This document shows positions 1 through 64,000 of a DNA stretch of 64,000 nt, piece after piece; positions within the stretch are counted from its first letter, which is position 1, and every line of letters starts with the position of its first letter. Where the stretch lies: IMG/VR virus record IMGVR_UViG_3300042691_055965, positions 62,001-126,000 of that record; one strand, 5' to 3'. A model generated the notes under the pieces. The model had not been told where the DNA came from and ran no database searches. It saw nothing but the letters and a program-made list of their open reading frames with translations. The position numbers and the translations under genes are program-made.

Positions 1-32
1 GTAAATAAACGCATAATGTATTGCATTTAAAA

Positions 33-1580
33 ATGGGAATAAATGAAAATAAATCGGTAGTTGAAGAGGCTTTATTACAAATAAAGAACCTTGAAGACGC
101 TATCAATGAAAACGCAAAAGGAATACTTGCTTCAACTATGAAGGAAGAAATCAGTGAATTAGTAAAAGAATCATTAGGTGGTTACAAAAAAAATCTACGG
201 GAACAAGACGCTCCTGAAGAACCAGAAGGTGAAGAAGAAGTTGATGTTGACTTAGAAGACGAAACGGAAGTTGAACCTGAAGGTGAGGAAATTGACTTTT
301 CTGCGGTAGAAAAATTTAATGAACCGCAAGGTGATGAAGAAGTAGGCGATTTTTCCGACCTAGAAGAACCTATGATGGGTGATAATGAAACGGGTAATGA
401 AATGCCACCACTTGATATGACATCAGCTTCCCCTGAAGAAATTTTGAAAGTATTCAAAGCGATGGGTGATGAAGATGGAATCATTGTTAAAAAAGACGAT
501 GATTATATCCATTTGTCAGATAATCAAAAGGATGTTGAATATCTTATAAGTGTTGGTGATGAACCCGAAGAAACAGAAGAAACTCAAATGGCAGAAAATG
601 TGATATATGAGTTAGAAGTTGAAGAATCAGAAAACATGGACTTTAATTTGTTTATGGACGAAGAAGAAGAATTTGAAGGTATGTACATGGACGAAGAAGA
701 AGAATTTGAAGGTATGTACATGGACGAAGAAGAAGAATTTGAAGGTATGTACATGGACGAAGAAGAAGAACAAGAAGAAACAGTTTATGAAATCGATGAA
801 GAAGATTTGGAATCCGTAATGGAGGCATTCAAAGCTGTTGGACTTGGTTTTGGAAAACCGATGAAAACTTTTTCTAAAATGGAAGTAAACGACAAAGGAT
901 TCAAGGATGATAAAAAACAAGGTGAAAATCTGAAAAGAAAAGGTCCGAAGTTTAAATATCCAAAAATCAAACATGGTGTTACTGAAATGGAAGATAAAGA
1001 AATGGATGAAGAATGGAATGAAGAAGAATACAACGAAGGAATGGATTACCATGAAGAAGAAGCAGAAACAAAAGAAGCTGCTAGAACATATGGTAAAGGT
1101 TCTAAACGTGGTAGAGGCTTAAGAAAAGGGGTCACTCCAAACAGAAACTTAGTTTACGGTGAAAACGGTGTTCATTCTGAATCAGTACAAAATGAAATCA
1201 ATGTTTTAAGAGAAAAAAATGAAGAGTACAAAAAGGCTCTTGACTTCTTTAGAAACAAATTGAATGAAGTTGCTGTATTTAATTCCAATTTGGCGTATTC
1301 AACAAGATTGTTCACTGAACATTCAACTACTAAACAAGAAAAGATTAACATTCTTAGAAGATTTGACGAAGTCGATACTTTGAAAGAATCAAAATCTTTG
1401 TACAAAACAATTAAAACAGAATTAGATGGAAAAGGTTCATCTAATACAATAAAAGAATCTATCGAAAGACGAGTTGTTAAAACACCATCTAATGGTTCAT
1501 CAACAAATCTAATCGAAAGTAAAACGTATGAAAATCCACAATTCTTAAGAATGAAGGATTTGATGACAAAAATAAAATAA
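33..1580 (+). CDS. Prohead core/scaffold protein (T4 gp22-like)
   Basis: Very acidic, with a C-terminal coiled coil and many (I/L/V)-x-E motifs; lies directly upstream of the MCP. ATG at 33 preferred over the TTG at 21. Confidence 0.75.
   Translation: MGINENKSVVEEALLQIKNLEDAINENAKGILASTMKEEISELVKESLGGYKKNLREQDAPEEPEGEEEVDVDLEDETEVEPEGEEIDFSAVEKFNEPQGDEEVGDFSDLEEPMMGDNETGNEMPPLDMTSASPEEILKVFKAMGDEDGIIVKKDDDYIHLSDNQKDVEYLISVGDEPEETEETQMAENVIYELEVEESENMDFNLFMDEEEEFEGMYMDEEEEFEGMYMDEEEEFEGMYMDEEEEQEETVYEIDEEDLESVMEAFKAVGLGFGKPMKTFSKMEVNDKGFKDDKKQGENLKRKGPKFKYPKIKHGVTEMEDKEMDEEWNEEEYNEGMDYHEEEAETKEAARTYGKGSKRGRGLRKGVTPNRNLVYGENGVHSESVQNEINVLREKNEEYKKALDFFRNKLNEVAVFNSNLAYSTRLFTEHSTTKQEKINILRRFDEVDTLKESKSLYKTIKTELDGKGSSNTIKESIERRVVKTPSNGSSTNLIESKTYENPQFLRMKDLMTKIK
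654..770 (+). repeat. Perfect 33-bp tandem repeat, 3.5 copies (MDEEEEFEGMY)
   Basis: ATGGACGAAGAAGAAGAATTTGAAGGTATGTAC at 654, 687 and 720, partial copy at 753. Confidence 0.97.
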
Positions 1581-1613
1581 ACAAATAAATAAACTCAAAT
1601 TAAAAAAATAAAA

Positions 1614-3425
1614 ATGGGAGCATTATTAGAATCAGGTCTTGTTGGTAACATCGGTCTTAAGCACCTTAAAGTTATCAAAGAAGATACAATTAACAAATGG
1701 GATAAATTAGGATTCCTAGACGGTCTTAAAGGACACATCAAAGAGAACATGGCACAATTATATGAAAACCAAGCGTCTCACCTAATTAACGAAGCCGCGT
1801 CAACTGATAGTTCAGGTTCTTTCGAAACTGTAGTTTTCCCTATCGTTCGTCGTGTATTCTCTAAATTGTTGGCTAACGACATCGTTTCTGTACAAGCAAT
1901 GAACTTACCTATTGGTAAATTGTTCTACTTCGTACCTAAAATCCAAGGTTACACAACTGCAAATCCTACCACAAGTGCAATTCACAACCAACCAATTGGT
2001 GCACCAGGTTCAAACGCAACTACTAACACTGGATATAATGACGGTACACAGTACGCTAAAAATCTTTATGATTTATTTTACGAAGGGGCTGAAGCTGGAT
2101 TAGATCCTCCAGGACTTTTCGATTATTCTAAAGGAAGATGGACTGCTGTGACTTCTCCTACTACTACAGTTTCTTGGAGTAATGGTAATTTAGTACCTAA
2201 CGAAACTGATTATGAAACAACAGGAGTAAGAAAAGTAATTATCAAAATGTGTGGTTTCTATGACGCTGGTGTTGGTAAACTTATGGGTCCTGATGGTTCT
2301 GAAATCGATACTGAAGCATTCCTTTCTGATTTAACAATCACTAAAGGTGCTGGTTTAGGTGTAAGTGCTGACTCACCTTGTACAGTAGGAACAGGTTCTT
2401 TATTATTTAGAGTTGTTACTCAACAATATGGTAAAGGTATTGTTAGTCCTACTTATTCACAAGTATCTACTACATTCCCTAACGGAAATGGTGGTTCTTA
2501 CGATAACATTTGTGATCAAGATGGTTGTATTTTCCTTGAAGTGGATCTTTCTTGTCCTGTATGTGCTGACTGTAACGCTACTTCACTTGATGGTTACACA
2601 GGAGCAACCCTTTCTGCTGTGACTTCAGGAACTGCATTTTCTGCAACTTATAGAAGATATGCGGAACTTGAATTTGAAGATGCTATCGGTGAAGTTTCTT
2701 TCGACCTTGAGTCAGTTACTGTATCTGTAACAGAAAGAAAATTAAGAGCACAATGGTCTCCTGAATTGGCACAAGACGTTTCTGCATTCCACAACATTGA
2801 TGCTGAAGCTGAATTGACAGCTTTATTGTCTGAACAAGTTGCTGCAGAAATCGATCGTGAAATTTTACGTGACTTACGTAAAGGAGCGGCATGGAACCTT
2901 CGTTGGGATTACAACGGATGGAGAAGAATTGCTAACCAAACTTCTTACACTCAAAAAGACTGGAACCAAACTTTGATTACAGCAATCAACCAATTGTCAG
3001 CACAAATCCACAAATCTACTTTAAGAGGTGGTGCTAACTGGATCGTTGTATCTTCTGAAGTTTCAGCAATCTTTGATGATTTAGAATACTTCCACGTATC
3101 TAATGCATCTCCTGAGCAAGATCAGTATAACATGGGTATTGAAAGAGTTGGTACTCTTGCAGGACGTTATCAAGTATACCGTGATCCTTACTTCCCACCA
3201 AACCAAGTTTTGATTGGACACAAAGGAACATCGTTACTTGACACAGGTTATGTTTACGCACCGTATGTACCTCTACAATTAACACCTACAATGTACAATC
3301 CATTCAACTTCACACCTATCAAAGGTATTATGACAAGATACGCTAAGAAAATGGTTAATAACCGTTTCTACGGACGTATCACAGTTGATGGTGTACGTAC
3401 ATTCGATTTAAGAGAATTGAGATAA
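1614..3425 (+). CDS. Major capsid protein (T4 gp23 family) with a large Cys-containing insertion
   Basis: gp23 motifs: VRRVF..L.ANDIVSVQAM, RKLRAQWSPELAQD, H.IDAEAEL..LLSEQ...EIDREI, GYVYAPYVPL, F.P.KGIMTRYA. Confidence 0.95.
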   Translation: MGALLESGLVGNIGLKHLKVIKEDTINKWDKLGFLDGLKGHIKENMAQLYENQASHLINEAASTDSSGSFETVVFPIVRRVFSKLLANDIVSVQAMNLPIGKLFYFVPKIQGYTTANPTTSAIHNQPIGAPGSNATTNTGYNDGTQYAKNLYDLFYEGAEAGLDPPGLFDYSKGRWTAVTSPTTTVSWSNGNLVPNETDYETTGVRKVIIKMCGFYDAGVGKLMGPDGSEIDTEAFLSDLTITKGAGLGVSADSPCTVGTGSLLFRVVTQQYGKGIVSPTYSQVSTTFPNGNGGSYDNICDQDGCIFLEVDLSCPVCADCNATSLDGYTGATLSAVTSGTAFSATYRRYAELEFEDAIGEVSFDLESVTVSVTERKLRAQWSPELAQDVSAFHNIDAEAELTALLSEQVAAEIDREILRDLRKGAAWNLRWDYNGWRRIANQTSYTQKDWNQTLITAINQLSAQIHKSTLRGGANWIVVSSEVSAIFDDLEYFHVSNASPEQDQYNMGIERVGTLAGRYQVYRDPYFPPNQVLIGHKGTSLLDTGYVYAPYVPLQLTPTMYNPFNFTPIKGIMTRYAKKMVNNRFYGRITVDGVRTFDLRELR

Positions 3426-3451
3426 TCAAATCTAAAAATAGAATAAGAAAC

Positions 3452-3478
3452 AAGGGGAATGTAAATTCCCCTTTTTTT
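3452..3478 (+). terminator. Rho-independent terminator after MCP
   Basis: AAGGGGAAT-GTAA-ATTCCCCTT stem-loop followed by a T run. Confidence 0.9.
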
Positions 3479-3482
3479 GTTT

Positions 3483-3618
3483 GTATACGTATACTTTTCC
3501 TACTAACTACGTAGTTTTACTATATCGTTCTAAGTCCTATTTCTGAAATCAAAAATACCCATCCTTCAAAAAGGGGATTCTACTATAATATACTCCTATC
3601 TATTGTTAGAACCAAAAA
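3483..3618 (+). promoter_or_regulatory. Regulatory region of the secreted-protein cassette
   Basis: Perfect palindromes GTATACGTATAC (3483-3494) and AACTACGTAGTT (3505-3516), then a 76-nt element (3543-3618) repeated at 5708-5783. Confidence 0.6.
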
Positions 3619-3627
3619 TTTAACAAT

Positions 3628-5679
3628 ATGAAAAGAGTATTTTTAACAATCGCAACAACTTTAACAATGTTAACCACATTCGCTCAAAATAGAGTATGGG
3701 TTACAATTCCAAACATTGAGTCAGTAAGAACTGAACTACAAACACTAAACATTACTTCTGTTGAAAAGGCGTTTCCATCATCAAAAAGTCAAACACTTCA
3801 AAACGTATATGAATTACAATCAAATGTAAGTTCTACAGTTATTGTTGAATCACTTAAAAAAAGAAACGATTTGTTTGTGAACCCTGAAGTGGGTCCTGAC
3901 TATCAAACACTAGAAACTCCAAACGATTATAACACTGTCGTTCCAAATCAGTGGGCACTTGATATGATTGGTTCAAAAGAGGCATGGGATTACACAAAAG
4001 GTTCAACTGTGACTATTGCTATTACTGACGCTAACTTTTACGTTAATCACGAAGATTTAACAGGAAAATATGATTACATTACATTAAACAATACAAACAC
4101 GAACTACGGACATGGAACTGCAGTTGCTGTAATTGCAGGTGGAAATACTAATAACACTGTTGGAACTTCATCTATTGGTTATAATTCAAGATTACAACTA
4201 AGAACAATGTCTTATAATGAAATGCTTGATGCCACATATTCAGGAGCTAAAGTTATAAACGCAAGTTGGGCATCTTCTTGTTCTTTCAATTCATATGCTC
4301 AGATGGTAATTGATGAGGTTTATTCTAACGGAACTGTAATTGTTGCTTCAGCAGGAAATGGTTCTACTTGTGGTGGTTCTTTTAATCTTGTTTATCCTGC
4401 TTCATACAACCACGTAATATCTGTTTCATCTGTGGGGTTTGCAAATAACCACGAAAGATTCATGGGAGACCCAAACACAACTCACCAACACAATTCAATG
4501 GTTGATATTTGTGCACCAGGATATGACGTTCCATTAACTACTTCACCTGGGGTATACGTCACAGGAAATGGAACTTCATTTGCATCTCCTTTTGTTTCAG
4601 GAACTGTCGCTCTTATGTTATCTGTTAATCCTTGTTTAACTGTTGATAATATTGAGTATATCTTAAAAGAAACCGCAAACTCTGATATGTATTTAATTAA
4701 CCCAAATTATCAGGGATTACTTGGAGCAGGAACATTGAATTCTCATTTGGCTGTGAAAATGGCAAAAGAATTCAACACAATCAGTGGAACATTCAAAACT
4801 AATGTTGATTGTGTGTCAGGAGATAAGATTGTATCTGTATTGAACCTTGACGGAACAACACCTTATAACTATGAATGGATGAATGGTGATATTAACGAAA
4901 CAATTTCAGTATCAAACGACGGGTTTGTTTTAGTTCAAATTGTTGATTCGAATGGTTGTAGATTTACTGATTCAGTTTATGTTGAAAAATACGAAAAAAT
5001 TACAAGTGAATCTTTGGTTTCTGACGTAAAATGTTTTGGGATGTCAAATGGTGAAATTTCTGTAAACATTTCAGGTGGTGAATTTGTATCTGATGCTGTA
5101 TGGAATAACGGTGTTGTTGGTAACACTTTAACAAATTTAACTTCAGGTAATTATATTTTTACAGTTGTTGATGGATTTGATTGTGTTCACTCTGACACTT
5201 TAAGTGTAAGACAACCTGAACTACTTGTATCAAACATAACTTCTGTGAACCCTACAATCACTTCTGATGGTTCAATTAACATTACAGTTAATGGTGGAAC
5301 ATTACCATACACTTACGAATGGAACAATGGTGACACAACACAAAACTTAAATAATCTTTCTGAAGGATTCTATGAACTTCTTGTAACAGACGCAAATGGT
5401 TGTATGACTTCTGAGAATACAATGTTAAACACCCAAAATACCTCATCTGTGAGTGAATTAACTTCAAATGAACTACTTGTATACCCTAACCCTTCAAATG
5501 GTTCTGTAACGATTAAAACAGGTAAGGATGATGATTGTAACTTAACAATCACAAACATCAACGGACAAATTGTTGTAACTCAATCTACCTTTATCGGTGA
5601 GGTGTCTGTAAGTGATTTATGTGAAGGTGTTTACCTTGTGACAGTAAATAATGTAACTCAAAAGTTAGTTGTTAAGTAA
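3628..5679 (+). CDS. Secreted S8 (subtilisin-like) peptidase with SprB-like repeats and T9SS type A C-terminal domain
   Basis: Signal peptide; catalytic motifs AITD, GHGTAVA, GTSFASP; GGTxPYTYEWNNG repeats; C-terminal VYPNPSNG...GVYLV...KLVVK. Confidence 0.9.
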   Translation: MKRVFLTIATTLTMLTTFAQNRVWVTIPNIESVRTELQTLNITSVEKAFPSSKSQTLQNVYELQSNVSSTVIVESLKKRNDLFVNPEVGPDYQTLETPNDYNTVVPNQWALDMIGSKEAWDYTKGSTVTIAITDANFYVNHEDLTGKYDYITLNNTNTNYGHGTAVAVIAGGNTNNTVGTSSIGYNSRLQLRTMSYNEMLDATYSGAKVINASWASSCSFNSYAQMVIDEVYSNGTVIVASAGNGSTCGGSFNLVYPASYNHVISVSSVGFANNHERFMGDPNTTHQHNSMVDICAPGYDVPLTTSPGVYVTGNGTSFASPFVSGTVALMLSVNPCLTVDNIEYILKETANSDMYLINPNYQGLLGAGTLNSHLAVKMAKEFNTISGTFKTNVDCVSGDKIVSVLNLDGTTPYNYEWMNGDINETISVSNDGFVLVQIVDSNGCRFTDSVYVEKYEKITSESLVSDVKCFGMSNGEISVNISGGEFVSDAVWNNGVVGNTLTNLTSGNYIFTVVDGFDCVHSDTLSVRQPELLVSNITSVNPTITSDGSINITVNGGTLPYTYEWNNGDTTQNLNNLSEGFYELLVTDANGCMTSENTMLNTQNTSSVSELTSNELLVYPNPSNGSVTIKTGKDDDCNLTITNINGQIVVTQSTFIGEVSVSDLCEGVYLVTVNNVTQKLVVK

Positions 5680-5707
5680 TAACACTTAATCATTTTAATA
5701 ACAACTA

Positions 5708-5783
5708 CTGAACTTCAAAATACCTACCCTCCGAAAACAGGATTTAACAACATACATCACCTATATATTTGTAGAAACAAAAA
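5708..5783 (+). promoter_or_regulatory. Second copy of the 76-nt upstream element, including a Bacteroidota -7 box TATATTTG (5764-5771)
   Basis: Ungapped alignment to 3543-3618, about 53/76 identical by manual count. Confidence 0.65.
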
Positions 5784-5810
5784 ATAACTAACAATTAAAA
5801 AATAAAAAAA

Positions 5811-6638
5811 ATGAAAACAAAAATTTTAAACACAATTCTTTTTACACTTCTAACAGTTGTAACATTCGCACAAACTAAAGTACCTTTCAATCTTGGGGTT
5901 TCTCAAACTAACCCAACTTGTGTTAACTTTTCTGATGGTGAAATTACCGCACTTCCTTCAGGTGGTTTTCCTCCTTATACTTACCAATGGAGTAATGGTG
6001 ATACCACTCAAACGATATCAAATCTTTCGGCAGGAAATTATTCAGTAACTGTAACAGATTCTTACAACAGTACAATCGCAGCATTTCTTACAGTTGACAA
6101 TCCACTTCCTATCACAATTTCAGGAACACAATCAAATGTAACTTCTTTTGGTTTGTCTAACGGACAAATAGATATTGTAGATATTTCAAATACAACAGGT
6201 TCATTTACTTACCAATGGTTTACTGCGGGTGGTAGTTTTCAAAACCAAGGTAATTTAGACCAACAAGGATTAACTTCAGGTTATTATAAAATAATGGTTA
6301 CAGATTCTATTGGTTGTGTAGGAATCGGTTATTTTACAATTTCACAACCAAACCCATCATTACCAACTCTTAACAATCCTAACTTGATTAGTCCAAGTAT
6401 TTCTAACAACACATCAGCCATTTCAACTTATCCAAACCCATCAAATGGTAATTTCACAATAGAGACTAAAGAAAATGTAAGTGAAATTAGAATTGTGAAT
6501 ACAATCAATGGTGAAGAAGTTTATAACGACAAATCATCTTTATCAAAATTATATGTTGATAATCTTAAAACAGGTATCTATATGATTTATGTAACAACAG
6601 AAAAAGGAACAGAAACAAAAAGAATAACTATACTTTAA
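5811..6638 (+). CDS. Secreted SprB-repeat protein with T9SS type A CTD
   Basis: Signal peptide; GGFPPYTYQWSNG..TQTISNLSAGNYSVTVTD; TYPNPSNGNF...GIYMI...KRITIL. Confidence 0.88.
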   Translation: MKTKILNTILFTLLTVVTFAQTKVPFNLGVSQTNPTCVNFSDGEITALPSGGFPPYTYQWSNGDTTQTISNLSAGNYSVTVTDSYNSTIAAFLTVDNPLPITISGTQSNVTSFGLSNGQIDIVDISNTTGSFTYQWFTAGGSFQNQGNLDQQGLTSGYYKIMVTDSIGCVGIGYFTISQPNPSLPTLNNPNLISPSISNNTSAISTYPNPSNGNFTIETKENVSEIRIVNTINGEEVYNDKSSLSKLYVDNLKTGIYMIYVTTEKGTETKRITIL

Positions 6639-6660
6639 TAATTAAAATAAAAAAAAGAAC

Positions 6661-7257
6661 ATGAAAAATTTAATCATCACATTAGCATCATTATTTTTAA
6701 CGGTATCTGTATCATTTTCACAACAGATGTCATTACAAACAACCAAAATAGACCCATCATGTAACGGGTACAATAACGGAGAAATTATTATTGATATAAC
6801 AGGAGGTGTTGAACCTTACACAATAAATGGTTTACAGATAAATGGAACTCAGTTTATTGCAACTAATTTATCTGGTGGACAATATGTTTTTGATGTAACC
6901 GACTCTAATTTGAGTTCTTCAGTTGCTACTTTAACATTGACAGATCCACAACCGTTGGTAATACAAATATTAAAAACTGACGTTACGACATTTGGTGGAA
7001 ATAATGGTTCTGCGGATGTCACAATATTAAACGGTACTGCTACATATAATTGGACTGGCAATGGCTCAGGTATTATCCCAAATCAAGAAGATCAATTTTT
7101 GTTAACGGCAGGAATATACAATATTGAAATAACGGCGATTGATGGTTGTGTGTATAATAAGAGAATTATAATCGATCAACCATCCGCAAGTGGTTTTCCG
7201 TCTTCATATAACCCTAATACACAAGGTTTTCAACAAAATACAATTTCAAACAATTAA
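6661..7257 (+). CDS. Secreted SprB-repeat protein lacking a CTD (paralogue of 5811-6638)
   Basis: Signal peptide; two SprB-like repeats colinear with the upstream gene; ends at ISNN. Confidence 0.8.
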   Translation: MKNLIITLASLFLTVSVSFSQQMSLQTTKIDPSCNGYNNGEIIIDITGGVEPYTINGLQINGTQFIATNLSGGQYVFDVTDSNLSSSVATLTLTDPQPLVIQILKTDVTTFGGNNGSADVTILNGTATYNWTGNGSGIIPNQEDQFLLTAGIYNIEITAIDGCVYNKRIIIDQPSASGFPSSYNPNTQGFQQNTISNN

Positions 7258-7321
7258 AAATAACAAAGTCGAAAAAAGAATAATAATTCTTTGATTATTG
7301 TTGGTTCCACAAAAAAGAAAT

Positions 7322-7345
7322 CCCCCAAGAATTTGGGGGTTTTTT
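7322..7345 (+). terminator. Rho-independent terminator
   Basis: CCCCCAA-GAAT-TTGGGGG followed by a T run. Confidence 0.88.
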
Positions 7346-7404
7346 AATTTAAAATTAACATTGTTTTCTTATATTTTTGATACTTATAATTAAAAGGTCA
7401 TATA

Positions 7405-8361
7405 ATGAAAAATTTATTGTTAATGTTTGCGTTAATGGTTTCGCAAATTCTATCTTCCCAAACAACCATCTATTCTGAAAATTTTGGTACAGTAACTTCT
7501 AACACTTCTGTCAGTTCATTTAATGGTTGGCAAAATTCAAGCCCAATTACATACACAGGAAATGTAGATGTAAGGAGGACACAACCATCTTCACCAACAC
7601 CAAATGATGACAATGCTAATGTTTTTTTTACAAATTCCACACCAAGAAGTTTTACAATTTCAGGAATCAACACATCAACGTATTCTGAAGTATTTTTAAC
7701 ATTAAATCATTTCAAAAGTACAATAGCTGGTAATAATGAATTATTAATACAAGTTAGTTCGGATGGTATTAATTATACAACTTTATCTTATAGTCGTCCA
7801 ACTGGAGGTGGAACGGCAATATGGAGATTAATAAGTCCATCAGGAACAATTCCAATTACTAATAACTTAAGAATTAGATTTACTCAAACATCAACATCAA
7901 CTCAATTCAGAATTGATGATATAACATTAACAAGTCCTGTATCTTTGCCTGTTGAACTCACATATTTTGATGGTGTAAAACAAGATGGTTTTAACTTATT
8001 GAAGTGGCAAACGGCATCAGAATTTAATTCAAGTCACTTTATAATCGAAAAAACAACCACAGGTGATTTTAAAAATTCAACAATTGTTGGAAATATTTTG
8101 GGTTCAGGATATTCACAAAACATTATAGATTATGATTTACTTGACATGAAAGTAGAAAATGTAATTAATTACTATAGACTTATTCAATACGATTTTGACG
8201 GTAAAACAAAAGTATATCCAATAATAGCAATTGATAACAGACATCAAAAAGAAGTCGAAAAAATTGTTGATTTGTCAGGTAAAGAAGTTAACGAATATTA
8301 TAAAGGGATAGTTATCATTTATTATAAAAATGGTGAATTTGTTAAAACTTATCAATATTAA
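7405..8361 (+). CDS. Secreted beta-rich protein with an LPVEL Ig-like domain and short T9SS-like CTD
   Basis: Signal peptide; LPVELTYFDG...W.TASE.N...YYRL.Q.D.DG domain typical of Bacteroidota T9SS cargo; C-terminal KIVDLSGKEV...IIYY..G. Confidence 0.75.
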   Translation: MKNLLLMFALMVSQILSSQTTIYSENFGTVTSNTSVSSFNGWQNSSPITYTGNVDVRRTQPSSPTPNDDNANVFFTNSTPRSFTISGINTSTYSEVFLTLNHFKSTIAGNNELLIQVSSDGINYTTLSYSRPTGGGTAIWRLISPSGTIPITNNLRIRFTQTSTSTQFRIDDITLTSPVSLPVELTYFDGVKQDGFNLLKWQTASEFNSSHFIIEKTTTGDFKNSTIVGNILGSGYSQNIIDYDLLDMKVENVINYYRLIQYDFDGKTKVYPIIAIDNRHQKEVEKIVDLSGKEVNEYYKGIVIIYYKNGEFVKTYQY

Positions 8362-8387
8362 TTATTAACTGTTAAATATTAAACAAG

Positions 8388-8417
8388 AAGGGGTGTATGA
8401 TAATTCACCCCTTTTTT
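8388..8417 (+). terminator. Rho-independent terminator
   Basis: AAGGGGTG/CACCCCTT stem followed by a T run. Confidence 0.85.
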
Positions 8418-8461
8418 GGTATTTTCACTACGTATTTTTACGTATATCTTTCTATTTATAG

Positions 8462-8525
8462 TAAAGACACGACCGGCCCATGGTAGATGGGGGTTCCACC
8501 ACAAGGTTCTTCAAGTGTGACTTTA
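8462..8525 (+). ncRNA. Candidate structured 5' leader RNA
   Basis: GC-rich island right after TATTTATA (8453-8460); nested stems TAAAG-ACAC/GTGT-GA-CTTTA, GACC/GGTT, CCCAT/ATGGG. Confidence 0.35.
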
Positions 8526-8553
8526 GTTTTAAACCCACAAAATTAAAGGTCAT

Positions 8554-10545
8554 ATGAAAAAACTTGCATTACTCCTATTTACGTTATTAGTAAATTTTAA
8601 TCTACTTTCACAATTTTGTTCAACAACAGGTCTTGTGAATATGGGTGTTATTACACCAACAGGGACATTCCAAAATGTGTCAAACGCATCATCAGCAAAA
8701 AGGTATTGGAGATTCACGGCAACAGCTGGATGTACTTACGATTTTTCTACTTGTAATAGTGCGTTTACAAATGATACATATTTAAGACTATACTCAACCG
8801 CTACAGGTGGAACTGTATTGGCTCAGAATGACGACAACGGTCCGTTTTGTGGTGGAACAAAGGCATCACTTACTTGGGTTTGTCCTGCAAATGGAACGTA
8901 TTCAATACTTGTTACAAATTATAGTTGTGCAAATCTAAGTGCAACAACAATATTAAGTTACAGAGTCACTTGTGCTCCTGTATATAATCCTTGTTCTTCG
9001 ATTACAACAATTGCAAGTTGTGGAACTAATGTTTCTACAACAATGTCAGGTGGAGGGGCAGGGTGGAATGTCAGTACCTGTGGATTTTCAACACCAGGAC
9101 AAGAAAGAATATTCCAATTCACACCTACTCAGACAGGAACATATACTCTTAATGTGACATCAATCACAGGAGGATACGTTGATTTCTTTTGGAAACCTGC
9201 GTCAGGTGGGTGTGGTAGTACAGGGTGGAACTGTATTGATGACATTAGCTTTACAGGAAGTTTTAATGGAGTAACCCCAATGACATTTACTGCTGGTGTT
9301 ACATATTATATTCTTTTAGACCCTGAAACAACAGGTACATATAATGTAACATTTAATTTGGGTTGTCCAATTGTTGCACCTGCTAATGATTTAATATGTA
9401 ATGCGACTACAATTACTTGTGGTTCATTAGTCGGGGGAACTACTGTGGGTTCAACCCTAACAGGTGCAGGTGAAGGAGGTTCTTGTGGGACCACACAAAC
9501 GACGGGAGGTGTGTGGTATAAAGTTGTTGGCACCGGAGATGTAATGACCGCATCTCTGTGTGTCACAGCTTGGGACAGTAAGATGTCAGTGTTTCAAGGT
9601 TCTTGTACAACACCTGTTTGTGTAGGTGGTATAGATGATAACGGACCGTCGTGTACGGGGACTGCAGCATCGTATTCTTGGACTTCAACACCAGGTGTAA
9701 CATATTTTATACTTGTACACGGATATAGTACAACATCAACTTTTAGTTTAGCATTTACGTGTTCACCTCCACCACCACCAGGTCCTTGTTTGAATACAAC
9801 AGCTTGGAGTGTAGAAAACCTACCAACAACCACAACACCTGACGTAACCACATTGTGTTCAGCGGGTAATGGACAATACACAGATGAATATAGCCAATGG
9901 AATAATGGTGTTGCTGGAGTAACTTATACTGTATTATCAAGTATACCTACTGATTGGGTTACAGTTACAGTTTCAACACCTAACGGAACAGTCGTTTCTT
10001 ATGGTTCATCTCCTTTAGATTTTACGGCATCAATAAATGCAACTTACTATGTTCACATAAATGCAAATGGGTATTGTTTAGATGATGCTAATTGTAGAAA
10101 CGTAACAGTATCAAGAATAAGTGCGTTACCAATAGAATTAATAAGTTTTGATGGTGTTAATAATGGTAGTAGTAACTTATTATATTGGTTAACTGCTTCT
10201 GAACACAACAATAACTATTTTACCTTGGAAAGGTCTAATGATGGTGAAAATTGGGAAGAAGTGACAAAAATAGTTGCCGCAGGGCAATCAACACAAGAAC
10301 TTTCTTATTCATATTCAGATGAAACATTTTCAAGAAATATGATTAATTATTATAGACTTTCACAAACTGACTATGATGGAACTACTGAATTTTTTAACAT
10401 AGTGTCTTTAGATAATACACTTTCAAATAAAAAAGTGGTAAAGTATATTAATATTACAGGACAAGAAATTGATGTTATGTCTGCAACAGGTGTTTATTTC
10501 AAAGTTTATGATGACGGTTCAATGAAAAGAGTTTATAAACAATAA
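8554..10545 (+). CDS. Secreted Cys-rich multidomain protein (PPC-like domains, LPIEL domain, short T9SS-like CTD)
   Basis: Signal peptide; DTYLRLY..NDDNG and PANDLICNA modules; ALPIELISFDG domain; C-terminus similar to 7405-8361. Confidence 0.78.
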   Translation: MKKLALLLFTLLVNFNLLSQFCSTTGLVNMGVITPTGTFQNVSNASSAKRYWRFTATAGCTYDFSTCNSAFTNDTYLRLYSTATGGTVLAQNDDNGPFCGGTKASLTWVCPANGTYSILVTNYSCANLSATTILSYRVTCAPVYNPCSSITTIASCGTNVSTTMSGGGAGWNVSTCGFSTPGQERIFQFTPTQTGTYTLNVTSITGGYVDFFWKPASGGCGSTGWNCIDDISFTGSFNGVTPMTFTAGVTYYILLDPETTGTYNVTFNLGCPIVAPANDLICNATTITCGSLVGGTTVGSTLTGAGEGGSCGTTQTTGGVWYKVVGTGDVMTASLCVTAWDSKMSVFQGSCTTPVCVGGIDDNGPSCTGTAASYSWTSTPGVTYFILVHGYSTTSTFSLAFTCSPPPPPGPCLNTTAWSVENLPTTTTPDVTTLCSAGNGQYTDEYSQWNNGVAGVTYTVLSSIPTDWVTVTVSTPNGTVVSYGSSPLDFTASINATYYVHINANGYCLDDANCRNVTVSRISALPIELISFDGVNNGSSNLLYWLTASEHNNNYFTLERSNDGENWEEVTKIVAAGQSTQELSYSYSDETFSRNMINYYRLSQTDYDGTTEFFNIVSLDNTLSNKKVVKYINITGQEIDVMSATGVYFKVYDDGSMKRVYKQ

Positions 10546-10587
10546 ATTTATAAACTTTCAGATATTTATTTATAAATCCACATTTTA

Positions 10588-11307
10588 ATGGACTTAAATA
10601 ATATAATAAAAAAAGTAGTTAAAGAAGCAAATTCCGATAGGTATGCCGGTTCATATAACGGACCTTTGTCTATGGGTGAAATCGATTGGGGTAAACAAGA
10701 ACTTGGACCTTTCGATACTAAAGTATCTAATTTCTTCAATGCCGAATTAGAATATGATAGTTATGACGGTTCATTAGATATGAGTAAAAAAAAGGCTAAA
10801 AGTCTTGAAACTAAAGCCAAAAAAATATCTTTATATAACAAAAAACACAAAACACCTAACGACGAAGATGGTGGAATAATAAATCAAACACCAGGTAAAA
10901 ACTTGAAGTTTGTTCCATTAAAAGAATGGGTTGATTTGGATTCAATTGTTTTAAATGAAGATTTGGCAGTATGGTTTGGAACAAAAAAGAAAGGTAAAGG
11001 TACTAAACAACCACAAGGTCCTTGGGTTAACATTTGTAGGAAAAAGAAAGGTGGAGGACATCCACCGTGTGGTAGACCTGAAGGTGAATCGAAGGGTTAT
11101 CCTAAATGTAGAGCCGTAGGTGTTGCAAGAAACATGACAGATGTACAAAAAAGAGCAGCATGTCAACAAAAAAGAAAAGCGGAAAAACAAGATACACAAA
11201 CAGGAAAAGGACAAAAACCTGTAATGACATCATATAAACCAAAAAAGAAAAGAACTCAAAAGGAATCTGTTGATTTTCTTGTAAAGAGTATTTTATCTAT
11301 TCTTTAA
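10588..11307 (+). CDS. Hypothetical protein, probable internal head protein with a basic Cys-containing domain
   Basis: Late motif upstream; N-terminal IIKKVVKE; EDLAVWFG...WVNIC...PCGR...YPKCR domain. Confidence 0.6.
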   Translation: MDLNNIIKKVVKEANSDRYAGSYNGPLSMGEIDWGKQELGPFDTKVSNFFNAELEYDSYDGSLDMSKKKAKSLETKAKKISLYNKKHKTPNDEDGGIINQTPGKNLKFVPLKEWVDLDSIVLNEDLAVWFGTKKKGKGTKQPQGPWVNICRKKKGGGHPPCGRPEGESKGYPKCRAVGVARNMTDVQKRAACQQKRKAEKQDTQTGKGQKPVMTSYKPKKKRTQKESVDFLVKSILSIL

Positions 11308-11582
11308 TTTAACTTTTTTTCTAATAATTCATATCTGATTGTTATTGGATTTTCATCAATATCTATTGAATCGTAAGTAATCAAGGTATTTTGATATGTT
11401 CCATAACCACAGAATCCTTCGTCATGTCTGACATTAGTTCCTTTATTAATTTCAATTCTTTTTCTGACTTCATAATTAATTTTTTTATCAGAAGAAAAAA
11501 CTTCAATATCGTGAAAATGAAACCGATTATCAATTTTAGAAAGTCCTCCAGTTCTTAACACATATACTTTTCTGTTCTTCAT
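11304..11582 (-). CDS. Hypothetical protein with its own host-type promoter
   Basis: 92-aa ATG ORF; TATCTTTG -7 box on the minus strand at 11604-11611. Confidence 0.65.
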   Translation of the reverse strand: MKNRKVYVLRTGGLSKIDNRFHFHDIEVFSSDKKINYEVRKRIEINKGTNVRHDEGFCGYGTYQNTLITYDSIDIDENPITIRYELLEKKLN

Positions 11583-11621
11583 ATAAATTTATTTGTTGAA
11601 GAACAAAGATAATAAAATTTT

Positions 11622-12083
11622 CTAACAATACGTACCTGAACAACGTTTTTTTCCGTCAAGACCTTTGATTTTTCCTTTACACACCTGAACTGCGTAACCA
11701 TTTGCATATGCCGAAGGGTAAACATCAAATTTTGCTTTTGCTGCAGATTTACCTCTAGCACATAGTTTTGTTCCTGTTTTTTTTCTACCTTCCATCATTA
11801 CCTCATCATCTTCCATATCCATTTCAGATGACATATCACCACCTTTCATTTCGTTCATTAGAAAATCAAAAACTTGATCCATGTTGTTTTTTGCTTCTGC
11901 AATATGGTCTTGAGCCCAATCATGTCCGTGATCTAAAATTTGTTCAATTTCAGATTTGTCCATCTCCAATAATGTTTCACATTGTCTTTTCATTTGTTCA
12001 AGATTTGAAAAGAACATATATCTTTGTGATTCTTGACGGGTTTCCATCAATACTTTTTTGATGATGTTATTAATATTTTTCAT
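11622..12083 (-). CDS. Hypothetical protein, probable internal head protein
   Basis: N-terminal IIKKVLME; HDWAQDHI segment; C-terminal LC.RG..AAK.KFDVYPSAYANGYAVQVC domain. Confidence 0.65.
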   Translation of the reverse strand: MKNINNIIKKVLMETRQESQRYMFFSNLEQMKRQCETLLEMDKSEIEQILDHGHDWAQDHIAEAKNNMDQVFDFLMNEMKGGDMSSEMDMEDDEVMMEGRKKTGTKLCARGKSAAKAKFDVYPSAYANGYAVQVCKGKIKGLDGKKRCSGTYC

Positions 12084-12086
12084 AAG

Positions 12087-12713
12087 TTAAGAATTTAATC
12101 CTCTAGGTCCACCAAGAACTATCATATTTAGTTGTGTTACATCAGTACCAAAACCGTCAGTCCACACTGGGTTAGGTGGTGTAATTTGATTTATTGTACT
12201 ACCTGTCGCACCACAATCACAACAAATCACACATACGGTTGCTTCTGTATTTGCACTTCTTGGAATATCACTTTCACAATCAGAACAGCTCACAAATGGT
12301 CCGGCTTCAGGAAAATAATTGTTTTCATCAGGTAAATCTTCTTTTCCATCTATAAATGTAGCACAAAAGAATACTTCATTTTCAGAAAATTGGAATACCT
12401 CATCTTTTCTTGGGTTACTACCATAAACTTCACAAAAACCACTTATACTGTATAAAAAAGTTGTCCCGTCACAGTTTTGAAATTCCAAAGATTGTAAAGT
12501 ACCGCCCGTGAAACAATCACAACAATCAGTATAAGGGTGTGAATAAGAATATAACGGTATGGGTTCATCTTCAGTTACAGATATAACTGTACCACAAATT
12601 TCTGATTCTTCGCCAAAGTTAAAACCAATAACTTCAAGAGGTGATAGTGTTGTAGATGCCGATACAATATACTCTAAACCATCTAAACAACCTTCTACAA
12701 TATAATTTGCCAT
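12087..12713 (-). CDS. Cys-rich virion protein (CxxC repeat family)
   Basis: Two CxxC-ending modules plus a C-terminal domain shared with 12745-14760; late motif at 12727-12734. Confidence 0.6.
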   Translation of the reverse strand: MANYIVEGCLDGLEYIVSASTTLSPLEVIGFNFGEESEICGTVISVTEDEPIPLYSYSHPYTDCCDCFTGGTLQSLEFQNCDGTTFLYSISGFCEVYGSNPRKDEVFQFSENEVFFCATFIDGKEDLPDENNYFPEAGPFVSCSDCESDIPRSANTEATVCVICCDCGATGSTINQITPPNPVWTDGFGTDVTQLNMIVLGGPRGLNS

Positions 12714-12744
12714 TTTTTCTTTTTTATATAAATATCATTATGTT

Positions 12745-14760
12745 TTAATTATTCAATCCTCTCGGACCACCAAGTACCACCATATTCATTTGTGTCACAT
12801 CAATGCCATATTGATCGGTATATACTGGATGTGGTGGTGCCACTTGTGTTATTGTACTTCCTGAAGAACCACAATCACAACAAACGACACATATTAAAGT
12901 TTCTGTATTTGCACTTCTTGGAAATCTTGTGTTGTCAAAAGCACATTGGATACAATTATAATATGTCGATACGGGGGTTATAGTTGTGTAATTTGGTTCT
13001 AATGGACAATTATTTAATAAAATATAACATTGTCCATAATTTTGAGTCACAAACACTAATTGTCCGTCTGTATAAGCCATTATATTCCAAATATCAATTG
13101 GGATATTAACAAACTGTTGGTTTCCACCACCACATTTGACAATAGATGCACCAATTAATGTTCCAGTATTACACGTTGCACAATCATCAAAAGGAGTCAA
13201 CGTGTTTGAAATATAAGCAATACCACTTCCACCAACATACGTGTAGGGTGACAATAATTTTTGACACTGAAATTCCGAGGTTCCTCTTAATACCTTTACG
13301 TAATCACCTGTTGTAAATGAATTTGAAGTTAATACAACAATGTTATTGTAACCAGTTCCACACTCTTCAGTTAACCAAATATAATAATTATCGGCATTTG
13401 CTTGACATTCTGTGCAACTTTCAAAAACTTCGAAACTTGATACAGCATAATATGCATCATTAATTTCAATACCTGTGATTTCAACACAATCATTAAGTTG
13501 TGGGACATAAAATATTTTACCTATTGGGTTTTGAACGTATTTATACGAAAAAACAGTACCTGTAGTTGAAATACTTGTTACTTCTATAATAAATGGATTA
13601 ACACCACCAAAAGGAGGTGATGAAATCGATATAGTATCACCAACTTGATATCCAATACCACCAAAAAAACCTATATTCAAAATACTACCACTCTGAACGG
13701 TTACGTCAAAATAAGCACCTACACCATTACCATCTGTTGTGCCTGTCAGATTAAGATATTCTCCATCTAATAATCCTACACCCGTGTCATAAGTTATGTT
13801 TCCAATCGGACCTGTATTAGTACAACTCGAATAAGAATAATATAAACCATTACATTGAATACATTCTTGACAATCAGGTTGTGGATCGAAGTTTAAAAAA
13901 GTATTTATTGTTACTGCCGATTCTGTCAAATCGCCCACTTCAAAACACCCATCGATGGTAGAAAGATTTGATACTTCATTTCCTTCGTAAAACACAGAAC
14001 CCCATACAACTTCGTCTTGTCGGGTTAAACAATTTGTTATAATTCTTTTTTCGTTACTAATTGCTAAACAATCTTCACAAGTAACTTCAAATTTTGTACC
14101 TAAAACAGAAACTAACGTTCCGGATGTTTCGGTGCCTTCTTGAATAACATCAACAATCCCACATTGTATATCACCAAAACTATCAATAAAAGTCACTACA
14201 TAATTGGTATAATCAAAACCAAGAGGAAATGCAATCAAGTAAGTGGTAGTAGGTTCCAAACAAGTATTTACCGAATAAACTGAAAAATTATTGGTTAAAC
14301 ATTCAGTGCAACCCGTATACGAATCACTTATTGATGCCAAAGAATAAATAAAATCACCGTCTCTTGGTGTAACAAAACATTCAATAGTTGCGCACAACGT
14401 TTTAATACTATCTTCTAATGAAAATGACAAATAATATATATCATCAATTGTCGGAAGAGTTGTAAAAGTATTAATGTCAATAAAATAAGTTTCACCTCTT
14501 ACACAATCAACAACACTTACCGCTGTTGTAATGCCGCTCAAACATTCTTCACAAGATGTGTAAGAACCATCAAGTGTTGCATTTACTATTTGTTCAGTAT
14601 CTTTTATTATTAATACAGTATAACAATCCGTAGTATTTGGTTCAGTTAAAAGTGTAAATAAATAGGTATTTCCTGTTGTGATTGCACTAACTCGGTCGTC
14701 AACTATAATATTTATTACCGAATCGCCACAACATTTTTGAACTGTTAAATCTCTTGACAT
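12745..14760 (-). CDS. Cys-rich repeat virion protein (fibre or decoration)
   Basis: About seven ~60-aa modules ending in CxxC, an inserted Gly-rich beta domain (GVGAYFDVTV..GGIGYQVGDTI) and the shared PRSANTE...LGGPRGLN C-terminus. Confidence 0.6.
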   Translation of the reverse strand: MSRDLTVQKCCGDSVINIIVDDRVSAITTGNTYLFTLLTEPNTTDCYTVLIIKDTEQIVNATLDGSYTSCEECLSGITTAVSVVDCVRGETYFIDINTFTTLPTIDDIYYLSFSLEDSIKTLCATIECFVTPRDGDFIYSLASISDSYTGCTECLTNNFSVYSVNTCLEPTTTYLIAFPLGFDYTNYVVTFIDSFGDIQCGIVDVIQEGTETSGTLVSVLGTKFEVTCEDCLAISNEKRIITNCLTRQDEVVWGSVFYEGNEVSNLSTIDGCFEVGDLTESAVTINTFLNFDPQPDCQECIQCNGLYYSYSSCTNTGPIGNITYDTGVGLLDGEYLNLTGTTDGNGVGAYFDVTVQSGSILNIGFFGGIGYQVGDTISISSPPFGGVNPFIIEVTSISTTGTVFSYKYVQNPIGKIFYVPQLNDCVEITGIEINDAYYAVSSFEVFESCTECQANADNYYIWLTEECGTGYNNIVVLTSNSFTTGDYVKVLRGTSEFQCQKLLSPYTYVGGSGIAYISNTLTPFDDCATCNTGTLIGASIVKCGGGNQQFVNIPIDIWNIMAYTDGQLVFVTQNYGQCYILLNNCPLEPNYTTITPVSTYYNCIQCAFDNTRFPRSANTETLICVVCCDCGSSGSTITQVAPPHPVYTDQYGIDVTQMNMVVLGGPRGLNN

Positions 14761-14762
14761 AA

Positions 14763-16247
14763 TTATTTCTTATTTACTATTTCAAATTGTAATTCGCGTT
14801 TATAAGTGTCAATATTTCTATCAGTGTTAACTTTTATATCTATAAAATATTCATTTGGTATTTTATCAGTGGTGTCAAAAATGAAATAATAACCATCTAC
14901 AGTTTGATTAATTCTTGTCCAATCTTGAACTTGAACTTCAGTATTTGCACCTTCCCTAACGTAAACTCTGTAATATGCTTCGACATTAAATAATGGTTGA
15001 CTTGACGTATATGCTTGTTTTATAATCACATTTACTTTTCTAACATCAGTGTTCAATATTTTTTCATTTTGTTTAATTCCAAAAAAATCAAATCCATATA
15101 ATTTCGGAGTTTCAGTAGTTGCACCAATTTTAATGTTTCCATTTTTTTCAAGTAAAACAAACTCATTTTCTTGGTTGGATAAATTTGCTCCATTTAATTT
15201 AAGTCCTTTCCAAATATCATAATACAAACAAGGTGTTGTTGCACCTGTTAAATTACTTACAAGGACTTTATAAACCCCTTTTGTTACAAGACAAGTAGGT
15301 AAATTAATATATCCAGAAACAAAAGAACCGTTCATGTCCTGAATGTCAACCAATGGATTTTGATCTAAATTTACAGGATTTCCATTTTGATAAACAAACA
15401 AATACAAGTTGTTATTATTTCCTGCGTAAAACGTTGTTCTATTGTCGATAATTAAATCATTATAAGAAGTTTCCAAAAATGGTTCGTAAAACGTTTGTGT
15501 GTGTGGTGAAAAGAAACCTACCGAATAGTTTTCAGTAAGTCCCGATATATTTTCAACTTGTGGGTAGAAAGAAATGCCCCAACCTGTAACACCCATTATA
15601 CTCCCATCTAATATACCATTGATTTCATTTGTCATGTCGAATTCAATATCTTCATTTCCGAATTCAAAATGTTGAGTATCAATTATTGTAAGAGCACTAA
15701 AATTAACACCTGTTAGTGATAATTGTGAATTAGTGTTGTCATAAATTCCTGGCAAAGACCAATTAGATATTGTTGTTGTTTGAAACCAATTTACAGGTCT
15801 ATCAGAATAAGATTTGTCGTTATATGGATTTATTTTATAATCGTAATAATCGTACCCAACACCACTGTCCCAACTTTGTGGTGTCCCTGTTTCTCCTGAT
15901 GTTTGTGGAATTCGATAAAGTATTAAATCAAATGAAGTTGCCCTTCTTCTACCTTGTGATGTTTTGTCATTTAACAAATCACTATCAAAAAAAGAAGTGT
16001 TTGTCATTCTTAACGTATGTTTGATGTTATTAAAACCAGTACAATCCGTTGATATTACACCATCACTAAGAAGATTTGTTAGATTTGTCAAATCTAAATC
16101 AAAAATATAACGACTAAAACCAAATGGTATACCTACATTATCCAACCTACCATAAAACAATTCAACAATTGGGTTTCTTGAAGTGTTGGTATATGAATTA
16201 TAAAGTAACGTATCCGACTTATCAAAATAAGATTTATATATAGACAT
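14763..16247 (-). CDS. Putative structural (baseplate-region) protein
   Basis: Late motif at 16260-16267; beta-rich; next to the spike gene. Confidence 0.5.
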   Translation of the reverse strand: MSIYKSYFDKSDTLLYNSYTNTSRNPIVELFYGRLDNVGIPFGFSRYIFDLDLTNLTNLLSDGVISTDCTGFNNIKHTLRMTNTSFFDSDLLNDKTSQGRRRATSFDLILYRIPQTSGETGTPQSWDSGVGYDYYDYKINPYNDKSYSDRPVNWFQTTTISNWSLPGIYDNTNSQLSLTGVNFSALTIIDTQHFEFGNEDIEFDMTNEINGILDGSIMGVTGWGISFYPQVENISGLTENYSVGFFSPHTQTFYEPFLETSYNDLIIDNRTTFYAGNNNNLYLFVYQNGNPVNLDQNPLVDIQDMNGSFVSGYINLPTCLVTKGVYKVLVSNLTGATTPCLYYDIWKGLKLNGANLSNQENEFVLLEKNGNIKIGATTETPKLYGFDFFGIKQNEKILNTDVRKVNVIIKQAYTSSQPLFNVEAYYRVYVREGANTEVQVQDWTRINQTVDGYYFIFDTTDKIPNEYFIDIKVNTDRNIDTYKRELQFEIVNKK

Positions 16248-16268
16248 TTGTTTTTTATATATAAATAC

Positions 16269-17849
16269 TTAATTGATTCGAATATTTTTGTTCAATACTT
16301 TATCGTAGGCTTCTTGTAGTTTAGTTAATACTTGTTGTGTTGATATATTTGACGAAAGTGCAACTGGTGTTGGTGGTAACATCGGGTATGGGTGATCGTG
16401 GGTTAATAAAAATTCAACAATTAATTGTAATAAATCCATTAATTCATCACCCCTAACCATCGGTGATGTACTTGGTTCTAAATTATCAACAATTGCATCA
16501 TAATCGACACCATATATTGTATTTTTTAAATCAACACCAGGTGATTTTCCTTCAATATTTGTTTTATGTGATAAAAAGAAAAGTTGATTTGCACCAACAA
16601 TACCTACAGAATTATCAATTTTTTCTGTTATTTTTTCTGTCACTTTTTCATCAACGGCTTCTAATGGAATGTTTTGATCCAATTTTTTGTTTAAAACTGT
16701 ACCGTATCCTGCAATTTCTTGTGTGGTAGACAATCTAACGGCATCTTGTATTCTTGTTAAATTTCCTAACTTAACCAAATCAATATTTCCGGTAAGTTCT
16801 GTTAAAATCTTTCTGAAATTTAAATCAGGTCTGTAATAAAATGGAAATTGTTGTCCATTTGCTGTTGATGTAATAAGATTTGGAGTATCTTTGAAATTAA
16901 TTATTACGTCATTAATTTCTTTTGCAAATTCTGTTACACCACTTACAGAATTAATTTGTTTTTGATATATCAAATTAGTTTCCCCGGTGTAATTTGTACC
17001 ATAACCAAAAAACCCAACTTGCATTTCACTCGAAAATGGATTATCGGGTACTTCATATATTAAAACTCCACCTGTATAAACATCAAATTGTGTTTCAGGA
17101 TTCAAACAATAATACTCAATTAAATATTTAAATTTTAAATTTTGTTTTGTAAGTCTTCGATATTCTTTTGTTGCACCATTTACTGTTTGTTTATCGAAAT
17201 TAGTCAACTGTATGAATGCCCTGTTATCATTAGCAACAGGAATTTGTCCTCTTTCAAATGGTAAATGTTTTCCTGCACGTAATAAAAGTTCATTATTTTT
17301 AATAATAATATCTGCACTATCCCTACCATTTAATGAAATGTCTGAAGGTTCAACAAAAACCCCTTTATTTTGTGTTGGATTTTTAAATTCTCCATTACCA
17401 TTTTTAATTGGTGGAAAACTTATAGATGAATTTTGTCTACCAAAATCAAGTCTTGTTCTTGCCGATTGAAAATCTTCAAACTTAATTGTCATCGGTGATG
17501 AATAAGGTGCAATCATATAAAACTTGTTTCTACCTGATCTGTTTCGTGCATCAAAATAGAACAACATAACCATTTCGTTTTCTTGTGGGACTTGGTTTAT
17601 GAAGTAAGGTAAATAAGATAAAAATATAAAAGGATCTTTATCTGACCATGGGCCATTTTTTTCAAACGTACCAAACTGATCGAAACCAACTGCAGATTGT
17701 ATTCTTTGTTCGTAGTTATCCGTTGTTGATACTGCCCTAATTCGTCCAAGCATCAACGGATCATTTGCGTCCAAACATCTACCAAAAAAGAAATTTTGCG
17801 TTATATCGAATGGTAAATCCCTTGGGGTTTGTTTTATTTCTTCAGGCAT
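16269..17849 (-). CDS. Baseplate hub/central spike (gp5-like OB-fold N-terminus)
   Basis: FGRC...NDPLMLGRIRA and VPQENEMV N-terminus; beta-helix-like LNGRDSADIIIK; C-terminal HxH (THDHPY). Confidence 0.7.
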   Translation of the reverse strand: MPEEIKQTPRDLPFDITQNFFFGRCLDANDPLMLGRIRAVSTTDNYEQRIQSAVGFDQFGTFEKNGPWSDKDPFIFLSYLPYFINQVPQENEMVMLFYFDARNRSGRNKFYMIAPYSSPMTIKFEDFQSARTRLDFGRQNSSISFPPIKNGNGEFKNPTQNKGVFVEPSDISLNGRDSADIIIKNNELLLRAGKHLPFERGQIPVANDNRAFIQLTNFDKQTVNGATKEYRRLTKQNLKFKYLIEYYCLNPETQFDVYTGGVLIYEVPDNPFSSEMQVGFFGYGTNYTGETNLIYQKQINSVSGVTEFAKEINDVIINFKDTPNLITSTANGQQFPFYYRPDLNFRKILTELTGNIDLVKLGNLTRIQDAVRLSTTQEIAGYGTVLNKKLDQNIPLEAVDEKVTEKITEKIDNSVGIVGANQLFFLSHKTNIEGKSPGVDLKNTIYGVDYDAIVDNLEPSTSPMVRGDELMDLLQLIVEFLLTHDHPYPMLPPTPVALSSNISTQQVLTKLQEAYDKVLNKNIRIN

Positions 17850-18045
17850 TATCTATTCTTTTTTTGTATTCATCTAAAAGTTTATTGTAACTATTTTCAG
17901 TTGCGTCCAAATGGTGTGTAAGTTTCATTATTAAATCCTTTGTTTTGTTAAAATCTTCAATTAAAAAATCCATAACACCAATTATATCTTTATTTGATGC
18001 ATTTTTATAATCTTTCAATATTTCAAGTACGTCTTCTGATTTCAT
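17842..18045 (-). CDS. Small coiled-coil hypothetical protein
   Basis: Overlapping start/stop with its neighbours. Confidence 0.6.
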   Translation of the reverse strand: MKSEDVLEILKDYKNASNKDIIGVMDFLIEDFNKTKDLIMKLTHHLDATENSYNKLLDEYKKRIDNA

Positions 18046-18047
18046 TA

Positions 18048-20000
18048 TTAATAAGATTTACCGACACCTTTAGTTGGTTTAGTTAATATTGGATAAGGAC
18101 CTGCAGTTCCAATTATATTTGGTATGTATACTTCAGTTTTTCCATTTTGTGCCTGTTCTTTATTCTGTCCTTTAATCATTCCAAACATAGCTTGATTCAT
18201 TCTATTTGGTGAACCATCACCATTATCTCCTGTTGGTAAACCTGCCCTTTGTAAATTTTCTATAACATTTGCAAAGGCTCTTGTATCTGAAACTCCACCA
18301 AGTAAATCGGCAGCAGCAAGTACAAACAGTGGTAAACCTAAATTAAGTTGACTAAGTCCTAAATTCAATAGTTTTAATATTTCATCAATAACACTTTTAC
18401 AACTTCTAAAATCTATAAATGCCTGAACAAGTTGTTGTAAAATATAAATAATTGTCGAATACATCTGAATTCTTTTATCTTTTGCTTCTTTTACGATATC
18501 AAGAATAAGACTTTCTACTAACAACTTAATCTCTCTTTTTATTATATTGAATATTTCTTCAATGAATATTGCAAAAATTCTTCTAGAAAAATTAACTATA
18601 AATTTTTTGAATACTTTTAAAAATTCTTCAAGATTAGAATAATTTAATTCAATGTTTGCCACTATAGATTTTAACATGACAATAAAACCCAACATTACTT
18701 TTGGTGAAAGAATTATTTTAACAAGTAACATTGGTAAACTTTTAATTAAATTCAATAATAAATTAGCGTTGATATCTACTGTTGGTGCGATAAGATTTTG
18801 CCAATTAGGATCATTTGCGGTATCATTTAATCCCTTAAATAGTTTTTTGATTTTGTTAGGTATTGTAACCTCTGTTATTATTTCTTCTAAAATATTGACA
18901 GTTGCTTGAGGGTTAACTGGTAATTGAACGTTACCACAATCCTCAAACTCAACCAAACCATTAACTGTAAGTTCAACATTATATTCAATTTGTCTTAATT
19001 CTTGATTTGTAACTTCAAAAAAATCATCATCTATAATGTCAAATTCAGGTAATTTTGCGGTTCCTGCAACATCTATTTTTTTTGTTGGATCGAAACAAAG
19101 TCCCATAATACGCATTATGATTTTAAAGAATTTTTCTAATTCTGTTAAATCTGCTTTTGATGTTTCAAGTCCAAAACTTAATGAACCTAAAAAATAATTT
19201 AATAAATTTGTTGCAATGTCTTCTATGTTAAATAACTGAATACTTTCAAAATAATCAAAAAGAAAATTAGTAATAGATATGTTTCCATTTGGTTGTGATG
19301 ATACTGTGACTTCATAAAAATCACCATATTGAACTACGTTATTTGCATCTGTGTATTGATCGACATATCTAATGTTAAACAATCCAGCACCAGATGAGCC
19401 AATATACCTACTACCATATTCTTGTACAAAGGATTGTGGTGATTGTAACCTTTTATATAGTTCTCTATTCATTGAATAAGGTAAAGTACCATTAGGTGTG
19501 TCTGCCTTTTCATAATAAAATTTGGCAAATTCACCATCAGGACCGTCTTTTAATATTTTGAATAAATCTATTTGACTTACTTTGATGTAAATAGGAATAT
19601 CTGCTTGAAAATTTTGTTCTTCTGAACACCCAATAGTAGATATTATTTCCTCTACAAGTATTTCTTGCATTCTATTTTTGGTGTTTTCACATGCTTCTAA
19701 AAATAAAACACTTAATGTTGAAAGCCCATTACCTGTTCCACCACCACTTGGAAGTATTTGTTTGTATATATCTAACAGTTCTTCTAACTGATTTTTTACT
19801 TGTGATTTAATTTCTTTGACTTTATTTTTTGCATCTTTTTTAAAGTCATTAATCTGTTTTACTGCATCTTGTTTTCGTTGATCTAAATTTTCTTTTGATG
19901 CTTGCCTTCTTTCTTGGGCTTCTTTTCTTTTCTGATCTCTTACAGTTTTATAAGAATCCACTTTGCTTTTGGCGTCATCATATTTTTTTCTTGTAGACAT
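18048..20000 (-). CDS. Large helical hypothetical protein, probably virion-associated
   Basis: N-terminal coiled coil and amphipathic helices; in a late operon with the spike gene. Confidence 0.5.
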   Translation of the reverse strand: MSTRKKYDDAKSKVDSYKTVRDQKRKEAQERRQASKENLDQRKQDAVKQINDFKKDAKNKVKEIKSQVKNQLEELLDIYKQILPSGGGTGNGLSTLSVLFLEACENTKNRMQEILVEEIISTIGCSEEQNFQADIPIYIKVSQIDLFKILKDGPDGEFAKFYYEKADTPNGTLPYSMNRELYKRLQSPQSFVQEYGSRYIGSSGAGLFNIRYVDQYTDANNVVQYGDFYEVTVSSQPNGNISITNFLFDYFESIQLFNIEDIATNLLNYFLGSLSFGLETSKADLTELEKFFKIIMRIMGLCFDPTKKIDVAGTAKLPEFDIIDDDFFEVTNQELRQIEYNVELTVNGLVEFEDCGNVQLPVNPQATVNILEEIITEVTIPNKIKKLFKGLNDTANDPNWQNLIAPTVDINANLLLNLIKSLPMLLVKIILSPKVMLGFIVMLKSIVANIELNYSNLEEFLKVFKKFIVNFSRRIFAIFIEEIFNIIKREIKLLVESLILDIVKEAKDKRIQMYSTIIYILQQLVQAFIDFRSCKSVIDEILKLLNLGLSQLNLGLPLFVLAAADLLGGVSDTRAFANVIENLQRAGLPTGDNGDGSPNRMNQAMFGMIKGQNKEQAQNGKTEVYIPNIIGTAGPYPILTKPTKGVGKSY

Positions 20001-20002
20001 AA

Positions 20003-20374
20003 TTAATCTAAAGTATATTTTTGATCACTACTTTTATCGACATCTCTTTTGATTAAATTTTGAATTATGTCGTCATCAACATCATTTAAAGTGAAAGATT
20101 CATCTTTACTACTATTACTCTTTTCCCATATTGTGGATTGAAGTTTAGAAAGACTTAATTTTTTTTCTATTGTGTCGTTTATGATTTTTTGTTGTTCTTT
20201 GATAATTGGACCGATAACAGTCATATCTTCGGCATCTTTCAAAAGTGAAAGCATTTTGTTTTGAATTCTTAAAGCGGTTGCTCTTTGTTCAACTAGTTCA
20301 TTATAAATTTCTTGCATCAAACTTAACACAGAATCTTTGTTAAGTGTAATTTCTTTTTTTCTTGTCCTGTTCAT
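20003..20374 (-). CDS. Coiled-coil hypothetical protein
   Basis: Late motif TATTTATT at 20378-20385 (minus strand). Confidence 0.6.
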   Translation of the reverse strand: MNRTRKKEITLNKDSVLSLMQEIYNELVEQRATALRIQNKMLSLLKDAEDMTVIGPIIKEQQKIINDTIEKKLSLSKLQSTIWEKSNSSKDESFTLNDVDDDIIQNLIKRDVDKSSDQKYTLD

Positions 20375-20398
20375 AATAATAAATATTTATTTTATCAT

Positions 20399-21145
20399 TT
20401 ATGAATTGTGAATTCTTTTGAGTGTGTCTAAATATAAAGTTTTGTATTTTTTTAAGTAAATTCTAATTTCTTTAGTGTTTAGATTAGTCATTTCTCTTAA
20501 CGATAACAATACAATGTTTTTGTTGAATTTATTATTATCATTACCAATGAAAATATTTCCATAATTGTCAAATAATTCAATAAGTGCGTGACCTAGTTTT
20601 AATTCATTTTCATTTTCTATTTTATTGTGAACGTAAAGTCTTAAGTCACTCAAAAATGTATCTATAACTTTTTCGGCATCAATTTTTTCAAATTCCAAAT
20701 AATAAATCATATCAGGACGATTTTCTAATGTTGATGAAATATCTTCATAAGAAATTTTTCTATTTGTGTCTTTCTGATCTTTTTGGATTTGCCCCATAAG
20801 ATAGTTTTTACAAATAGTACCAAAATAAGAATACGCCTTCTTATTTTTTGCCGGTTTAAATTTATCAATTTTTGTCATTAGAAAAGAATGTGTGTCTGAA
20901 TGATTATCTTCAAAATTCATATCTCTTCTATATAATTTGTATCTTCGGATAATTGACTCTATCATTTTGTTCAATGGTTCCCGAAGACACGTATTATAGA
21001 TAAATTCTTTTTCTTCACGAGAGTTAGATAAAAGGTAATCTTTAACTGCCTGCTCTTCACGAACGTCAAAGTAATTATTTTTTTTTACTTTATTCGTCTT
21101 TTTAAATTCTATACTGGTTGTTTCATTTTCACCTGAAATAAACAT
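20399..21145 (-). CDS. Phage late-transcription sigma factor (gp55-like)
   Basis: KNNYF N-terminus; region 2-like KFKP...KAYSYFGTICKNY, comparable to gp55 F.P..S.NPFAYFTQI. Confidence 0.7.
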   Translation of the reverse strand: MFISGENETTSIEFKKTNKVKKNNYFDVREEQAVKDYLLSNSREEKEFIYNTCLREPLNKMIESIIRRYKLYRRDMNFEDNHSDTHSFLMTKIDKFKPAKNKKAYSYFGTICKNYLMGQIQKDQKDTNRKISYEDISSTLENRPDMIYYLEFEKIDAEKVIDTFLSDLRLYVHNKIENENELKLGHALIELFDNYGNIFIGNDNNKFNKNIVLLSLREMTNLNTKEIRIYLKKYKTLYLDTLKRIHNS

Positions 21146-21954
21146 TAAACTTCTTGTGGTTCGAATTTTATGTTTCTATCGGTAGTGAAAAAGTATTCTT
21201 TTTTTGCCGTTTCTAACCAAAAACTAACTTCAGTGTCTGAAATTCTTTCGTCGCTAAATTTGTAATTCCAAAAAATAGAACCTTCCCTCATGTTCGTATG
21301 TTTATAACCGATTCTTGGAATTGTCATAATTTTTACCGAATTATATGTAAGTCTTAAAAGGAATTCATATACAAATGTAAGTTTAATAGATGGTTTAAAT
21401 CCCCCATTGTCTTCAAACACTGATTTTTTAATTACCATACCACTGGTTTGAAAATTTTGATAATTTAAAAGTAAATCATTTGTAAGATATCCCATTTCTG
21501 TATTAATACTCACTGCAAAAGTTGCTTCGTTTGTAAATCCAGCAAACACACCTTTATCATCAGTATCAACAACTAACGGTAAAAAAGTATCAACTTCAGG
21601 ATATGATTCTTCAAACCGTTTCACATTTTTAAACCAAATTGCAGAGTATTCATCATCAAATTCCAAAACAGACACCCACTTACTTGTAGCATTTTTTACA
21701 CCCAAATTAACTTGTGATGAAAAGTCAGTATCACCAGTATTTTCAATCTTGACAACATTTATGTTTTCAAAGTCAATAGAATCCAACTTATTTTTAAGTG
21801 TTTCGTCTTGTGAATGTACAATGATTAATTCATTAATTTTGACTGTTTGATTTTTAATTGATTGTATACTTCTTTCAAATAGACTATCAAAATCCCTTAC
21901 ATTTGAAGAACTAACTGGTAAAATTACTGATACATTAAATTTATTCATTTCCAT
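21145..21954 (-). CDS. Glycosyltransferase, GT2/GT-A fold
   Basis: VSVILPV, SIKNQT, NLGV....SKWV.VLEFDD. Confidence 0.8.
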   Translation of the reverse strand: MEMNKFNVSVILPVSSSNVRDFDSLFERSIQSIKNQTVKINELIIVHSQDETLKNKLDSIDFENINVVKIENTGDTDFSSQVNLGVKNATSKWVSVLEFDDEYSAIWFKNVKRFEESYPEVDTFLPLVVDTDDKGVFAGFTNEATFAVSINTEMGYLTNDLLLNYQNFQTSGMVIKKSVFEDNGGFKPSIKLTFVYEFLLRLTYNSVKIMTIPRIGYKHTNMREGSIFWNYKFSDERISDTEVSFWLETAKKEYFFTTDRNIKFEPQEV

Positions 21955-21963
21955 AATATTTTT

Positions 21964-23022
21964 TTATTGTTCTACTTTTATTTTTTCTAATTGTTCAGAA
22001 AACGACTCTAATCTTTTTGTAAAATATGAATCAAACAAAGTCACAATATTTGATTCATAAGATTCTCTATTTTGAAATTCTTTTGCTGTGTTAGACATTT
22101 CTTCATATAAATTTTCAGAAATATTATCTTCGAGCCAATTTTGTGTAAAAGTTGAAAGAATGTCTACAATTTCATTAAACTGATAAGTCCATACTCCGTT
22201 ATTTTCTGTCATCCAATCAGGTTTCAATGATGGTATTTTACCAATTACTGGTGTACCTGAAAGCATTGATTCTAAAGGAAAAGTCCCAAAGGCTGATTCA
22301 TTGTCTACCCATACAGATACGAATGAATCTTTTAAAAAGTTTGCAAAATCTTTTTGTGTAATACCTCGCATGTCTCTAAATGTTATCCATCTAAATTGAG
22401 GATACTTTAAATAAAAGGTTTTAATAATTTTTGCTGTATCTCTTGGTTCTCTTGTATGAATTGCAATAATTGGTTTTGATGGTTTTTCTTTTTTAGTGAA
22501 TACTTCAGGAATATTAATAGATAATACATCAATACTTACATTTCTCATAATTTGATTGATATAATTTTTTTGGTATTCTGAAGTGGTAATACATTTCATA
22601 AAACCGTATTGACTCCAATTCACACCAGGTGGTAATGTTTCCAACATATAATCATACGATTGACATAGGACAATTTTTGCACATGGTAAATTTTTAATTT
22701 GTTCCATAACGTGCCCATAGATTTCAGGTATTATTACAAAATCTTCAGGTGCTATTGGTAAGTTTTGTCCTTCAATTACTTGGTGTGGTATTTCCATATA
22801 TTCTTCACCTAACCATTCAGAAACACCTTTATATTCACTTGTTTCGTGCATGATAATTGAGTTGTAACCATTTTTTCTTAACACAAGTGCCATGTCATAA
22901 ATGTGTCTGATACCCGCTCTTGGGTTACCTTTGGTATCTTGAACCAAAAAATAAATTCTTGATTGTTTGTTTTCAAGGTTTGATACCGATTGTTCAATTT
23001 TTTGAATTTTTTCTAATTCCAT
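21964..23022 (-). CDS. Glycosyltransferase, GT-B (GT4-like)
   Basis: AGIRHIY; IIPE; SAFGTFPLESM.SG.PVIG. Confidence 0.75.
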   Translation of the reverse strand: MELEKIQKIEQSVSNLENKQSRIYFLVQDTKGNPRAGIRHIYDMALVLRKNGYNSIIMHETSEYKGVSEWLGEEYMEIPHQVIEGQNLPIAPEDFVIIPEIYGHVMEQIKNLPCAKIVLCQSYDYMLETLPPGVNWSQYGFMKCITTSEYQKNYINQIMRNVSIDVLSINIPEVFTKKEKPSKPIIAIHTREPRDTAKIIKTFYLKYPQFRWITFRDMRGITQKDFANFLKDSFVSVWVDNESAFGTFPLESMLSGTPVIGKIPSLKPDWMTENNGVWTYQFNEIVDILSTFTQNWLEDNISENLYEEMSNTAKEFQNRESYESNIVTLFDSYFTKRLESFSEQLEKIKVEQ

Positions 23023-23027
23023 TTTAT

Positions 23028-23312
23028 TTATAAATTTTTAATTATACGGTTTATTAATAGTGTATTAAATGCAAATTTGAATGGTATGGATAAGTCTTTA
23101 CCAGCATGTGCTCCAAGTCCTTCGTCAATGTCTTCCCTTTCTGTTAGAATAACATCAACCATACCTTTTAAAATTTCATACTTGGTAACACTTATTTGTT
23201 GTTCGGGTGTACCACTGAAATTTTCTTCTTTGTTTTGTGTTCCTTCAAAACTTACACGTTTTTCGATTTCGTCGATGTCTAAATAATAATTTTCTCCTAA
23301 AAATTTTAACAT
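23028..23312 (-). CDS. Hypothetical protein
   Basis: Overlaps the upstream stop within the operon. Confidence 0.6.
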   Translation of the reverse strand: MLKFLGENYYLDIDEIEKRVSFEGTQNKEENFSGTPEQQISVTKYEILKGMVDVILTEREDIDEGLGAHAGKDLSIPFKFAFNTLLINRIIKNL

Positions 23313-23959
23313 ACTGTCATTTTTTGTATTATTTCATCGAACCCTTTTAGAACATCTATTTCGTATTTAGTTTCGATATTTTTATTGTATTCTGTTTTGT
23401 ATTTTACTATTGTTTTACCTTCAGGTGTATTTGTAATATAATCAGGATTTGCCGTAAGTAAAATGTCTACCTCATCCCACATTGTTTGAATTGTTGATTT
23501 TGAATAAAATTTTATCTTTTCAATTAAACAACCAAACTTTGATAAGAAAAATAATGTTGCAGGTTTGGATTTACCAACCTCATCTGAAACAATCAAAATT
23601 TCATATTCATCCCTATATTTCAAATAAAATTCATTCAAGTCGTTAAAAGTAAAAGTTTCTGTAGAACCGGCATGTCCAAAAATTTGCATTGCAAAATCTT
23701 CATACATAAAACTATATAGTTCTTCTTCATTTTTAAATCTAAAATGATTTGTTAAATCTAATGATGTAACATCACTAATGATTTCATAGTTGAATACTTC
23801 TTGTTGTAATACCTGACTAGTGTTTCCTGATTCGTCAATTTCATATGATACAATGTCATCGTCAGTTTTTTCATCAATCATATGTTTTTCATATAATTGT
23901 TTAAATTTACCAATAGTATCACGTAAAACACCATTAACTTCAATTCCTATTTTCTTCAT
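23306..23959 (-). CDS. NT5C/HAD-like protein with degenerate catalytic motifs
   Basis: KIGIEVNGVLRD (HAD motif I position), DILLTANP (motif IV position), C-terminal YN. Start revised to 23959. Confidence 0.55.
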   Translation of the reverse strand: MKKIGIEVNGVLRDTIGKFKQLYEKHMIDEKTDDDIVSYEIDESGNTSQVLQQEVFNYEIISDVTSLDLTNHFRFKNEEELYSFMYEDFAMQIFGHAGSTETFTFNDLNEFYLKYRDEYEILIVSDEVGKSKPATLFFLSKFGCLIEKIKFYSKSTIQTMWDEVDILLTANPDYITNTPEGKTIVKYKTEYNKNIETKYEIDVLKGFDEIIQKMTVC

Positions 23960-24677
23960 CGTATTTTTCAAGAATTTTTCCAATCAAAGGATTTCTAACG
24001 TTTTTAGCGTTTCTAAAATCATACACACCAATATCGTTTATATTATTAAATCTTTGAAGTGCGTCGTACAATCCCGATTGTTTTTTATCTTTATATCTAT
24101 CGGTTTGTTCCAAGTCACCAGATATAAAGAATTTACTATTATAACCGATTCTTGTCAATAGTAATTTCATTTGATTTGGTGTTGCGTTTTGTGCTTCTTC
24201 AAAAATCAAAATAGAATTGTCTATGTTCATACCACGCATGTATGCTAATGCAAAAACTTCTATAACTTCAGCATCTTTTAATTTTTCACGGGCATCTTTC
24301 CCAATAATTTTATTTAAAAGGTAGTAGGATGGAAAAATATATGGATCTAACTTTTCTTCTAAATTACCGGGTAATGAGCCTAATTTTTCTTCGGCTTCAA
24401 CCGCTGGACGTACAATAATAATTTTTTCATAACTATTCGAGGAATCCATAAGTAAATCAACCGCAGCTTTCATTGCTATGTAACTTTTACCTACACCTGC
24501 AGGTCCTGAACAAATTGTGATTTGATTTTCTTTGAGGATATTGTAGTAATCTTCTTGATTTGGTGATAAAAACTTATTTTTTTGTTTTTTCTTAATAACA
24601 GAATTTATGAAGTCTTTTCTTGAAAACGGTTTACCTTCAGGTTCTTCACTTTGAGTTTGTGGTTTTTTTCTTGTCAT
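23940..24677 (-). CDS. phoH: PhoH-like ATPase
   Basis: GPAGVGKS, RPAVEA.EKLGSLPG, LAYMRG, EEAQN, LTRIG, GD.EQ.D. Confidence 0.95.
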   Translation of the reverse strand: MTRKKPQTQSEEPEGKPFSRKDFINSVIKKKQKNKFLSPNQEDYYNILKENQITICSGPAGVGKSYIAMKAAVDLLMDSSNSYEKIIIVRPAVEAEEKLGSLPGNLEEKLDPYIFPSYYLLNKIIGKDAREKLKDAEVIEVFALAYMRGMNIDNSILIFEEAQNATPNQMKLLLTRIGYNSKFFISGDLEQTDRYKDKKQSGLYDALQRFNNINDIGVYDFRNAKNVRNPLIGKILEKYDEENRN

Positions 24678-24690
24678 TATGAAATTTTTC

Positions 24691-25509
24691 TTATTTATAC
24701 AACTTTTGTGAAAAATTTTTCATTTCTTCAATTTGTTGTTTTAGATTTGGTACGTCTACAAATTTATCATAAATAGACGTAATACTTCTGTCACAAAAAT
24801 TTGTAGCTTCCACAGGAACCACCTTTAAGTTTAATCCGTATATTTCACTGATTAATTCTACCAAATCTTTTTTATTAACTGTGTTAGAATGAATATGTTT
24901 AATCCCATTCCAAAAAAGATTTTCGTCAATAATTTTTTTACAAATTTTTGCAAATTGTAAACACGTCATACCGTTCCAAAAATGATTAGTAAATCCGTTT
25001 ACCGTGTTGTTTTTTTCGGATTTAATCCACTCGACTAAAGATCTACCTTGATTTATTTCTTCACCAATAATTGATGTTCTTATTACGGTGCAATTATCGG
25101 GCTCACCCAGTGCTTTTGACATACCATACACATCGCTAACATCGTATTTATCGTTTTCGTTATATTTTCCTTTATTACCCGTATAAACACAATCCGTAGT
25201 AGGATGAATCATTTTAACACCCAACAATTTACAAACATTGGACAACATTCTTGGGAAAACAGAATTGACTAAAATTGCATTCAAATCTCCTAATTCGTCT
25301 ACCCTTGGTTTGATAGTTCCTGCACAATTAATTAAAATGTCATTTTCTTTTATGTCAATATTAATTAATTGACTTTTTAATTTATTTTCGTCAATTTTTG
25401 ATGCGTCAATTTCTTTCCTTCCAACATTAACTATTTCATAAAATTCAGATAAATATGTTGATACATAGTTACCTAACATTCCTGTATTTCCTATAATGTA
25501 AACTTTCAT
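24691..25509 (-). CDS. rmlD: dTDP-4-dehydrorhamnose reductase-like SDR
   Basis: GNTGMLG, TDCVY.G..G.Y.E.D, YGMSK..GE, RTSIIG. Confidence 0.85.
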   Translation of the reverse strand: MKVYIIGNTGMLGNYVSTYLSEFYEIVNVGRKEIDASKIDENKLKSQLINIDIKENDILINCAGTIKPRVDELGDLNAILVNSVFPRMLSNVCKLLGVKMIHPTTDCVYTGNKGKYNENDKYDVSDVYGMSKALGEPDNCTVIRTSIIGEEINQGRSLVEWIKSEKNNTVNGFTNHFWNGMTCLQFAKICKKIIDENLFWNGIKHIHSNTVNKKDLVELISEIYGLNLKVVPVEATNFCDRSITSIYDKFVDVPNLKQQIEEMKNFSQKLYK

Positions 25510-25521
25510 AATTTTTATTTT

Positions 25522-25941
25522 TTATCTATAATTTTCTTCCCAGATATTCCATTTATTGTGTTCTTCTCTTATATCATCGTCTAAACTTTCAGACAATGTT
25601 GTCGTTGAAAAAAATAACAATTTAGTGTTTTCTTCTAATGATTTGAATCCGTTAAAATTACCTGGTGGGATAAAAAGTACTTTAGGTGATTTATCTGATA
25701 AAATGTATTTTGAAATTTCATTGGTTTCCATATTTACAACACCAATTAGTGCCGAACCCGATGCGACATAAACATATTTACCTTCTTTTTTATGTCCGTG
25801 CCAAGCCCTTATAAACCCTTTACTGTGGTTTTCTACGTGATAAAATCTTTTTACATTTTGGAAATTGAAGTCGTTAACAAAACGCACAGTACCTCTATCA
25901 TCAACAGAAATACCACCATTTATTAATTTTGTACCATTCAT
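25522..25941 (-). CDS. rmlC: NDP-4-keto-6-deoxyhexose 3,5-epimerase-like cupin
   Basis: DDRG, RAWHGH, LFIPPG..NGF. Confidence 0.75.
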   Translation of the reverse strand: MNGTKLINGGISVDDRGTVRFVNDFNFQNVKRFYHVENHSKGFIRAWHGHKKEGKYVYVASGSALIGVVNMETNEISKYILSDKSPKVLFIPPGNFNGFKSLEENTKLLFFSTTTLSESLDDDIREEHNKWNIWEENYR

Positions 25942-26897
25942 ACTAATTCATTTTTTTCTTTTTTATTTTTTAGATATGCCCCATTATGATATACTTTATC
26001 TTCTGGATTTGATACTCTATTTTCATTAAACATTTTTACCATTCTGATAACTTCGTCTTCTACGGTTACCTGTGGTTTATATTTAAAAACTTTTAATGAC
26101 TTTGAATTATCAACTTTATAATTTCTTGCATCTTGAAAACTAATTTCAGTGTAGTTTATTTTAGTTCCTGGAATCAATTTAGCTACCCTTTCACCTAGTT
26201 CTTTAATTATAACATTTTCTTTTGCTAAAACAAATATTCCTGAATATTTTTCTTTACAAGCTTCAGTAACATATTCGGCGATGTCTTTCACCGCTATTAT
26301 TGGTCTCCATTGTTCACCACCATTTATTGTTATTTCTTTTTCTTTAACTGCTTTCATTGTCAAAACATTTACAACTAAATCCATCCTTAAACGACTATAG
26401 GTGTCACCTAAACCAAATACGGTGCCCAATCTAAAAACAGTACCACCTTTTTGTAAAATGTATTTTTCTGCGGCTAATTTTGTCGAGGCATATGACGATA
26501 ATGGGTTTGTTTCACTTTCTTCATTTAACCATCCATTTTGTGCACCATAAACGGAACAAGTAGACATAAAAACTAAATGTTTGTTAGGTAAAACCACATC
26601 ACAAAAGTCTTTAATTGATTTGTAATTTATTTCTTCAGTAAGGTGTTGATCGACACTACATGCTGGATCACCAACAAGTGCAGACATTAAAACTATTATA
26701 TCAAAATTTTTGGATACGTTATATAGTTTTTCAGTATCCCTAATATCCCCATAAATAAAATTTATGTCTTTTAAGAACCTATTTTCGTACAATAAATTAT
26801 CAAAAACAGTTACTTCAAATCCGTCTCTAATTAGATAGTCACAAGTCAACCCACCAATATAACCTGCTCCTCCACATAACAATACTTTTTTTTTCAT
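25938..26897 (-). CDS. NAD-dependent epimerase/dehydratase
   Basis: GGAGYIG, STCSVYG, YASTK, RLGTVFG. Confidence 0.88.
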   Translation of the reverse strand: MKKKVLLCGGAGYIGGLTCDYLIRDGFEVTVFDNLLYENRFLKDINFIYGDIRDTEKLYNVSKNFDIIVLMSALVGDPACSVDQHLTEEINYKSIKDFCDVVLPNKHLVFMSTCSVYGAQNGWLNEESETNPLSSYASTKLAAEKYILQKGGTVFRLGTVFGLGDTYSRLRMDLVVNVLTMKAVKEKEITINGGEQWRPIIAVKDIAEYVTEACKEKYSGIFVLAKENVIIKELGERVAKLIPGTKINYTEISFQDARNYKVDNSKSLKVFKYKPQVTVEDEVIRMVKMFNENRVSNPEDKVYHNGAYLKNKKEKNELV

Positions 26898-26909
26898 TTT
26901 TTTAAAATT

Positions 26910-27491
26910 TTATTCTATTATTTTACTATCTAAAGTTAAAACATATAGATAGTTAATGTTATTATTAACCTGCCGGAATTCATGGGTTTCCTGATGAACT
27001 ACATAAAAATATTTACTAATGATAGGTTCCCAATAATTCATATCTTCTATAATTGTATGTAATTCAACACCATTCTGTATATCATGATGATTTGCTATTG
27101 TTAAAATAACATTTTTAGATATTTGTGCAAAATTGTTTAAAACATTTTCAATAAATGACTTATCTAAGTGCTCTAAAACATCTAAACAAGTTAATAGTTC
27201 GTAACTATTCTTTTTAATTTTTTCAAAGTCTTTATCATTTGATAAATCCAAACTTATAAATTCGTAATCCAAATTATTAAATTTATTCAAATCTGTACAA
27301 GTTATTTGTATATCCGAAACTTCACTTGAAAGTAATTTTAAAAAAGTTCCAGTACCCGTGCTTATATCAATTATGGATTTTATGTTGTTTTTTTTAATAA
27401 AGTCAATCGAATATTTACCACTCACAGGGCTTCCCCCATACTCGTTATATTTTTGACTAAAAAGTTTACTATAGGTTTCTAAATAATCCAT
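26910..27491 (-). CDS. Class I SAM-dependent methyltransferase
   Basis: IIDISTGTG, CLDVLEHL. Confidence 0.8.
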   Translation of the reverse strand: MDYLETYSKLFSQKYNEYGGSPVSGKYSIDFIKKNNIKSIIDISTGTGTFLKLLSSEVSDIQITCTDLNKFNNLDYEFISLDLSNDKDFEKIKKNSYELLTCLDVLEHLDKSFIENVLNNFAQISKNVILTIANHHDIQNGVELHTIIEDMNYWEPIISKYFYVVHQETHEFRQVNNNINYLYVLTLDSKIIE

Positions 27492-27531
27492 GTTGTAAAC
27501 ATGATTGTTTTTAATTTTTTGTAAACATTAT

Positions 27532-28449
27532 TTATAATGAATTTATTAAATTCAACCATGTTTCCTTACAAAAATCGGTAGTTAATCCCATTTCAATAAA
27601 GTCTTTTCTAGGGTCGAATTCAGTTTTATTATTTATAACGTAATTAATTTCACGTATAAAATCTTTGTAATCAAATGATTTTGTGTTTCTACCCCATTTC
27701 CCATTTGGTTTATTATAATATATACCTACATTTGACGTGACTAATGGTAAACCGCATGCGGCAGCTTCTACTCCCGCTAAATGTAAAGTTTCTACTCTTG
27801 AAGTACAAACCAAAAGTTGACAAGAATTCATGATTTTTACCAGCAAATCATGATCGATGCGGTTAAAAACTTTGACTCTTTCATTTTTAATCGAAAAATC
27901 ATCTTTCATTACTAAACAAAAATTATAATTAGTATTTTCAATGATATTAATCATAATGTCAAAACCTTTTGGTGTAATATTGTCCGCCCCAATAAAAAGG
28001 ATTGAATTTGGTAATAATCCTAAATTATCAGTGAAATTATAATTCAAAGGTTTAAATTTGTTGAAATCGACACCTAGAGGTATCATGACAGTTTTACTTG
28101 TTATTAAATTTTCATAATGTGATTGAGTATATGGTGAATTAAAAACTACAATATCGGAATTATTACAAACTTTAATTTGTTCATAATTATTAGGTGTCAA
28201 ATCTTGTAACAAACTAATAGTTTTAGTCGGTATATTCATTTGTCTGAAATATGTTGCATTCCTTATTATATAGTCAGGTACACCATTATTTAAGGCATCA
28301 AATTCAATATTATTAGGTAAGACATGAAAAGGTGTGTAACCGTTACATTTGTCTTCTAAATTAGGTATCCATTCTAACAAATCATGCCAGAATGTTTTTG
28401 TATTTGGTATACAAGTTAATGTGTCGTTAACTAACCATCCTTTTTTCAT
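27532..28449 (-). CDS. Glycosyltransferase family 4-like
   Basis: IPLGVD...F, KGFD, ETLHLAGVEAAACGLP.V.S.VG. Confidence 0.85.
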   Translation of the reverse strand: MKKGWLVNDTLTCIPNTKTFWHDLLEWIPNLEDKCNGYTPFHVLPNNIEFDALNNGVPDYIIRNATYFRQMNIPTKTISLLQDLTPNNYEQIKVCNNSDIVVFNSPYTQSHYENLITSKTVMIPLGVDFNKFKPLNYNFTDNLGLLPNSILFIGADNITPKGFDIMINIIENTNYNFCLVMKDDFSIKNERVKVFNRIDHDLLVKIMNSCQLLVCTSRVETLHLAGVEAAACGLPLVTSNVGIYYNKPNGKWGRNTKSFDYKDFIREINYVINNKTEFDPRKDFIEMGLTTDFCKETWLNLINSL

Positions 28450-29075
28450 AAAAAATTATTATTTATCCAAACAGAATCATGTTGTTGTTGTCCGTTTATA
28501 GTGACACTTGTCATATCAACCATACTAAATCCTTTTTTTGTCAAAAAATTCACAACATCTTTGTGTAATTTTTGGTTTTCAAAAAAAGGGTATGATTCAG
28601 TTTCAATATGCATTATTTTAATATTATTAATTATGTCTGACATACTAAATAATATTTCATAAGTTGCCCCTTCAACATCTATCTTTACCAAGTCTATATT
28701 AGGAATATTATAATCGTCACATATTGTTTTTATTGTTTTACATTTCAATAATAATATTTCACTACCATATTCATTACCTCGATTACGTATACCATGTAAA
28801 CCATTTATGTTTTTTTTATAATATTCAATTTTACCATCATAATCAGCAACGACAATATTTATAGGTATTATTTCTGATAAGTTTTTCAAATATTTTTCAT
28901 AATTATCAGGTAACCCTTCAATACAATAAACGTTCGAGTTTGGAAAACAAGTTTTGAAAAATAAAGAATCTTTGCCATGTAATGAACCAATTTCCATTAT
29001 GTTTTTTATTTCATCATCTTTGAAATATTTTTTTGTAATATCTACAAATTGTTGCATATTAATTTCTAATCTCAT
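28446..29075 (-). CDS. FkbM-family methyltransferase
   Basis: EIGS..G.DS, IDLVKIDVEGA.YEIL. Confidence 0.85.
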   Translation of the reverse strand: MRLEINMQQFVDITKKYFKDDEIKNIMEIGSLHGKDSLFFKTCFPNSNVYCIEGLPDNYEKYLKNLSEIIPINIVVADYDGKIEYYKKNINGLHGIRNRGNEYGSEILLLKCKTIKTICDDYNIPNIDLVKIDVEGATYEILFSMSDIINNIKIMHIETESYPFFENQKLHKDVVNFLTKKGFSMVDMTSVTINGQQQHDSVWINNNFL

Positions 29076-30112
29076 AATAAATTTTTATATAGTTTAAGAT
29101 ACTTTTTTGATACATTAATGTAATCGTAAAGATCATCAGATCTAGTTTTCAAATAATCCGATACCATTTTATAGTAACTGGAATCATTTTTCAATTTTAA
29201 CATTAAATTTGAATAGTTTTCAACTATATTATCCGACACAAACAACTCCGTGAAATCACCCACCAACTCTCTATGTGCTTGTGGCCAAGATTCCATACCG
29301 ACATGGGTTATTACGGGTTTTTTATTAATCATTGCTTCTGCGATAGTATTCCCAAAAGTTTCACCTAAAGAATTACTATGACATAAAACATCAATGGTAT
29401 TGTAAAATTTAGAAACATCCAATTCGTTTGATGAAGGTTTTAAAAAAATAATATTATTTATTTCTAATTTTTTGGCATCCTCAATCGCTTTCTGATTTGG
29501 TGCCATATAAAGAAAACACGTATCGTTAGACTCAATTTTTTTATATGCTCTTAAATTTATATCACTATATATATTACTGTCAGGTCTACCAATTCTTCCG
29601 TAAATAAATTTATGTTTTAAATTTAATTCATCACGTAAATTTTGATTTGTTATGGTTGTATTAATTGGGTTAGGGATTACAACATACGGTATATTTGTTT
29701 TTTGCAGATGATTTGTTAATGTTATTGAAGGATAAATTCTAAAATCTGATTTAGTTTGATTATAACCATGAAAGTTTGTCTCAACAACTTTAAATTTAAA
29801 TTCTGTTGTTTCGAAATCAGGTAAAAACCAAGTATCATTCCCTGATCTATGTGTTTGTAAAATATCTATGTCGTAATTATTTAATTCTGATACATGATTA
29901 AACTCTATCATTTTTATTGGTAAGGTTTTGTATTCATCGAAACGACTAGGGTTGGTTTCAGACTCATCAATTCTTGGGTGTGAATACTTATTGTAAAATA
30001 CTGTTATATCAGTTTCTAAATTTAATAATCCTTTTATCAAGTTTAAGGCACATTTGTCAGCCCCACCAACACCAAAAGAAACAATTTGCCCAATTTTCAA
30101 TTTATTCCCCAT
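29072..30112 (-). CDS. Glycosyltransferase family 4-like
   Basis: GGADK, GRIGR, GETFGNTIAEAM...KPVI. Confidence 0.85.
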   Translation of the reverse strand: MGNKLKIGQIVSFGVGGADKCALNLIKGLLNLETDITVFYNKYSHPRIDESETNPSRFDEYKTLPIKMIEFNHVSELNNYDIDILQTHRSGNDTWFLPDFETTEFKFKVVETNFHGYNQTKSDFRIYPSITLTNHLQKTNIPYVVIPNPINTTITNQNLRDELNLKHKFIYGRIGRPDSNIYSDINLRAYKKIESNDTCFLYMAPNQKAIEDAKKLEINNIIFLKPSSNELDVSKFYNTIDVLCHSNSLGETFGNTIAEAMINKKPVITHVGMESWPQAHRELVGDFTELFVSDNIVENYSNLMLKLKNDSSYYKMVSDYLKTRSDDLYDYINVSKKYLKLYKNLL

Positions 30113-30906
30113 GAATTATTTTTTAAATATTTATTTTTTTTTGTTTGAATAAAAAGATTATAATTTGTGGTAGGAGGTAAATTATTAACAATTTCATGGT
30201 TAACATGGATTGCACATATATTATCATAATAGATAAAATCTAAATTATTTTCAAGTAACCTTTCTTTAAATTCGTCATCATCATACCCAGTACCAAATCT
30301 AAATCTTTCGTCAAACCCGGATAATTCAAAATAAGTATTTCTTGATATTGCCGATAAAAAATTTAATCCAGATGGTTTATGGATAGAATGTAAATACCAT
30401 GAACCAAGTTTGTTATTAAACGAATAACCCAATTCACCCAAATTTTTTTCAAAAAATTCCTTATTCAGATTAAAATTTTCTATATTATCTTCGAAATTAA
30501 CCAATAAATCTTTAATCAAAGTTAAATCAGTTAAACAAAACACAGACATCAATATATAAGTTGAATCGTTTAAATTTTCAAAATTATTAGTTAGTTCAAA
30601 CATATTTGTAGTATGAAAAGTTTCTGGGGAACTTAATATTATAATATCCCCTACTGAATTTCTAACACCAACATTATACGGATAACAAGGATTAATACCA
30701 TTTTTTGTTTTTAATCTTATTAATTTTATATTTAAATTGAAATTCAAAACGTTATCTAATCTTTCGTTTTCAGAAGAAAAATCGTCGACTATAATTATTT
30801 CTAAATTATCATAGTTTGAATAAAAAAATTCAAAACTTTTTAAAGTATTTAAAATTAATTCTTTTCTGTTGTAGTAAGGTAAAATTATGGAAACTTTTTT
30901 TTTCAT
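30097..30906 (-). CDS. Glycosyltransferase family 2 (GT7C-like C-terminus)
   Basis: SIILPYYNR, IVDDFS, GFDERF..G.GYDDDEF. Confidence 0.88.
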   Translation of the reverse strand: MKKKVSIILPYYNRKELILNTLKSFEFFYSNYDNLEIIIVDDFSSENERLDNVLNFNLNIKLIRLKTKNGINPCYPYNVGVRNSVGDIIILSSPETFHTTNMFELTNNFENLNDSTYILMSVFCLTDLTLIKDLLVNFEDNIENFNLNKEFFEKNLGELGYSFNNKLGSWYLHSIHKPSGLNFLSAISRNTYFELSGFDERFRFGTGYDDDEFKERLLENNLDFIYYDNICAIHVNHEIVNNLPPTTNYNLFIQTKKNKYLKNNSWGIN

Positions 30907-32420
30907 GAATCTTTTTCTCCTTCTTGTATGTGGTACACTAAAGAATCAAAAACAGTTATATGTTTCATTCCATAATCTTTTTCTAATTTTTTAAAAAACC
31001 AATCATCTCCTGATTGTACAAAACCATTTAAAGTACCAATACCATCCCTGTATATATTACCTTCAGGATACATACCAGACTCTATAAATTTTTTAGTTTC
31101 AAAAACACACGGCATAAATAACCCTCCGTTTTGAATTGACTCGTTTGTGAGTTTATCTACAACATCGTGCCACTTTTTATAATCAATTTCATTAGGTGTT
31201 TTACCACAATTATAACTAATTGCGTGTTGTCCACTTAATAATTTACCACTTTCCACTAATCTAGAGCAAGGTATATTTTTACCATCATGGTGTTTCAACA
31301 AGTTAGAAAGCCACCCATCACTAAAAACCATGTCCGAATTTACAAAACATATGTTATCGTATTGACTTGTTTTTCCTGCAAAATTCCAACATCTATAAAC
31401 CCTATTTAAATAATAATCATTGGGATTTGGATCGTTGTAAATTGAGTATGGGATATCTAAAGATTTTAATTTTTCTATGATTTCTTCAGTAGCGTCATTT
31501 GCAACAATTCTAAATTTTACATCCCAACCAAAAACTTTTGATTTTTTGCTTTTCATTTCATTATGTATCAAATTTAAATAATCTTCTGATTTAAAAATAA
31601 GACTAATTACTTCTATTTCTTTTTTTTCATTAGTTATTAATCCATTATTTTCATTATAAATTTCTCTAATAAGTTTTTTATTTTTTGGATTTATATCATC
31701 TGTAATTATAAACCAATCGGGTAATAAATTTTTATCTAATTCTTCTACTTTCAAAGTCATTTCATTTAATAACCTTTCAAGTTTCCATCCATTTTGTCCG
31801 TTAGACTTGTAAACATTATATTTTGTTATTATCTGATAGTCAGTGGCAAATCCTCGATGTACAACCGAAAAATCGGTTTTACTTACTTTTTGAATACCAT
31901 TAGGATATTGCGGTAAATGTAAACCGGACAATGGTTGAAAATTAAGTTTACCATTATTTCTCCATAATGGGCACCAACCGCCATTTAAAGAATGATATGA
32001 ATCATCTATTCTATAATGTATATCACTTCTCCAAAGATTGTAGTGATTGAAAAAAAATCCATCAATTCCATAATTTGTCCCTAATTGACACATATTTTTT
32101 AATTCTTCCCCATTGTTCTTTAATAATCTACCATCCAATAATAAATCGCCATCTAACCAAAGAATCCAATCAGTGTCAGGGTGTTCAGATAATAATTTTT
32201 CCAGCAATTCCTTTTTACAAATTAATTCTTCATTAAATCTATTTGTCGGAGACTCAATAACCACACAATTTTTAAATTGTTTATAGTATTCTAAACTACC
32301 ATCGTCAGAATTTTGATCGAATACATAGATATAATCACAAACTGACATTTGTTTAAACCAATTTTCTAAATTTCCTTTAGAAAGTTCATTTCTTAATTGT
32401 GTAAAACCAACTATTTTCAT
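30903..32420 (-). CDS. Two-domain GT-A glycosyltransferase
   Basis: N-domain RNE..., DQNSDDGS, WLDGD; C-domain FVNSDM, YHIQEGE. Confidence 0.78.
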   Translation of the reverse strand: MKIVGFTQLRNELSKGNLENWFKQMSVCDYIYVFDQNSDDGSLEYYKQFKNCVVIESPTNRFNEELICKKELLEKLLSEHPDTDWILWLDGDLLLDGRLLKNNGEELKNMCQLGTNYGIDGFFFNHYNLWRSDIHYRIDDSYHSLNGGWCPLWRNNGKLNFQPLSGLHLPQYPNGIQKVSKTDFSVVHRGFATDYQIITKYNVYKSNGQNGWKLERLLNEMTLKVEELDKNLLPDWFIITDDINPKNKKLIREIYNENNGLITNEKKEIEVISLIFKSEDYLNLIHNEMKSKKSKVFGWDVKFRIVANDATEEIIEKLKSLDIPYSIYNDPNPNDYYLNRVYRCWNFAGKTSQYDNICFVNSDMVFSDGWLSNLLKHHDGKNIPCSRLVESGKLLSGQHAISYNCGKTPNEIDYKKWHDVVDKLTNESIQNGGLFMPCVFETKKFIESGMYPEGNIYRDGIGTLNGFVQSGDDWFFKKLEKDYGMKHITVFDSLVYHIQEGEKDS

Positions 32421-33223
32421 ATAAATTTATTTATTAATTCTGTTATTGTGTTATTAATATTTTTTGTTTTGTAATTGTAAAAATTATTAAATTTTTTACT
32501 TATATTAGATCCATTATACCAATGGATACCAATGGTGTCGTCCGACAAATTTCCCAAATTTATACCTGAAAATATTTTTTCTATTTCAGTATCACTAAAT
32601 GGGTAAAAACAGGTCGGATTAATAATTTTCATTTTATTAGGTAAATTTTTATCAAACCCTTTTGGGTAAAGTTGATTAAGTAAAGTAGAACCAATAGATT
32701 GGTACTTTGTCCTATCAAAATTTACGTCAATTAAATTTACTATTTTTTTAAAATAAATGTTATTTGGGATAGATAAAAAGAACCCAATTATGTGAATATC
32801 TTTTCTTAAACAAATTACAGTATCTGAATCCCCGACATTTAAAAAATCCAAGGGCTTTAGATATAAAATATCCATATCTGACCAACCACCACCGTCAGTA
32901 CTTAACAAGTACCATCTCAAAAAATCTGATTTATAAATTTCAGGTATTTCATTAGTAAAACCAATTTTTTCAAAATCCACTTCATTGAAATTAATGTATT
33001 TTAAATTCTTTAAATCGTAGTACCAATTATACCCATCATATTTTAATTCTTGCTCTCCGGTTTTCCAAGTAATATCCCCATAAAATGGTTTCTTAGGTTC
33101 ATGTAAAATAATTTGCCAATCAGGGTTAAATTTATTGAAACTTACTATTGTCATGTATTGAAGATAAGACAATTTAGATTTGTCCCAATAAAAATGCATA
33201 ATTTTAGGAATTTTAGTTAACAT
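32417..33223 (-). CDS. DXD glycosyltransferase (GT32/Gly_transf_sug-like)
   Basis: IPKIMHFYW, SDFLRW.LL...GGGWSDMD, IHWY. Confidence 0.85.
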   Translation of the reverse strand: MLTKIPKIMHFYWDKSKLSYLQYMTIVSFNKFNPDWQIILHEPKKPFYGDITWKTGEQELKYDGYNWYYDLKNLKYINFNEVDFEKIGFTNEIPEIYKSDFLRWYLLSTDGGGWSDMDILYLKPLDFLNVGDSDTVICLRKDIHIIGFFLSIPNNIYFKKIVNLIDVNFDRTKYQSIGSTLLNQLYPKGFDKNLPNKMKIINPTCFYPFSDTEIEKIFSGINLGNLSDDTIGIHWYNGSNISKKFNNFYNYKTKNINNTITELINKFI

Positions 33224-34019
33224 GAGGATTAATTAAATTTTTTGTAATATTTTCAAAAAGGTTTTGATTTTTTCTGATTGATTCCATTATATTATGTGAT
33301 TTAGCAAAAAAATTATTTTCACTATAATGCCATTGATGAATTGCAAATGGAGTGTCTTGTATTTTTAATTCTAAACCTAATAGTTTAATTCTATGTAGTA
33401 ACTCATCATCATCAAACCCAATTCCATTAGAAAATCTTTCATCGAACCCCCCTAATTTATCCATATTTTTTTTTGTAATTGCGGACAAAAAATGATAATG
33501 AGCGGGTCTATAAATTGAATGGTTATACCAACAAGACTCACCCTCTCTAACATAATTAATATTATTAAATGGTAGTGATACATTTATAATTTTATCAAAA
33601 ATATCATCATAACTGAAGTCTAAATTTTGTAGTTGTTCTGTTTTGGTTTTGTTTAATGAATAGACCGCATACGTTAAATAGTTTTCATCATTTATATTAT
33701 TTACAATATCATCTAATATGTCCCCAACATGCAAACATTCTGGATTTTGTAAAATTATAATATCTCCGGTTGCTTCATTTATTGATTTATTAAAAGGAAC
33801 GCAAGGATTTGTGTACCATCTTTCTGTTGGTAATACTTTAAGTACTTTTACGAATGGAAAAATTTCGGGGATATCTGTAATATCATGTTCTAATGAAGAG
33901 CAATCGTCTGTAATAATAAACTCTACATTGTCTACGTGTTTTGACTTTTGTATTGTATTTAAAGTATTTATTAATTGTTTTTTTCTATTGTAATATGATG
34001 TTACTATTGAAATTTTCAT
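33213..34019 (-). CDS. Glycosyltransferase family 2 (paralogue of 30097-30906)
   Basis: SIVTSYYNR, TDDCS, NPC..FN, GGFDERF..GIGFDDDE. Confidence 0.88.
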   Translation of the reverse strand: MKISIVTSYYNRKKQLINTLNTIQKSKHVDNVEFIITDDCSSLEHDITDIPEIFPFVKVLKVLPTERWYTNPCVPFNKSINEATGDIIILQNPECLHVGDILDDIVNNINDENYLTYAVYSLNKTKTEQLQNLDFSYDDIFDKIINVSLPFNNINYVREGESCWYNHSIYRPAHYHFLSAITKKNMDKLGGFDERFSNGIGFDDDELLHRIKLLGLELKIQDTPFAIHQWHYSENNFFAKSHNIMESIRKNQNLFENITKNLINPHVN

Positions 34020-35083
34020 TATTCTAAATTTTTTAATATTTTTACAATTATATCGGAAGTTTTCCCATTACCTAACCATTCTGTATTTTTTTTATTACTA
34101 TATTCAGTCAACCATTTTTTACTATTATACCAAGATTTATCGTTGTTTTTATTAACGTCAATCATAAAAGAACAATAATTATCGATAGATTCTGGTCTTT
34201 CAGTAAAATCCCTAGGCACTATAACGGGAGTGTCTAAAAGTGCAGGCTCCTCTTGTGCTGTACCAGAATCTGAAATTATGAATTTAGAATCGTATACATA
34301 ATCAATATACTTTTTAAATGGAAGTAAGTCAATAACTTGCATATCCCCTAAATCAATTTTAAATTCTTTAATGTAGTCTATTGTTCTTTTAAACCCTAAC
34401 ATATACAAAGGTAAATTATGTTCTAATGACATGAGTTTTGAGTATTCTATTATATTTTCTAATCTTTCTTTATGTTTGAAATTTTCTGGTCTATGTATGT
34501 CTAAAATTATTTTGTCATTAAGTTTTTTTCTTAACGGTTTAAATTTATTCACCACTTCAACAATGGTATTACCTACAACATAAATTGAGTCACTATCAAT
34601 GTTTTCTTTAATTGCTTTATTTTTGTAATTATCATGATAAACAAATAAAAAATCACTGCAATGATCACATACGATTCTATTTATTTCTTCTAACATCCTT
34701 TTGTCGTATGATCTCATTCCAGCTTCAATGTGACCGATTTTGTAACCTTCTTTTTTTAAAGAAACTGAAGAAACCACAGAATTTGAATCTCCCAAAAATA
34801 TTATAATATCTGGATTTAAATTTTCATTTCTAATTAATTCAATTAATTTAATGGAAAGTTCCGATGTTTGATGGAAGTGTTCTTTACCTACACCCCCAAT
34901 ATTTAAATTATAATCGGGTTCCCTGATTTGTAACTCTTCAAAAAAAACGTCAGACAAAAGTCTATCGAAATGTTGTCCTGTGTGAATTAATACGTGATTA
35001 AACTCTTTGTCTAATTTTTTAAAGATTTCAGACATTCTTATAAAATCTGGACGAATACCCGTAACTGTAATTATGTTTTTCAT
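34019..35083 (-). CDS. wecB: UDP-N-acetylglucosamine 2-epimerase (non-hydrolysing)
   Basis: GIRPD.I, HTGQH, GDSN, HIEAG.RS, EE.NR, HRPEN, SDSG..QEE, TERPE. Confidence 0.92.
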   Translation of the reverse strand: MKNIITVTGIRPDFIRMSEIFKKLDKEFNHVLIHTGQHFDRLLSDVFFEELQIREPDYNLNIGGVGKEHFHQTSELSIKLIELIRNENLNPDIIIFLGDSNSVVSSVSLKKEGYKIGHIEAGMRSYDKRMLEEINRIVCDHCSDFLFVYHDNYKNKAIKENIDSDSIYVVGNTIVEVVNKFKPLRKKLNDKIILDIHRPENFKHKERLENIIEYSKLMSLEHNLPLYMLGFKRTIDYIKEFKIDLGDMQVIDLLPFKKYIDYVYDSKFIISDSGTAQEEPALLDTPVIVPRDFTERPESIDNYCSFMIDVNKNNDKSWYNSKKWLTEYSNKKNTEWLGNGKTSDIIVKILKNLE

Positions 35084-36720
35084 TAATTTAATATTTTTAT
35101 GTATTCAGTTTTAATTTTTTTTGCAACTTCTATGTAATTGAATTTATCAGTATCATTAGGAACTGAATATCTTTTCTTTTCCAAGATAGTACCATTGTTA
35201 TCTACATTATAAATCCAACCGTATTTCCCACACATCCACCCTTCAATTGTTGTTCTACCTAAAAGTATTCCTGCAGTTTCAGAACAATTTTTCACATACT
35301 TTTCAATTTTTTGTGTCGGTTCAAAATGTTTGACATGATTATAAATTAATAAATCATTTAAATAATTCGATTTATTTTCCCCAACAATCCAAAATTCTTT
35401 TCCTATTGATTTTGTGTAAAATAACAAATCTTTTATTGCGTTTTCTCTTAAATAATCAATTGTACCAACAAATAATACATAATCATTATCTTTTATATTT
35501 TTGGTATTAAACCTATCAGAGTCAATTGGATTATATATGACTTCAGTGGATTCAGTAGGAATATTAAAATTTTGAACAATATGTTTTTGAATTTCAGGTC
35601 TGATACAAATATATTTTTTTATTTTTTCATTTATAACTGGATTTTCTAATTCAATTACTTCTGAATGTATTGTACTAATTTTATCGATATTAGGATATAA
35701 TTCACAAATTTTATTTGTAACTGGTAAATGTTGTGTGTGAATTATATCAAAATCAACATCACCTGTTTTGTACATTAAGTTTGGTTGTGATACTTGATTT
35801 CCTTGTGGTGTTTTAAATCCCCATTTTCCATCACCTAATTTATAACCAGGTGGTTCATTAAATGGTAATGTTTTTATTCCTTGTTGTTGTGCTATTTTAG
35901 ATAAAGGTCCGTTGATATCCGACAATACCGTCACGTCACAATTTAATTTTTTAAGTCCTCTTGCTAATTCATAAACATACATTTCTGAACCAGTATATGT
36001 TTTGAAAAACAAACACGATAACAAAACTTTGATGGGGGATTCTAAATTTAAATTTCTTTTAATTTTTATAGGTAAAACTTCTTTGTAGTTTTCTGCAAAC
36101 AATTCTCTATTTTTTTCCCATTGTTCATTTGTTTGTCCAATCGACTTGTGTGTGACTCTAACATCGTACATTACACCAATTTTCACATCAGACATAAAAT
36201 TTCTAAATGAAAAATCAACATCGTAGAAATGAAACCCTTTTATTTCTTCATTAAAATTGTGTTGGATATTTTTTTTATTAACTACAATAAACAAACCATC
36301 AACTAAAACAACATCATCTAACTGATTTCCCTTACTGTTTGAATACTTTGATTCCCATTTTTTTCCTTCATGTTCATGGTTTACTATTCCTTTCATTTTG
36401 GAAAAGTCTTCCCACCACTTTGCACTTTTAGGTAACAAAGTAGAACCTGCTAAACCTAAAACACCATAATTAGAATTTCTTTTGAAATGATTTAATATCT
36501 TTTGTCCCCAATTCTTTGAATCGAAATATATATCATCGTGACATAACACAACAACGTCATTTTTAGAATTTTCGAGTATTTTGTTGTATACTTCAGTCAA
36601 AGAATATTCACCATTATTTTCCACAGGAACTATTTCCAAATTAGATACCCCTGATGTTTTTTTCAACATTGATACAAAATCAGAATCTATTTTTCTTGTT
36701 GAAAATCCTATTGTAATCAT
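35083..36720 (-). CDS. Bifunctional glycosyltransferase (GT-A plus GT-B)
   Basis: N-domain CHDD, VDGLF, FHFYD; C-domain TGSE.Y.YELA, YNPID, GRTTIEGW. Confidence 0.82.
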   Translation of the reverse strand: MITIGFSTRKIDSDFVSMLKKTSGVSNLEIVPVENNGEYSLTEVYNKILENSKNDVVVLCHDDIYFDSKNWGQKILNHFKRNSNYGVLGLAGSTLLPKSAKWWEDFSKMKGIVNHEHEGKKWESKYSNSKGNQLDDVVLVDGLFIVVNKKNIQHNFNEEIKGFHFYDVDFSFRNFMSDVKIGVMYDVRVTHKSIGQTNEQWEKNRELFAENYKEVLPIKIKRNLNLESPIKVLLSCLFFKTYTGSEMYVYELARGLKKLNCDVTVLSDINGPLSKIAQQQGIKTLPFNEPPGYKLGDGKWGFKTPQGNQVSQPNLMYKTGDVDFDIIHTQHLPVTNKICELYPNIDKISTIHSEVIELENPVINEKIKKYICIRPEIQKHIVQNFNIPTESTEVIYNPIDSDRFNTKNIKDNDYVLFVGTIDYLRENAIKDLLFYTKSIGKEFWIVGENKSNYLNDLLIYNHVKHFEPTQKIEKYVKNCSETAGILLGRTTIEGWMCGKYGWIYNVDNNGTILEKKRYSVPNDTDKFNYIEVAKKIKTEYIKILN

Positions 36721-37319
36721 AACCCAGTACTTCCAAATCCGTTATCGTTTCTGTCTTTTGTTCCCACTTCAGAAAGTTCTACAAAATTAATCCATTTTCC
36801 CGAAATTACAGGACAAAGTACTGCTTGTGCAATTTTTTGTCCTTTGGAAATTTTAATTCTTTCTGATGTGGTATTGAATAAAATTACTTTGATTTCCCCC
36901 AAGTAACCACTATCTACAGTTCCTGGTGAATTTAAAACCATAAGTCCTTGATTAAGGGCTAATCCACTTTTTGAACGAATTTGAATTTCATGTCCATCAG
37001 GAATATCTAACACAAGTCCTGTCGGTATAAGTTTTCTATCATTAGCTTGAATCCAAACTTCTTCCGACGCTCTCAAATCAAAACCTGAATCAGACAAATG
37101 TTCATATTTTGGATTATCAGAATCTGATTTGTTAATGAATCCTAAATCTATTTTATGATTATCCATAGATTGTAAGAACATATTTGAAAGTTCTTCTTCA
37201 GTTATTCCTAATGATTCTAATATTGATTCAGGGTTATCCATATCAAAATCATTCATATTTTCTTGTAAATCCTTAAGTAGTTTAAGGTTTTGTGTTATTT
37301 CATTTAAATCTTCTTGCAT
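36717..37319 (-). CDS. dut: Trimeric dUTPase with an acidic N-terminal extension
   Basis: SGFDL, RSKSGLA, GTVDSGY.GE, KIAQ, R...GFGSTG. Confidence 0.92.
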   Translation of the reverse strand: MQEDLNEITQNLKLLKDLQENMNDFDMDNPESILESLGITEEELSNMFLQSMDNHKIDLGFINKSDSDNPKYEHLSDSGFDLRASEEVWIQANDRKLIPTGLVLDIPDGHEIQIRSKSGLALNQGLMVLNSPGTVDSGYLGEIKVILFNTTSERIKISKGQKIAQAVLCPVISGKWINFVELSEVGTKDRNDNGFGSTGL

Positions 37320-37320
37320 A

Positions 37321-38043
37321 TTATTCTAAACTTTTTAATTTTTTTATTGTTTCAATTAAAACTTCAACATCTTTTTCACAGTAATCTGCAATTTCTTGTA
37401 ATCTATTATTACCCCAATATGCTTGATGTACCATTCCTCCATTCACTTCACCATCTTTTGGTGTTGGTATATCCAAACATGCACAAAGTAAATCTAATGA
37501 ACCAATAGAAGAGTATGAACCATATTGCCAAATTTCTTTTGTGTCAATAGCTTTTACTTCCCATGGTTTTGTGTCATATGATGGAAGAATTTTTGATGGC
37601 ATAATTCCATTGATAATCATTCTTTTTGCTAACATCGGAATATCAAAATTCTTAAGGTTGTGTCCACAAAGATAAAAATCCAATTTATGACATCTATCCA
37701 ATAGATTTCTTACTTGTAGTAATAATTCTTTTTCACTATCACCTGAAAAAGTTTGTTTTTTGGTTTCTCCATTTTCTAAAACAAACGCCAAAGAAACACA
37801 AACAATTTTTGCAAATTCGGGAACAAGTGCTGCTCTTGACTGAAAAACATGATTCATATGTTCTTCTTCACTCCACCCATTATTTTCTGATTCTTCTGGA
37901 AACCTTTTCAAAAACCAATCAAAATATTTCTTATATTGATTGGCTAATTCAGGATTAAATCTAATACAAGATTCATAATCAGGACACCCACCAACTGTTT
38001 CAATGTCCATAAACAAAATTTTGGTAATTGGTATATTAATCAT
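37321..38043 (-). CDS. Stand-alone PolB-type 3'-5' exonuclease (DnaQ-like)
   Basis: DIET, GHN...FD.P, YCEKD. Confidence 0.85.
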   Translation of the reverse strand: MINIPITKILFMDIETVGGCPDYESCIRFNPELANQYKKYFDWFLKRFPEESENNGWSEEEHMNHVFQSRAALVPEFAKIVCVSLAFVLENGETKKQTFSGDSEKELLLQVRNLLDRCHKLDFYLCGHNLKNFDIPMLAKRMIINGIMPSKILPSYDTKPWEVKAIDTKEIWQYGSYSSIGSLDLLCACLDIPTPKDGEVNGGMVHQAYWGNNRLQEIADYCEKDVEVLIETIKKLKSLE

Positions 38044-39254
38044 TTTACAAGTTGTTTATAAAGTTCTGCTCTATCGGATGTTACTTTATTTAAATCATAA
38101 GTGTCTTTAACGGTTTCATACAATCTTTCACCTAAATCAAACGCCCAATTTGGATTTTCAATTAATTTTTTCATGTATTTCGCCCAATCTGAATGGTTTT
38201 TAACTTCGTCTACTAAAAGTGCGTTACCATCTGTAAAGTTTCCTTGATTAAGTGCGTGTTTTAAATCAATAGTGTAAGGACCGATATTCGATGCAATTAT
38301 TGCTTTTTTATAAAACCCCGCTTCAATAACTTTAAGTTGTGATTTAACTCTATTAAATATATGATTTTTAATTGGTGCAAGTGACACGTCAAACCATCTG
38401 TAGTTTGATGCATATGTTGTTACAGGTTTTGTCCAAACACGGTTGTAAAAATATTCATCCTTTGAAATCAAATCACTTTGTTCAAATTTCATAAGTAAAT
38501 TTTTATGTTCAGGACTTACCAATTTATAGTTGTTTGTAAAAATTTCTTCATATCTTGCCCATACCGTTTCTTCAGGTTTAATTTCTCGCTGTTTTTGTTC
38601 TCCTGTATCTTTATTGATTTCAGTCACAGTACCTCTTGTGTCAAAACCACAAAGATATACACTAAACTTGTCTTTTAATGTGGATAACTTGCTAAACGTA
38701 CCATCCAAAAGTTTCAAGTCATGCAAATGTGAAGAACCACCAAGCCAACCGAATCTTAACTTATCTGATTTTTCCGTTTCTTGTGAAAATTGTGGTTCTT
38801 TTGGATTGATTGCGTTTGGTAATACAAACACATTTTTATTCAACTTAGAAATTTCGGTTGCAAAAACGCTAGTTGTTGTTGTCACATATCTTGCAACTTT
38901 TAAATTTGCAATAATTTTTTCATGTAATTTATGTTGAATAACCAACTGATGAATAGGGTGTTCCTTTGTAGGTAACCAATAGTCATCTAAATCCATTATT
39001 GTGACAATACCCATATTGTTTAAATTTTGAATAATTGACACTGATTGATTGTAATCATTTCCAATTGAACGGTGAAAATGTACAATATCATAATTTTTCC
39101 AATAATTTATATCATTAATTTTTGGTTCATAATCAATGTCAACATGAAAATCATCAGAATGACTATTTTGTAACATGATATGTGGATCTACTGAACGGAA
39201 TTTTCCAACACCTGTACGGTCTGAAGGAAGAACTAAAACTTTTATTTTACTCAT
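38040..39254 (-). CDS. Glycosyltransferase, GT-B fold
   Basis: G.G.FR...P, DLDDYW, LPNAI, GW.GG.SH..DL, FN..KS.LK.IEAG. Confidence 0.82.
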   Translation of the reverse strand: MSKIKVLVLPSDRTGVGKFRSVDPHIMLQNSHSDDFHVDIDYEPKINDINYWKNYDIVHFHRSIGNDYNQSVSIIQNLNNMGIVTIMDLDDYWLPTKEHPIHQLVIQHKLHEKIIANLKVARYVTTTTSVFATEISKLNKNVFVLPNAINPKEPQFSQETEKSDKLRFGWLGGSSHLHDLKLLDGTFSKLSTLKDKFSVYLCGFDTRGTVTEINKDTGEQKQREIKPEETVWARYEEIFTNNYKLVSPEHKNLLMKFEQSDLISKDEYFYNRVWTKPVTTYASNYRWFDVSLAPIKNHIFNRVKSQLKVIEAGFYKKAIIASNIGPYTIDLKHALNQGNFTDGNALLVDEVKNHSDWAKYMKKLIENPNWAFDLGERLYETVKDTYDLNKVTSDRAELYKQLVK

Positions 39255-39289
39255 TTGAAATTTGTTTTAAGTAAAATATAAGTTTAATA

Positions 39290-39318
39290 AAATAAAAAAT
39301 CCACCTATTTGGTGGATT
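39290..39318 (-). terminator. Rho-independent terminator (minus strand)
   Basis: AATCCACC-TATTT-GGTGGATT with an A run on its left, which reads as a U run on the minus strand. Confidence 0.8.
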
Positions 39319-39324
39319 CTATTT

Positions 39325-39963
39325 TTACTTTTGTAACTTTTTTACTTTGGTAACTTTTCCTATGAATAAATGTTGCCCCACTTTAAATTGAATAACTTCA
39401 TTTAAATTTTCTGTGGATTCAACAATCATTCCTGCATCTTTTAGTTCTTCTCTTACAACATCCCTAACAGTGTCTCTTACAACATCCCTTATCATACTTT
39501 TGATTTCTGAAACATTTATATTTGAACTATAACTTTCTGAAACTGGCATTTTTGTTGGTTGTTGTGTTTTTACGTTTTCGGGGTAATCTGTAATTTTATT
39601 ATTACCCATTTTCATTAATCTTTGAGCACCTTCGATGATATCATCTGAAATTACAGTTGTTCCTACACTAGACGGTTGAACAATTGGTTGTTCAATCATT
39701 AATCTTTTTATTTCGTCTGGTAATTTGGAATTGATAATCTTTGTTTCTTCTATTGGTTTTGTTGGGTCGAATTGTCTTTGTGGTTTTTGTTCACTTAAAA
39801 ATTCTTGTGGTAAATTATAATTTGCTGCCACCGGCTCAAAATTGTCTACCATTGGAGTATTGATTCTTCTATTATCAATAGAACCTGGTTTAATTTGTTC
39901 TTGTCGTTCCATTATTTTTTTTGAAACTGCAAGTCTTTGCATTAACTCTTCTGCTGATCCCAT
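39325..39963 (-). CDS. Hypothetical protein (possible head protein)
   Basis: IINSKLP..IK motif; IRDVVRDTVRDVVREEL helix repeat. Confidence 0.6.
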   Translation of the reverse strand: MGSAEELMQRLAVSKKIMERQEQIKPGSIDNRRINTPMVDNFEPVAANYNLPQEFLSEQKPQRQFDPTKPIEETKIINSKLPDEIKRLMIEQPIVQPSSVGTTVISDDIIEGAQRLMKMGNNKITDYPENVKTQQPTKMPVSESYSSNINVSEIKSMIRDVVRDTVRDVVREELKDAGMIVESTENLNEVIQFKVGQHLFIGKVTKVKKLQK

Positions 39964-39969
39964 GTTATG

Positions 39970-40371
39970 TTATGTTATATTTTCTTCATTATTAAATTTT
40001 GCGTTCACTAAAACCCTTGTCATTGATTTGTCACCATTAGGGTTGTAGTTCGGTCTCATTTCATAAAAATTATCCATTGTTGGTGATAATGTAAATATTT
40101 TATCTAATCTGAATAACCTCCATCCTGGTAATATGTTGTTTTCATTTTTTTCGCTATAGGATGCACCCTCACGTTCCCATGCTCTTAAAACTAAATTACC
40201 TTTTTTACTGTAACCCAAGCATACCGGTTCAATGGTTCTTAAACCTTTACCCCCATTATCTTTTCCATCATAATAAATTATTACAAGTTTTTTCTTTTTG
40301 ATACTATCTTGTAAATCATTTATTGATGCAATTTCGTTAATTATATGTTTTAAGTTACCTAAAAGTTTCAC
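39970..40371 (-). CDS. Stand-alone WYL-domain protein
   Basis: IYY...R.IEP..LG......LRAW...GWRLFRLDKI. Confidence 0.8.
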   Translation of the reverse strand: MKLLGNLKHIINEIASINDLQDSIKKKKLVIIYYDGKDNGGKGLRTIEPVCLGYSKKGNLVLRAWEREGASYSEKNENNILPGWRLFRLDKIFTLSPTMDNFYEMRPNYNPNGDKSMTRVLVNAKFNNEENIT

Positions 40372-40661
40372 GTTACTGTATAATATGGATTATTACTTGT
40401 GTACTTGTTAACTTTGATGTCTTCAATTCTTTCTTGCTTATCAACACTTGTTCCTGCATTTTGGTTGTAAATATCTAAATCACCACCTGTTCCTCTACCA
40501 ATTTTATCACCGTTTGCCAATGCGTCGGGATGTACAGATGAATAAGGATCGGTTGGTTTGAAATCATTTCTTGGGAACAATTTTTTTCTTTGTTCTTCGG
40601 CGATTCTTGACATTTCATTTTCAGGTTGTGAAAAATCTAACTTATCTGATTGTACTGCCAT
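40368..40661 (-). CDS. Hypothetical protein
   Basis: Coupled ORF in a late operon. Confidence 0.6.
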   Translation of the reverse strand: MAVQSDKLDFSQPENEMSRIAEEQRKKLFPRNDFKPTDPYSSVHPDALANGDKIGRGTGGDLDIYNQNAGTSVDKQERIEDIKVNKYTSNNPYYTVT

Positions 40662-40662
40662 T

Positions 40663-41109
40663 TTATATTATTTTTTTTATCAGTTTATTTATTTTAATTA
40701 CTTCTTCTTTTAAATCATCCACAGTTGTCCCATGTTTATCATTTAAATTAAAACTGTTTTTTTCATGTGAAGAAAGGTGTGTATTTTGCATTCCAGCATC
40801 TTGTTTAGTGTCTTTACTATTTGAATCATTATCCCTCCAAACTCTTAAAACTTCATCACACCAATTTTTCATTCTGTATTTTCCATTCAAAACAAATGGA
40901 GCGTCTTCTTCGTTACCACTATATTCATCAAACCAATTTTTAATTCTTTTAATTTGTTGATAAGTAACGTAACCATTGTCCACCAAATCTTGGTTTCTAT
41001 TGTAACCTTCAGTGTTTGAATCGGCTTCAACAGAATTAAAACAATCCTTTAAATGTTTTATTAAAGAATCAGGTAATTTTGCTTTTCTATCGTAAAGATT
41101 TTTATTCAT
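40663..41109 (-). CDS. Hypothetical protein
   Basis: C-terminal LKEEVIKINKLIK. Confidence 0.6.
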   Translation of the reverse strand: MNKNLYDRKAKLPDSLIKHLKDCFNSVEADSNTEGYNRNQDLVDNGYVTYQQIKRIKNWFDEYSGNEEDAPFVLNGKYRMKNWCDEVLRVWRDNDSNSKDTKQDAGMQNTHLSSHEKNSFNLNDKHGTTVDDLKEEVIKINKLIKKII

Positions 41110-41818
41110 CTTTTAAAAGACTTATTAAGTCATCAATACTAATTCCTTGTTTATCTGCCATATTTTTTAATGCCCTTACATTCTTTTTTAAAATATTACT
41201 ATATTCTTTTTTATGTAATAACTTGTCTTCGGAAATGTCATTAACATCTTTTTCTTTTATTATACCTCTAGTTACAAAATCTTTTTTATTTTTAATTTTT
41301 TTCGAAGCATTTTTTTCAAATTTTAAATCTTTTCCTAATTCTTTTGCTCTATCTTTTGCCTTTTGTTCGTCACCTAATTTTTTTTTATAAAATTTAATTG
41401 TTTCTTTAGCGTCTAAATCTTTTGTCTTTTTATATCCGAATGCTTTTGACATATCTTCCTCTTTTACGTGACCTTCACCGTAATATCCGTACCATCCACG
41501 AAGTAGTGGATCTCTTGGGTTTCTTGACATTGCAACAGTTTTTTCTGTGCTTGTAAAACCTTGAACCGTAGATGCTGGATCTTGAAGTCCAATACTTGAA
41601 GTTAACCATGTACCATCATAATCTACAAGCTCTGTAACTTCACCATCTTCTTCTTTTTTATTATTTTCTTTTTTTGTTTTGGATAAAAATATTTTATGAC
41701 TTTTACAAGGCATAAATTTTTTTCTACCATCGACTTCATGTGAATGATATCCATCACAACCCAAAGTCCTTGCTACTCTTAATGCTCTATCCTTTGTAGA
41801 ATATTTATATGATTTCAT
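41102..41818 (-). CDS. Hypothetical protein with an N-terminal DUF3721-like Cys/His module
   Basis: YST...A...A..LGC.G.H.H......FMPC..H. Confidence 0.55.
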   Translation of the reverse strand: MKSYKYSTKDRALRVARTLGCDGYHSHEVDGRKKFMPCKSHKIFLSKTKKENNKKEEDGEVTELVDYDGTWLTSSIGLQDPASTVQGFTSTEKTVAMSRNPRDPLLRGWYGYYGEGHVKEEDMSKAFGYKKTKDLDAKETIKFYKKKLGDEQKAKDRAKELGKDLKFEKNASKKIKNKKDFVTRGIIKEKDVNDISEDKLLHKKEYSNILKKNVRALKNMADKQGISIDDLISLLKDE

Positions 41819-41831
41819 ATAGGCTTTTACC

Positions 41832-41859
41832 TATAAATACTTCAACTAAACTATTTATC
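41832..41859. promoter_or_regulatory. Back-to-back late promoter motifs
   Basis: TATTTATA on the minus strand (41832-41839) and TATTTATC on the plus strand (41852-41859), each facing a divergent gene. Confidence 0.7.
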
Positions 41860-41870
41860 ATTAAAAAAGA

Positions 41871-43820
41871 ATGCCAACACAAAATCTGAATTCGTATTAT
41901 TACAAAAAATATAAGGTGTTACTTAATAGTTCAAACTATTTTGATTTGACACTTGCTTCAGATGAAAGGGATTATGATGAAGAAGTGGTGTTTTCAAATG
42001 ATTTGATAGCGTCAAATAACGGAACAATATTACCAATTAAAATTGATTTATCTTCTTCAAATAATAATCCACAAAATGTAATACAATTTGGTGAATATAA
42101 TCAATCAAACACATTAGTATCAAGTAATTTTTACAATCCAAATAATGTAGATTTGAATTGTTATTCAGCATTTACAGGATTATGTGACGTTGGACTTGTT
42201 GGAACCGATAATGGTTTATACACTGGTTTAACGGGACAAACATTATACTATTCTATGGGTATTCGTGATGATTATAAATTCAATCCACATTACCGTGATA
42301 GAAGATTCAAAATGGTTCCCGTAACCGGATACACAAGACAACCAAACGTTGTTTTTTCAGGTAGACCTAAAAATACTATATATAATATTGAGTCAAAGTC
42401 TGCAAGTACCGTAGGATATTATCAAGAACTTTATGGTGGGTTTTATCAAGGATTTTACAAATTGAAAGGTTATGATTATGAAGTTTTTCCCGAAAGAGTC
42501 AACAAAGGTTGGACAATGGAAGCCGTCATCAAACCAAGACAATTTGACGACTATGAAATTGATACTGATACCGAAGAATATTTGAATGATGTTTATCCTG
42601 AAAATGCTGGAACATTTTTTTATTTTGGCGCAAGAGCTGAAAATAAATTTTATCATTATGCAACGGGAACATCAGAAAGTTTTTCAGGTTATAGTAGAAT
42701 AACAAGTGGACTTACTTGTATTGAAACTTGTGCATGTGCAAATTCAGCGGTGACAAATTCAAACTGTTTTGGTGTGTATCCTCAATCAACAACATCTAAA
42801 ACTCATTCAAAAAATTGTGATTGTGGATGTTTAAGTGAAACAATAGACATTACATCAAAACCTTACGATCCTAAAATAGATGTACTATCTAATGCACTAT
42901 CAATTAGATTAAGTGGTTGTGCAGTGAATCCCGTATTGGTTGTAAAATCAATTGTGACAACGGGATCTTGTATCACAACAGGTTCTTGCTCAACTACAGG
43001 ATTAACATATAGTACAGGATACACATTTGATGAATATGTATCATCACCAATCTATGGTACTTGTAATTACAATTGTGATGATAACACTGAAGAAAGATGG
43101 GTTTATGTCAGTGCGGTATTTGAAAGGTATGAATACTTGGAAGATTGCGACTTATTAAATAAAGGTGGAATTAATGATATAAGAAAAGAAACATATCAAT
43201 CTTCTTTGGATGGTATGTCATATAAATTAATAAGTCCTCCTCAAACACATACAGGTGGAACAAAAGAACAAAAAATACATATTATTAATTTTAACAGAAA
43301 ATGGTATGATGAGGTAAGATATAGACTTGGTGATTTAAAAATATTTGTTAACGGTTATCTTTTTATGATAATTCGAAACTTTGAAGAAATAATTCCAAGA
43401 GAATTAAATACCGAAAAAGAAAAACAAATCGGCGTACCATATAATATATCTTTCGGTGGTGGAACACAAGGGTTACATGAAAACTTAATTTTTTCTTCTT
43501 GTACGACACCTTATGGACCTTATATACAAGATCCTGAATTGTTTCCTAACAATATACTTTCAGCAACGACTTTAAGTGGATTAACAACTGATATTTTACT
43601 TGAACAAAATTTTGGTGGAACCTTTATGGGTGGAATTTCACAATTTAGAATGTATACAGAACCATTAGATTTTACACAAATTCAACATAACTACAGAATA
43701 ATTAAGGATAAATATGATTTGATTGACTACTGGTGTTTGGATTGTCTTCCATTAATTTATCTATATACTGATTATCTTTATATTGAACCACAATATTATG
43801 ATCCACAATTTAATCAATAA
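41871..43820 (+). CDS. Virion structural protein (split LamG-like domain, Cys-rich insert)
   Basis: GWTMEAVIKP...LKIFVNG...FMGGISQFRMY..PL; central Cys cluster. Confidence 0.55.
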   Translation: MPTQNLNSYYYKKYKVLLNSSNYFDLTLASDERDYDEEVVFSNDLIASNNGTILPIKIDLSSSNNNPQNVIQFGEYNQSNTLVSSNFYNPNNVDLNCYSAFTGLCDVGLVGTDNGLYTGLTGQTLYYSMGIRDDYKFNPHYRDRRFKMVPVTGYTRQPNVVFSGRPKNTIYNIESKSASTVGYYQELYGGFYQGFYKLKGYDYEVFPERVNKGWTMEAVIKPRQFDDYEIDTDTEEYLNDVYPENAGTFFYFGARAENKFYHYATGTSESFSGYSRITSGLTCIETCACANSAVTNSNCFGVYPQSTTSKTHSKNCDCGCLSETIDITSKPYDPKIDVLSNALSIRLSGCAVNPVLVVKSIVTTGSCITTGSCSTTGLTYSTGYTFDEYVSSPIYGTCNYNCDDNTEERWVYVSAVFERYEYLEDCDLLNKGGINDIRKETYQSSLDGMSYKLISPPQTHTGGTKEQKIHIINFNRKWYDEVRYRLGDLKIFVNGYLFMIIRNFEEIIPRELNTEKEKQIGVPYNISFGGGTQGLHENLIFSSCTTPYGPYIQDPELFPNNILSATTLSGLTTDILLEQNFGGTFMGGISQFRMYTEPLDFTQIQHNYRIIKDKYDLIDYWCLDCLPLIYLYTDYLYIEPQYYDPQFNQ

Positions 43821-43849
43821 ACTTTATATTTATATAATAAAATTAAAAA

Positions 43850-46800
43850 ATGGCGTTAATAACTAGATCGATAGGACCTGATGCACAAGGATCAAAGTTG
43901 AGTTTTGCACAAATGGATAATAACTTATACTTCTTACAGAGTATCGGTTATACAGGTGGAACTTATGAAAATAATACATTGATTTTGACTAACCCTACGG
44001 GTGGTACTATTGAAACTGTAATCGAATCTTTTACAAGAAACTTCATTCCATCAGGGACATCTATAACAATATATGAAGATTATCAAAATTTAATTTTTGG
44101 TGATTTAGTAGTTCAAGGTGAATTAAATATTGAAAATGGTGCCGAACTAGTTGTGTTGAATGGTGCAATAATAGTAAGTGGAGGAACAATAAATAATTCA
44201 GGATTAACTTATTCAATCACATTACCTGAATATAACACTTTCTTAACTAACGCAACACTCGATTCAAATACAAAAAAATTATCATTTACAGGTAATTTTG
44301 GATTCGTACCGTTTGAAACAGATTTATCATCACTGTCTTTTACAGGTGGTAATGTAAATAACTTATCAACAAACTCATTATCGGCAACTTCAATTACTGC
44401 AAATACAATTGATTTATGTGCAACCAATGGAACCCTTTTTACTGATTCAATATCTGGTTGTTCTCCAATTAATATTTTAAGTTTTTCAAATTTTCATGAA
44501 GGATTAAGTGGGTCGACTATTAGTGGTGAAACTTTTTATTTAAACGGAACAAATATTCAAAATTTATTAGGGGGTGAGTTTTTACCTTTGAGTGGTGGCA
44601 CAGTTACAGGTAACACTATTTTCACTCAAGGAGTTACCGCAAATACTGTTAATAGTTTAAAATTAGGTATTGGTGCTGGAAACATCAATTCAAATATTTC
44701 TATTGGAATTTCTTCACTTCAAAGCAACTCAACTGGTTGTAAAAATATCGCAATTGGAGGTATTTCATTGTATAATAATAATAGTGGTAATTTCAACGTT
44801 GCGATAGGTGATGAATCTATGGTTCAAAACACAACGGGTGGTAGAAATGTTGCTCTTGGTAGAAACACTTTAAGAAATAATGGTTGTGGATACGATAACG
44901 TCGCTATAGGATATAGGGCGTTATATTCGAACACCGATGGAAATACAAATGTGGCGATAGGAAAAAATAATTTATGTTCAAACACAACAGGAAACAACAA
45001 CGTATCATTGGGACAATGTTCTTTATTATCCAATACATCAGGTTATAACAACATTTCATTGGGTAACCAATCTCTTCAATCTAACACTTCCGGTAATAAT
45101 AACATATCACTTGGTACTCAATCACTTGTGAACAATACAACAGGTAGTCGTAATGTGTCTTTAGGATTTTTAGCACTCCAAAACAACACAGGAGGAACGG
45201 GTAATATTGGAATTGGTGAAAGAAGTTTATTAAATAATACACAAGGAAATTATAATGTTGCTGTTGGTAGATTCGCTTTATGTTCAAACACAACAGGAAT
45301 AAATAATTTGGCACTTGGAACTGGTTCTTTATCTAAAAACACAACAGGACAAAACAACGTTGGTTTGGGTACATTATCATTGTATAATAACACAACAGGA
45401 TGTCAAAACGTGTCATTGGGAATATTTTCATTGTATAAAAATACAACCGGTAATAACAACGTGTCGTTGGGTGGAAACTCTATACGATTCAACACTACTG
45501 GTAGTAATAATGTATCATTAGGGTATCAAACACTATTTTGTAACACATCAGGAAGTAACAATGTATCGTTGGGTGCAAATTCACTTTATTCAAATACAAC
45601 AGGAGGTAATAACATATCATTAGGTCAAAGTTCACTCCAATCTAACACAACAGGAGGTAATAACGTATCGTTGGGTACAAGTTCACTTCGATGTAACACC
45701 ACGGGATTTCAAAACGTTGCGTTGGGTAGATTTTCTTTACAATATAACACAACAGGAAATAACAACATAGGTATTGGTTATGCATCATTATGTTGTAATT
45801 TATCAAATGGTAATGTTGGTATTGGTTGGAATACTTTATCTAGAAATACAACGGGAAGTAAGAATTTAGCGGTTGGGTATCAAGCATTGTTTGGTAATAC
45901 TACTGGTGGTTATAATATCGCATTTGGTGATCAAACATTAAGAAATAACACAACGGGAACCCAAAATTTTGGAGTTGGACAGGGTGCTTTACGTAGTAAC
46001 ACAACAGGATTTAGTAACCTTGCAATGGGAAGAACTTCTTTATGTACAAATTCTACAGGATGTTACAATATTGCTATAGGTGATGCTGCCATGTTAGGTA
46101 ATACAACGGGTAGTAATAATGTATCTTTAGGAAAATCATCACTTCGATCAAACACAACCGGTCCGGGTAATGTTGTCATCGGGGCGAATACTTTACAATC
46201 TAACACAACGGGAGGAAGTAATGTTGCTGTTGGATTTTACGCTTTAAGGTGTAATACAACTGCAAGTTTTAATATAGGAATCGGATCACAGGCTTTGTAT
46301 CGTAATACTACGGGTACACCTAATATTGCGATAGGGACAAACGCCCTTCGATGTAACACTACTGGTGGTAATCATATTGCTATAGGTTGTAATGCTCTTT
46401 TGAATAATACAACTTCATATAATAACGTGTCGTTAGGTGTATGTTCATTATTAGCAAACACAACTGGGTCCGGTAATTTTGCGGTAGGGAACACATCCAT
46501 GCGTTGTAATACAATTGGATGTTATAACATTGCATTGGGTACATCTAGTTTATTTAATAACTCAATTGGGAATTTTAATGTTGGTATTGGTAGATTACCT
46601 CTCTTTTCCAACACTACCGGTTCTAACAATGTGGCATTAGGATATAATCCTCTACGGTTCAACACAACCGGATCTAACAACGTATCGTTGGGTACAAGTT
46701 CACTCCAATCTAACACAACGGGCGGTAACAACATATCATTAGGATATAGATCGTTATTGTTGAATACAACCGGAGTTAACAACGTATCTTTGGGTGGAAG

Positions 46801-48220
46801 TTCACTTTGTTCAAACACAACAGGAATTTACAACATATCGTTGGGTTGTAATTCACTACGATTTAATACAACGGGATGTCACAATGTATCTTTAGGTTAT
46901 GCTTCTTTATGTTGTAATACAACAGGAAATAACAACGTGTCGTTGGGTAGGTGTTCTTTAGGAAGGAACACGACAGGATGTAATAATGTTGCTATAGGAT
47001 GTAGCACTTTAGGATCGAATACATATGGATTGAACAACGTCTCAATAGGTTCATATTCACTCGGATTAAACACTACGGGATGTCATAATATTGGTATTGG
47101 GTATCGTTCTTTATACTGCAACACTATTGGATGTGATAACGTTTCGTTGGGTCAAAGTTCACTTCGTTCAAACACGACAGGTAATAACAACGTATCTTTA
47201 GGATTAAATTCTCTTCGTGATAACACTACTGGAAATCAAAATGTAGCAATCGGTAGAAGTTCTTTGTTCAAAAATGTTTCAGGTTGTGACAATGTTGCAT
47301 TAGGTTATAAATCACTTTATTCTAACACTGGAGGAATCTATAATACAGCAATAGGTAGATTAACATTGAACTCAAATGTTACGGGTAATAATAATGTTGC
47401 TATTGGAATCGCATCTCTATTTTCAAACACAACAGGAAGTAACAACGTATCAATAGGACCGGCAGCTTTGAGTACAAACACAATTGGTAATCATAACCTT
47501 GCCTTCGGTTACAATTCGTTACTTCAAAATTTAACAGGTTGTAATAATATATCCTTGGGTAAAAATTCTTTGAAGTATAATTCAAGTGCAGATAATAATA
47601 TTGCAATTGGTGAAAAATCACTCTATGGTGTTAATGGATATAGTGTTGGTGGTAGCAATATTGCTTTAGGAAAACAATCACTACAATCAAATACATTAGG
47701 TGTCAATAACATTGCTTTGGGTACAAATTCACTTCAATGTAACGCTAGCGGTTCTTACAATTTATCTTTGGGTACTCTTTCACTACAAAATAATCTCCAA
47801 GGTTCACACAATATTTCTATAGGTGTATCTTCTCTTCAATATAATACCTATGGTAATAGTAATTTATCCATAGGTTATCAGTCACTTACACAAAATACTA
47901 CAGGATGTTACAATATATCGTTAAGTCAAGGTTCTCTACTTAACAACACAACAGGATGTAATAACATTGCAATTGGTTTGAGTAGTTCTTGTAGTAATGT
48001 CACAGGTTCAACAAATGTTGCCATAGGTTGTCTAACACAAACCGGTAATTTTTCTAACTCTGTAATTTTAGGTGCTGGCGCAACCGCAAGTGCAAATAAT
48101 GAATTTGTTGTTGGTAGTGTAGGGACACCATTAGGGACAATTACAACCGAAGCGTGTACATCAAGTAAAACTTGGCAAATTAGGGTAAATGGTAATTTGT
48201 ATAAATTACTATTGGCTTAA
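43850..48220 (+). CDS. Long tail fibre/adhesin with 17-aa beta-solenoid repeats
   Basis: N-terminal LITR...GSKLSF.QMDNNL anchor; YadA-head-like NTTGxNNVxLGxxSLxx repeats; late motif at 43827-43834. Confidence 0.8.
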   Translation: MALITRSIGPDAQGSKLSFAQMDNNLYFLQSIGYTGGTYENNTLILTNPTGGTIETVIESFTRNFIPSGTSITIYEDYQNLIFGDLVVQGELNIENGAELVVLNGAIIVSGGTINNSGLTYSITLPEYNTFLTNATLDSNTKKLSFTGNFGFVPFETDLSSLSFTGGNVNNLSTNSLSATSITANTIDLCATNGTLFTDSISGCSPINILSFSNFHEGLSGSTISGETFYLNGTNIQNLLGGEFLPLSGGTVTGNTIFTQGVTANTVNSLKLGIGAGNINSNISIGISSLQSNSTGCKNIAIGGISLYNNNSGNFNVAIGDESMVQNTTGGRNVALGRNTLRNNGCGYDNVAIGYRALYSNTDGNTNVAIGKNNLCSNTTGNNNVSLGQCSLLSNTSGYNNISLGNQSLQSNTSGNNNISLGTQSLVNNTTGSRNVSLGFLALQNNTGGTGNIGIGERSLLNNTQGNYNVAVGRFALCSNTTGINNLALGTGSLSKNTTGQNNVGLGTLSLYNNTTGCQNVSLGIFSLYKNTTGNNNVSLGGNSIRFNTTGSNNVSLGYQTLFCNTSGSNNVSLGANSLYSNTTGGNNISLGQSSLQSNTTGGNNVSLGTSSLRCNTTGFQNVALGRFSLQYNTTGNNNIGIGYASLCCNLSNGNVGIGWNTLSRNTTGSKNLAVGYQALFGNTTGGYNIAFGDQTLRNNTTGTQNFGVGQGALRSNTTGFSNLAMGRTSLCTNSTGCYNIAIGDAAMLGNTTGSNNVSLGKSSLRSNTTGPGNVVIGANTLQSNTTGGSNVAVGFYALRCNTTASFNIGIGSQALYRNTTGTPNIAIGTNALRCNTTGGNHIAIGCNALLNNTTSYNNVSLGVCSLLANTTGSGNFAVGNTSMRCNTIGCYNIALGTSSLFNNSIGNFNVGIGRLPLFSNTTGSNNVALGYNPLRFNTTGSNNVSLGTSSLQSNTTGGNNISLGYRSLLLNTTGVNNVSLGGSSLCSNTTGIYNISLGCNSLRFNTTGCHNVSLGYASLCCNTTGNNNVSLGRCSLGRNTTGCNNVAIGCSTLGSNTYGLNNVSIGSYSLGLNTTGCHNIGIGYRSLYCNTIGCDNVSLGQSSLRSNTTGNNNVSLGLNSLRDNTTGNQNVAIGRSSLFKNVSGCDNVALGYKSLYSNTGGIYNTAIGRLTLNSNVTGNNNVAIGIASLFSNTTGSNNVSIGPAALSTNTIGNHNLAFGYNSLLQNLTGCNNISLGKNSLKYNSSADNNIAIGEKSLYGVNGYSVGGSNIALGKQSLQSNTLGVNNIALGTNSLQCNASGSYNLSLGTLSLQNNLQGSHNISIGVSSLQYNTYGNSNLSIGYQSLTQNTTGCYNISLSQGSLLNNTTGCNNIAIGLSSSCSNVTGSTNVAIGCLTQTGNFSNSVILGAGATASANNEFVVGSVGTPLGTITTEACTSSKTWQIRVNGNLYKLLLA
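44690..48080 (+). repeat. About 65 degenerate 51-bp (17-aa) tandem repeats
   Basis: Consensus NTTGxNN(V/I)(S/A)(L/I)GxxSLxx; boundaries approximate. Confidence 0.9.
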
Positions 48221-48258
48221 TTTTCTTTACACTTATTTTCTTTTATAAACTTAATTCA

Positions 48259-49080
48259 ATGGTACAAAAGATTTTTTTTAATACTTCACTCCCAAGAGCG
48301 GGTTCAACATTAATACAAAATATATTAATGCAAAATCCTGATATATATTCAACTCCTACATCAGGAATAATAGAATTATTATCAACCGCCAGAACAATTT
48401 ACACAAATAACGACGCTTTCAAGGCTCAAGATCCCGAAACCATGAAATTAGGATTCAAAAACTTTTGTTTAAAAGGTTTATATGGTTTTTATAATGGAGT
48501 AACTGACAGACCTTATGTAATAGAAAAAAGTAGAGGATGGCTCGGGTATCAAGATTTTGTAGAATTTTTTATGGGAGAAAAACCAAAAATGATTTGTATG
48601 GTTCGTGATTTAAGAGGAATATTTGCATCTATGGAAAAAAACTTCAGAAAAAATCCTGACAAAGATGCTAATATTATTAACACTATTGAGTTAAAAAACA
48701 TGACAACTACGTCTAGAATCGATCATTTTTCGGTTGCACCTCCAATCGGGCCTTCATTAGAATGGTTATCAGAAACTTTTCAAAGAGGACAAAACAATGA
48801 TATTTTATTTATACGTTTTGAAGATTTGACAACTGACCCCGAAACTGAAGTCAAAAAAATTTATAATTATTTAAAACTCCCACACTTCAATCACGATTTC
48901 AACAATGTTCAACAATTGACACATGAAAATGATGTTATTCACGGTATTTTTGGAGATCACAAAATTAAACCTAAAGTAGAACCAATTAAAAATGATTATG
49001 TCGAAATTTTAGGACAAGAAAATTGTGATAGATTGAAACAACATTATGATTGGTATTTTAGAATATTTAACTATATATAA
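48259..49080 (+). CDS. PAPS-dependent sulfotransferase
   Basis: 5'-PSB loop SLPRAGSTL; EKSR.W; 3'-PB VRD....AS; IRFEDL..DP. Confidence 0.88.
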   Translation: MVQKIFFNTSLPRAGSTLIQNILMQNPDIYSTPTSGIIELLSTARTIYTNNDAFKAQDPETMKLGFKNFCLKGLYGFYNGVTDRPYVIEKSRGWLGYQDFVEFFMGEKPKMICMVRDLRGIFASMEKNFRKNPDKDANIINTIELKNMTTTSRIDHFSVAPPIGPSLEWLSETFQRGQNNDILFIRFEDLTTDPETEVKKIYNYLKLPHFNHDFNNVQQLTHENDVIHGIFGDHKIKPKVEPIKNDYVEILGQENCDRLKQHYDWYFRIFNYI

Positions 49081-49107
49081 TAAAATAAAACATAAAAAAA
49101 TAAAAAA

Positions 49108-49350
49108 ATGAAAGAAGAATTAACACAAGAACAAATCCAAAGTAGTATTTTAGCAGCATTTGATTCTGTTAACTTAATAAACAATTTGTTGACAACAGAA
49201 AAAAATGAGGAAAATAAAAACACAGTAAAACGTAATTTTGAACATTTAGAAGTTATGATGAGTAAAGATTGGTTTTCTGAAGCATTATCTACAGAACAAA
49301 AAAACGATATTGATTTATCAATAGAAAACGGTAAATTATTTATTTCATAA
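49108..49350 (+). CDS. Small helical protein, possible fibre chaperone or accessory
   Basis: AAFDSVNLIN...RN.EHLE.M..KDW; located next to the fibre gene. Confidence 0.5.
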   Translation: MKEELTQEQIQSSILAAFDSVNLINNLLTTEKNEENKNTVKRNFEHLEVMMSKDWFSEALSTEQKNDIDLSIENGKLFIS

Positions 49351-49372
49351 TTTAACTTCTTACATTTTTCTT

Positions 49373-50251
49373 ATGGAAGAAAAATATTTAGTTTGGCATA
49401 TAGAAGGTGGTTTAGGAAAAAATATAGCAGCAACAGCATTATTAAAATCACTTAAAGAAAAATACAACGACAGAAAAATAGTTGTTGTCGCGTCATACCC
49501 TGAAATATTTTTAAATTTACCTTCTGTTTACAGAGTTTATAAGTTAGGTTCTACACAGTATTTTTATGACGATTATATCAAAGATAAAGATACCTTAGTG
49601 TTCAAACACGAACCGTATTACGAAACTCAACATATTTTGAAACAAAAACATTTGATTTCAAATTGGTGTAAAATAATGGGAATTGATTATAATTTTCAAT
49701 TACCAATTTTGAATTTTAATTTCATACAACAAAGAAATGTTTTAAATTGGGAAAGAAACAAACCTATACTTGTTATACAAACTAATGGTGGATTTTTACA
49801 AAGTAATCAACCATATTCATGGACAAGAGATTTACCATATAGTATTGCTTTACAAATAGTTGAAAAATACAAAGATTCACACCATATTGTGCAAGTTTGT
49901 AAACCAAGATCAATGAAGTTGCCTGACTGTGAAATAGTCGAACATCAAATTTCTTCTATGGAACTTTTCGGATTACTAATAGCGAGTGATAAAAGAATAC
50001 TTATTGATTCTTGTTTACAACATGCTGCTGCGGCTTTAAATCTACCTTCTACCGTTTTTTGGATTGGAACATCACCTGAAAACTTTGGTTATTCTTTACA
50101 TAACAATATTGTGGCAAAAAAACCATCAGGTACTACTAAATTAATTGATGCTTACTTATTTGATTATTCATTTGAAGGTATAAGCCACGAATGTCCATAC
50201 TATAGTTTGGATGAAATGTTTGATATCGAAAATGTTTTAGAATCCATATAA
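49373..50251 (+). CDS. GT9-like (heptosyltransferase-fold) glycosyltransferase
   Basis: GGLGKNI..T; IDSCLQHAAAAL..PSTV.W....P..FGY. Confidence 0.8.
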   Translation: MEEKYLVWHIEGGLGKNIAATALLKSLKEKYNDRKIVVVASYPEIFLNLPSVYRVYKLGSTQYFYDDYIKDKDTLVFKHEPYYETQHILKQKHLISNWCKIMGIDYNFQLPILNFNFIQQRNVLNWERNKPILVIQTNGGFLQSNQPYSWTRDLPYSIALQIVEKYKDSHHIVQVCKPRSMKLPDCEIVEHQISSMELFGLLIASDKRILIDSCLQHAAAALNLPSTVFWIGTSPENFGYSLHNNIVAKKPSGTTKLIDAYLFDYSFEGISHECPYYSLDEMFDIENVLESI

Positions 50252-50353
50252 AATATTTTTCTTTTTTTATTTACTTTTTTAACTGATTTTAAATTAATTT
50301 TCTTTCCCATCAACAATTACGTATAAAATAGATATTTATAGTAAAAAGAAAAA

Positions 50354-53300
50354 ATGGGAAAATTAATTTTAAGAAATAACGGTTTTGAAACTCAATTTAT
50401 AAATGGACTATCTTTTTCGGGGTTGTCCGCTCAAACTAACACCTATTTTTTAGGATTCGATCCGTTCACTAATAATTTAGAAGGATTAGATCCGAGTGGT
50501 AATACAATAAATTTTGAAGGCGGTGGTACAACATTTACAGGAGGTACAGTAAGTGGTGAAACATTCTTTCCTTCAGGTTTAACTGCATCAACTATTTCCG
50601 CAACAACATATCAAAATTTACCTTGTAATTCTGAATCTGTAACCTATTCTGAATTAGTTGATAATATAACGGGTGGGACTCTTTGTGAAGGAAAATATTA
50701 TTTAATAACAGATTACCAAACTTGTTACGATCAACCTGATTTTGATTATAATGGTAGCCCTATAACAACAGGTAATTACAAACAAGGTCCTGTTGAACCT
50801 ATTTTAGTTTTAGCAACAAGTGCAAACACAATCAGTGAGATTGCTTATCAACCATCTTACCCTAAAGATAGAATATTATATGACTGGACTTGGAATACAA
50901 CTGAGGTTACTGGTGGAGTTGCTTTTGGTAGAATCACTGAAAGAATTGATGAGTTTAATAACAGAACTGATTATGACCACAGAAATGTTTTATTTAAAAG
51001 ATATAAATTATATACTATTAGACCTGGACAACAATTAAATGGTTCAATAGAACTACAATCCGATGGTACTGTACTTGGTACAAATACATACTTTACGGGT
51101 TTAACTGTTGGTGATATAATTTATATGGATGGAAATTCTTTGTTCTACGAAATTACAGGAATTACCGATAATACTACTATGAATGTTTCGGGTGATACTA
51201 TATCATCGTTTGGATGTTGTTCATCTTTCTATAAGGCAATAGAAGAAACAAACGGAACGGGATACTTCAGTTTCAAACAAACAAATGTATATAGTGATGA
51301 TTTTGCTGAATACACAACTTTTGGTGATGCACTTTCAAACAGTTATGCAAAAAATAATTACATAGGAAATTATGCAAACAACTATCAAAATGCAGGTTCA
51401 GGAACTTTCTTATTATCTAACAATGTATTTTTAGAAGGTCAATACGAAAGTAATAAATTTGGTGATTATTGTTATAATAATACTTTTGGTACTGATAACC
51501 AAAACAACGTTTGGGGGGACTATTGTTATGAAAACGTATCAACAAATGATATTGATGATAATTTCATCGGTCATTATTTTTATAGAAATTTATTAAATGT
51601 CAATCTAATAAACAATCAGATTGGTAACTATTTTTATAATAATCAATTATTAGCGGAAAATAATGATTCTTTTGATAGTAACATTATTGGTAATAATTTC
51701 AATAACAATACCATTTACTCTTGGTTTTATAAAAATGAAATATTAGACGAATTTAATAATAATACTATCGGAGACTTTGGTAACTTGACTGACTTCGAAT
51801 TTTATAGGAATTATATCAGAAATAACTTCAATAATAATACTATACGACAAACATTCCAAAATAATCAAATAGGTACAAACTATCAAAATAACACAATTAA
51901 TGGAGAATTTGTTGGTAATACAATATTAAATGGATTTAATAATAACACAGTAGGTGCATATTTCAATCTTAACGAAATTGGAAACGGATTTAATCAAAAC
52001 GTAGTAAACGACAGTTTTTATCAAAATTCAACAAAATATTATTTTCGTAGTAATCGAGTGAGTAACTCCTTTTTTTCTAACAATATTGGTGAGTACTTCG
52101 AAAGTAATAAACCGTCCAATTTCACTCTTTCAAGTTGGTTTGATTTGAGTACTGTAACATCAAGAACTTTTGACGTTTTCAATCAAGTTGTAGGTGGAGG
52201 ACAAATAGGACGTAAAGTATTAGGCAAAGAACTTGTTATGCAAGTTGTACCAACTTCACAATATTTTAAAATTAAAATTACCCAATGGACACAAAACGGT
52301 AATGGTGGTGGGTTTCAGTGGGAAAGAACTGAAATAGATTCATCAGGAAATAATATCGGTCCAACAATTTATTTTACTAAAACAAATAATGGTTCTGAAG
52401 TGGATGTGATAGTCCCTGGGGTTGTTGAAATCACTAGAAGTAATCAAAATGGTATCTATAACACTGTTACAGAAGTATCTTGGAATGGAGGTATATCACC
52501 AAGTGGGACAACATGGAATTCAATATATACACAACCAAATAACGGTGAAAGATTTGCATATAACAAAATTGGTAACAATTTTTACAACAACATAATTGGA
52601 AACGATTTTGGTTTTGGTGGTGGTACACCTTATGGTAATGTAATTTTAGATCGTTTTGAGTTCAACGAAGTTGGGGCGTTTATGTACAATAATAACATAG
52701 GTAATTATTATACAAATAATTTAGTTGGTGATTATTTTGAAAACAACACAATTAAAAATTATTTTATAGGAAACACAATTGGTGATGGATTTGAAAGTAA
52801 TACAATTGGTGACTATTTTGGACAAAATGGAGGTAACATTCAAAACACAATTATTAATGATTTCAAATTTAACAAGATAGGAAATTATTTTGGTAACGAT
52901 GGAACAAATACTGACGGAGGAAATGTAATCAATAACGGTTTTCAAAACAATACAATCGGGGATAATTTTTACTTCAACGCATGTGATGAAAATTTTTCTA
53001 ACAACGTAATAGGTAATTCATTTATTTTTAATACTATCCTGACTGGATTTTCAGACAACCAAATCGGCAACGTTTATGTTACAAACGATTTAGGTAATAA
53101 TTTTTCAAGTAACAAAATCGGAAATTATTTTGCATTTTCAACTATTGGAAATAGTTTTCAAAAAAATGTGGTAGGTGATTTTTTTGGAAATGCAAATGGC
53201 GATAACCAAATTGGTGATGATTTTACAAACAATCAAATTGGAAATAATTTTGGTAATGATGGTACAAACAATTTCGGAGGAAATACCGTTGGTAGTGGAT

Positions 53301-53473
53301 TTACTAAAAATATAATTACATCGACACAAGTATATGGTTATGACTTTACTATGTCTACTTATGTATATGATAGTAACATGAACAAAAACATTTTCGATAG
53401 ACAAGACGGAACACCAAGATTATCATATTATGATAATTCAGATGTATTAAATATAACAAATATAGATAATTAA
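50354..53473 (+). CDS. Tail spike/fibre with an Asn-rich beta-helix
   Basis: GKYYLITDYQT, G.I..R.D..NN..DYD.RN..F.R, ~10-aa FxNNxIGxx repeats; late motif at 50333-50340. Confidence 0.72.
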   Translation: MGKLILRNNGFETQFINGLSFSGLSAQTNTYFLGFDPFTNNLEGLDPSGNTINFEGGGTTFTGGTVSGETFFPSGLTASTISATTYQNLPCNSESVTYSELVDNITGGTLCEGKYYLITDYQTCYDQPDFDYNGSPITTGNYKQGPVEPILVLATSANTISEIAYQPSYPKDRILYDWTWNTTEVTGGVAFGRITERIDEFNNRTDYDHRNVLFKRYKLYTIRPGQQLNGSIELQSDGTVLGTNTYFTGLTVGDIIYMDGNSLFYEITGITDNTTMNVSGDTISSFGCCSSFYKAIEETNGTGYFSFKQTNVYSDDFAEYTTFGDALSNSYAKNNYIGNYANNYQNAGSGTFLLSNNVFLEGQYESNKFGDYCYNNTFGTDNQNNVWGDYCYENVSTNDIDDNFIGHYFYRNLLNVNLINNQIGNYFYNNQLLAENNDSFDSNIIGNNFNNNTIYSWFYKNEILDEFNNNTIGDFGNLTDFEFYRNYIRNNFNNNTIRQTFQNNQIGTNYQNNTINGEFVGNTILNGFNNNTVGAYFNLNEIGNGFNQNVVNDSFYQNSTKYYFRSNRVSNSFFSNNIGEYFESNKPSNFTLSSWFDLSTVTSRTFDVFNQVVGGGQIGRKVLGKELVMQVVPTSQYFKIKITQWTQNGNGGGFQWERTEIDSSGNNIGPTIYFTKTNNGSEVDVIVPGVVEITRSNQNGIYNTVTEVSWNGGISPSGTTWNSIYTQPNNGERFAYNKIGNNFYNNIIGNDFGFGGGTPYGNVILDRFEFNEVGAFMYNNNIGNYYTNNLVGDYFENNTIKNYFIGNTIGDGFESNTIGDYFGQNGGNIQNTIINDFKFNKIGNYFGNDGTNTDGGNVINNGFQNNTIGDNFYFNACDENFSNNVIGNSFIFNTILTGFSDNQIGNVYVTNDLGNNFSSNKIGNYFAFSTIGNSFQKNVVGDFFGNANGDNQIGDDFTNNQIGNNFGNDGTNNFGGNTVGSGFTKNIITSTQVYGYDFTMSTYVYDSNMNKNIFDRQDGTPRLSYYDNSDVLNITNIDN

Positions 53474-53475
53474 TT

Positions 53476-54042
53476 ATGGCAAATTTTATAGTACAAAATT
53501 GTATAAATCCTAGTGAAACTTATGTTGTTGCGGAACAAAAAGAAACTTTTAACATTGGAGGGGTTATTTTAGTTGCCGGAAATGGTTTTGACTTGGGGTG
53601 TTTTTCTATTATTGAACAAACAGACTTACAACCAACCGCTTTCGAAGGAAGTCAAGTATTTCCCGATTGCATAGAATGTTTTGGTGTTTTCAACCCTTCA
53701 TTTTCTTTTACAGAATGTGAATTTCCAGAAAACATTTACAAAATAAATTCTACTAATTTTTTAACTTTACCTACAATTAATAAAGTTTATCAAATGTTAA
53801 TTGATGAAGATGTTGAACCAAAATGTTACGAATTTACAGAACAAAATTTTAATAATCCTGGAAGTTCTACTTTTTCAGGTATACCTGAAGAATTCAATAC
53901 TTGTGAAGAATGTAGTCCTTCACCTTTTGATTTGGCTTTAGAAGAAAGAAATAACAATGCGGGGTTTCAACAAAAACAACAACTTCTTAGAGATAACTAT
54001 AATGAATATATAAACAATAGAACTATAAATGTTCCTAAATAA
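53476..54042 (+). CDS. Cys-rich CxxC-module protein (paralogue of 12087-12713)
   Basis: MANFIVQNC versus MANYIVEGC; DCIEC and TCEEC modules. Confidence 0.6.
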   Translation: MANFIVQNCINPSETYVVAEQKETFNIGGVILVAGNGFDLGCFSIIEQTDLQPTAFEGSQVFPDCIECFGVFNPSFSFTECEFPENIYKINSTNFLTLPTINKVYQMLIDEDVEPKCYEFTEQNFNNPGSSTFSGIPEEFNTCEECSPSPFDLALEERNNNAGFQQKQQLLRDNYNEYINNRTINVPK

Positions 54043-54053
54043 AATTAAAAAAA

Positions 54054-55013
54054 ATGGCAACAAAATATATAGTAGATAACGTATCGGGACAAACAATAAC
54101 AGGTGATATTACCATAAATGGTAATTTGAGTGTGACTGGTAGTACAACAAGTGGTGTAGCAACTTACAAGGCACTTTTAACTCAAACTGCTCCAATATCA
54201 GGTTTTAATTTAAACACATTTAACCTTTCGTTAATTGTTGGTGAAACTTACACAATAAATACATACAATAACGGTGACGATTTTTCAAATGTTGCTGATG
54301 TCCAAAGTGGAACAATAAATCAAGCTGGTTGTGTTTTTATTGCAACGGGGTGTTGTCCAAACGATTGGTCTAGTAATTCTGAATTAATATCTTCAGGGAA
54401 TTTAGTAGTCGACGTTATAGAAAATAGTTTAGGTTATGATCTCGAATGGAGTATGTTTTTTATACCAGGATTTTATATAGCATATCCTCAAAATATTGGA
54501 CCGAAATATAACGGTTTTCCAAGGAGAAAGGTTTCAGTTGCAACTCAACAAACATTAATTGGGTTGGCGTTAGATTTGGATTATGTAAAATATTATTCCC
54601 AACCAACTTCATTTAACTCTTTAGATGATATTATTATTTTTCAGGCTTGGAACTCAGACACCCAACTTTCTGTTGATGATACTTTATTTTACACTCCCAT
54701 TGAAATAAATATTAAACAAGATTTGGATACAACCCCTTTAACAATTAATGGTTCTGTCACAGTTCCTTATTCATTTAGTTATCCAAGTATACAATTGAAT
54801 TGTAACGGAAATTATGTTGATGTTTTTGTTGGTGATAATATCACAGTCAATGATTTACCAGAATTGGTAAATGTTTTAAATAGTAATATTCAAACAAGTT
54901 TCTTGGGGACATATTCTGAAGACGGTACTGACATTTATTTGACAATACCAACAAATCTTAAAAATAGATTCTGTTCAAGTGGAACATTAACTTTTGAGGT
55001 ATACAGCGATTAA
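54054..55013 (+). CDS. Putative tail-associated structural protein
   Basis: ITGDITINGNLSVTG; YKALLTQT; G.TYTI....DDFSN module. Confidence 0.55.
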   Translation: MATKYIVDNVSGQTITGDITINGNLSVTGSTTSGVATYKALLTQTAPISGFNLNTFNLSLIVGETYTINTYNNGDDFSNVADVQSGTINQAGCVFIATGCCPNDWSSNSELISSGNLVVDVIENSLGYDLEWSMFFIPGFYIAYPQNIGPKYNGFPRRKVSVATQQTLIGLALDLDYVKYYSQPTSFNSLDDIIIFQAWNSDTQLSVDDTLFYTPIEINIKQDLDTTPLTINGSVTVPYSFSYPSIQLNCNGNYVDVFVGDNITVNDLPELVNVLNSNIQTSFLGTYSEDGTDIYLTIPTNLKNRFCSSGTLTFEVYSD

Positions 55014-55024
55014 AAATAAGAAAT

Positions 55025-55267
55025 ATGGTAAAAATAATTAAAAGAACAACAGACAATAAATTTTTACAATCATTAGAATTGGATACTTGGGTGGATAACT
55101 CTAACGATGCATTAATTATGACATTTAAAGAATGTGAAACAATAAAAGAAAATCTTTTAAATACATATTCCCAAGAACAGATAAAAGAAATGATAGATTA
55201 CTCAAAAAGTAAACCTGTTTCAAAAGAAGAAAGAAAAGAACTTTTAAATTTATTGAAAAACAAATAA
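55025..55267 (+). CDS. Hypothetical protein
   Basis: ORF within the operon. Confidence 0.55.
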   Translation: MVKIIKRTTDNKFLQSLELDTWVDNSNDALIMTFKECETIKENLLNTYSQEQIKEMIDYSKSKPVSKEERKELLNLLKNK

Positions 55268-55277
55268 CAAAAAATAA

Positions 55278-55631
55278 ATGGAATTTTTTATTCAACAAGG
55301 AGCTTCTTTGCCAATTTTAAAAATGGATGTAGTAAAAGATGGTAGAACAGACGCTGCAAATAATTTCTATTCTGTCTTATATAATTCAAACATAAGATTT
55401 TCAATGAAGAATATTGACAATGGTATTCAGAAAATCTTCATGAATCCAGCCTATGTTGTACAAAAGTTTAATATCCAACCAAACGCACCAAAAGAATACT
55501 ATATTTACTACAAATGGAATGCAAATGATACTAAAATAAAAGGAAGATACGTTGGTGAATTTTGTATACTGTTACCTAACGGAGAACTAATATCACCAAT
55601 TAGAGAAAATCTTTATATCAATATTGTTTGA
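55278..55631 (+). CDS. BppU-like baseplate/fibre-anchoring Ig domain protein
   Basis: FFIQQG.SLP.L...YY.W...DT...G.Y.GEF. Confidence 0.55.
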   Translation: MEFFIQQGASLPILKMDVVKDGRTDAANNFYSVLYNSNIRFSMKNIDNGIQKIFMNPAYVVQKFNIQPNAPKEYYIYYKWNANDTKIKGRYVGEFCILLPNGELISPIRENLYINIV

Positions 55632-55658
55632 CAAGAGTAAGAATTAATCTTATATTTA
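55627..55658 (+). promoter_or_regulatory. Bacteroidota sigma70-type promoter for the DNA polymerase gene
   Basis: TTTG (55627-55630), 20-nt spacer, TATATTTA (55651-55658); consensus is TTTG-N19-21-TAnnTTTG. Confidence 0.7.
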
Positions 55659-55717
55659 AGACGAAGGTAAATGTTACCCATGTGTAACAGCTAATAGACC
55701 AAACTTAAAATATATTT

Positions 55718-58618
55718 ATGGTAGCACAAGAAGAAATCGAACGCTTTTTATTAGGTGAAGACGAAGAAAAATATATCGTATCTATCGAATACGATTACAA
55801 AACATCCAAAATTTTTAAAGTAATACAGGACCCTGTAAAAGGTAAACTTTTACGAATGGATACTTTTATTCCGTTTGCTTGGGTTGGTGATTTAAGAGGT
55901 AAAAATTTTTATAAAAATAATAAAGATGCACAAAAACGTGCAATGTCTGAAAATGGTATCATCATTGAAAAACTTCAAGATCACGGTGATGAAAGACTTA
56001 AAACGGGTTTAACATTTATTGTTAAAACCACAAAAACATATTCTAACCTTATAAACTTTTTCAAAGGTGGTGGGCTTGATCCTTGGGGGAGGGACAATTC
56101 AGATTGTATTACTGTTTTATCTCCAGTGGAACAATACTTAATTCAAAAAAACAAAAGACTTTTTAAAGGGTTTGAAGAATACGATGAAATCCATAGATTC
56201 GTATTCGATATTGAAACAACGGGACTTGATCCGAAATCAAGTAGTATATTCCTTATTGGAATGAAAGACAATCGTGGTTTTTTGAAATTATTATCTGCAC
56301 AAAATCCTGATGAAGAAAGAAAGATGATTGTCGAATTTTTCAAAACAATCGACGAATTAAAACCTTCACTTATTGGTGGTTACAACTCAGCATTCTTTGA
56401 CTTTCCTTTTATTCTAAAAAGAGCAGAAATATTAAATCTAAACATTAAAAAAATAACGAAAACATTAAACCCCGATTATACTTTAAAACAAAAAGAAGGA
56501 ATATTGAAATTGGCAAATGAAATGGAACCCTATACACAAACACAAATGTGGGGTTACAACATTATAGATATAGCACACGCAGTAAGAAGGGCACAAGCAA
56601 TCAATTCAGATATTAAAAGTTGGTCTCTGAAGTATATTACCAAATTTATTGAAGCCGAAAAACAAAATCGTGTTTATGTTGAAGGAGATAAGATTGGTAA
56701 AATTTATTTTGACAATGAGGATTATTGGATGAATAAAGAAAACGGAGCCTACAAAAAAGTTGGTTTGGATGAAAATATAGATGAAGTTTGTGGTAGAAGA
56801 ACTGATGTCTATGATAAAACAACAGGTTCCAAAATAATTGAACAATACTTGGACGATGACTTGTATGAAACAATGATTGTTGACGAGCAATTTAATCAAG
56901 CAAATTTCTTGTTGTCAAAACTTGTACCAACAACATACGAACGTCTTTCTACTATGGGTACGGCAACTCTTTGGAAAATGATTATGTGTGCTTGGTCATA
57001 CAAAAACAATTTGGCATTACCTAAAAAGAAAGAAAAACGTAAATTTACGGGAGGACTTTCTAGGTTGGTTCAGGTTGGGTATTCAAGAAACGTATTAAAA
57101 CTTGACTACTCTTCACTATACCCTTCCATTCAGTTGGTACATGATGTGTTTCCTGCTTGTGATGTTACAGGTGCAATGAAAAGTATGTTAAAGTATTTCC
57201 GTGATACTCGTATTAAATATAAAAACTTGGCGGGGGAATACAAATCAATAGATTTAAAAGCATCAATTTCATACGATAGAAAACAATTACCAATTAAAAT
57301 CTTTATCAACGCATTCTTTGGTTCGTTATCTGCTCCTCACGTATTTCCTTGGGGTGATATTGATATGGGTGAACAGATTACTTGTACAGGTAGACAGTAT
57401 CTTCGTCAGATGATTATGTACTTTATGAAACGTGGATATGTTCCATTGGTGATGGACACGGATGGTGTAAACTTCGAAACCCCTGAAGATAGAGAAAACT
57501 ATAAGTACATCGGTAAAGGACTTAATGGTTTAGTTAAAGAAGGTAAAGAATATGTGGGTGCTGAAGCGGATGTTGCAGAATACAATGACTTATTTATGCG
57601 AAATGAAATGGGTCTTGATATTGATGGTGTATGGCCGGCAACAATCAACGTGGCACGTAAAAACTATGCACTTCTTACAGATAAAGGTAAAGTTAAACTT
57701 ACTGGTAACTCTATTAAGTCTAAAAAACTTCAAACATATGTTGCAGAGTTTTTGGATAAAGGATTAAGAATGTTACTTGATGGTAAAGGTGGTGAGTTTT
57801 TAGATTTTTATTATGAGTATGTAAGTAAAATTTATAATAAAAAAATTCCGTTAGCAAAAATAGCAAACAAATCCCGTGTTAAACAATCAATAGATGATTA
57901 TAAAGTACATATTACAAAAACAACAAAGGCGGGAAGTTTAATGTCTAGACAGGCACATATGGAACTTTTAATGAATGCAGGAAAAAAACCAGGTTTAGGA
58001 GATACTATCTATTATGTTAATAATGGAGAAAAGAAATCACACGGTGATGTTCAGAAAAAAACCACAAAAATGACAAAAAAACAAATAGAAGATTATATGA
58101 ATATTCATGGAGAGGTTCCTCCTGAAATGTTATCTAAAAGTGAAGTGATTCTAAATTGTTATTTGATTGATGAAAAAGAAATTGAAAACAATCCTGATTT
58201 ATTAGGTGAGTATAATGTTCCAAGATACTTGGCGGCATTTAACAAAAGAATTGAGCCGTTACTTGTTGTTTATAGTCCTGATATTAGAAAAGATATTTTA
58301 ATTGAAGATCCTAAAGATCAACCAATTTTTACAAAGTCACAAACTGTATTGGGTAGAGGATTTCCGATGAAAGAAAAGGATCAAGACAATTTAGATGAGG
58401 TGTTAACGCTATCTGATATGGAAATTAAATTTTGGCAGTCAGTTGGAATCGATCCGTACTATATGTACATAGATGATACCATTAATTTAGTTGATGAAAG
58501 TAGAGTTAAAAATAATAAAGAGTTGATGGAAAAAGAAATAAAAGTGTCAAAGGTTGATGAAGATGAATTTTTTGAGTTTGATACTGAAGCGGATTTAACT
58601 TCTTTAATTTTTGATTAA
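55718..58618 (+). CDS. Family B DNA polymerase
   Basis: ExoI FDIET, ExoII YN...FD.PFI, motif A DYSSLYPS, motif B K...NAFFG, motif C DTDG, KNYA. Confidence 0.93.
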   Translation: MVAQEEIERFLLGEDEEKYIVSIEYDYKTSKIFKVIQDPVKGKLLRMDTFIPFAWVGDLRGKNFYKNNKDAQKRAMSENGIIIEKLQDHGDERLKTGLTFIVKTTKTYSNLINFFKGGGLDPWGRDNSDCITVLSPVEQYLIQKNKRLFKGFEEYDEIHRFVFDIETTGLDPKSSSIFLIGMKDNRGFLKLLSAQNPDEERKMIVEFFKTIDELKPSLIGGYNSAFFDFPFILKRAEILNLNIKKITKTLNPDYTLKQKEGILKLANEMEPYTQTQMWGYNIIDIAHAVRRAQAINSDIKSWSLKYITKFIEAEKQNRVYVEGDKIGKIYFDNEDYWMNKENGAYKKVGLDENIDEVCGRRTDVYDKTTGSKIIEQYLDDDLYETMIVDEQFNQANFLLSKLVPTTYERLSTMGTATLWKMIMCAWSYKNNLALPKKKEKRKFTGGLSRLVQVGYSRNVLKLDYSSLYPSIQLVHDVFPACDVTGAMKSMLKYFRDTRIKYKNLAGEYKSIDLKASISYDRKQLPIKIFINAFFGSLSAPHVFPWGDIDMGEQITCTGRQYLRQMIMYFMKRGYVPLVMDTDGVNFETPEDRENYKYIGKGLNGLVKEGKEYVGAEADVAEYNDLFMRNEMGLDIDGVWPATINVARKNYALLTDKGKVKLTGNSIKSKKLQTYVAEFLDKGLRMLLDGKGGEFLDFYYEYVSKIYNKKIPLAKIANKSRVKQSIDDYKVHITKTTKAGSLMSRQAHMELLMNAGKKPGLGDTIYYVNNGEKKSHGDVQKKTTKMTKKQIEDYMNIHGEVPPEMLSKSEVILNCYLIDEKEIENNPDLLGEYNVPRYLAAFNKRIEPLLVVYSPDIRKDILIEDPKDQPIFTKSQTVLGRGFPMKEKDQDNLDEVLTLSDMEIKFWQSVGIDPYYMYIDDTINLVDESRVKNNKELMEKEIKVSKVDEDEFFEFDTEADLTSLIFD

Positions 58619-58947
58619 TCCATTTTCAAACCATCACTACTTAGTATGTACCAAAAATCACCAATTAGTTTGAATTCTACACATGCTCCTTTATTAAGTT
58701 CTATGATGTCAAACTCTTCATCTATTTTTTTGTCACTTGTGATGTTAATTACCGTAAGTGCTTTTACGATAACGTGGTCAGATGTTTTAGAATCCAAATA
58801 AAGGTTACATTCTGAAATACCTTTTACTACTATGAATTTTTCACCATTAGTATCATATTGACTATTACTTACAATTACAGATTCAGAAGATAAAGTTTCT
58901 TTTCCGTTTACAGTTCTTGTAATAGGTGTTGATTTGAATATTGCCAT
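58615..58947 (-). CDS. Small beta-rich protein downstream of the neck gene
   Basis: Start revised to MAIFKS (58947); C-terminal WYILSSDG. Confidence 0.55.
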   Translation of the reverse strand: MAIFKSTPITRTVNGKETLSSESVIVSNSQYDTNGEKFIVVKGISECNLYLDSKTSDHVIVKALTVINITSDKKIDEEFDIIELNKGACVEFKLIGDFWYILSSDGLKMD

Positions 58948-58954
58948 AAAGTTT

Positions 58955-60073
58955 TTAAATAACATTATAAGGACTTGTAAACGCTCTGAACTTTAAAGCC
59001 TTGTTCATATTTTCCGCTTGTAACCCTTTAATTTCCCATTGTTTTTCAGGTCTTAATCTTTCAAGTCTTAATTTTAGTTCTTCCCACAATATTGTTTTTT
59101 CATCTTTTGCTTCCGTTTGAAGTGAAGTGTATTCTAAGGTAAGTTCTGAATCCGGAGTCTTTAAGTTACCGCTATACTTACCTCTTACTCTTGCCAATGT
59201 TTCTTTACAATATGCGGTAAACCATCGTCTTACCCATGTCTTAGCAGGTGAATTTAATTCGTCCCAAGATATTTCATCTATTGGAACATCTGATGGTAAT
59301 CTTACGATGTCGGGATTTTTCTTCAAACAATCCTCCCTATCGAAAGTATCGTAATACCAATACCATACACGATATTGATTTCTTTGAATGTTTCCAAAAT
59401 CAAACTTTCCTCCAGGTACATTCATTAAGTGTATTGCTTTTTTTCCTTCAGGAAGTGCTGTTACCCTATATGTTAAATCACCTGTTATGATTCTTCTTTT
59501 CATTTGAATGTCTGCCATTCTTAAAAGAATGTCAAATGCTGGTGTGATAAAATAATTACCAGTAGTTCCCATTTGTGAAAAACCGGCACCACCACCAAGT
59601 CCAATACCACCAAAACCACCAAAACCACCCATAAACGGATCAAAATATGCTGCGTCAAGTTCAGGTCTTGCGAACCATAATAGTTCATTAAGTTCCCTTC
59701 CTGCAGGTATTTCATATATTTGTTGACCTGGTATTAAATCAATATAATCTTTTTCTAATACAGAATCACCACCAGCTTGAAGTCCAACTATCTTTGAATA
59801 TGCGTAAGTGTATTGGGTTTCCCAATCCATACTTCTTGTAGTAAAAGCCCTTGTTACAGATTGTTCATCCAAATTTAAACCATATAATGATGACCATTGA
59901 CTTTCAATAAGCCAATCATTAACGTGTTGTGCATAATCTTGTATGGAAAGTTCAAGAAGTGAATCCATCATTTCGTCTTCAAGTTCTACTGAACGTAATG
60001 GTGCACCCAAAAGATTTTTAATTCTTTTGTAAAGTTTACTTCTTTCTGGTTCTGTAATTATGGTAGTTGTCAT
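58955..60073 (-). CDS. Neck/head-completion protein (T4 gp13-like)
   Basis: LGAP...VEL, WVRR..TA.CKE.L..VRGKY, L..EA..E...L.EEL; late motif at 60085-60092. Confidence 0.8.
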   Translation of the reverse strand: MTTTIITEPERSKLYKRIKNLLGAPLRSVELEDEMMDSLLELSIQDYAQHVNDWLIESQWSSLYGLNLDEQSVTRAFTTRSMDWETQYTYAYSKIVGLQAGGDSVLEKDYIDLIPGQQIYEIPAGRELNELLWFARPELDAAYFDPFMGGFGGFGGIGLGGGAGFSQMGTTGNYFITPAFDILLRMADIQMKRRIITGDLTYRVTALPEGKKAIHLMNVPGGKFDFGNIQRNQYRVWYWYYDTFDREDCLKKNPDIVRLPSDVPIDEISWDELNSPAKTWVRRWFTAYCKETLARVRGKYSGNLKTPDSELTLEYTSLQTEAKDEKTILWEELKLRLERLRPEKQWEIKGLQAENMNKALKFRAFTSPYNVI

Positions 60074-60111
60074 AGACTTTTTTGTATAAATATTTTGCTA
60101 AATCAAAATAT

Positions 60112-60825
60112 TCAATACTTGTTTCTTTTAATTTGGGTGGTATACAAATCATTGATAAATCCCCAATTTACAACTTTCCAAAAATTGGAAGTGTATTTAT
60201 CCCTTTGATTTTTGTATTTTAAATAATATGCGTGTTCCCAAACATCTAAGCCTAATATTGGATAACCTCTTTCTTTTTCCGTATTCATTAGTGGGTTGTC
60301 TTGATTTGCAGTTGTTACTATTTTTAATCTACCATTATCTTTCAAAATTAACCATACCCAACCTGAACCAAACCTATTTTTTGCTGATTCTTCAAATTCT
60401 TCTTTAAAATTGTCAAATGAACCAAAAGTTTTTTCAATTTTTTCTTTAATCGGTCCTTCAAATTTTTGTTTTTTTGGTGATAACATTTTCCAAAATAAAG
60501 CATGATTAAATGCTCCACCTCCATTGTTTTTTACTTTGTCATTAAATTTGGATATACTTTTAATGATTTGTTCTAAATCTAAATCTTTACCTTTAACTTT
60601 TTCAAGTTCAACATTCAACTTATCAACATAACCTTTATAGTGTTTACTATAATGTGTTTTCATTGTTTCTGCATCAATAAAACTTTCAAGTGAATCGTAT
60701 TCGTATGGAAGTTTGTCTATACTTATTTTTTTGATTTCAGAAATGATATCTTGTTTTTTTGGTGAAACAACGTCAAGTTTAGATTCAATGATATCTATTT
60801 TTTTATGTAAACTTTTTAATAGCAT
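60112..60825 (-). CDS. sodA: Mn/Fe superoxide dismutase (Mn-type signature) with an N-terminal extension
   Basis: LPYEY..LE, H..KH..GY, NNGGG..NH, FGSGWVWL, NQD, DVWEHAYY. Start revised to 60825. Confidence 0.92.
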   Translation of the reverse strand: MLLKSLHKKIDIIESKLDVVSPKKQDIISEIKKISIDKLPYEYDSLESFIDAETMKTHYSKHYKGYVDKLNVELEKVKGKDLDLEQIIKSISKFNDKVKNNGGGAFNHALFWKMLSPKKQKFEGPIKEKIEKTFGSFDNFKEEFEESAKNRFGSGWVWLILKDNGRLKIVTTANQDNPLMNTEKERGYPILGLDVWEHAYYLKYKNQRDKYTSNFWKVVNWGFINDLYTTQIKRNKY

Positions 60826-60836
60826 ATAAATAAATA

Positions 60837-62600
60837 TCACCTACTATACGAAATCATATTTAACATTTCTTCTATTGTTGACGCATCATCTAACATATCA
60901 TCACCCATTACGGTTGAAATGATTTTTTTCTTTCTATTAAGTATATCATATATTACACCTTCTATAGTGTTTTCAAATAGGGGATAATAAACCGAAGTTG
61001 ACTTTTTTTGTCCGATTCTATGTGATCTATCTTCAGCTTGTGCGTGTTCAGCAGGAACAAATGATAAATCATTCATGATTACTGCTTCAGCGGAAGTCAA
61101 TGTGATACCAACTCCCGCAGCTTTCAAGTTACCAACAAATACTTTTATTTTATCGTTTTCTTGAAAGTCGTCAACTGCCTTTTGTCTATGTGGTTTTGAA
61201 CATGAACCATCTAAATAAACAGCTTCTTTTCCGAAGTGTTCATATATAGTTCGTAACGTATCTGTAAAATTCGTAAATATAATTACTTTTTTTCCTTGTT
61301 CAATAATGTTTTCTGCAAGTTCTATGGTGTTTTTAATTTTTTCTTCAGCCAACACTTTTCTTACTTTCATTAATTTACCAAACTGAATTGTAAGTGACGA
61401 AGATTCTTCGGAGTTACCATCATACCAATTATAATATTCGCCCATCAATTCTTCATATTCTTTTGATTTTAATCTTAAATAAACGGGTGTAATAATTTTA
61501 TCGGGTAAATCTAAAACATCTTCTTTTAGTCTTCTTAAGATATGTGTTTGTGTTCGTTCCCTTAATTCATCAAGATTAGATGCTCCCGTTACGTTCCAAA
61601 CTTTTCTATTACCCACACTAAATTGATATCCGTTACAATACCTTTTAGCATATGCCATCCAATTTGCAGCAACAGGACTTTCAACAAGTTTTAATAAATT
61701 ATAATAGTTCATCGGTCTTGATGTCATTGGTGTTCCTGTTAAAAGCCAAACCCTATCTAGTTTGTCACACAAGTCATTGACTATTTTTGTTCTTTGAGCT
61801 TGTGGATTCGAAATCATGTGAGCTTCATCCATTATTACCAAATCAAACTTAGTATTTAAAATCACTGATTCATCTTTCTTTTTCGGATCGTGAAAGTTTT
61901 TTAAAATGTCGTAGTTAATAATCACAAAATCAGATTCAGTTGAAAATTTTTTTCCTTCTGAAATATATACACTTCTATCTGAATAATTTTCTATTTCTCT
62001 TTGCCAATTTATTTTAAGTGATGCGGGACAAATAATTAAAATTTTCTTTGCTCCTGATTCAAGAGCAGATATAATTGTTGATGTTGTTTTACCAAGTCCC
62101 ATGTCATCTGCCAAAATAAACTTTTTGTTACCTACCAATTTTTGAATGGCTTCTTTTTGGTGTTCCATTGGAAGTCTATGGTTATACTTTCCGTAATCGA
62201 CAACAACGTTTTTAACTTCATTGTCTTTTATTAATGCCGACTTTGGTAACCAAAAATCATGAATAGTTTCACCACTCCAAATTTTTCCCCAAATATGATA
62301 TGATTTGTCTTTTTCTACCAACAATTTTTCAACATATATTTCTGTTGGTTCTTTTGTATACATTTTATCTTCTTTAAGTTTTTTTCCAAAATAAGAATCT
62401 AACTTAACCCATTTTTTTGCAACTTTCGGGGTTGTATTTTGATAGTTGATAATATACTCAGCTTGACTTCTTGTGGGAGTAAAAGACTTACTATTTAGTT
62501 TTTTGTTCTTAAGATTCAATATAAAATTATTAGACCCATTATAGTCTTCTAATATTTCTAATGATTTTTTTTCTGGTGTAGATGATACTAATTCTTCCAT
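60837..62600 (-). CDS. SNF2-family (SMARCAL1/HARP-like) helicase
   Basis: LADDMGLGKT, DEAH, LTGTP, LRRLK, GVGITLT, QAEDR.HRIGQ. Start revised to MEELV (62600). Confidence 0.92.
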   Translation of the reverse strand: MEELVSSTPEKKSLEILEDYNGSNNFILNLKNKKLNSKSFTPTRSQAEYIINYQNTTPKVAKKWVKLDSYFGKKLKEDKMYTKEPTEIYVEKLLVEKDKSYHIWGKIWSGETIHDFWLPKSALIKDNEVKNVVVDYGKYNHRLPMEHQKEAIQKLVGNKKFILADDMGLGKTTSTIISALESGAKKILIICPASLKINWQREIENYSDRSVYISEGKKFSTESDFVIINYDILKNFHDPKKKDESVILNTKFDLVIMDEAHMISNPQAQRTKIVNDLCDKLDRVWLLTGTPMTSRPMNYYNLLKLVESPVAANWMAYAKRYCNGYQFSVGNRKVWNVTGASNLDELRERTQTHILRRLKEDVLDLPDKIITPVYLRLKSKEYEELMGEYYNWYDGNSEESSSLTIQFGKLMKVRKVLAEEKIKNTIELAENIIEQGKKVIIFTNFTDTLRTIYEHFGKEAVYLDGSCSKPHRQKAVDDFQENDKIKVFVGNLKAAGVGITLTSAEAVIMNDLSFVPAEHAQAEDRSHRIGQKKSTSVYYPLFENTIEGVIYDILNRKKKIISTVMGDDMLDDASTIEEMLNMISYSR

Positions 62601-62658
62601 TGCACTATAAATAAAAATAGTAAATTCTAATAAATAATCAATTAAAGTATTTATAGAT

Positions 62659-63174
62659 ATGGCACAAAATAAAGTTCCAATTACAAGATTAAATAAATTT
62701 TTTTCAGAAGAAGATTTCAATTTGGATATTGAAATGGGTTCTGAATGGTTGCATGGTGATATGAATTTTACACTTGTGTTGTATAGGGTTGATAGACAAA
62801 AAACAGATAAAGATGATGTTTATGGTGAAACAACGGAAGACGGTATACAATTTTTACCACCTGTCGAATTTAAAGGATTAGTAAAAATAGAAGCACCAAC
62901 TAATGTCGACTTGGGTACTTCTAAACTTGCTCAATCAGAACCAGGTAATTTGACAGTCAGTGTTTACCAAAGTTATTTAGATGACATGAACATAGAAATA
63001 TCATTTGGTGATTATATTGGTTATTACGAAACGGAAGATTTTGTAAGATTTTATTCTGTTGTAAATGACGGAAGGGTGTTTGGTGATAATAAGCACACAT
63101 ATGGTGGATACAAAAGATTTTATAGAACAATCACGGCATCACCTGTTAACACAAATGAATTCAAAGGATTATAA
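62659..63174 (+). CDS. Head-tail joining/neck protein (gp14-like)
   Basis: DDVYGE......F.PPVE, GD.I.Y; late motif at 62648-62655. Confidence 0.6.
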   Translation: MAQNKVPITRLNKFFSEEDFNLDIEMGSEWLHGDMNFTLVLYRVDRQKTDKDDVYGETTEDGIQFLPPVEFKGLVKIEAPTNVDLGTSKLAQSEPGNLTVSVYQSYLDDMNIEISFGDYIGYYETEDFVRFYSVVNDGRVFGDNKHTYGGYKRFYRTITASPVNTNEFKGL

Positions 63175-63176
63175 TA

Positions 63177-64000
63177 ATGGCTTTACCAAAAAAAATAAAA
63201 AAAACTTTACCTTTGATTCCTACCAAAACTGGTAAGGAACGTAGGGAAGAATTACTTCAAGACATAACAAAAGATGGGACTTATCTTCCAAAAGGGGTTT
63301 TACATGCCGACTTGGATAAAGGAATGTTAGATTTTGTTAAAGATAAACTTGAGCTTGTGGTTGACAAAAAAAAAGTCCCAACAATAGATAGAATCATTAC
63401 CAACCAAAGTTGGGCACAATTTACACAAACTTGGGATTTTCAAGATTTAGATAAAAACATAACGTTACCTTTTATCACAACATTAAGGGCTCCCGAAGTA
63501 AAGTACGGTACAAATAATGCGGGTAGAGCAAACATACCTGAAAGACGACAATTTTTTTATTATACAGTACCCACTTGGGACGGACAAAGAAAAGGTGCTG
63601 ATGTTTATAAAATACCACAACCAATCCCTGTGGACTTAACCTTTACGGTTAAATTATTTTGTAATAGAATGCGTGAAGTCAATGAGTTCAACAAAATTTT
63701 GATGAGGACTTTCACATCTAAACAAGCTTACACACAAATAAAAGGACATTATATTCCATTAACGTTAGAAGATGTTAGTGATGAATCTGCTAAAGAATTA
63801 GAAAAAAGGAAATATTATATTGCAAGTTATAAGATTTTGATGATGGGACTTTTAATTGATGAAGAAGAATTTGAAGTTACACCAGCAATTTCAAGGCAAC
63901 TAACGTTGTTTGAATTTACAACAAACAATAGAAAAAAACGTGCAGTAATTGAACCGTCAAATCCAACAAACTTCGATTTAGATTTTACATTCGTAACAGG
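63177..64000 (+). CDS. Tail terminator/completion protein (gp15-like), truncated by the window end
   Basis: Open frame from ATG 63177 (MALPKKIK...) with IPQPIPVDLTFTV...MREVNEFN; absent from the ORF track because it has no stop inside the window. Confidence 0.55.
   Translation, partial: MALPKKIKKTLPLIPTKTGKERREELLQDITKDGTYLPKGVLHADLDKGMLDFVKDKLELVVDKKKVPTIDRIITNQSWAQFTQTWDFQDLDKNITLPFITTLRAPEVKYGTNNAGRANIPERRQFFYYTVPTWDGQRKGADVYKIPQPIPVDLTFTVKLFCNRMREVNEFNKILMRTFTSKQAYTQIKGHYIPLTLEDVSDESAKELEKRKYYIASYKILMMGLLIDEEEFEVTPAISRQLTLFEFTTNNRKKRAVIEPSNPTNFDLDFTFVT

What the first reader, a model, noticed from the sequence alone, without database searches (positions are those of the whole stretch)
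3483..5783. Repeated 76-nt upstream element and TACGTA palindromes define a cargo regulon
3543-3618 and 5708-5783 align without gaps (~70% identity). Both contain AAAATACC, a pseudo-palindrome (ATCCTTCAAAAAGGGGAT / ACCCTCCGAAAACAGGAT) and CCTAT.TATT just before the start. TACGTA-cored palindromes occur at 3483-3494 and 3505-3516 (22 bp apart). At 8429-8444, TACGTAT-TT-TTACGTA has the 7-2-7 geometry of NarL/LuxR-family sites and sits just before the late motif of the fifth gene. Genes 7405 and 8554 also share the leader AAAGGTCATAT. This suggests the cassette is co-regulated by a response regulator rather than constitutive.
Basis: partly seen in the sequence, partly recalled or inferred. Interest (0 to 1): 0.6.

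Follow-up and report, generated by a model that had tools for sequence, protein, structure and literature searches.

The report
Regulatory DNA of phage-borne secreted-protein genes
The repeated sequences are real control regions in front of bacterial-type secreted-protein genes carried by a large T4-like phage: a duplicated promoter module, TACGTA sites also found at the bacterial versions of the gene, and a hairpin that hides the protease gene's start codon. The proposed NarL/LuxR regulator is not supported.

Summary
3543-3618 and 5708-5783 match at 53/76 without gaps, the best of 990 upstream-region pairs in the 229-kb phage genome.

The 76-nt repeat is a promoter-like module: A-tract, GGWTTY, exactly 16 nt, then TAnnTATT. 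It stands before two paralogous T9SS cargo genes and keeps gap-free spacing in diverged relatives.

TACGTA boxes precede the S8-peptidase gene in 15 of 25 distinct metagenomic phage versions. They also precede its chromosomal homologues in freshwater Flavobacteriales MAGs (20 of 27 sites lie in the 220-nt upstream windows; 0.28 expected). They therefore look like an operator for an unidentified host factor.

One feature is new. The invariant TATCTAT box overlaps the 5' arm of a covarying hairpin whose 3' arm covers the start codon, as in T4 genes e, soc, 49 and I-TevI.

The NarL/LuxR 7-2-7 reading fails. Box spacings are 10, 12 and 22 bp, and the phage encodes no GerE or LytTR domain. The shared features link genes in pairs, following paralogy, and do not define one regulon. 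No transcription start is mapped, and no binding factor is identified.

The parts
3454..3478 (+). Intrinsic terminator of the major capsid gene (GGGGAA..TTCCCC plus a T-run)
   Evidence: Read directly from the sequence. An equivalent terminator is present in the relatives.
3483..3494 (.). TACGTA box 1 (GTATACGTATAC, a perfect palindrome). It is the left boundary of the S8 regulatory unit.
   Evidence: Similarity between the window and L069 begins exactly here. The box is conserved in L067, L069 and L086.
3505..3516 (.). TACGTA box 2 (AACTACGTAGTT, a perfect palindrome; family consensus yTACGTAgTTTyAC)
   Evidence: It lies about 86-89 nt upstream of the TATCTAT box in all lineages that have it. 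Bacterial homologues carry CTAC(G/T)TAG-type boxes.
3543..3618 (+). 76-nt module, copy 1 (upstream of the S8 peptidase-SprB-T9SS CTD gene 3628-5679)
   Evidence: 53/76 identical to copy 2; top of 990 pairs; gap-free six-way alignment A6.
3568..3580 (+). A-tract plus GGATTC, a -35-like block
   Evidence: AAA, G and T columns are invariant in A6. Exactly 16 nt separate this block from the box in every lineage.
3597..3605 (+). TATCTATTG box: -10/-7-like, invariant TATCTAT
   Evidence: Invariant in 19 distinct relatives. It is one mismatch from the phage-wide TATTTAT(T/A) motif and one inserted base away from the Bacteroidota TAHHTTTG consensus (PMC6847099).
3599..3631 (+). Hairpin: 5' arm 3599-3610, loop 3611-3618, 3' arm 3619-3631 including the ATG at 3628-3630
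   Evidence: -7.5 kcal/mol, z = -3.9, 0 of 200 shuffles fold as well. All 19 variants fold alike. Covariation is seen.
5708..5783 (+). 76-nt module, copy 2 (upstream of the SprB-T9SS CTD gene 5811-6638; g6661 follows 22 nt later)
   Evidence: The orthologous module in L087 is 67% identical.
5740..5745 (+). GGATTT, a -35-like block, 16 nt before the box
5762..5771 (+). TATATATTTG box. It contains TATATTTG, an exact Bacteroidota sigma-A -7 consensus. No hairpin reaches the start codon here.
   Evidence: The consensus is taken from PMC6847099.
7372..7379 (+). TATTTTTG, a host-type -7 box upstream of g7405. The orthologue has TACATTTG.
7393..7403 (+). AAAGGTCATAT leader of g7405
   Evidence: two copies in the genome. 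It is only partly conserved in L087.
8390..8417 (+). Intrinsic terminator after g7405
   Evidence: Read directly from the sequence. Conserved in L087.
8429..8444 (.). Two TACGTA boxes 10 bp apart, upstream of g8554
   Evidence: In L087 the first box is kept and the second is TACTTA.
8453..8459 (+). TATTTAT, the phage-wide late-like promoter motif, 14 nt after the second TACGTA. The geometry matches that at 50318-50339.
8516..8554 (+). Hairpin in the g8554 leader (loop AAACCCAC). Its 3' arm is the AAAGGTCATAT motif and reaches the ATG at 8554.
   Evidence: L087 keeps the hairpin through compensatory changes (UUUAG/UUAAA versus UUAUG/UAUAA).

Best explanation
Setting. [quoted passage not shown] The genes sit in the variable slot between the major capsid gene and a conserved core gene (10588) of a T4-like jumbo phage of freshwater Flavobacteriales. 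Three layers can be separated.

1. The 76-nt repeat is a duplicated promoter module: A-tract, GGWTTY, exactly 16 nt, then TAnnTATT. It is kept in front of two paralogues, the S8 peptidase gene and g5811. The similarity and the spacing constraint are shown. Promoter activity is inferred.

2. The TACGTA palindromes lie about 90 nt upstream of that box. They are binding sites for an unidentified dimeric host transcription factor and were inherited with the bacterial gene's regulatory region. Through them, synthesis of the phage protease would depend on host state. Conservation in phage and bacterial copies is shown. Binding and its effect are inferred.

3. In the S8 gene only, the box overlaps the 5' arm of an RNA hairpin whose 3' arm covers the start codon.
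- Transcripts that enter from upstream, for example read-through from the very strong capsid gene, would fold the hairpin and stay untranslated.
- Transcripts that start just after the box would lack the 5' arm and be translated. With F. johnsoniae geometry the start falls near 3610, the last base of the 5' arm.
- This is the logic of T4 genes e, soc, 49 and I-TevI. The hairpin and its covariation are shown. The start site and the bypass are inferred.
For: Setting:
- The major capsid protein is Gp23-like. The cargo proteins carry Peptidase_S8, SprB and Por_Secre_tail domains.
- A homologue of gene 10588 follows the capsid region in most relatives, so 3628-10545 is a variable slot.

Promoter module:
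- The 76-nt pair is the top of 990 upstream-region pairs.
- Six modules from four lineages align without a gap. AAA, G, T and TA..TATT columns are invariant.
- GGWTTY-N16-TATNTAT occurs only at 3575 and 5740, apart from one canonical TATTTAT site at 158371.
- TATCTAT is invariant in 19 distinct S8 upstream regions, even where the stem register shifts in L117 and L121.
- TATTTAT is the phage-wide start-proximal motif. 41% of its copies lie within 60 nt upstream of a start, against 4-12% for its single-base variants. It has no -35 signal.

TACGTA boxes:
- The only two close pairs in the genome are in this cassette.
- Five of the 7 close pairs in 1.05 Mb of relatives' loci precede S8 homologues.
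- 15 of 25 distinct phage S8 upstream regions carry at least one box.
- In bacterial homologue loci, 20 of 27 TACGTA sites fall inside the 220-nt upstream windows, where 0.28 are expected.
- Those loci are chromosomal, with icd, gmk, proS and msrA as neighbours.
- In one Lishizhenia MAG all four places with paired boxes lie in intergenic DNA. Three demonstrably precede secreted-protein genes. At the fourth, a contig edge repeating the S8 box arrangement, the downstream gene is off the contig.

Hairpin:
- All 19 variants fold it.
- RNAalifold finds only this helix in 211 alignment columns. Pair types are GC 12, GU 2, AU 2, UA 2 at one position and GC 11, UA 5, GU 1 at the next.
- The covariation score is 0.123 against 0.052 for shuffles, reached by 3 of 500 shuffles.
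- z = -3.9 in the window.

Precedents:
- T4 genes e, soc, 49 and I-TevI (PMC3014915).
- Secondary structure at the translation initiation region tunes translation in SD-less F. johnsoniae (PMC6847099).
Against: - No transcription start is mapped. The one RNA run holds only a contig over 6347-6701.
- TATCTAT is itself rare near gene starts in this phage: 3 of 83 copies. It matches neither TATTTAT nor TAHHTTTG exactly, so the polymerase or sigma factor that would read it is unknown.
- A good terminator precedes the region, so the amount of read-through is unknown.
- The g8554 hairpin lies downstream of its promoter motif and cannot be bypassed by it. Start-codon hairpins here may therefore simply damp translation.
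- Ten of 25 phage S8 versions lack TACGTA. Four of those still keep the box and the hairpin.
- Genome-wide, paired TACGTA is no more frequent than a reversed control pattern in the three MAGs tested. Any regulon is therefore small.
- The related sequences are not phylogenetically independent, so the statistics overstate significance.
Confidence: 0.55

Rival explanations
1. One reading: the cassette is one regulon controlled by a NarL/LuxR-type (or LytTR-type) response regulator that binds 7-2-7 TACGTA heptamer pairs.
For: 8429-8444 can be read as TACGTAT-TT-TTACGTA. The boxes are conserved. The phage encodes a receiver-domain protein.
Against: - The heptamers fit TACYYMT at only 6/7 and 5/7 positions.
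- Box spacing varies: 10, 12 and 22 bp in phages and 8 to 38 bp in bacteria.
- The orthologous second box in L087 is TACTTA.
- The phage has no GerE/LuxR or LytTR domain, and its receiver protein has no output domain.
- Only two of the five cassette genes have the boxes.
Confidence: 0.05
2. A constitutive structured leader. Transcription starts upstream, near the TACGTA boxes. TATCTAT is RNA: the base of a 5'-UTR hairpin, or the site of an RNA-binding protein. The hairpin always damps or gates translation, and no promoter lies inside it.
For: - g8554 has a start-codon hairpin that lies wholly downstream of its TATTTAT motif.
- TATCTAT is not a general promoter word in this phage.
- G.U pairs show that the pairing acts at the RNA level.
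Against: - The paralogous g5811 module keeps the box and the -35-like block at identical spacing but has no hairpin. Its box is an exact host -7 consensus.
- TATCTAT stays invariant where it lies outside the stem, in L117 and L121.
- RNAalifold finds no other conserved structure upstream.
- No promoter-like word lies next to the TACGTA boxes: TAGTTTTA violates the G-5 and H positions of the consensus in PMC6847099.
Confidence: 0.2
3. PeSL-like recombination modules. The terminator-plus-promoter composites and the repeated 76-nt element mainly serve as homology patches that shuffle cargo genes in the hyperplastic region.
For: - The cassette lies in a variable slot whose content differs among relatives.
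- Each unit begins with a terminator followed by promoter-like DNA.
- Similarity to L069 starts exactly at TACGTA box 1, next to unrelated DNA.
- PeSLs are described in PMC2839356 and PMC4122927.
Against: - The two copies are only 70% identical, which makes them poor substrates for homologous recombination.
- The core occurs only twice in the genome, whereas PeSLs are many and near-identical.
- Block-wise conservation with fixed spacing, and the presence of TACGTA in bacterial chromosomes, point to regulatory constraint.
Confidence: 0.1
4. Neutral remnants of duplication. The upstream similarities (S8 with g5811, g7405 with g8554) are leftovers of tandem gene duplication and have no present function.
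For: - The genes are paralogues. g5811 aligns to S8 residues 469-673 at 33% identity and has a similar signal peptide. g7405 and g8554 share a C-terminal domain.
- Orthologous upstream regions are 59-73% identical, against 65-69% for the coding DNA.
Against: - The duplication predates the split from L087, where the S8 protein is 65% identical. Even so, the motif blocks and the exact spacing persist in both copies and in lineages at about 50% protein identity.
- TATCTAT is invariant in 19 lineages.
- Compensatory changes keep the hairpin paired.
- The last ~45 nt before the S8 ATG are identical between the window and L087.
Confidence: 0.08

Closest known systems
T4 genes e (lysozyme), soc, 49 and I-TevI: an inhibitory hairpin at the translation initiation region, with a late promoter in the DNA that encodes its 5' strand (PMC3014915, section 29; McPheeters 1986 as cited there)
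   Same: A T4-like phage. The RNA helix covers the start codon. A promoter-like box, one mismatch from the phage-wide late-like motif, overlaps the 5' arm. Transcripts that begin after the box would therefore escape the hairpin. The stem is kept by compensatory changes across relatives.
   Different: The host phylum has no Shine-Dalgarno sequence, so only the AUG and the -1 to -10 region are occluded. The box is TATCTAT, not T4's TATAAATA. It is paired with a -35-like block at a fixed spacing, whereas T4 late promoters have none. The gene is host-derived secreted cargo, not a lysis or homing gene. No 5' ends have been mapped here.
Host PhoBR control of cyanophage pstS/phoA and the Pho boxes in S-PM2d (PMC10976474 and its reference 13)
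   Same: A T4-like phage carries a host-derived gene whose upstream region keeps the host regulator's recognition motif. Phage cargo expression would therefore follow host physiology.
   Different: The factor here is unknown. The motif (TACGTA / CTACKTAG palindromes) matches no described Bacteroidota regulator that I could find. The cargo is a T9SS-secreted protease, not a nutrient-uptake gene. No binding or expression data exist.
Bacteroidota sigma-A promoters, -33 TTTG / -7 TAHHTTTG (PMC6847099)
   Same: g5811 (TATATTTG) and g7405 (TATTTTTG; TACATTTG in L087) carry exact -7 boxes 30-40 nt before the ATG, followed by A-rich leaders.
   Different: The S8 box TATCTATTG fits only if one base is removed. 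No TTTG sits at -33. The conserved upstream block is A-tract plus GGWTTY.
PeSLs, the composite terminator/promoter cassettes of T4-type hyperplastic regions (PMC2839356, PMC4122927)
   Same: Terminator-then-promoter composites flank variable genes in a hyperplastic region. One inter-phage breakpoint lies at the edge of the unit.
   Different: There are only two diverged copies, not a family of near-identical repeats. The elements are gene-specific and shared with bacterial chromosomes.
NarL 7-2-7 heptamer sites (TACYYMT-N2-AKRRGTA; recalled from memory)
   Same: A TAC..GTA core, and one pair with a 2-bp gap between the heptamers.
   Different: The heptamer fit is imperfect. Spacing varies at homologous sites. 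The phage has no LuxR-type regulator. Each box is a self-contained palindrome.

Membership tests
NarL/LuxR 7-2-7 operator | Inverted TACYYMT heptamers separated by 2 bp | tested here: not met
   At 8429-8444 the fit is 6/7 and 5/7. The S8 boxes are 22 bp apart, or 12 bp in relatives. The orthologue L087 has TACTTA as its second box.
NarL/LuxR 7-2-7 operator | A cognate GerE/LuxR-type (or LytTR-type) regulator available in the phage | tested here: not met
   PF00196 and PF04397 give no match in the 229-kb record. There is only a receiver-only 145-aa protein. The record is estimated 76% complete, so absence is not absolute. Host regulators were not examined.
T4-type hairpin over the translation initiation region with an internal late promoter | An RNA helix that sequesters the start codon or initiation region | tested here: met
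   Hairpin 3599-3631 includes the ATG. z = -3.9. It is present in all 19 variants and covaries.
T4-type hairpin over the translation initiation region with an internal late promoter | [quoted passage not shown] | tested here: inconclusive
   The invariant TATCTAT box overlaps the 5' arm and is one mismatch from the phage-wide TATTTAT. No 5' end is mapped.
T4-type hairpin over the translation initiation region with an internal late promoter | Longer upstream transcripts enter the gene and are poorly translated | not testable with these tools
   This needs RNA 5'-end and ribosome data from infected cells. A terminator (3454-3478) stands between the capsid gene and the S8 gene.
Bacteroidota sigma-A promoter | A -7 box TAHHTTTG about 5 nt upstream of the start site | tested here: inconclusive
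   The match is exact at g5811 (5764-5771) and g7405 (7372-7379). It is not met at S8, where TATCTATTG has one extra base.
Host-regulator-controlled phage auxiliary gene (Pho-box type) | The same cis motif upstream of the phage gene and of its host homologues | tested here: met
   TACGTA boxes occur in 15 of 25 distinct phage versions and in 10 of 20 bacterial loci. 20 of 27 bacterial sites lie in the upstream windows, where 0.28 are expected.
Host-regulator-controlled phage auxiliary gene (Pho-box type) | An identified regulator that binds the motif and changes expression | not testable with these tools
   No candidate could be named. The PorX footprints differ. An ECF sigma factor is a neighbour only in the Lishizhenia clade.
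PeSL | Many near-identical terminator/promoter repeats that mark indel junctions | tested here: not met
   The core occurs only twice in the genome, at 70% identity. One junction, in L069, coincides with the edge of the unit.
Known RNA family (riboswitch or leader) | A match to an Rfam covariance model, or a multi-helix conserved structure | tested here: not met
   No Rfam hit comes near its gathering score in 3300-8700. RNAalifold finds only the one helix.

The most novel reading that the evidence does not exclude
CTAC(G/T)TAG palindromes may define an undescribed regulon for secreted T9SS proteins in freshwater Flavobacteriales (Crocinitomicaceae/Lishizhenia type). A family of T4-like jumbo phages would have captured a protease gene together with this operator. 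They would then have added their own promoter box and an insulating hairpin. The phage would thereby make a secreted protease only when the host's own secretion programme is on, independent of the strong capsid transcription next door.
Probability: 0.3. Interest if true: 0.65.

Novelty: new member of a known kind. Interest (0 to 1): 0.5.

Why it matters
Almost nothing is known about gene control in T4-like phages of Bacteroidota. Their hosts use different promoters and have no Shine-Dalgarno sequence.

- This locus offers testable elements: a candidate phage promoter word (TATTTAT) and a variant promoter with fixed -35/-10-like spacing.
- It also holds a hairpin with comparative support that appears to reuse the T4 gene e strategy in an SD-less setting.
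- The conservation of TACGTA boxes between phage and bacterial copies of a T9SS protease gene would be a second example, outside cyanophage Pho boxes, of a phage leaving an acquired gene under host control.
- The same conservation points to an uncharacterised host regulator of secreted proteins.

All of this is inferred from sequence.

Tried and rejected
- Rfam scan of 3300-8700 at a permissive threshold: only sub-threshold, terminator-like hits. No tRNA or tmRNA in the window.
- A riboswitch-like structure across the whole S8 upstream region: RNAalifold finds only the start-codon hairpin.
- Near-identical phage records: none in the INPHARED collection. L081-L085 in IMG/VR are the same phage and were not counted as independent.
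- LuxR and LytTR domains in the phage: none.
- PorX as the TACGTA binder: the published porT footprints are unrelated.
- Literature search for TACGTA with Flavobacterium: nothing relevant.
- By eye I tested sigma-54 (-24/-12), ECF (AAC-N16/17-CGT) and sigma-A readings of the TACGTA region. None fits consistently across lineages.
- Small proteins downstream of the TACGTA pairs in the Lishizhenia and other Flavobacteriales MAGs examined: no Pfam or NCBIfam family.
- Transcript evidence: one poly(A) metatranscriptome holds only a 355-nt identical contig at 6347-6701. It gives no start sites.
- Genome-wide enrichment of paired TACGTA in three MAGs: not above a reversed-pattern control. Only the positions of the pairs are informative.
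Full report
**Context**

The window is bases 62001-126000 of a 229,188-bp, 31% G+C virus record.
- Gene 1614-3425 encodes a Gp23-type major capsid protein. The closest named relatives are only about 43% identical: Flavobacterium phage immuto and a Microcystis phage.
- IMG/VR holds hundreds of metagenomic relatives. The 80 loci kept have 74-88% capsid identity.
- Downstream of the capsid gene lie five + strand genes:
  - 3628-5679: Peptidase_S8 + SprB repeats + T9SS type A sorting domain.
  - 5811-6638: SprB + sorting domain.
  - 6661-7257: SprB.
  - 7405-8361 and 8554-10545: no family match; they share a C-terminal domain.
- The next gene (10588-11307) is a conserved core gene that follows the capsid region in most relatives. 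The cassette therefore fills a variable (hyperplastic) slot.

**Observation**

- The two 76-nt stretches share 53/76 positions without gaps. Among 990 pairs of upstream regions of this genome that is the highest score (next 47; mean 36.9, sd 3.6). The strict core occurs only twice in the genome.
- TACGTA occurs 31 times in the genome. Six copies are intergenic, although only about 4% of the genome is intergenic. The only two close pairs are at 3486/3508 and 8429/8439, each just after a terminator.
- AAAGGTCATAT occurs only at 7393 and 8545.

**Comparative test**

- L081-L085 are the same phage and were ignored.
- Searching IMG/VR with an alignment of S8 homologues gave 41 loci and 24 distinct upstream regions. 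With L069 from the capsid search that makes 25.
- Nineteen of the 25, nearly all directly after the capsid terminator, share one architecture (alignment A4):
  - TACGTA box(es), consensus yTACGTAgTTTyAC;
  - a block ...AAAA..GGWTTY;
  - exactly 16 nt;
  - an invariant TATCTAT;
  - then an A-rich leader.
- No gap interrupts the stretch between the A-tract and the box in any sequence, although the spacer sequence itself varies.
- A six-way alignment of S8 modules from four lineages and g5811 modules from two phages is also gap-free over the 77 columns shared by the modules. AAA, G, T and TA..TATT columns are invariant.
- Such a spacing constraint is typical of -35/-10-type promoter geometry.
- GGWTTY-N16-TATNTAT occurs in this genome only at these two genes and once with a canonical box.

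**What the box resembles**

- TATTTAT(T/A) is the dominant start-proximal word of this phage. It has 193 copies. 41% lie within 60 nt upstream of a start, mostly 11-25 nt from the ATG, against 4-12% for TATCTAT, TATATAT and TATGTAT.
- It has no upstream -35 signal, like T4 late promoters.
- The S8 box differs from it at one base. The g5811 box TATATATTTG contains TATATTTG, an exact Bacteroidota sigma-A -7 element (TAHHTTTG; PMC6847099).
- g7405 also has an exact -7 box (TATTTTTG; TACATTTG in L087). g8554 has a canonical TATTTAT.
- The cassette's promoters are therefore heterogeneous, which argues against one common regulon.

**The hairpin**

- In every one of the 19 S8 upstream regions, the box's 3' half plus the next bases pair with a sequence that ends 0-4 nt before the ATG. 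In the window the pairing includes the ATG.
- Observed arm pairs are CTATTGGT/ACCAATAG, CTATTGGT/ACTAATAG (a G.U pair), CTATTAGT/ACTAATAG, CTATTGTT/AACAATAG, TATTGTTA/TAACAATA and TATGTGT/ACACATA.
- RNAalifold on the 211-column alignment predicts only this helix. Pair types are GC 12, GU 2, AU 2, UA 2 at one position and GC 11, UA 5, GU 1 at the next.
- A pair count on a second alignment, which includes four misaligned rows, still gives 85% paired cells and a covariation score reached by 3 of 500 shuffles.
- In the window the hairpin (3599-3631) has z = -3.9.
- TATCTAT remains invariant where the stem register moves off it (L117, L121). The box is therefore constrained by something other than pairing.
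- With the F. johnsoniae geometry (start 5 nt after the G of the -7 box), transcription would begin near 3610, the last base of the 5' arm.
- That is the arrangement described for T4 e, soc, 49 and I-TevI. There, transcripts from upstream fold an inhibitory helix, and late transcripts that start inside the region encoding its 5' strand are translated (PMC3014915).
- The g5811 module has no such hairpin.

**TACGTA boxes**

- In 1.05 Mb of relatives' loci there are 198 TACGTA and 7 close pairs. Five of the pairs precede S8 homologues.
- 15 of 25 distinct S8 upstream regions have at least one box and 9 have a pair. Where present, the proximal box lies about 86-89 nt before TATCTAT.
- Similarity between the window and L069 begins exactly at box 1, next to unrelated DNA.
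- Full-length bacterial homologues of the S8-SprB-CTD protein (38-49% identity) occur in freshwater Flavobacteriales MAGs: Crocinitomicaceae, Lishizhenia and unclassified Flavobacteriia. Their neighbours are housekeeping genes.
- In these loci 20 of 27 TACGTA sites lie in the 220-nt upstream windows, where 0.28 are expected. Ten of 20 loci, from at least five lineages, have them.
- The bacterial copies lack TATCTAT and the hairpin. They have ordinary ..TTTG -7 boxes.
- In one Lishizhenia MAG all four places with paired boxes lie in intergenic DNA. One precedes the S8 gene and two precede 112-aa signal-peptide paralogues. The fourth, at a contig edge, repeats the S8 box arrangement, and its gene is off the contig.
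- Genome-wide, pairs are not commoner than a reversed control, so any regulon is small.
- I could not name the factor. The PorX footprints differ. An ECF sigma factor is divergent from the gene only in Lishizhenia.

**The NarL/LuxR claim**

- Spacings between box centres are 10, 12 and 22 bp in phages and vary more widely in bacteria.
- The second box at 8439 is TACTTA in L087.
- The phage has no GerE or LytTR domain. It encodes a receiver-only 145-aa protein, a sigma-70-family factor of 271 aa and a weak sigma-like protein of 248 aa.

**Paralogy**

- g5811 aligns with the C-terminal part of the S8 protein (33% identity) and has a related signal peptide. g7405 and g8554 share a C-terminal domain.
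- The pairwise shared upstream features follow these pairs.
- The duplication predates the split from L086/L087, which carry the same gene order. Orthologous upstream regions are 59-73% identical, similar to the coding DNA (65-69%). Conservation is concentrated in the motif blocks, and the last ~45 nt before the S8 ATG are identical.

**AAAGGTCATAT**

- At g8554 this motif is the 3' arm of a second hairpin that reaches the start codon (8516-8554, loop AAACCCAC). L087 keeps the hairpin through compensatory changes.
- This hairpin lies downstream of the TATTTAT motif and cannot be bypassed by it. That tempers the T4-e reading and keeps alive the rival in which such hairpins simply damp translation.

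**Limits**

- Everything rests on sequence comparison.
- The only RNA run found holds one identical 355-nt contig (6347-6701) and gives no start sites.
- Related sequences are not independent, so the P values are indicative only.

Noticed in passing
window 8488-8517: A 30-nt G+C-rich block in the long g8554 leader (TGGGGGTTCC...CAAGTG) is 100% identical in the orthologue L087, although the flanks differ. Its function is unknown. The whole leader's folding energy is not unusual (z = -0.8).
   Followed up: partly
window 7303-7310 and 8492-8499: The octamer GGTTCCAC lies upstream of both g7405 and g8554, and also in L087. Its reverse complement contains GGAACC, which resembles an ECF-type -35 element on the other strand.
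   Followed up: no
whole genome G000 (e.g. window 10563, 12734, 20385, 43827, 62648): The phage-wide TATTTAT(T/A) motif most often starts only 11-13 nt before the ATG. If it is a -10/-7-type promoter box, many phage mRNAs would be leaderless or nearly so.
   Followed up: partly
window 50318-50339 and 8439-8462: Both sites show the same composite: TACGTATA, then 14-15 nt from the start of TACGTA to TATTTATAGTAAA. One precedes a 1039-aa gene with no family match and the other precedes g8554. TACGTA may also act as an upstream element of some late-type promoters.
   Followed up: no
G000:195721-196536, G000:12270-12707, window 20399-21145 (-): The phage encodes a full sigma-70-family factor (regions 1.2, 2 and 4; phrog_351), a stand-alone response-regulator receiver domain, and a weak sigma-region-2-like 248-aa protein that could be the gp55 analogue.
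   Followed up: partly
L147 and L150 (Lishizhenia MAG G001, contig C4, around 59-61 kb): Tandem paralogous genes for 110-112-aa signal-peptide proteins with no Pfam or NCBIfam match. Two of them are preceded by two or three TACGTA boxes about 115-150 nt upstream.
   Followed up: partly
L141 1166-1714 (-) and L130 1175-1723 (-): In the Lishizhenia clade an ECF sigma factor gene is divergently transcribed from the bacterial S8-SprB-CTD gene, with the TACGTA boxes in the shared intergenic region. This is not so in the other clades.
   Followed up: partly
window 6347-6701: A 355-nt contig from a poly(A)-selected metatranscriptome is identical to the g5811/g6661 junction. This is compatible with co-transcription, but DNA carry-over cannot be excluded.
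   Followed up: partly
G000 record: IMG/VR classes this T4-like record as a provirus with 76% CheckV completeness. The host-like cargo cassette may have triggered the provirus call.
   Followed up: no
L107/L108 2781-2798 and 3681-3698: One relative carries two TACGTA pairs 900 bp apart. The second precedes its S8 homologue. The gene after the first was not examined.
   Followed up: no

What the first reader, a model, noticed from the sequence alone, without database searches (positions are those of the whole stretch)
3628..10545. Phage-encoded type IX secretion (T9SS) cargo cassette directly after the capsid gene
Five consecutive genes have Sec signal peptides and Bacteroidota surface-protein architecture: a subtilisin with SprB repeats, two SprB-repeat proteins, and two LPVEL-domain proteins. 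Two end in a canonical type A CTD (YPNP...G.Y...K) and two in a short CTD-like tail. No T9SS machinery is present in the window, so the phage would load its cargo onto the host T9SS to remodel the infected cell surface. Possible roles are cleaving or masking receptors (superinfection exclusion), competing with SprB gliding adhesins, proteolytic nutrient capture, or grazer defence. Host-type O-glycosylation sequons D(S/T)(V/L/T/I) are also present (TDSV, SDTL, GDTT, TDSI).
Basis: partly seen in the sequence, partly recalled or inferred. Interest (0 to 1): 0.85.

Follow-up and report, generated by a model that had tools for sequence, protein, structure and literature searches.

The report
Phage island of host-type secreted proteins
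A giant freshwater phage of Bacteroidota carries, right after its capsid gene, a swappable island of five exported proteins (a protease, adhesin-like and sugar-binding-like proteins), two of which bear the host's type IX secretion tag, so the phage probably uses its host's own secretion machine; the idea was published in 2020 for another phage but has never been tested.

Summary
Five consecutive + strand genes (3628-10545) follow a Gp23-type capsid gene. They are the only 5 of 59 window genes with signal-peptide-like N-termini, and all five expose Gln after the predicted cleavage site (the Bacteroidetes Q-rule). A is an S8 subtilase with an intact triad, SprB repeats and a type A T9SS CTD. B has SprB repeats and a type A CTD. 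C is a B paralog without a CTD. D and E share an Fn3-like "LPVEL" domain plus a ~40-residue tail that does not match CTD models.

The interval between the capsid gene and a conserved downstream gene is a hypervariable hotspot. In 47 related phage loci it spans 0.2-8.1 kb and holds homing endonucleases and other exported hydrolases or binding proteins. The A-B pair recurs in independent phage assemblies under purifying selection, so this is not an assembly chimera.

The modules are host-derived: bacterial homologs are T9SS cargo. The O-glycosylation sequons are not enriched.

Phage-encoded T9SS cargo in flexible islands was already described for "Cryophage" (Bellas 2020). This is therefore a new member of a known kind, in a different and large phage lineage. 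The short-tail C-terminal module is uncharacterised, and secretion and biological role are untested.

The parts
1614..3425 (+). Major capsid protein (Gp23 type), the conserved left flank of the island
   Evidence: Pfam Gp23 4.2e-74 and phrog_138. It is 75-88% identical in at least 597 IMG/VR loci.
3452..3473 (+). Intrinsic-terminator-like hairpin plus T run, separating the capsid gene from the island
   Evidence: 9-bp stem, T run.
3553..3572 (+). Upstream motif shared by genes A and B (second copy at 5718-5737); a possible common regulatory element
   Evidence: Two exact matches to the degenerate 20-mer in 64 kb, 0.16 expected; alignment.
3628..5679 (+). Gene A, an exported subtilase. Layout: signal peptide (residues 1-19), ~100-aa pro-region-like segment, S8 catalytic domain (about nt 4000-4686; D134, H162, N244, S317), three SprB-type repeats (about nt 4816-5427), type A T9SS CTD (nt 5473-5676)
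   Evidence: The same architecture occurs in more than 1300 homologs.
5811..6638 (+). Gene B: signal peptide, two SprB-type repeats, type A T9SS CTD (nt 6423-6635)
   Evidence: It is paired with A in L086 and L087.
6661..7257 (+). Gene C: a paralog of B (signal peptide plus SprB repeats) that ends where the CTD would begin. It has no CTD.
   Evidence: The 148-nt gap downstream holds a terminator and no CTD remnant.
7322..7339 (+). Terminator-like hairpin after gene C
7405..8361 (+). Gene D: signal peptide, jelly-roll (CBM/galactose-binding-like) domain, Fn3-like 'LPVEL' domain plus ~40-aa three-strand tail (nt 7945-8358)
8388..8413 (+). Hairpin plus T run after gene D (seen by eye; the scanner did not list it)
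8554..10545 (+). Gene E: signal peptide, Cys-rich N-terminal modules homologous to bacterial T9SS cargo (some of those homologs carry PPC or GBD_T9SS_assoc domains), then LPVEL domain plus short tail (nt 10126-10542)
10588..11307 (+). Conserved basic protein F, the right flank of the hypervariable interval
   Evidence: Homologs follow the island in 47 related loci.

Best explanation
The interval between the capsid gene and conserved gene F is an exchangeable accessory-gene hotspot in a large family of freshwater jumbo T4-like phages of Bacteroidota. In this phage it holds five genes assembled from host surface-protein modules.

All five products carry Bacteroidota-style Sec/SPI signal peptides with Gln at +1, so they should be exported to the periplasm of the infected cell.

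A (a catalytically intact subtilase with SprB-type repeats) and B (a SprB-repeat protein) also end in canonical type A CTDs. The host T9SS should therefore recognise them, move them across the outer membrane, remove the CTD, and either anchor them on the cell surface or release them.

C (no CTD) and D/E (Fn3-like LPVEL domain plus a short tail) reach at least the periplasm. Whether the short tail is a sorting or anchoring signal is open.

The most likely purpose is to alter the infected cell's surface or immediate surroundings by proteolysis and binding. In relatives this also includes secreted nucleases and metalloproteases. Possible effects are destroying or masking receptors or loosening matrix, so that progeny are not lost and rival phages are excluded.

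What is shown: the domains, the context, the conservation and the host origin. What is inferred: secretion and purpose.
For: - HMM hits above curated cutoffs for S8, SprB and the type A CTD. My own CTD HMM hits only A and B in the 64 kb window.
- The catalytic residues D134, H162, N244 and S317 align to Ak.1 protease.
- Signal-peptide-like N-termini occur only in these 5 of 59 genes, all following the Q-rule. The Q-rule is specific to Bacteroidetes (PMC5837995).
- Hotspot: 47 loci with conserved flanks have gaps of 200-8097 bp. Ten are empty and 19 hold signal-peptide ORFs (24 signal-peptide ORFs, 21 with Q). Homing endonucleases sit at the same site (phrog_3339 2e-82, phrog_1035 5e-15).
- Exported cargo in relatives includes S8, Endonuclease_NS, GEVED, CUB, fn3, GBD_T9SS_assoc and M54/M10.
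- The A-B pair follows Gp23 in a 283 kb contig from another sample, and lies elsewhere in a 128 kb phage contig.
- dN/dS is 0.10-0.21 for A and 0.29-0.34 for B, against 0.22-0.23 for the capsid gene.
- Bacterial homologs of A and E are T9SS cargo in chromosomal contexts.
- Precedent: Cryophage (PMC7468147).
Against: - There is no experimental evidence of expression, secretion or CTD cleavage.
- The host is unknown, and CTDs can be species-specific (PMC11285876), so compatibility is assumed.
- Only 2 of the 5 proteins have a demonstrable CTD.
- Signal peptides were called by a heuristic, not a trained predictor.
- SprB-type repeats also occur in virion proteins: phrog_2973 Hoc-like and Wac whiskers of RB43/RB16-like phages.
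- The biological role is not constrained by the data.
Confidence: 0.65

Rival explanations
1. D, E and C are not T9SS substrates. They are Sec-exported periplasmic or outer-membrane-associated proteins, for example binding envelope glycans or a membrane partner. Only A and B use the T9SS.
For: - No CTD hit in Pfam, NCBIfam or my own HMM, even at Z=1.
- The canonical CTD is a seven-strand sandwich whose integrity is needed for export (PMC11285876), whereas the D/E tail has only three strands.
- In 8 of 14 relatives the D/E-type gene is translationally coupled to a ~155-aa multi-pass membrane ORF.
Against: - Bacterial proteins with the same LPVEL domain carry a type A CTD right after it: 19 of 20 in GTDB loci.
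- The tail aligns weakly to the beta3-loop-beta4 and beta6-beta7 parts of the CTD. The hhalign score is 19.8, against at most 14.2 in 40 column shuffles. Those regions hold the two motifs reported as functionally relevant.
- The short-tail module also ends a 1595-aa GEVED protein in a bacterial chromosome, so it is a native C-terminal module.
Confidence: 0.4
2. B and C (and perhaps A) are capsid or neck decoration proteins of the Hoc/Wac kind, encoded next to the capsid gene.
For: B and C hit phrog_2973 'Hoc-like head decoration' weakly (1e-6 and 3e-3). B's repeats are ~33% identical to Wac whisker proteins of RB43/RB16-like phages. The genes sit directly after the capsid gene.
Against: - All carry cleavable-looking signal peptides, and B a T9SS CTD, which would take them out of the cytoplasm where heads assemble.
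- The genes are absent from most relatives, and 10 of 47 loci have an empty site.
- Terminators separate them from the capsid gene.
- The A-B pair also sits far from head genes in L087.
- The similarity is confined to the Ig-like repeat.
Confidence: 0.06
3. The region is host DNA joined to phage DNA by misassembly, or freshly captured host DNA with no function for the phage.
For: All modules have close bacterial counterparts: 42-44% identity for A and up to 56-61% for E. GC of the island is 0.333 against 0.297 for the window downstream of the island (10588-64000).
Against: - Both flanks are phage genes on one 229 kb contig.
- Identical D and E proteins occur on 6 and 4 contigs, the longest 265,855 bp.
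- Syntenic islands exist in independent samples (L086, L171, L004, L034).
- A is 89% identical to the L069 copy while the capsid proteins are only 79% identical, and dN/dS is 0.10-0.21.
- None of 80 bacterial loci with E-like genes carries phage core genes.
- The capsid gene itself has a higher GC, 0.384.
Confidence: 0.04

Closest known systems
T9SS type A cargo genes of 'Cryophage' (76 kb Bacteroidetes phage from cryoconite; Bellas et al. 2020, PMC7468147)
   Same: Phage-encoded proteins with type A sorting domains, located in variable metagenomic islands, with cargo that differs between phage variants. The authors proposed hijacking of the host T9SS and roles in competition or superinfection exclusion.
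   Different: - It is a different phage: 76 kb circular, against a Gp23-type jumbo phage of at least 229 kb.
- Its cargo differs: an endoglucanase, a GH39 and a PA14 protein, against a subtilase, SprB-repeat proteins and LPVEL-tail proteins.
- Here the island is a single hotspot next to the capsid gene, shared by a large family and co-occupied by homing endonucleases.
- The Cryophage record was not in the searchable collection, so no sequence comparison was made.
T9SS sorting-domain proteins near head genes of crAss-like 'cluster 2' phages (de Jonge et al. 2019, PMC6949934)
   Same: Bacteroidota phages with T9SS sorting-domain ORFs adjacent to the head module.
   Different: They are gut crAss-like podophages, and the proteins carry BACON repeats. 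The function was left open and no hotspot analysis was done.
Bacterial S8-SprB-CTD peptidases and other T9SS type A cargo of Flavobacteriales, Crocinitomicaceae and Saprospiraceae
   Same: Homologs of A have an identical domain order (signal peptide, S8, SprB repeats, CTD) in chromosomal contexts. E's N-terminal modules occur in proteins named 'T9SS type A sorting domain-containing'.
   Different: The window copies lie in a phage genome, at 42-61% identity to the bacterial ones. In E and D the canonical CTD is replaced by the LPVEL domain plus short tail.
Q-rule secreted proteins of Porphyromonas gingivalis phages (Matrishin et al. 2023, PMC10367356)
   Same: Phage genes of unknown function whose signal peptides expose N-terminal Gln, read as adaptation to host secretion and a potential to modify the outer membrane.
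   Different: They are prophages of an oral anaerobe, and that text does not mention the T9SS at all (0 occurrences of 'T9SS' or 'type IX').
Hoc (T4 head decoration) and Wac whisker proteins with Ig-like repeats
   Same: Ig-like or SprB-like repeats, and a gene position near structural genes.
   Different: Hoc and Wac are cytoplasmic virion proteins without signal peptides or CTDs (established knowledge). Here every protein has a signal peptide.

Membership tests
T9SS type A cargo | C-terminal type A sorting domain (TIGR04183 / PF18962) above the curated cutoff | tested here: met
   Met for A (40.6 bits against cutoff 23; 43.9 against 27) and B (37.7 and 51.4 bits). Not met for C, D or E.
T9SS type A cargo | N-terminal Sec signal peptide | tested here: met
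   The heuristic flags A-E and no other of the 59 genes, and all five have Q at +1. No trained predictor was available, so this is provisional.
T9SS type A cargo | Secretion depends on the T9SS, and the CTD is removed by a PorU-type sortase in a host that has a T9SS | not testable with these tools
   The host is unknown. It is inferred to be a Bacteroidota member from the Q-rule, the CTDs and the nearest bacterial homologs.
T9SS type B cargo (TIGR04131 / CHU_C) | Type B C-terminal domain | tested here: not met
   No NCBIfam hit at E<=0.1 and no Pfam hit at E<=0.01 to a type B domain in A-E.
Canonical CTD fold, for the D/E tail | Seven-strand 3+4 Ig-like sandwich of about 67-108 residues (PMC11285876) | tested here: not met
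   The tail is ~40 residues and forms three strands after an Fn3-like domain in AF2 models (pLDDT 88.5 and 78.2). Foldseek finds Fn3 domains and no CTD. Similarity to part of the CTD is weak.
Subtilase (peptidase S8) | Asp-His-Ser triad and oxyanion Asn in S8 order | tested here: met
   D134, H162, N244 and S317 align with the catalytic motifs of Ak.1 protease 1dbi. Pfam S8 1.7e-27.
SprB-repeat proteins | PF13573 repeat above the gathering score | tested here: met
   A 47.1, B 62.7 and C 33.5 bits, against a cutoff of 28.
Hoc-like head decoration protein | Cytoplasmic protein (no signal peptide) that binds assembled capsids | tested here: not met
   Signal peptides are present and B has a CTD. 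The PHROG hits are weak and confined to the repeats. Capsid binding is not testable here.
Bacteroidota general O-glycosylation targets | Enrichment of D(S/T)(A/I/L/V/M/T) sequons in exported proteins | tested here: not met
   Five sequons in 2137 aa, all in A and B. That is 2.3 per 1000, against 2.2 in the other window proteins and 4.25 expected.

The most novel reading that the evidence does not exclude
The Fn3-like LPVEL domain plus ~40-residue tail that ends D and E may be an undescribed C-terminal sorting or anchoring signal of Bacteroidota. It would be a 'half-CTD' that keeps only the sheet carrying the beta3-beta4 loop and the C-terminal motif.

The profile finds 719 clusters (at 50% identity) at E<=1e-30. 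Most of the best 150 match end-to-end at the protein C-terminus, on N-terminal parts of very different kinds and lengths. The contexts read here were mostly phage islands, plus one bacterial chromosome. Phages would use this module preferentially to route swappable cargo, or alternatively to engage and block the host translocon.
Probability: 0.2. Interest if true: 0.7.

Novelty: new member of a known kind. Interest (0 to 1): 0.5.

Why it matters
If A and B are really secreted through the host T9SS, a lytic-type jumbo phage family that is abundant in lakes reprograms its host's surface and exoproteome with proteases, nucleases and binding proteins. These are traded at a single recombination hotspot.

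That would extend 'auxiliary genes' from metabolism to the secretome. It would offer natural, compact CTD-tagged cargo for studying T9SS recognition, and it bears on receptor dynamics and superinfection exclusion in Bacteroidota.

The short-tail LPVEL module is a concrete and testable candidate for an additional sorting signal. The main limit is that the concept was already proposed in 2020 and nothing here is experimental.

Tried and rejected
- DNA-level search of 3400-10600 against isolated phages: no match.
- PDB sequence searches with the LPVEL-tail profile and with E: nothing useful.
- Foldseek of the D C-terminus and of full-length D: only generic Fn3 and jelly-roll accessory domains at low TM-scores, and no T9SS CTD. 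The matches of full-length D to large multi-domain proteins are generic beta-sandwich similarity and were not interpreted.
- T4 late promoter TATAAATA: absent from the first 12 kb. The Bacteroidota -7 motif TAnnTTTG occurs 4 times there, roughly what base composition predicts, so no promoter claim is made. The sigma-70 scan was at background.
- I first thought the short-tail module was phage-specific: all 14 island copies and two further contexts were phage, and none of 20 bacterial LPVEL proteins had it. I rejected this when P0436 was found in a clear bacterial chromosomal context.
- Cryophage accession MT820023 was not in the collection.
- MAFFT and hhalign disagree on which half of the CTD the tail resembles. 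I treat the correspondence as unresolved.


Full report
**1. Observation**

The window has five consecutive + strand ORFs at the stated coordinates:

| Gene | Coordinates | Length |
|---|---|---|
| A | 3628-5679 | 683 aa |
| B | 5811-6638 | 275 aa |
| C | 6661-7257 | 198 aa |
| D | 7405-8361 | 318 aa |
| E | 8554-10545 | 663 aa |

They start 203 nt after a Gp23-type major capsid gene at 1614-3425 (Pfam 4.2e-74, phrog_138).

Domain content:
- A matches Peptidase_S8 (1.7e-27), SprB (47 bits, cutoff 28), Por_Secre_tail (43.9 bits, cutoff 27) and TIGR04183 (40.6 bits, cutoff 23).
- B matches SprB (62.7 bits), Por_Secre_tail (51.4 bits) and TIGR04183 (37.7 bits).
- C matches SprB only (33.5 bits).
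- D and E match nothing.
- The catalytic residues of A (D134, H162, N244, S317) align with those of Ak.1 protease.

Relationships among the five:
- B and C are paralogs (36% identity over 193 aa, including the signal peptide).
- C stops where B's CTD begins. The 148-nt gap after it holds a terminator hairpin and no CTD remnant.
- D and E share their last ~140 residues (BLASTP 1e-24).

Signal peptides: a simple hydrophobicity/charge rule marks exactly these five of the 59 genes of the window. All five have Gln after an AxA-like site at residues 18-20. This is the Bacteroidetes 'Q-rule' (PMC5837995).

That compares with 2.2 in the other window proteins and 4.25 expected from composition, so they carry no information.

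**2. It is a phage, and the island is phage-resident**

- The window is part of IMG/VR contig 3300042691_055965 (229 kb).
- It also encodes PhoH, a family B DNA polymerase, a helicase and large virion proteins.
- The nearest isolated relatives of the capsid protein are Flavobacterium phage immuto, Microcystis phage Mel-JY01 and Rhodothermus phage RM378, at 37-43% identity.
- At least 597 IMG/VR stretches encode a capsid protein related to this one (tblastn E<=1e-3); the 80 best loci kept are 74-88% identical.

In 47 related loci that contain both the capsid gene and a homolog of gene F (10588-11307), the flanks are collinear and the interval between them ranges from 200 to 8097 bp:
- Ten are empty.
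- Nineteen hold signal-peptide ORFs. Of 88 island ORFs, 24 are signal-peptide ORFs, and 21 of those follow the Q-rule.
- Fourteen hold D/E-type proteins.

The same site in relatives holds homing endonucleases (phrog_3339 2e-82; phrog_1035 5e-15) and families of unknown function.

Exported proteins in relatives include further S8 proteases, Endonuclease_NS nucleases, GEVED, CUB, fn3, GBD_T9SS_assoc and Laminin_G_3 modules, and metallopeptidases.

The A-B pair recurs elsewhere:
- It directly follows Gp23 in a 283 kb contig from another sample, followed there by a third CTD protein.
- It lies at a different position in a 128 kb phage contig.
- A 301 kb contig from a third source has a GEVED/LPVEL-tail gene at the same site.

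Further evidence against a chimera or dead cargo:
- Identical D and E proteins are on record on several contigs, up to 265,855 bp.
- dN/dS is 0.10-0.21 for A and 0.29-0.34 for B, against 0.22-0.23 for the capsid gene.
- A is 89% identical to the L069 copy while the capsid proteins are 79% identical. This suggests exchange of the cassette between phages.

Assembly chimerism and dead cargo are therefore very unlikely.

**3. Origin of the modules**

- More than 1300 proteins share A's full architecture. Those at 42-44% identity lie in bacterial chromosomal neighbourhoods with an H+-PPase and two-component systems.
- E's Cys-rich N-terminal part is up to 56-61% identical to proteins named 'T9SS type A sorting domain-containing' from Flavobacteriales, Crocinitomicaceae and Saprospiraceae MAGs, several from a lake time series.
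- None of the 80 bacterial loci fetched carries phage core genes.
- The T9SS and the Q-rule both point to a Bacteroidota host. The host species is not known.

**4. The D/E C-terminus**

Structure:
- AlphaFold models are confident: pLDDT 88.5 for the C-terminal 146 residues and 78.2 for full-length D.
- They show a jelly-roll domain, then an Fn3-like sandwich that starts at LPVEL, then three short strands.
- Foldseek finds only generic Fn3 or CBM-type domains.

Comparison with bacterial proteins:
- In bacterial proteins the same LPVEL domain is followed by a full type A CTD. The distance from LPVEL to the end is 170-195 residues, and 19 of 20 GTDB copies follow this pattern.
- In the D/E family that distance is 134-142 residues, and no CTD model matches, even with Z=1.
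- Profile-profile alignment gives a weak match of the tail to the beta3-loop-beta4 region, and with a 16-residue deletion to beta6-beta7. The score is 19.8, against at most 14.2 in 40 column shuffles.
- Those regions contain the two motifs reported as relevant for T9SS function, but the same paper shows that the integrity of the seven-strand fold matters (PMC11285876).

Distribution:
- A profile of the module finds 107,296 clusters at E<=1e-3 and 719 at E<=1e-30.
- Most of the best 150 match end-to-end at the protein C-terminus, on N-terminal parts of 0 to about 1450 residues.
- Contexts read were mostly phage (14 islands).
- One is a clear bacterial chromosome: P0436, a 1595-aa GEVED protein. 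The module is therefore native to the hosts as well.

In 8 of 14 relatives the D/E-type gene overlaps the start of a ~155-aa multi-pass membrane ORF. The window has no such ORF.

Whether the tail is a sorting signal, an anchor or neither is unresolved.

**5. Mechanism**

Shown: the domain content, the catalytic residues, the signal-peptide-like N-termini, the type A CTDs of A and B, the hotspot, purifying selection and host-type ancestry.

Inferred, in order:
1. All five proteins are exported by Sec.
2. A and B are then taken by the host T9SS, lose the CTD, and are displayed or released.
3. The protease and the binding proteins alter the cell surface or the surrounding matrix.

Transcription looks modular. 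Terminator hairpins follow the capsid gene, C and D, and A and B share an upstream motif. Timing cannot be read from sequence.

The co-occurrence of secreted proteases and nucleases in relatives fits receptor or matrix destruction at least as well as adhesin competition.

**6. Comparison with what is known**

- Bellas et al. 2020 described three variable genes with type A sorting domains in the 76 kb 'Cryophage'. They called it a unique case of phage-encoded T9SS cargo and suggested hijacking of the host system and superinfection exclusion.
- De Jonge et al. 2019 noted T9SS sorting-domain ORFs beside head genes of some crAss-like phages.
- Matrishin et al. 2023 noted Q-rule signal peptides in P. 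gingivalis phages.
- Further text searches found nothing more.
- No isolated phage in the collection has a full-length relative of A (S8 domain only). D-type proteins were found only in three uncultured huge phages.

The present case is therefore a new member of a known kind:
- another lineage, the Gp23-type jumbo phages;
- other cargo;
- a defined hotspot shared by a large family;
- an uncharacterised C-terminal module.

**7. Verdict**

The feature is real, well supported as phage-encoded host-type exported proteins, and moderately interesting. Nothing about function has been tested.

Noticed in passing
window 24691-36720 (- strand): A ~12 kb glycan-biosynthesis cluster in the phage. It holds an RmlD-like reductase, an NAD epimerase/dehydratase, two methyltransferases (one FkbM type), at least seven glycosyltransferases (GT1/GT2/GT4/DXD) and a UDP-GlcNAc 2-epimerase (E 1e-62). 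Together with the exported-protein island, this could mean a broader programme of envelope modification.
   Followed up: partly
L035:11964-12644, L037:2957-4666, L020:4875-6449 and similar ORFs in many related loci: Homing endonucleases (phrog_3339, phrog_559, phrog_1035) occupy the same capsid-to-F interval in relatives, which probably explains why this site is a recombination hotspot.
   Followed up: partly
L036:13950-14408, L037:7189-7668, L004:15674-16135 and five more: A ~155-aa multi-pass membrane ORF overlaps the stop of D/E-type genes in 8 of 14 relatives. It has no family hit and is absent from the window. It may be a partner or immunity-like protein.
   Followed up: partly
L045:9367-9960, L060:7875-8450, L063:12453-13028, L078:13467-14051, L021:13279-13866: Relatives carry a small signal-peptide-bearing DNA/RNA non-specific endonuclease (Pfam 1.7e-24) next to a 774-aa S8 protease in the same island.
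   Followed up: partly
L007, L009, L013, L032, L039, L047, L055 islands: A family of island proteins without signal peptides, with an N-terminal '...E.E..RIL.LHE...' motif. It is often present in several paralogs per island and has no hit in Pfam or PHROGs.
   Followed up: no
window 5960-6311 (B residues 50-167): B's SprB-type repeats are ~33% identical to the Wac whisker/fibritin proteins of RB43/RB16-like T-even phages. The same repeat is therefore used in virion-surface proteins of unrelated phages.
   Followed up: no
window 3628-5679 versus L069:4051-4525: Gene A is more similar between two phages (89% aa) than their capsid proteins are (79%). This suggests recent lateral exchange of the cassette among phages.
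   Followed up: partly
window 1932-2681 (capsid residues ~107-356): The capsid protein has a long, poorly conserved, Cys-containing central segment between conserved N- and C-terminal parts. It is ~250 aa here and ~170 aa in phage immuto, and probably corresponds to a variable insertion domain.
   Followed up: no
window 43850-48220 (+): A 1456-aa protein made of 11-15 repeated units, matching PHROGs for virion structural and tail-spike proteins. It has no Pfam hit.
   Followed up: no
P0332-P0338: Some very long proteins (1200-3600 aa) carry 6-12 tandem copies of the LPVEL Fn3-like domain, so the domain is also a repeat unit of giant proteins. The domain family has more than 100,000 clusters and no Pfam model hit in my scans.
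   Followed up: no

What the first reader, a model, noticed from the sequence alone, without database searches (positions are those of the whole stretch)
8453..62655. Late promoter TATTTAT(A/T): the T4 late promoter read backwards, with a cognate gp55-like sigma
Sense-strand TATTTATW precedes operon-leading genes at 8453 (+), 10563/10567 (+), 12727 (-), 16260 (-), 20378 (-), 41832 (-), 43827 (+), 50333 (+), 60085 (-), 60829 (-), 62606 (-) and 62648 (+), with variants TATTTATC at 41852 and TACTTATA at 7381. TATTTATA is the exact reverse complement of the T4 gp55 promoter TATAAATA. It often lies only 3-20 nt from the ATG, implying near-leaderless mRNAs. The gp55-like gene at 20399-21145 is the obvious reader. 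The motif also classes SOD, the SNF2 helicase and some T9SS cargo as late genes.
Basis: partly seen in the sequence, partly recalled or inferred. Interest (0 to 1): 0.6.

Follow-up and report, generated by a model that had tools for sequence, protein, structure and literature searches.

The report
Phage promoter motif TATTTAT with gp55-like sigma
An uncultured freshwater T4-like jumbo phage, probably of Bacteroidota, places an invariant TATTTAT box a few bases upstream of about a third of its genes; it is most likely a variant T4-type late promoter read by a phage gp55-like sigma factor and often giving leaderless mRNAs.

Summary
The motif is real and functional-looking. The raw window count is not enriched (41 TATTTATW against 35±6 in shuffles), but the placement is. 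Genome-wide, co-directional spacers hold 54 sense and 8 antisense copies, against about 5 expected. The box precedes 20 of 32 operon-leading genes, 4-6 or 12-19 nt from the ATG.

It is invariant at one orthologous site in 67 of 67 distinct related sequences, and is kept in relatives whose sigma is only 39-48% identical.

The genome is a T4-like phage (Gp20 portal, Gp23 capsid, T4-type terminase, sheath). The 20399-21145 product has a sigma region-2 domain, and its top (statistically tied) match among 48,161 solved chains is T4 gp55.

"Read backwards" is a red herring. In the same orientation TATTTATA matches T4's TATAAATA at 6 of 8 positions and keeps the two adenines that gp55 buries in deep pockets.

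"Late" is unproven. The box also heads helicase, SOD and sugar operons, including the operon that holds the sigma gene. Outside the window there is a second, RpoD/RpoS-like sigma, and two other promoter-like types occur.

Verdict: a new variant of a known kind.

The parts
20399..21145 (-). Gene for a 248-aa gp55-like sigma (P0001). It has a sigma region-2 domain (residues about 25-130) and a helical C-terminal domain (148-248) of unclear kinship.
   Evidence: Pfam Sigma70_r2 is found in 47 of 69 homologues; P0001 itself scores 0.0073, below threshold. A profile search of PDB gives SigA 0.0024 and T4 gp55 0.069. hhalign against T4 gp55 gives E 1.5e-4 over residues 15-126 against 8-124. The AF2 model has pLDDT 91. 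The top match among 48,161 chains is T4 gp55 7d7d_F: Z 10.9, 117 residues aligned. The C-terminal domain is inconclusive.
20378..20385 (-). TATTTATT box 4 nt upstream of the ATG of the 123-aa gene next to the sigma gene. This is the best-conserved copy.
   Evidence: The heptamer is invariant in 67 of 67 distinct orthologous spacers, with spacing 4 to 7 nt. It is also present in relatives whose sigma is 39-48% identical, one of them a 52.5% GC contig.
20003..20374 (-). Highly conserved 123-aa protein (P0272) with an acidic C-terminal tail; function unknown. Its N-terminus is conserved from the first ATG.
   Evidence: No relation to T4 gp33 by hhalign. No PDB, Pfam or NCBIfam match.
8453..8460 (+). 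TATTTATA box after a terminator-like hairpin, 94 nt upstream of the 8554 ORF (a signal-peptide protein).
   Evidence: The leader fold is not significant.
10563..10574 (+). Two overlapping boxes, 18 and 14 nt upstream of the 10588 ORF.
   Evidence: The box is kept before the orthologue in L013 and L015.
12727..12734 (-). TATTTATA box 14 nt upstream of the 12713 start.
16260..16267 (-). TATTTATA box 13 nt upstream of the 16247 start.
   Evidence: Conserved in L013 and L015 while the flanks diverge.
41832..41839 (-). TATTTATA box 14 nt upstream of the first gene of the 26-gene minus-strand sugar operon, whose last gene is the sigma gene.
41852..41859 (+). TATTTATC box 12 nt upstream of the 41871 ORF; the divergent partner of the 41832 box.
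43827..43834 (+). TATTTATA box 16 nt upstream of the 1456-aa ORF.
49337..49344 (+). TATTTATT box 29 nt upstream of the 49373 ORF.
50333..50340 (+). TATTTATA box 14 nt upstream of the 1039-aa ORF.
60085..60092 (-). TATTTATA box 12 nt upstream of the 60073 start.
60825..60836 (-). Two overlapping boxes, 4 and 0 nt upstream of the ATG (60825) of the Fe/Mn superoxide dismutase gene.
   Evidence: SOD domains.
62606..62636 (-). Two boxes (62606 and 62629), 6 and 29 nt upstream of the SNF2-family helicase ATG at 62600.
62648..62655 (+). TATTTATA box 4 nt upstream of the 62659 ORF; the divergent partner of the 62606 box.

Best explanation
TATTTAT(A/T) is the -10-like element of a phage-specific promoter class in a T4-like jumbo phage, probably of Bacteroidota.

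Host core RNA polymerase carrying the phage's gp55-like sigma (window 20399-21145) would melt the box. It would read it as single-stranded non-template DNA in the way T4 gp55 reads TATAAATA, burying the two adenines four bases apart (positions 2 and 6) in pockets. There is no -35 hexamer.

Transcription would start a few bases downstream. The class with 4-7 nt between box and ATG would then yield leaderless or nearly leaderless mRNAs beginning at the A of ATG. The class with 12-19 nt would yield short A-rich leaders.

Shown: the motif, its strand and position bias, its conservation, the T4-like genome, and the sigma-2/gp55-like fold.

Inferred: promoter activity, the start sites, which sigma reads the box, and the timing. 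The class is better called phage-sigma-dependent (post-early) than strictly late.
For: Placement in this genome:
- Sense-strand and positional enrichment against AT-matched backgrounds.
- Over-representation before operon-leading genes, including both sides of divergent junctions where a promoter must exist.
- The seven bases are fixed; no -35 hexamer; only a no-G/C pair 15-16 nt upstream.
- Sense copies are depleted inside coding sequence: 46 against 70 +/- 7 in synonymous-codon shuffles.

Conservation:
- It is the top upstream heptamer in 80 related loci: 162 of 1055 genes against 15 expected.
- 67 of 67 distinct orthologous spacers keep it, although spacer length and sequence vary. Spacing is 4-7 nt, T precedes the ATG in 59 of 67, and the downstream protein is conserved from that ATG.
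- It is present in 5 of 8 loci with 32-48% identical sigma. In a 52.5% GC contig it is the only copy in 10 kb. Two further loci have TATTTAA or TATTTAC there and one has none.

Genome type: T4 portal 4.5e-75, T4-type terminase, Gp23 4e-64, sheath and baseplate J.

Sigma:
- Region 2 by Pfam and PDB profile.
- hhalign to T4 gp55 E 1.5e-4, co-linear from the N-terminus, with gp55 F86 and Y97 matched by the conserved F96 and Y107.
- T4 gp55 is the top of 48,161 structural comparisons, Z 10.9.

T4 comparison:
- T4 gp55 flips A-12, A-9 and A-8 (PMC7892883). The motif keeps A at the positions equivalent to -12 and -8, and differs from TATAAATA only at positions 4-5.
- T4 late promoters are likewise a single tightly kept -10 box without a -35, about 50 per genome and on both strands. 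Variant consensus sequences are known in T4 relatives (PMC2988020).
Against: - No transcript 5' ends: no RNA run holds this sequence.
- With strict T4 spacing (box at -13 to -6), the start for the 4-nt class would fall on the G of ATG. The start must therefore lie 2 nt closer to the box than in T4.
- The sigma gene sits at the end of an operon headed by the same box, which needs a separate kick-start.
- A second, canonical RpoD/RpoS-like sigma is encoded in the genome and conserved in relatives.
- The gp55 match is weak by sequence (0.069 in PDB; hhalign probability 51%). The structural Z is within 1 of other sigma-2 hits.
- No T4-type clamp-binding LDFL tail in the sigma. No gp33 homologue was found. 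Only a faint gp45 hit, E 0.05.
- The C-terminal domain might be a degenerate sigma-4 (Z about 5).
- One relative (L018, 37% identical sigma) lacks the box next to its sigma gene.
Confidence: 0.6

Rival explanations
1. The box is a promoter element, but it is read by another sigma: the phage's RpoD/RpoS-like sigma (genome 195721-196536, outside the window) or the host primary sigma.
For: - A canonical sigma with regions 1.2, 2 and 4 is encoded (Pfam 8e-17 and 2e-16; SigA 1e-42). It is conserved at 67-83% identity in 4 of 5 large related contigs.
- The box shares 4 of 6 specified positions with the Bacteroidota -7 element TAnnTTTG (from my own knowledge of that consensus).
- With a preceding TA, the box reads TATATT, a fair -10 hexamer.
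Against: - There is no -35 or -33 partner, although the RpoD-like sigma has a good region 4.
- Canonical sigmas need A-11 and T-7. In the box the base four positions after the invariant A is an invariant A, the pattern T4 gp55 reads.
- In the alternative register, the base before the box would have to serve as A-11, and it is A in only 45 of 72 sites.
- Separate host-type (TTTG-N19/20-TAnnTTTG) and E. coli-type (TTGACA-N16/17-TATAAT) sites exist in other spacers and could serve those sigmas.
Confidence: 0.17
2. The box acts at the RNA level, as a translation-initiation enhancer or an RNA-processing or protein-binding site upstream of start codons in an organism without Shine-Dalgarno use. It is not a promoter.
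For: - It is strand-specific.
- The distance to the ATG is very short and tightly kept (4-7 nt at the best-conserved site).
- Many copies sit inside co-directional gene strings.
Against: - Only about 30% of genes have it, and almost none of the translationally coupled ones (2 of 85 with gaps under 5 nt).
- It is enriched at operon heads and on both sides of divergent junctions.
- Distances range from 0 to 94 nt in two modes, not one fixed spacing.
- Several copies follow terminator-like hairpins.
- T at -1 with A at +1 fits the pyrimidine/purine rule for start sites.
Confidence: 0.1
3. It is a by-product of AT-rich intergenic composition and has no function.
For: The raw window count equals the shuffle expectation. 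Intergenic DNA is 75% A+T.
Against: - A 7:1 sense-to-antisense ratio, and 3- to 10-fold excess over order 1-3 Markov models of the spacers themselves.
- Invariance in 67 of 67 orthologous spacers whose flanks vary.
- Presence in a 52.5% GC relative.
Confidence: 0.01

Closest known systems
Bacteriophage T4 late promoter (TATAAATA at -13 to -6) with gp55, gp33 and the gp45 sliding clamp
   Same: - A single, tightly kept AT-only -10-like box with no -35.
- Tens of copies per genome, on both strands.
- A phage sigma that is essentially a region-2 domain and heads the list of structural matches to T4 gp55 (Z within 1 of other sigma-2 domains).
- T4-type portal, capsid, terminase and sheath in the same genome.
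- 6 of 8 box positions identical in the same orientation, including the adenines at the T4 -12 and -8 positions.
   Different: - The central AA is TT.
- The box sits much closer to the start codon (modal 4 nt), implying leaderless mRNAs and a start site about 2 nt nearer to the box than in T4.
- The sigma is 248 aa with an extra helical C-terminal domain and no LDFL clamp-binding tail.
- No gp33 homologue and no clear gp45 homologue were found in the 76%-complete record.
- The host is probably Bacteroidota.
In-silico late-promoter consensus sequences of other T4-related phages (KVP40, 44RR, S-PM2; Aeh1 with a changed -13/-12), reviewed in PMC2988020
   Same: A T4 relative whose late-type box departs from the T4 octamer, inferred from upstream-sequence conservation.
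   Different: The change is at the centre of the box rather than at its 5' edge. I found no report of TATTTAT as a phage promoter in three paper searches; a fourth, on T4-like late promoters in Bacteroidetes, was judged from its two titles and abstracts only.
Bacteroidota primary-sigma promoters (-33 TTTG, -7 TAnnTTTG); from my own knowledge of that consensus
   Same: Begins with TA, has T at position 5 and T at position 7, and sits in an AT-rich context. Genuine examples of the host type occur elsewhere in this genome.
   Different: Position 6 is an invariant A instead of T. Position 8 is A or T instead of G. There is no TTTG about 20 nt upstream.
Leaderless mRNAs (lambda cI; many genes of Actinobacteria and Deinococcus); from my own knowledge
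   Same: The promoter box is placed so that the transcript would begin at the A of the start codon.
   Different: Here this is inferred from spacing alone, in a phage of a phylum that lacks Shine-Dalgarno use. It would apply to roughly a third of the box-bearing genes.

Membership tests
T4 gp55 late-sigma family | Sigma region-2 homology domain | tested here: met
   Pfam Sigma70_r2 in 47 of 69 homologues. All PDB profile hits below E = 0.1 are sigma factors. Sigma-2 domains align at rmsd 2.5 A over 96 residues, Z 9-10. T4 gp55 is the top of 48,161 chains, Z 10.9 with 117 residues aligned.
T4 gp55 late-sigma family | Sequence homology to gp55 itself | tested here: inconclusive
   hhalign E 1.5e-4 but probability 51%. 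PDB profile E 0.069. No PHROG or Pfam gp55-type hit.
T4 gp55 late-sigma family | Residues of the DNA-base pockets (gp55 F86, H95, Y97, T99) | tested here: inconclusive
   In the hhalign register, F86 aligns with F96 and Y97 with Y107; both are conserved in the family. H95 aligns with Y105 and T99 with G109, which differ (PMC7892883).
T4 gp55 late-sigma family | No sigma region 4 | tested here: inconclusive
   No Sigma70_r4 by Pfam in any of 69 members. No PDB sequence hit and no Foldseek hit for residues 148-248. However, sigma-4 chains appear at Z 5.1-5.5, tied with unrelated folds.
T4 gp55 late-sigma family | C-terminal sliding-clamp-binding motif (SLDFL-type) | tested here: not met
   T4 gp55 ends with SLDFLYEAND and gp33 with TLDFLL. 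P0001 ends with LYLDTLKRIHNS, which has no such motif and is not conserved in the family.
T4 gp55 late-sigma family | Partners gp33 and gp45 encoded in the genome | tested here: inconclusive
   The neighbouring 123-aa protein is unrelated to gp33. The gp45 Pfam model gives only E 0.05 at window 62872-62985. The record is 76% complete.
T4 gp55 late-sigma family | Encoded by a phage of the T4 superfamily | tested here: met
   Portal_T4 4.5e-75 and Terminase_6N. Gp23 4e-64. Sheath and Baseplate_J.
T4-type late promoter | The octamer TATAAATA | tested here: not met
   The consensus here is (A)TATTTAT(A/T), which matches at 6 of 8 positions in the same orientation.
T4-type late promoter | A single -10-like box without a -35 element | tested here: met
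   No conserved hexamer upstream in 72 sites; only G/C avoidance 15-16 nt upstream of the box.
T4-type late promoter | Box at -13 to -6 relative to a mapped start; active late and dependent on DNA replication | not testable with these tools
   No RNA runs hold the sequence. The phage is uncultured.
T4-type late promoter | Heads the structural (late) genes | tested here: inconclusive
   The box heads the sheath, baseplate, terminase/portal and capsid operons. It also heads a DnaB-like helicase, an SNF2 helicase, SOD, a histidine kinase and the sugar operon. The DNA polymerase gene has an E. coli-type promoter-like site instead; a TATTTAT copy overlaps its ATG but cannot serve it as a promoter.
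Bacteroidota sigma-A promoter | TTTG at -33 and TAnnTTTG at -7 | tested here: not met
   A is invariant at box position 6, there is no G at position 8, and there is no upstream TTTG. True examples occur in other spacers.

The most novel reading that the evidence does not exclude
A very abundant, uncultured clade of T4-like jumbo phages runs a three-tier sigma cascade. Homologues of its sigma fill more than 7,900 protein clusters, from freshwater, marine and gut metagenomes.

Tier 1: host sigma-A on a few Bacteroidota-type promoters.
Tier 2: a phage RpoD/RpoS-like sigma on E. coli-type TTGACA/TATAAT promoters, which the host's own polymerase would ignore.
Tier 3: a gp55-like sigma with re-tuned base pockets on TATTTAT boxes.

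The TATTTAT boxes are placed so that many mRNAs are leaderless, a transcription-coupled answer to translation without Shine-Dalgarno pairing.
Probability: 0.3. Interest if true: 0.65.

Novelty: new variant of a known kind. Interest (0 to 1): 0.5.

Why it matters
It would extend the T4 late-transcription paradigm to a large, environmentally abundant phage group that has not been studied experimentally. It would also give a natural specificity variant of gp55: AA changed to TT at the centre of the box, with the two deep-pocket adenines kept. That variant can be tested against the solved T4 complex.

A fixed promoter box also gives a practical annotation tool for operon starts, true start codons and likely leaderless genes in hundreds of metagenomic jumbo-phage contigs.

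Two phage sigmas alongside three promoter-like types would make the gene-expression programme of these phages directly testable.

Tried and rejected
- RNA evidence: the single search for sequencing runs returned only DNA-type metagenome runs, mostly freshwater. I did not use read laying, because contigs of DNA runs cannot show starts.
- Known RNA families: none in the window. The 94-nt leader after the 8453 box folds no better than shuffles.
- PHROGs gave nothing for the sigma or its neighbours. Megablast against phage records found no match.
- gp33 candidate: the conserved 123-aa neighbour is unrelated to T4 gp33 and to any solved chain.
- C-terminal domain of the sigma: no sequence or Foldseek match. 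Z of about 5.8 at best in the wide search, with sigma-4 chains tied with unrelated folds. Left open.
- Covariation between sigma residues and the box: the core KAYSY.GT motif is the same in the one relative that lacks the box. No conclusion.
- The search for related loci with the 69-sequence alignment failed for lack of a conserved stretch. With the high-GC homologue P0143 it found nothing.
- Terminator-then-box pairs: only 9 of 72 sites against 5 in the control. Weak support only.
- E. coli-type promoters at up to 2 mismatches are not enriched genome-wide: 216 against 223 expected. Only the set with up to 1 mismatch is concentrated in spacers.
- Complex prediction was not used. The host polymerase is unknown and no binding claim rests on it.


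Full report
**What the window is.** The window is bases 62,001-126,000 of a single 229,188-bp contig with 31% G+C. It is an IMG/VR virus record that CheckV puts at 76% complete. It encodes:
- a T4-type portal (Portal_T4, 4.5e-75) and a T4-type large terminase;
- a Gp23-type major capsid protein at window 1614-3425 (4e-64);
- a tail sheath and a baseplate-J protein;
- a family-B DNA polymerase at window 55718-58618.

It also carries CHU_C type-IX-secretion signal domains and SprB repeats, which point to a Bacteroidota host. Near-identical DNA occurs in freshwater, lake and other environmental metagenome runs from 13 studies, and in no RNA run. So this is an uncultured T4-like jumbo phage.

**The observation.** All the listed TATTTATW copies are at the stated places. 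Counted naively, the octamer is not enriched in the window: 41 against 35.0 +/- 5.8. Its placement is what departs from chance.
- With a simple set of 230 ORFs, 69 genes have TATTTAT within 60 nt upstream on the sense strand, against 5.2 expected. It is by far the most enriched heptamer.
- In the 8.8 kb of spacers between co-directional genes there are 54 sense and 8 antisense copies. Markov models trained on those same AT-rich spacers expect 5.3 (order 1) to 16.4 (order 3), and no simulation reached 54.
- Operon-leading genes carry it in 20 of 32 cases, against 51 of 197 internal genes (p = 1e-4). Tightly coupled genes almost never carry it (2 of 85).
- Inside coding sequence the sense copy is depleted: 46 against 70 +/- 7 in synonymous-codon shuffles.
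- In the window, 18 of 52 copies lie in the 3% of DNA that is intergenic, and 16 of those face a gene.

**Anatomy.** In 72 intergenic sites the seven bases are fixed by construction of the set. The base before is A in 45 sites, and the base after is A or T in 66. There is no -35-like hexamer. The only other signal is near-absence of G/C at the two positions 15-16 nt upstream of the box (1 of 72 each). The distance from box to ATG is bimodal: 4-6 nt (25 sites) and 12-19 nt (24 sites).

**Conservation.** The protein at 20399-21145 has more than 7,900 related protein clusters in metagenomes.
- In 80 IMG/VR loci with 62-82% identical homologues, TATTTAT is again the top upstream heptamer: 162 of 1055 genes against 15 expected.
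- The spacer between the sigma gene and the next gene occurs in 67 distinct versions. These differ in length (11 to 46 nt) and sequence. All 67 contain the heptamer, at 4 (48), 5 (11), 6 (7) or 7 (1) nt from the ATG.
- At that site T precedes the ATG in 59 of 67 versions. The downstream 123-aa protein is conserved from that ATG.
- Eight more distant loci (sigma 32-48% identical) were read. Five keep the exact heptamer at that place. These include a 52.5% G+C contig, where it is the only copy in 10 kb, and a TARA ocean contig, where it is the only plus-strand copy in 6.7 kb. Two have TATTTAA or TATTTAC there, and one has none. In the cyanophage Mel-JY01, the gene after its partial homologue (34% identity over 40% of the query) is also preceded by a copy, which overlaps the annotated ATG.

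This is strong evidence for function and for an old link between this gene family and the box.

**The candidate reader.** The 248-aa product has no Pfam or PHROG hit at default thresholds. The evidence that it is a sigma, and gp55-like, is as follows.
- 47 of 69 diverse homologues match Sigma70_r2; P0001 itself scores 0.0073.
- A family profile finds only sigma factors below E = 0.1 in PDB: SigA at 0.0024 and T4 gp55 at 0.069.
- hhalign against T4 gp55 gives E 1.5e-4 (probability 51%). The alignment is co-linear from the N-termini, residues 15-126 against 8-124.
- The AF2 model is confident (pLDDT 91).
- In an unbiased comparison with 48,161 solved chains the first hit is T4 gp55 in the late-transcription complex: 7d7d_F, Z 10.9, 117 of 137 residues aligned. 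Region-2 domains of many sigmas follow at Z 8-10. Z values within 1 count as tied, so this says "sigma-2 fold, gp55 at least as good as any" and no more.
- Residues 148-248 form a separate four-helix domain. It has no sequence or Foldseek match. It gives only noise-level matches, Z about 5, among them sigma-4 domains.
- The T4 clamp-binding tail (SLDFL) is absent.

**Why "backwards" is the wrong frame.** TATTTATA is indeed the reverse complement of TATAAATA. That follows from both being TAT..ATA. Read in the same direction, they differ only at positions 4 and 5. In the T4 open complex gp55 reads the non-template strand. It buries A-12 and A-8 in deep pockets and A-9 in a shallow one; Y97 stacks on A-12, and F86, H95 and T99 also line the pockets (PMC7892883).

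The box here keeps A at the two deep-pocket positions (its positions 2 and 6) and changes the -10 and -9 positions. In the hhalign register, gp55 F86 and Y97 correspond to the conserved F96 and Y107. H95 and T99 correspond to Y105 and G109. This is compatible with kept deep pockets and an altered shallow one, but that is inference.

A canonical sigma needs A then T four bases apart. The box has A then A, which is the gp55 pattern.

**Start sites.** No data exist. Suppose TATTTA is the analogue of the -10 hexamer. Then the 4-7 nt spacings place the A of ATG 6-9 nt after the hexamer. That is within the range bacterial polymerases use (my own knowledge), and it comes with the favoured pyrimidine at -1 and purine at +1. 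The mRNAs of that class would be leaderless.

Strict T4 spacing would put +1 on the G of ATG. The start would therefore have to lie 2 nt nearer the box than in T4. The 12-19 nt class would have short A-rich leaders.

**Is it "late"?** The box heads the operons containing the sheath, baseplate-J, terminase/portal and capsid genes, and many very large virion-like proteins. It also heads:
- a DnaB-like helicase;
- the SNF2 helicase and SOD in the window;
- a GAF-PAS histidine kinase and a T9SS-signal protein;
- the 26-gene sugar-biosynthesis operon whose last gene is the sigma gene itself.

The DNA polymerase gene has no box positioned to act as its promoter; one copy overlaps its ATG. It is instead preceded by TTGACA-N17-TATATT (window 55628-55656). 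The class is therefore best called phage-sigma-dependent. Classing SOD, SNF2 or T9SS cargo as late genes is not justified yet.

Outside the window, at genome 195721-196536, lies a 271-aa canonical sigma with regions 1.2, 2 and 4 (Pfam 8e-17 and 2e-16; SigA 1e-42). It is conserved at 67-83% identity in four of five large related contigs.

About eight spacers, at 45-52 kb and 196-222 kb, hold full Bacteroidota-type promoters, TTTG-N19/20-TAnnTTTG. Six spacers hold E. coli-type promoters with at most one mismatch, all facing a gene. That is about eight times the density found in coding DNA.

These observations suggest, but do not show, a cascade: host sigma, then the RpoD-like phage sigma, then the gp55-like sigma. 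They also make the RpoD-like sigma a rival reader of the box. The lack of a -35 and the A...A pattern argue against that.

**Comparison and novelty.** T4 has about 50 late promoters. They keep the octamer tightly, have no -35, and lie on both strands. In-silico consensus sequences in other T4 relatives are the same or differ at -13/-12 (PMC2988020). I found no report of TATTTAT as a phage promoter in three paper searches; a fourth, on T4-like late promoters in Bacteroidetes, returned two papers whose titles and abstracts do not mention it and which I did not open.

I class this as a new variant of a known kind: the T4 late-promoter/gp55 scheme with a changed box, much closer apposition to start codons, a longer sigma without the clamp-binding tail, and a second phage sigma in the same genome.

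My confidence that the box is a promoter element is about 0.8. My confidence that the 20399-21145 product reads it is about 0.6.

Noticed in passing
L008:17721-18536 (+), genome 195721-196536, outside the window: A second phage-encoded sigma of 271 aa, RpoD/RpoS-like, with regions 1.2, 2 and 4. It lies downstream of a host-type TATATTTG element (genome 193466) and of a TATTTAT box (genome 195077). It is conserved at 67-83% identity in four of five large related contigs.
   Followed up: partly
window 55628-55656 (+); also genome 60024, 148358 (perfect TTGACA-N16-TATAAT) and 218700: E. coli-type -35/-10 promoters with at most one mismatch, in spacers and all facing a gene; one precedes the DNA polymerase gene. 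This is unexpected for a Bacteroidota host, and they are a possible target of the RpoD-like phage sigma. Their density is about 8 times that in coding DNA, but the numbers are small (6 against 14).
   Followed up: partly
genome 45723, 51733, 196542, 196978, 208023, 221432, 221486 (L003, L008, L009, L010): Full Bacteroidota-type promoters (TTTG-N19/20-TAnnTTTG) in spacers before small genes. The two at 196542 and 196978 are near-identical copies. These are likely early promoters for host RNA polymerase.
   Followed up: partly
window 20003-20374 (-): A 123-aa protein that is more conserved than the sigma next to it. It has a helical body and an acidic C-terminal tail, and always follows the best-kept box at 4-7 nt. 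It is not related to T4 gp33 by profile comparison; function unknown.
   Followed up: partly
15-16 nt upstream of each box (72 sites genome-wide): G/C is almost excluded at two adjacent positions (1 of 72 each), with T preferred. This is a possible weak upstream contact point, and there is no explanation for it yet.
   Followed up: no
window 21145-41818 (-): A 26-gene, 21-kb operon at 26-30% G+C. It contains a family-2 glycosyltransferase, and in relatives it holds NeuB, epimerases, aminotransferase, methyltransferases and PhoH. The sugar cassette varies between relatives. The sigma gene is its last gene, and its start codon overlaps the end of the glycosyltransferase gene.
   Followed up: partly
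window 39255-39324 (-): A terminator-like hairpin followed by TTATATTTTAC, inside the long operon and upstream of the 39254 start. This could be an internal promoter that expresses the sigma gene independently of the 41832 box.
   Followed up: no
window 3628-7257 and 7405-10545 (+): Paralogous secreted-type proteins. Genes 3628, 5811 and 6661 are related to the CHU_C/SprB protein at genome 6775; genes 7405 and 8554 are paralogues that share the leader end AAAGGTCATAT. They are preceded by long spacers with G+C-rich stretches rather than by boxes; only the 8554 gene has a box, at 8453.
   Followed up: no
window 55713-55719 (+); L105:4730-4736: TATTTAT overlaps the ATG (TATTTATG) at the DNA polymerase start. 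It does the same at the gene after the partial sigma homologue in Microcystis phage Mel-JY01. Either chance or a start site inside the gene.
   Followed up: no
L018 (53.5% G+C relative; sigma 37% identical): There is no TATTTAT next to the sigma gene. Instead, AAACGAC recurs just upstream of several start codons. This may be a different promoter or leader signal in that branch.
   Followed up: partly
whole contig: Auxiliary genes unusual for a phage: Fe/Mn SOD (window 60112-60825), two GAF-PAS histidine kinases (genome 9105-12277), a ClpB-like double AAA ATPase (genome 47997-50045), glutamine synthetase (genome 213961-215190), a SET-domain protein (genome 216449-218695) and an N6/N4 DNA methylase (genome 194179-195075). 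IMG/VR labels the record a provirus; I saw no bacterial flank but did not look for an integrase.
   Followed up: no
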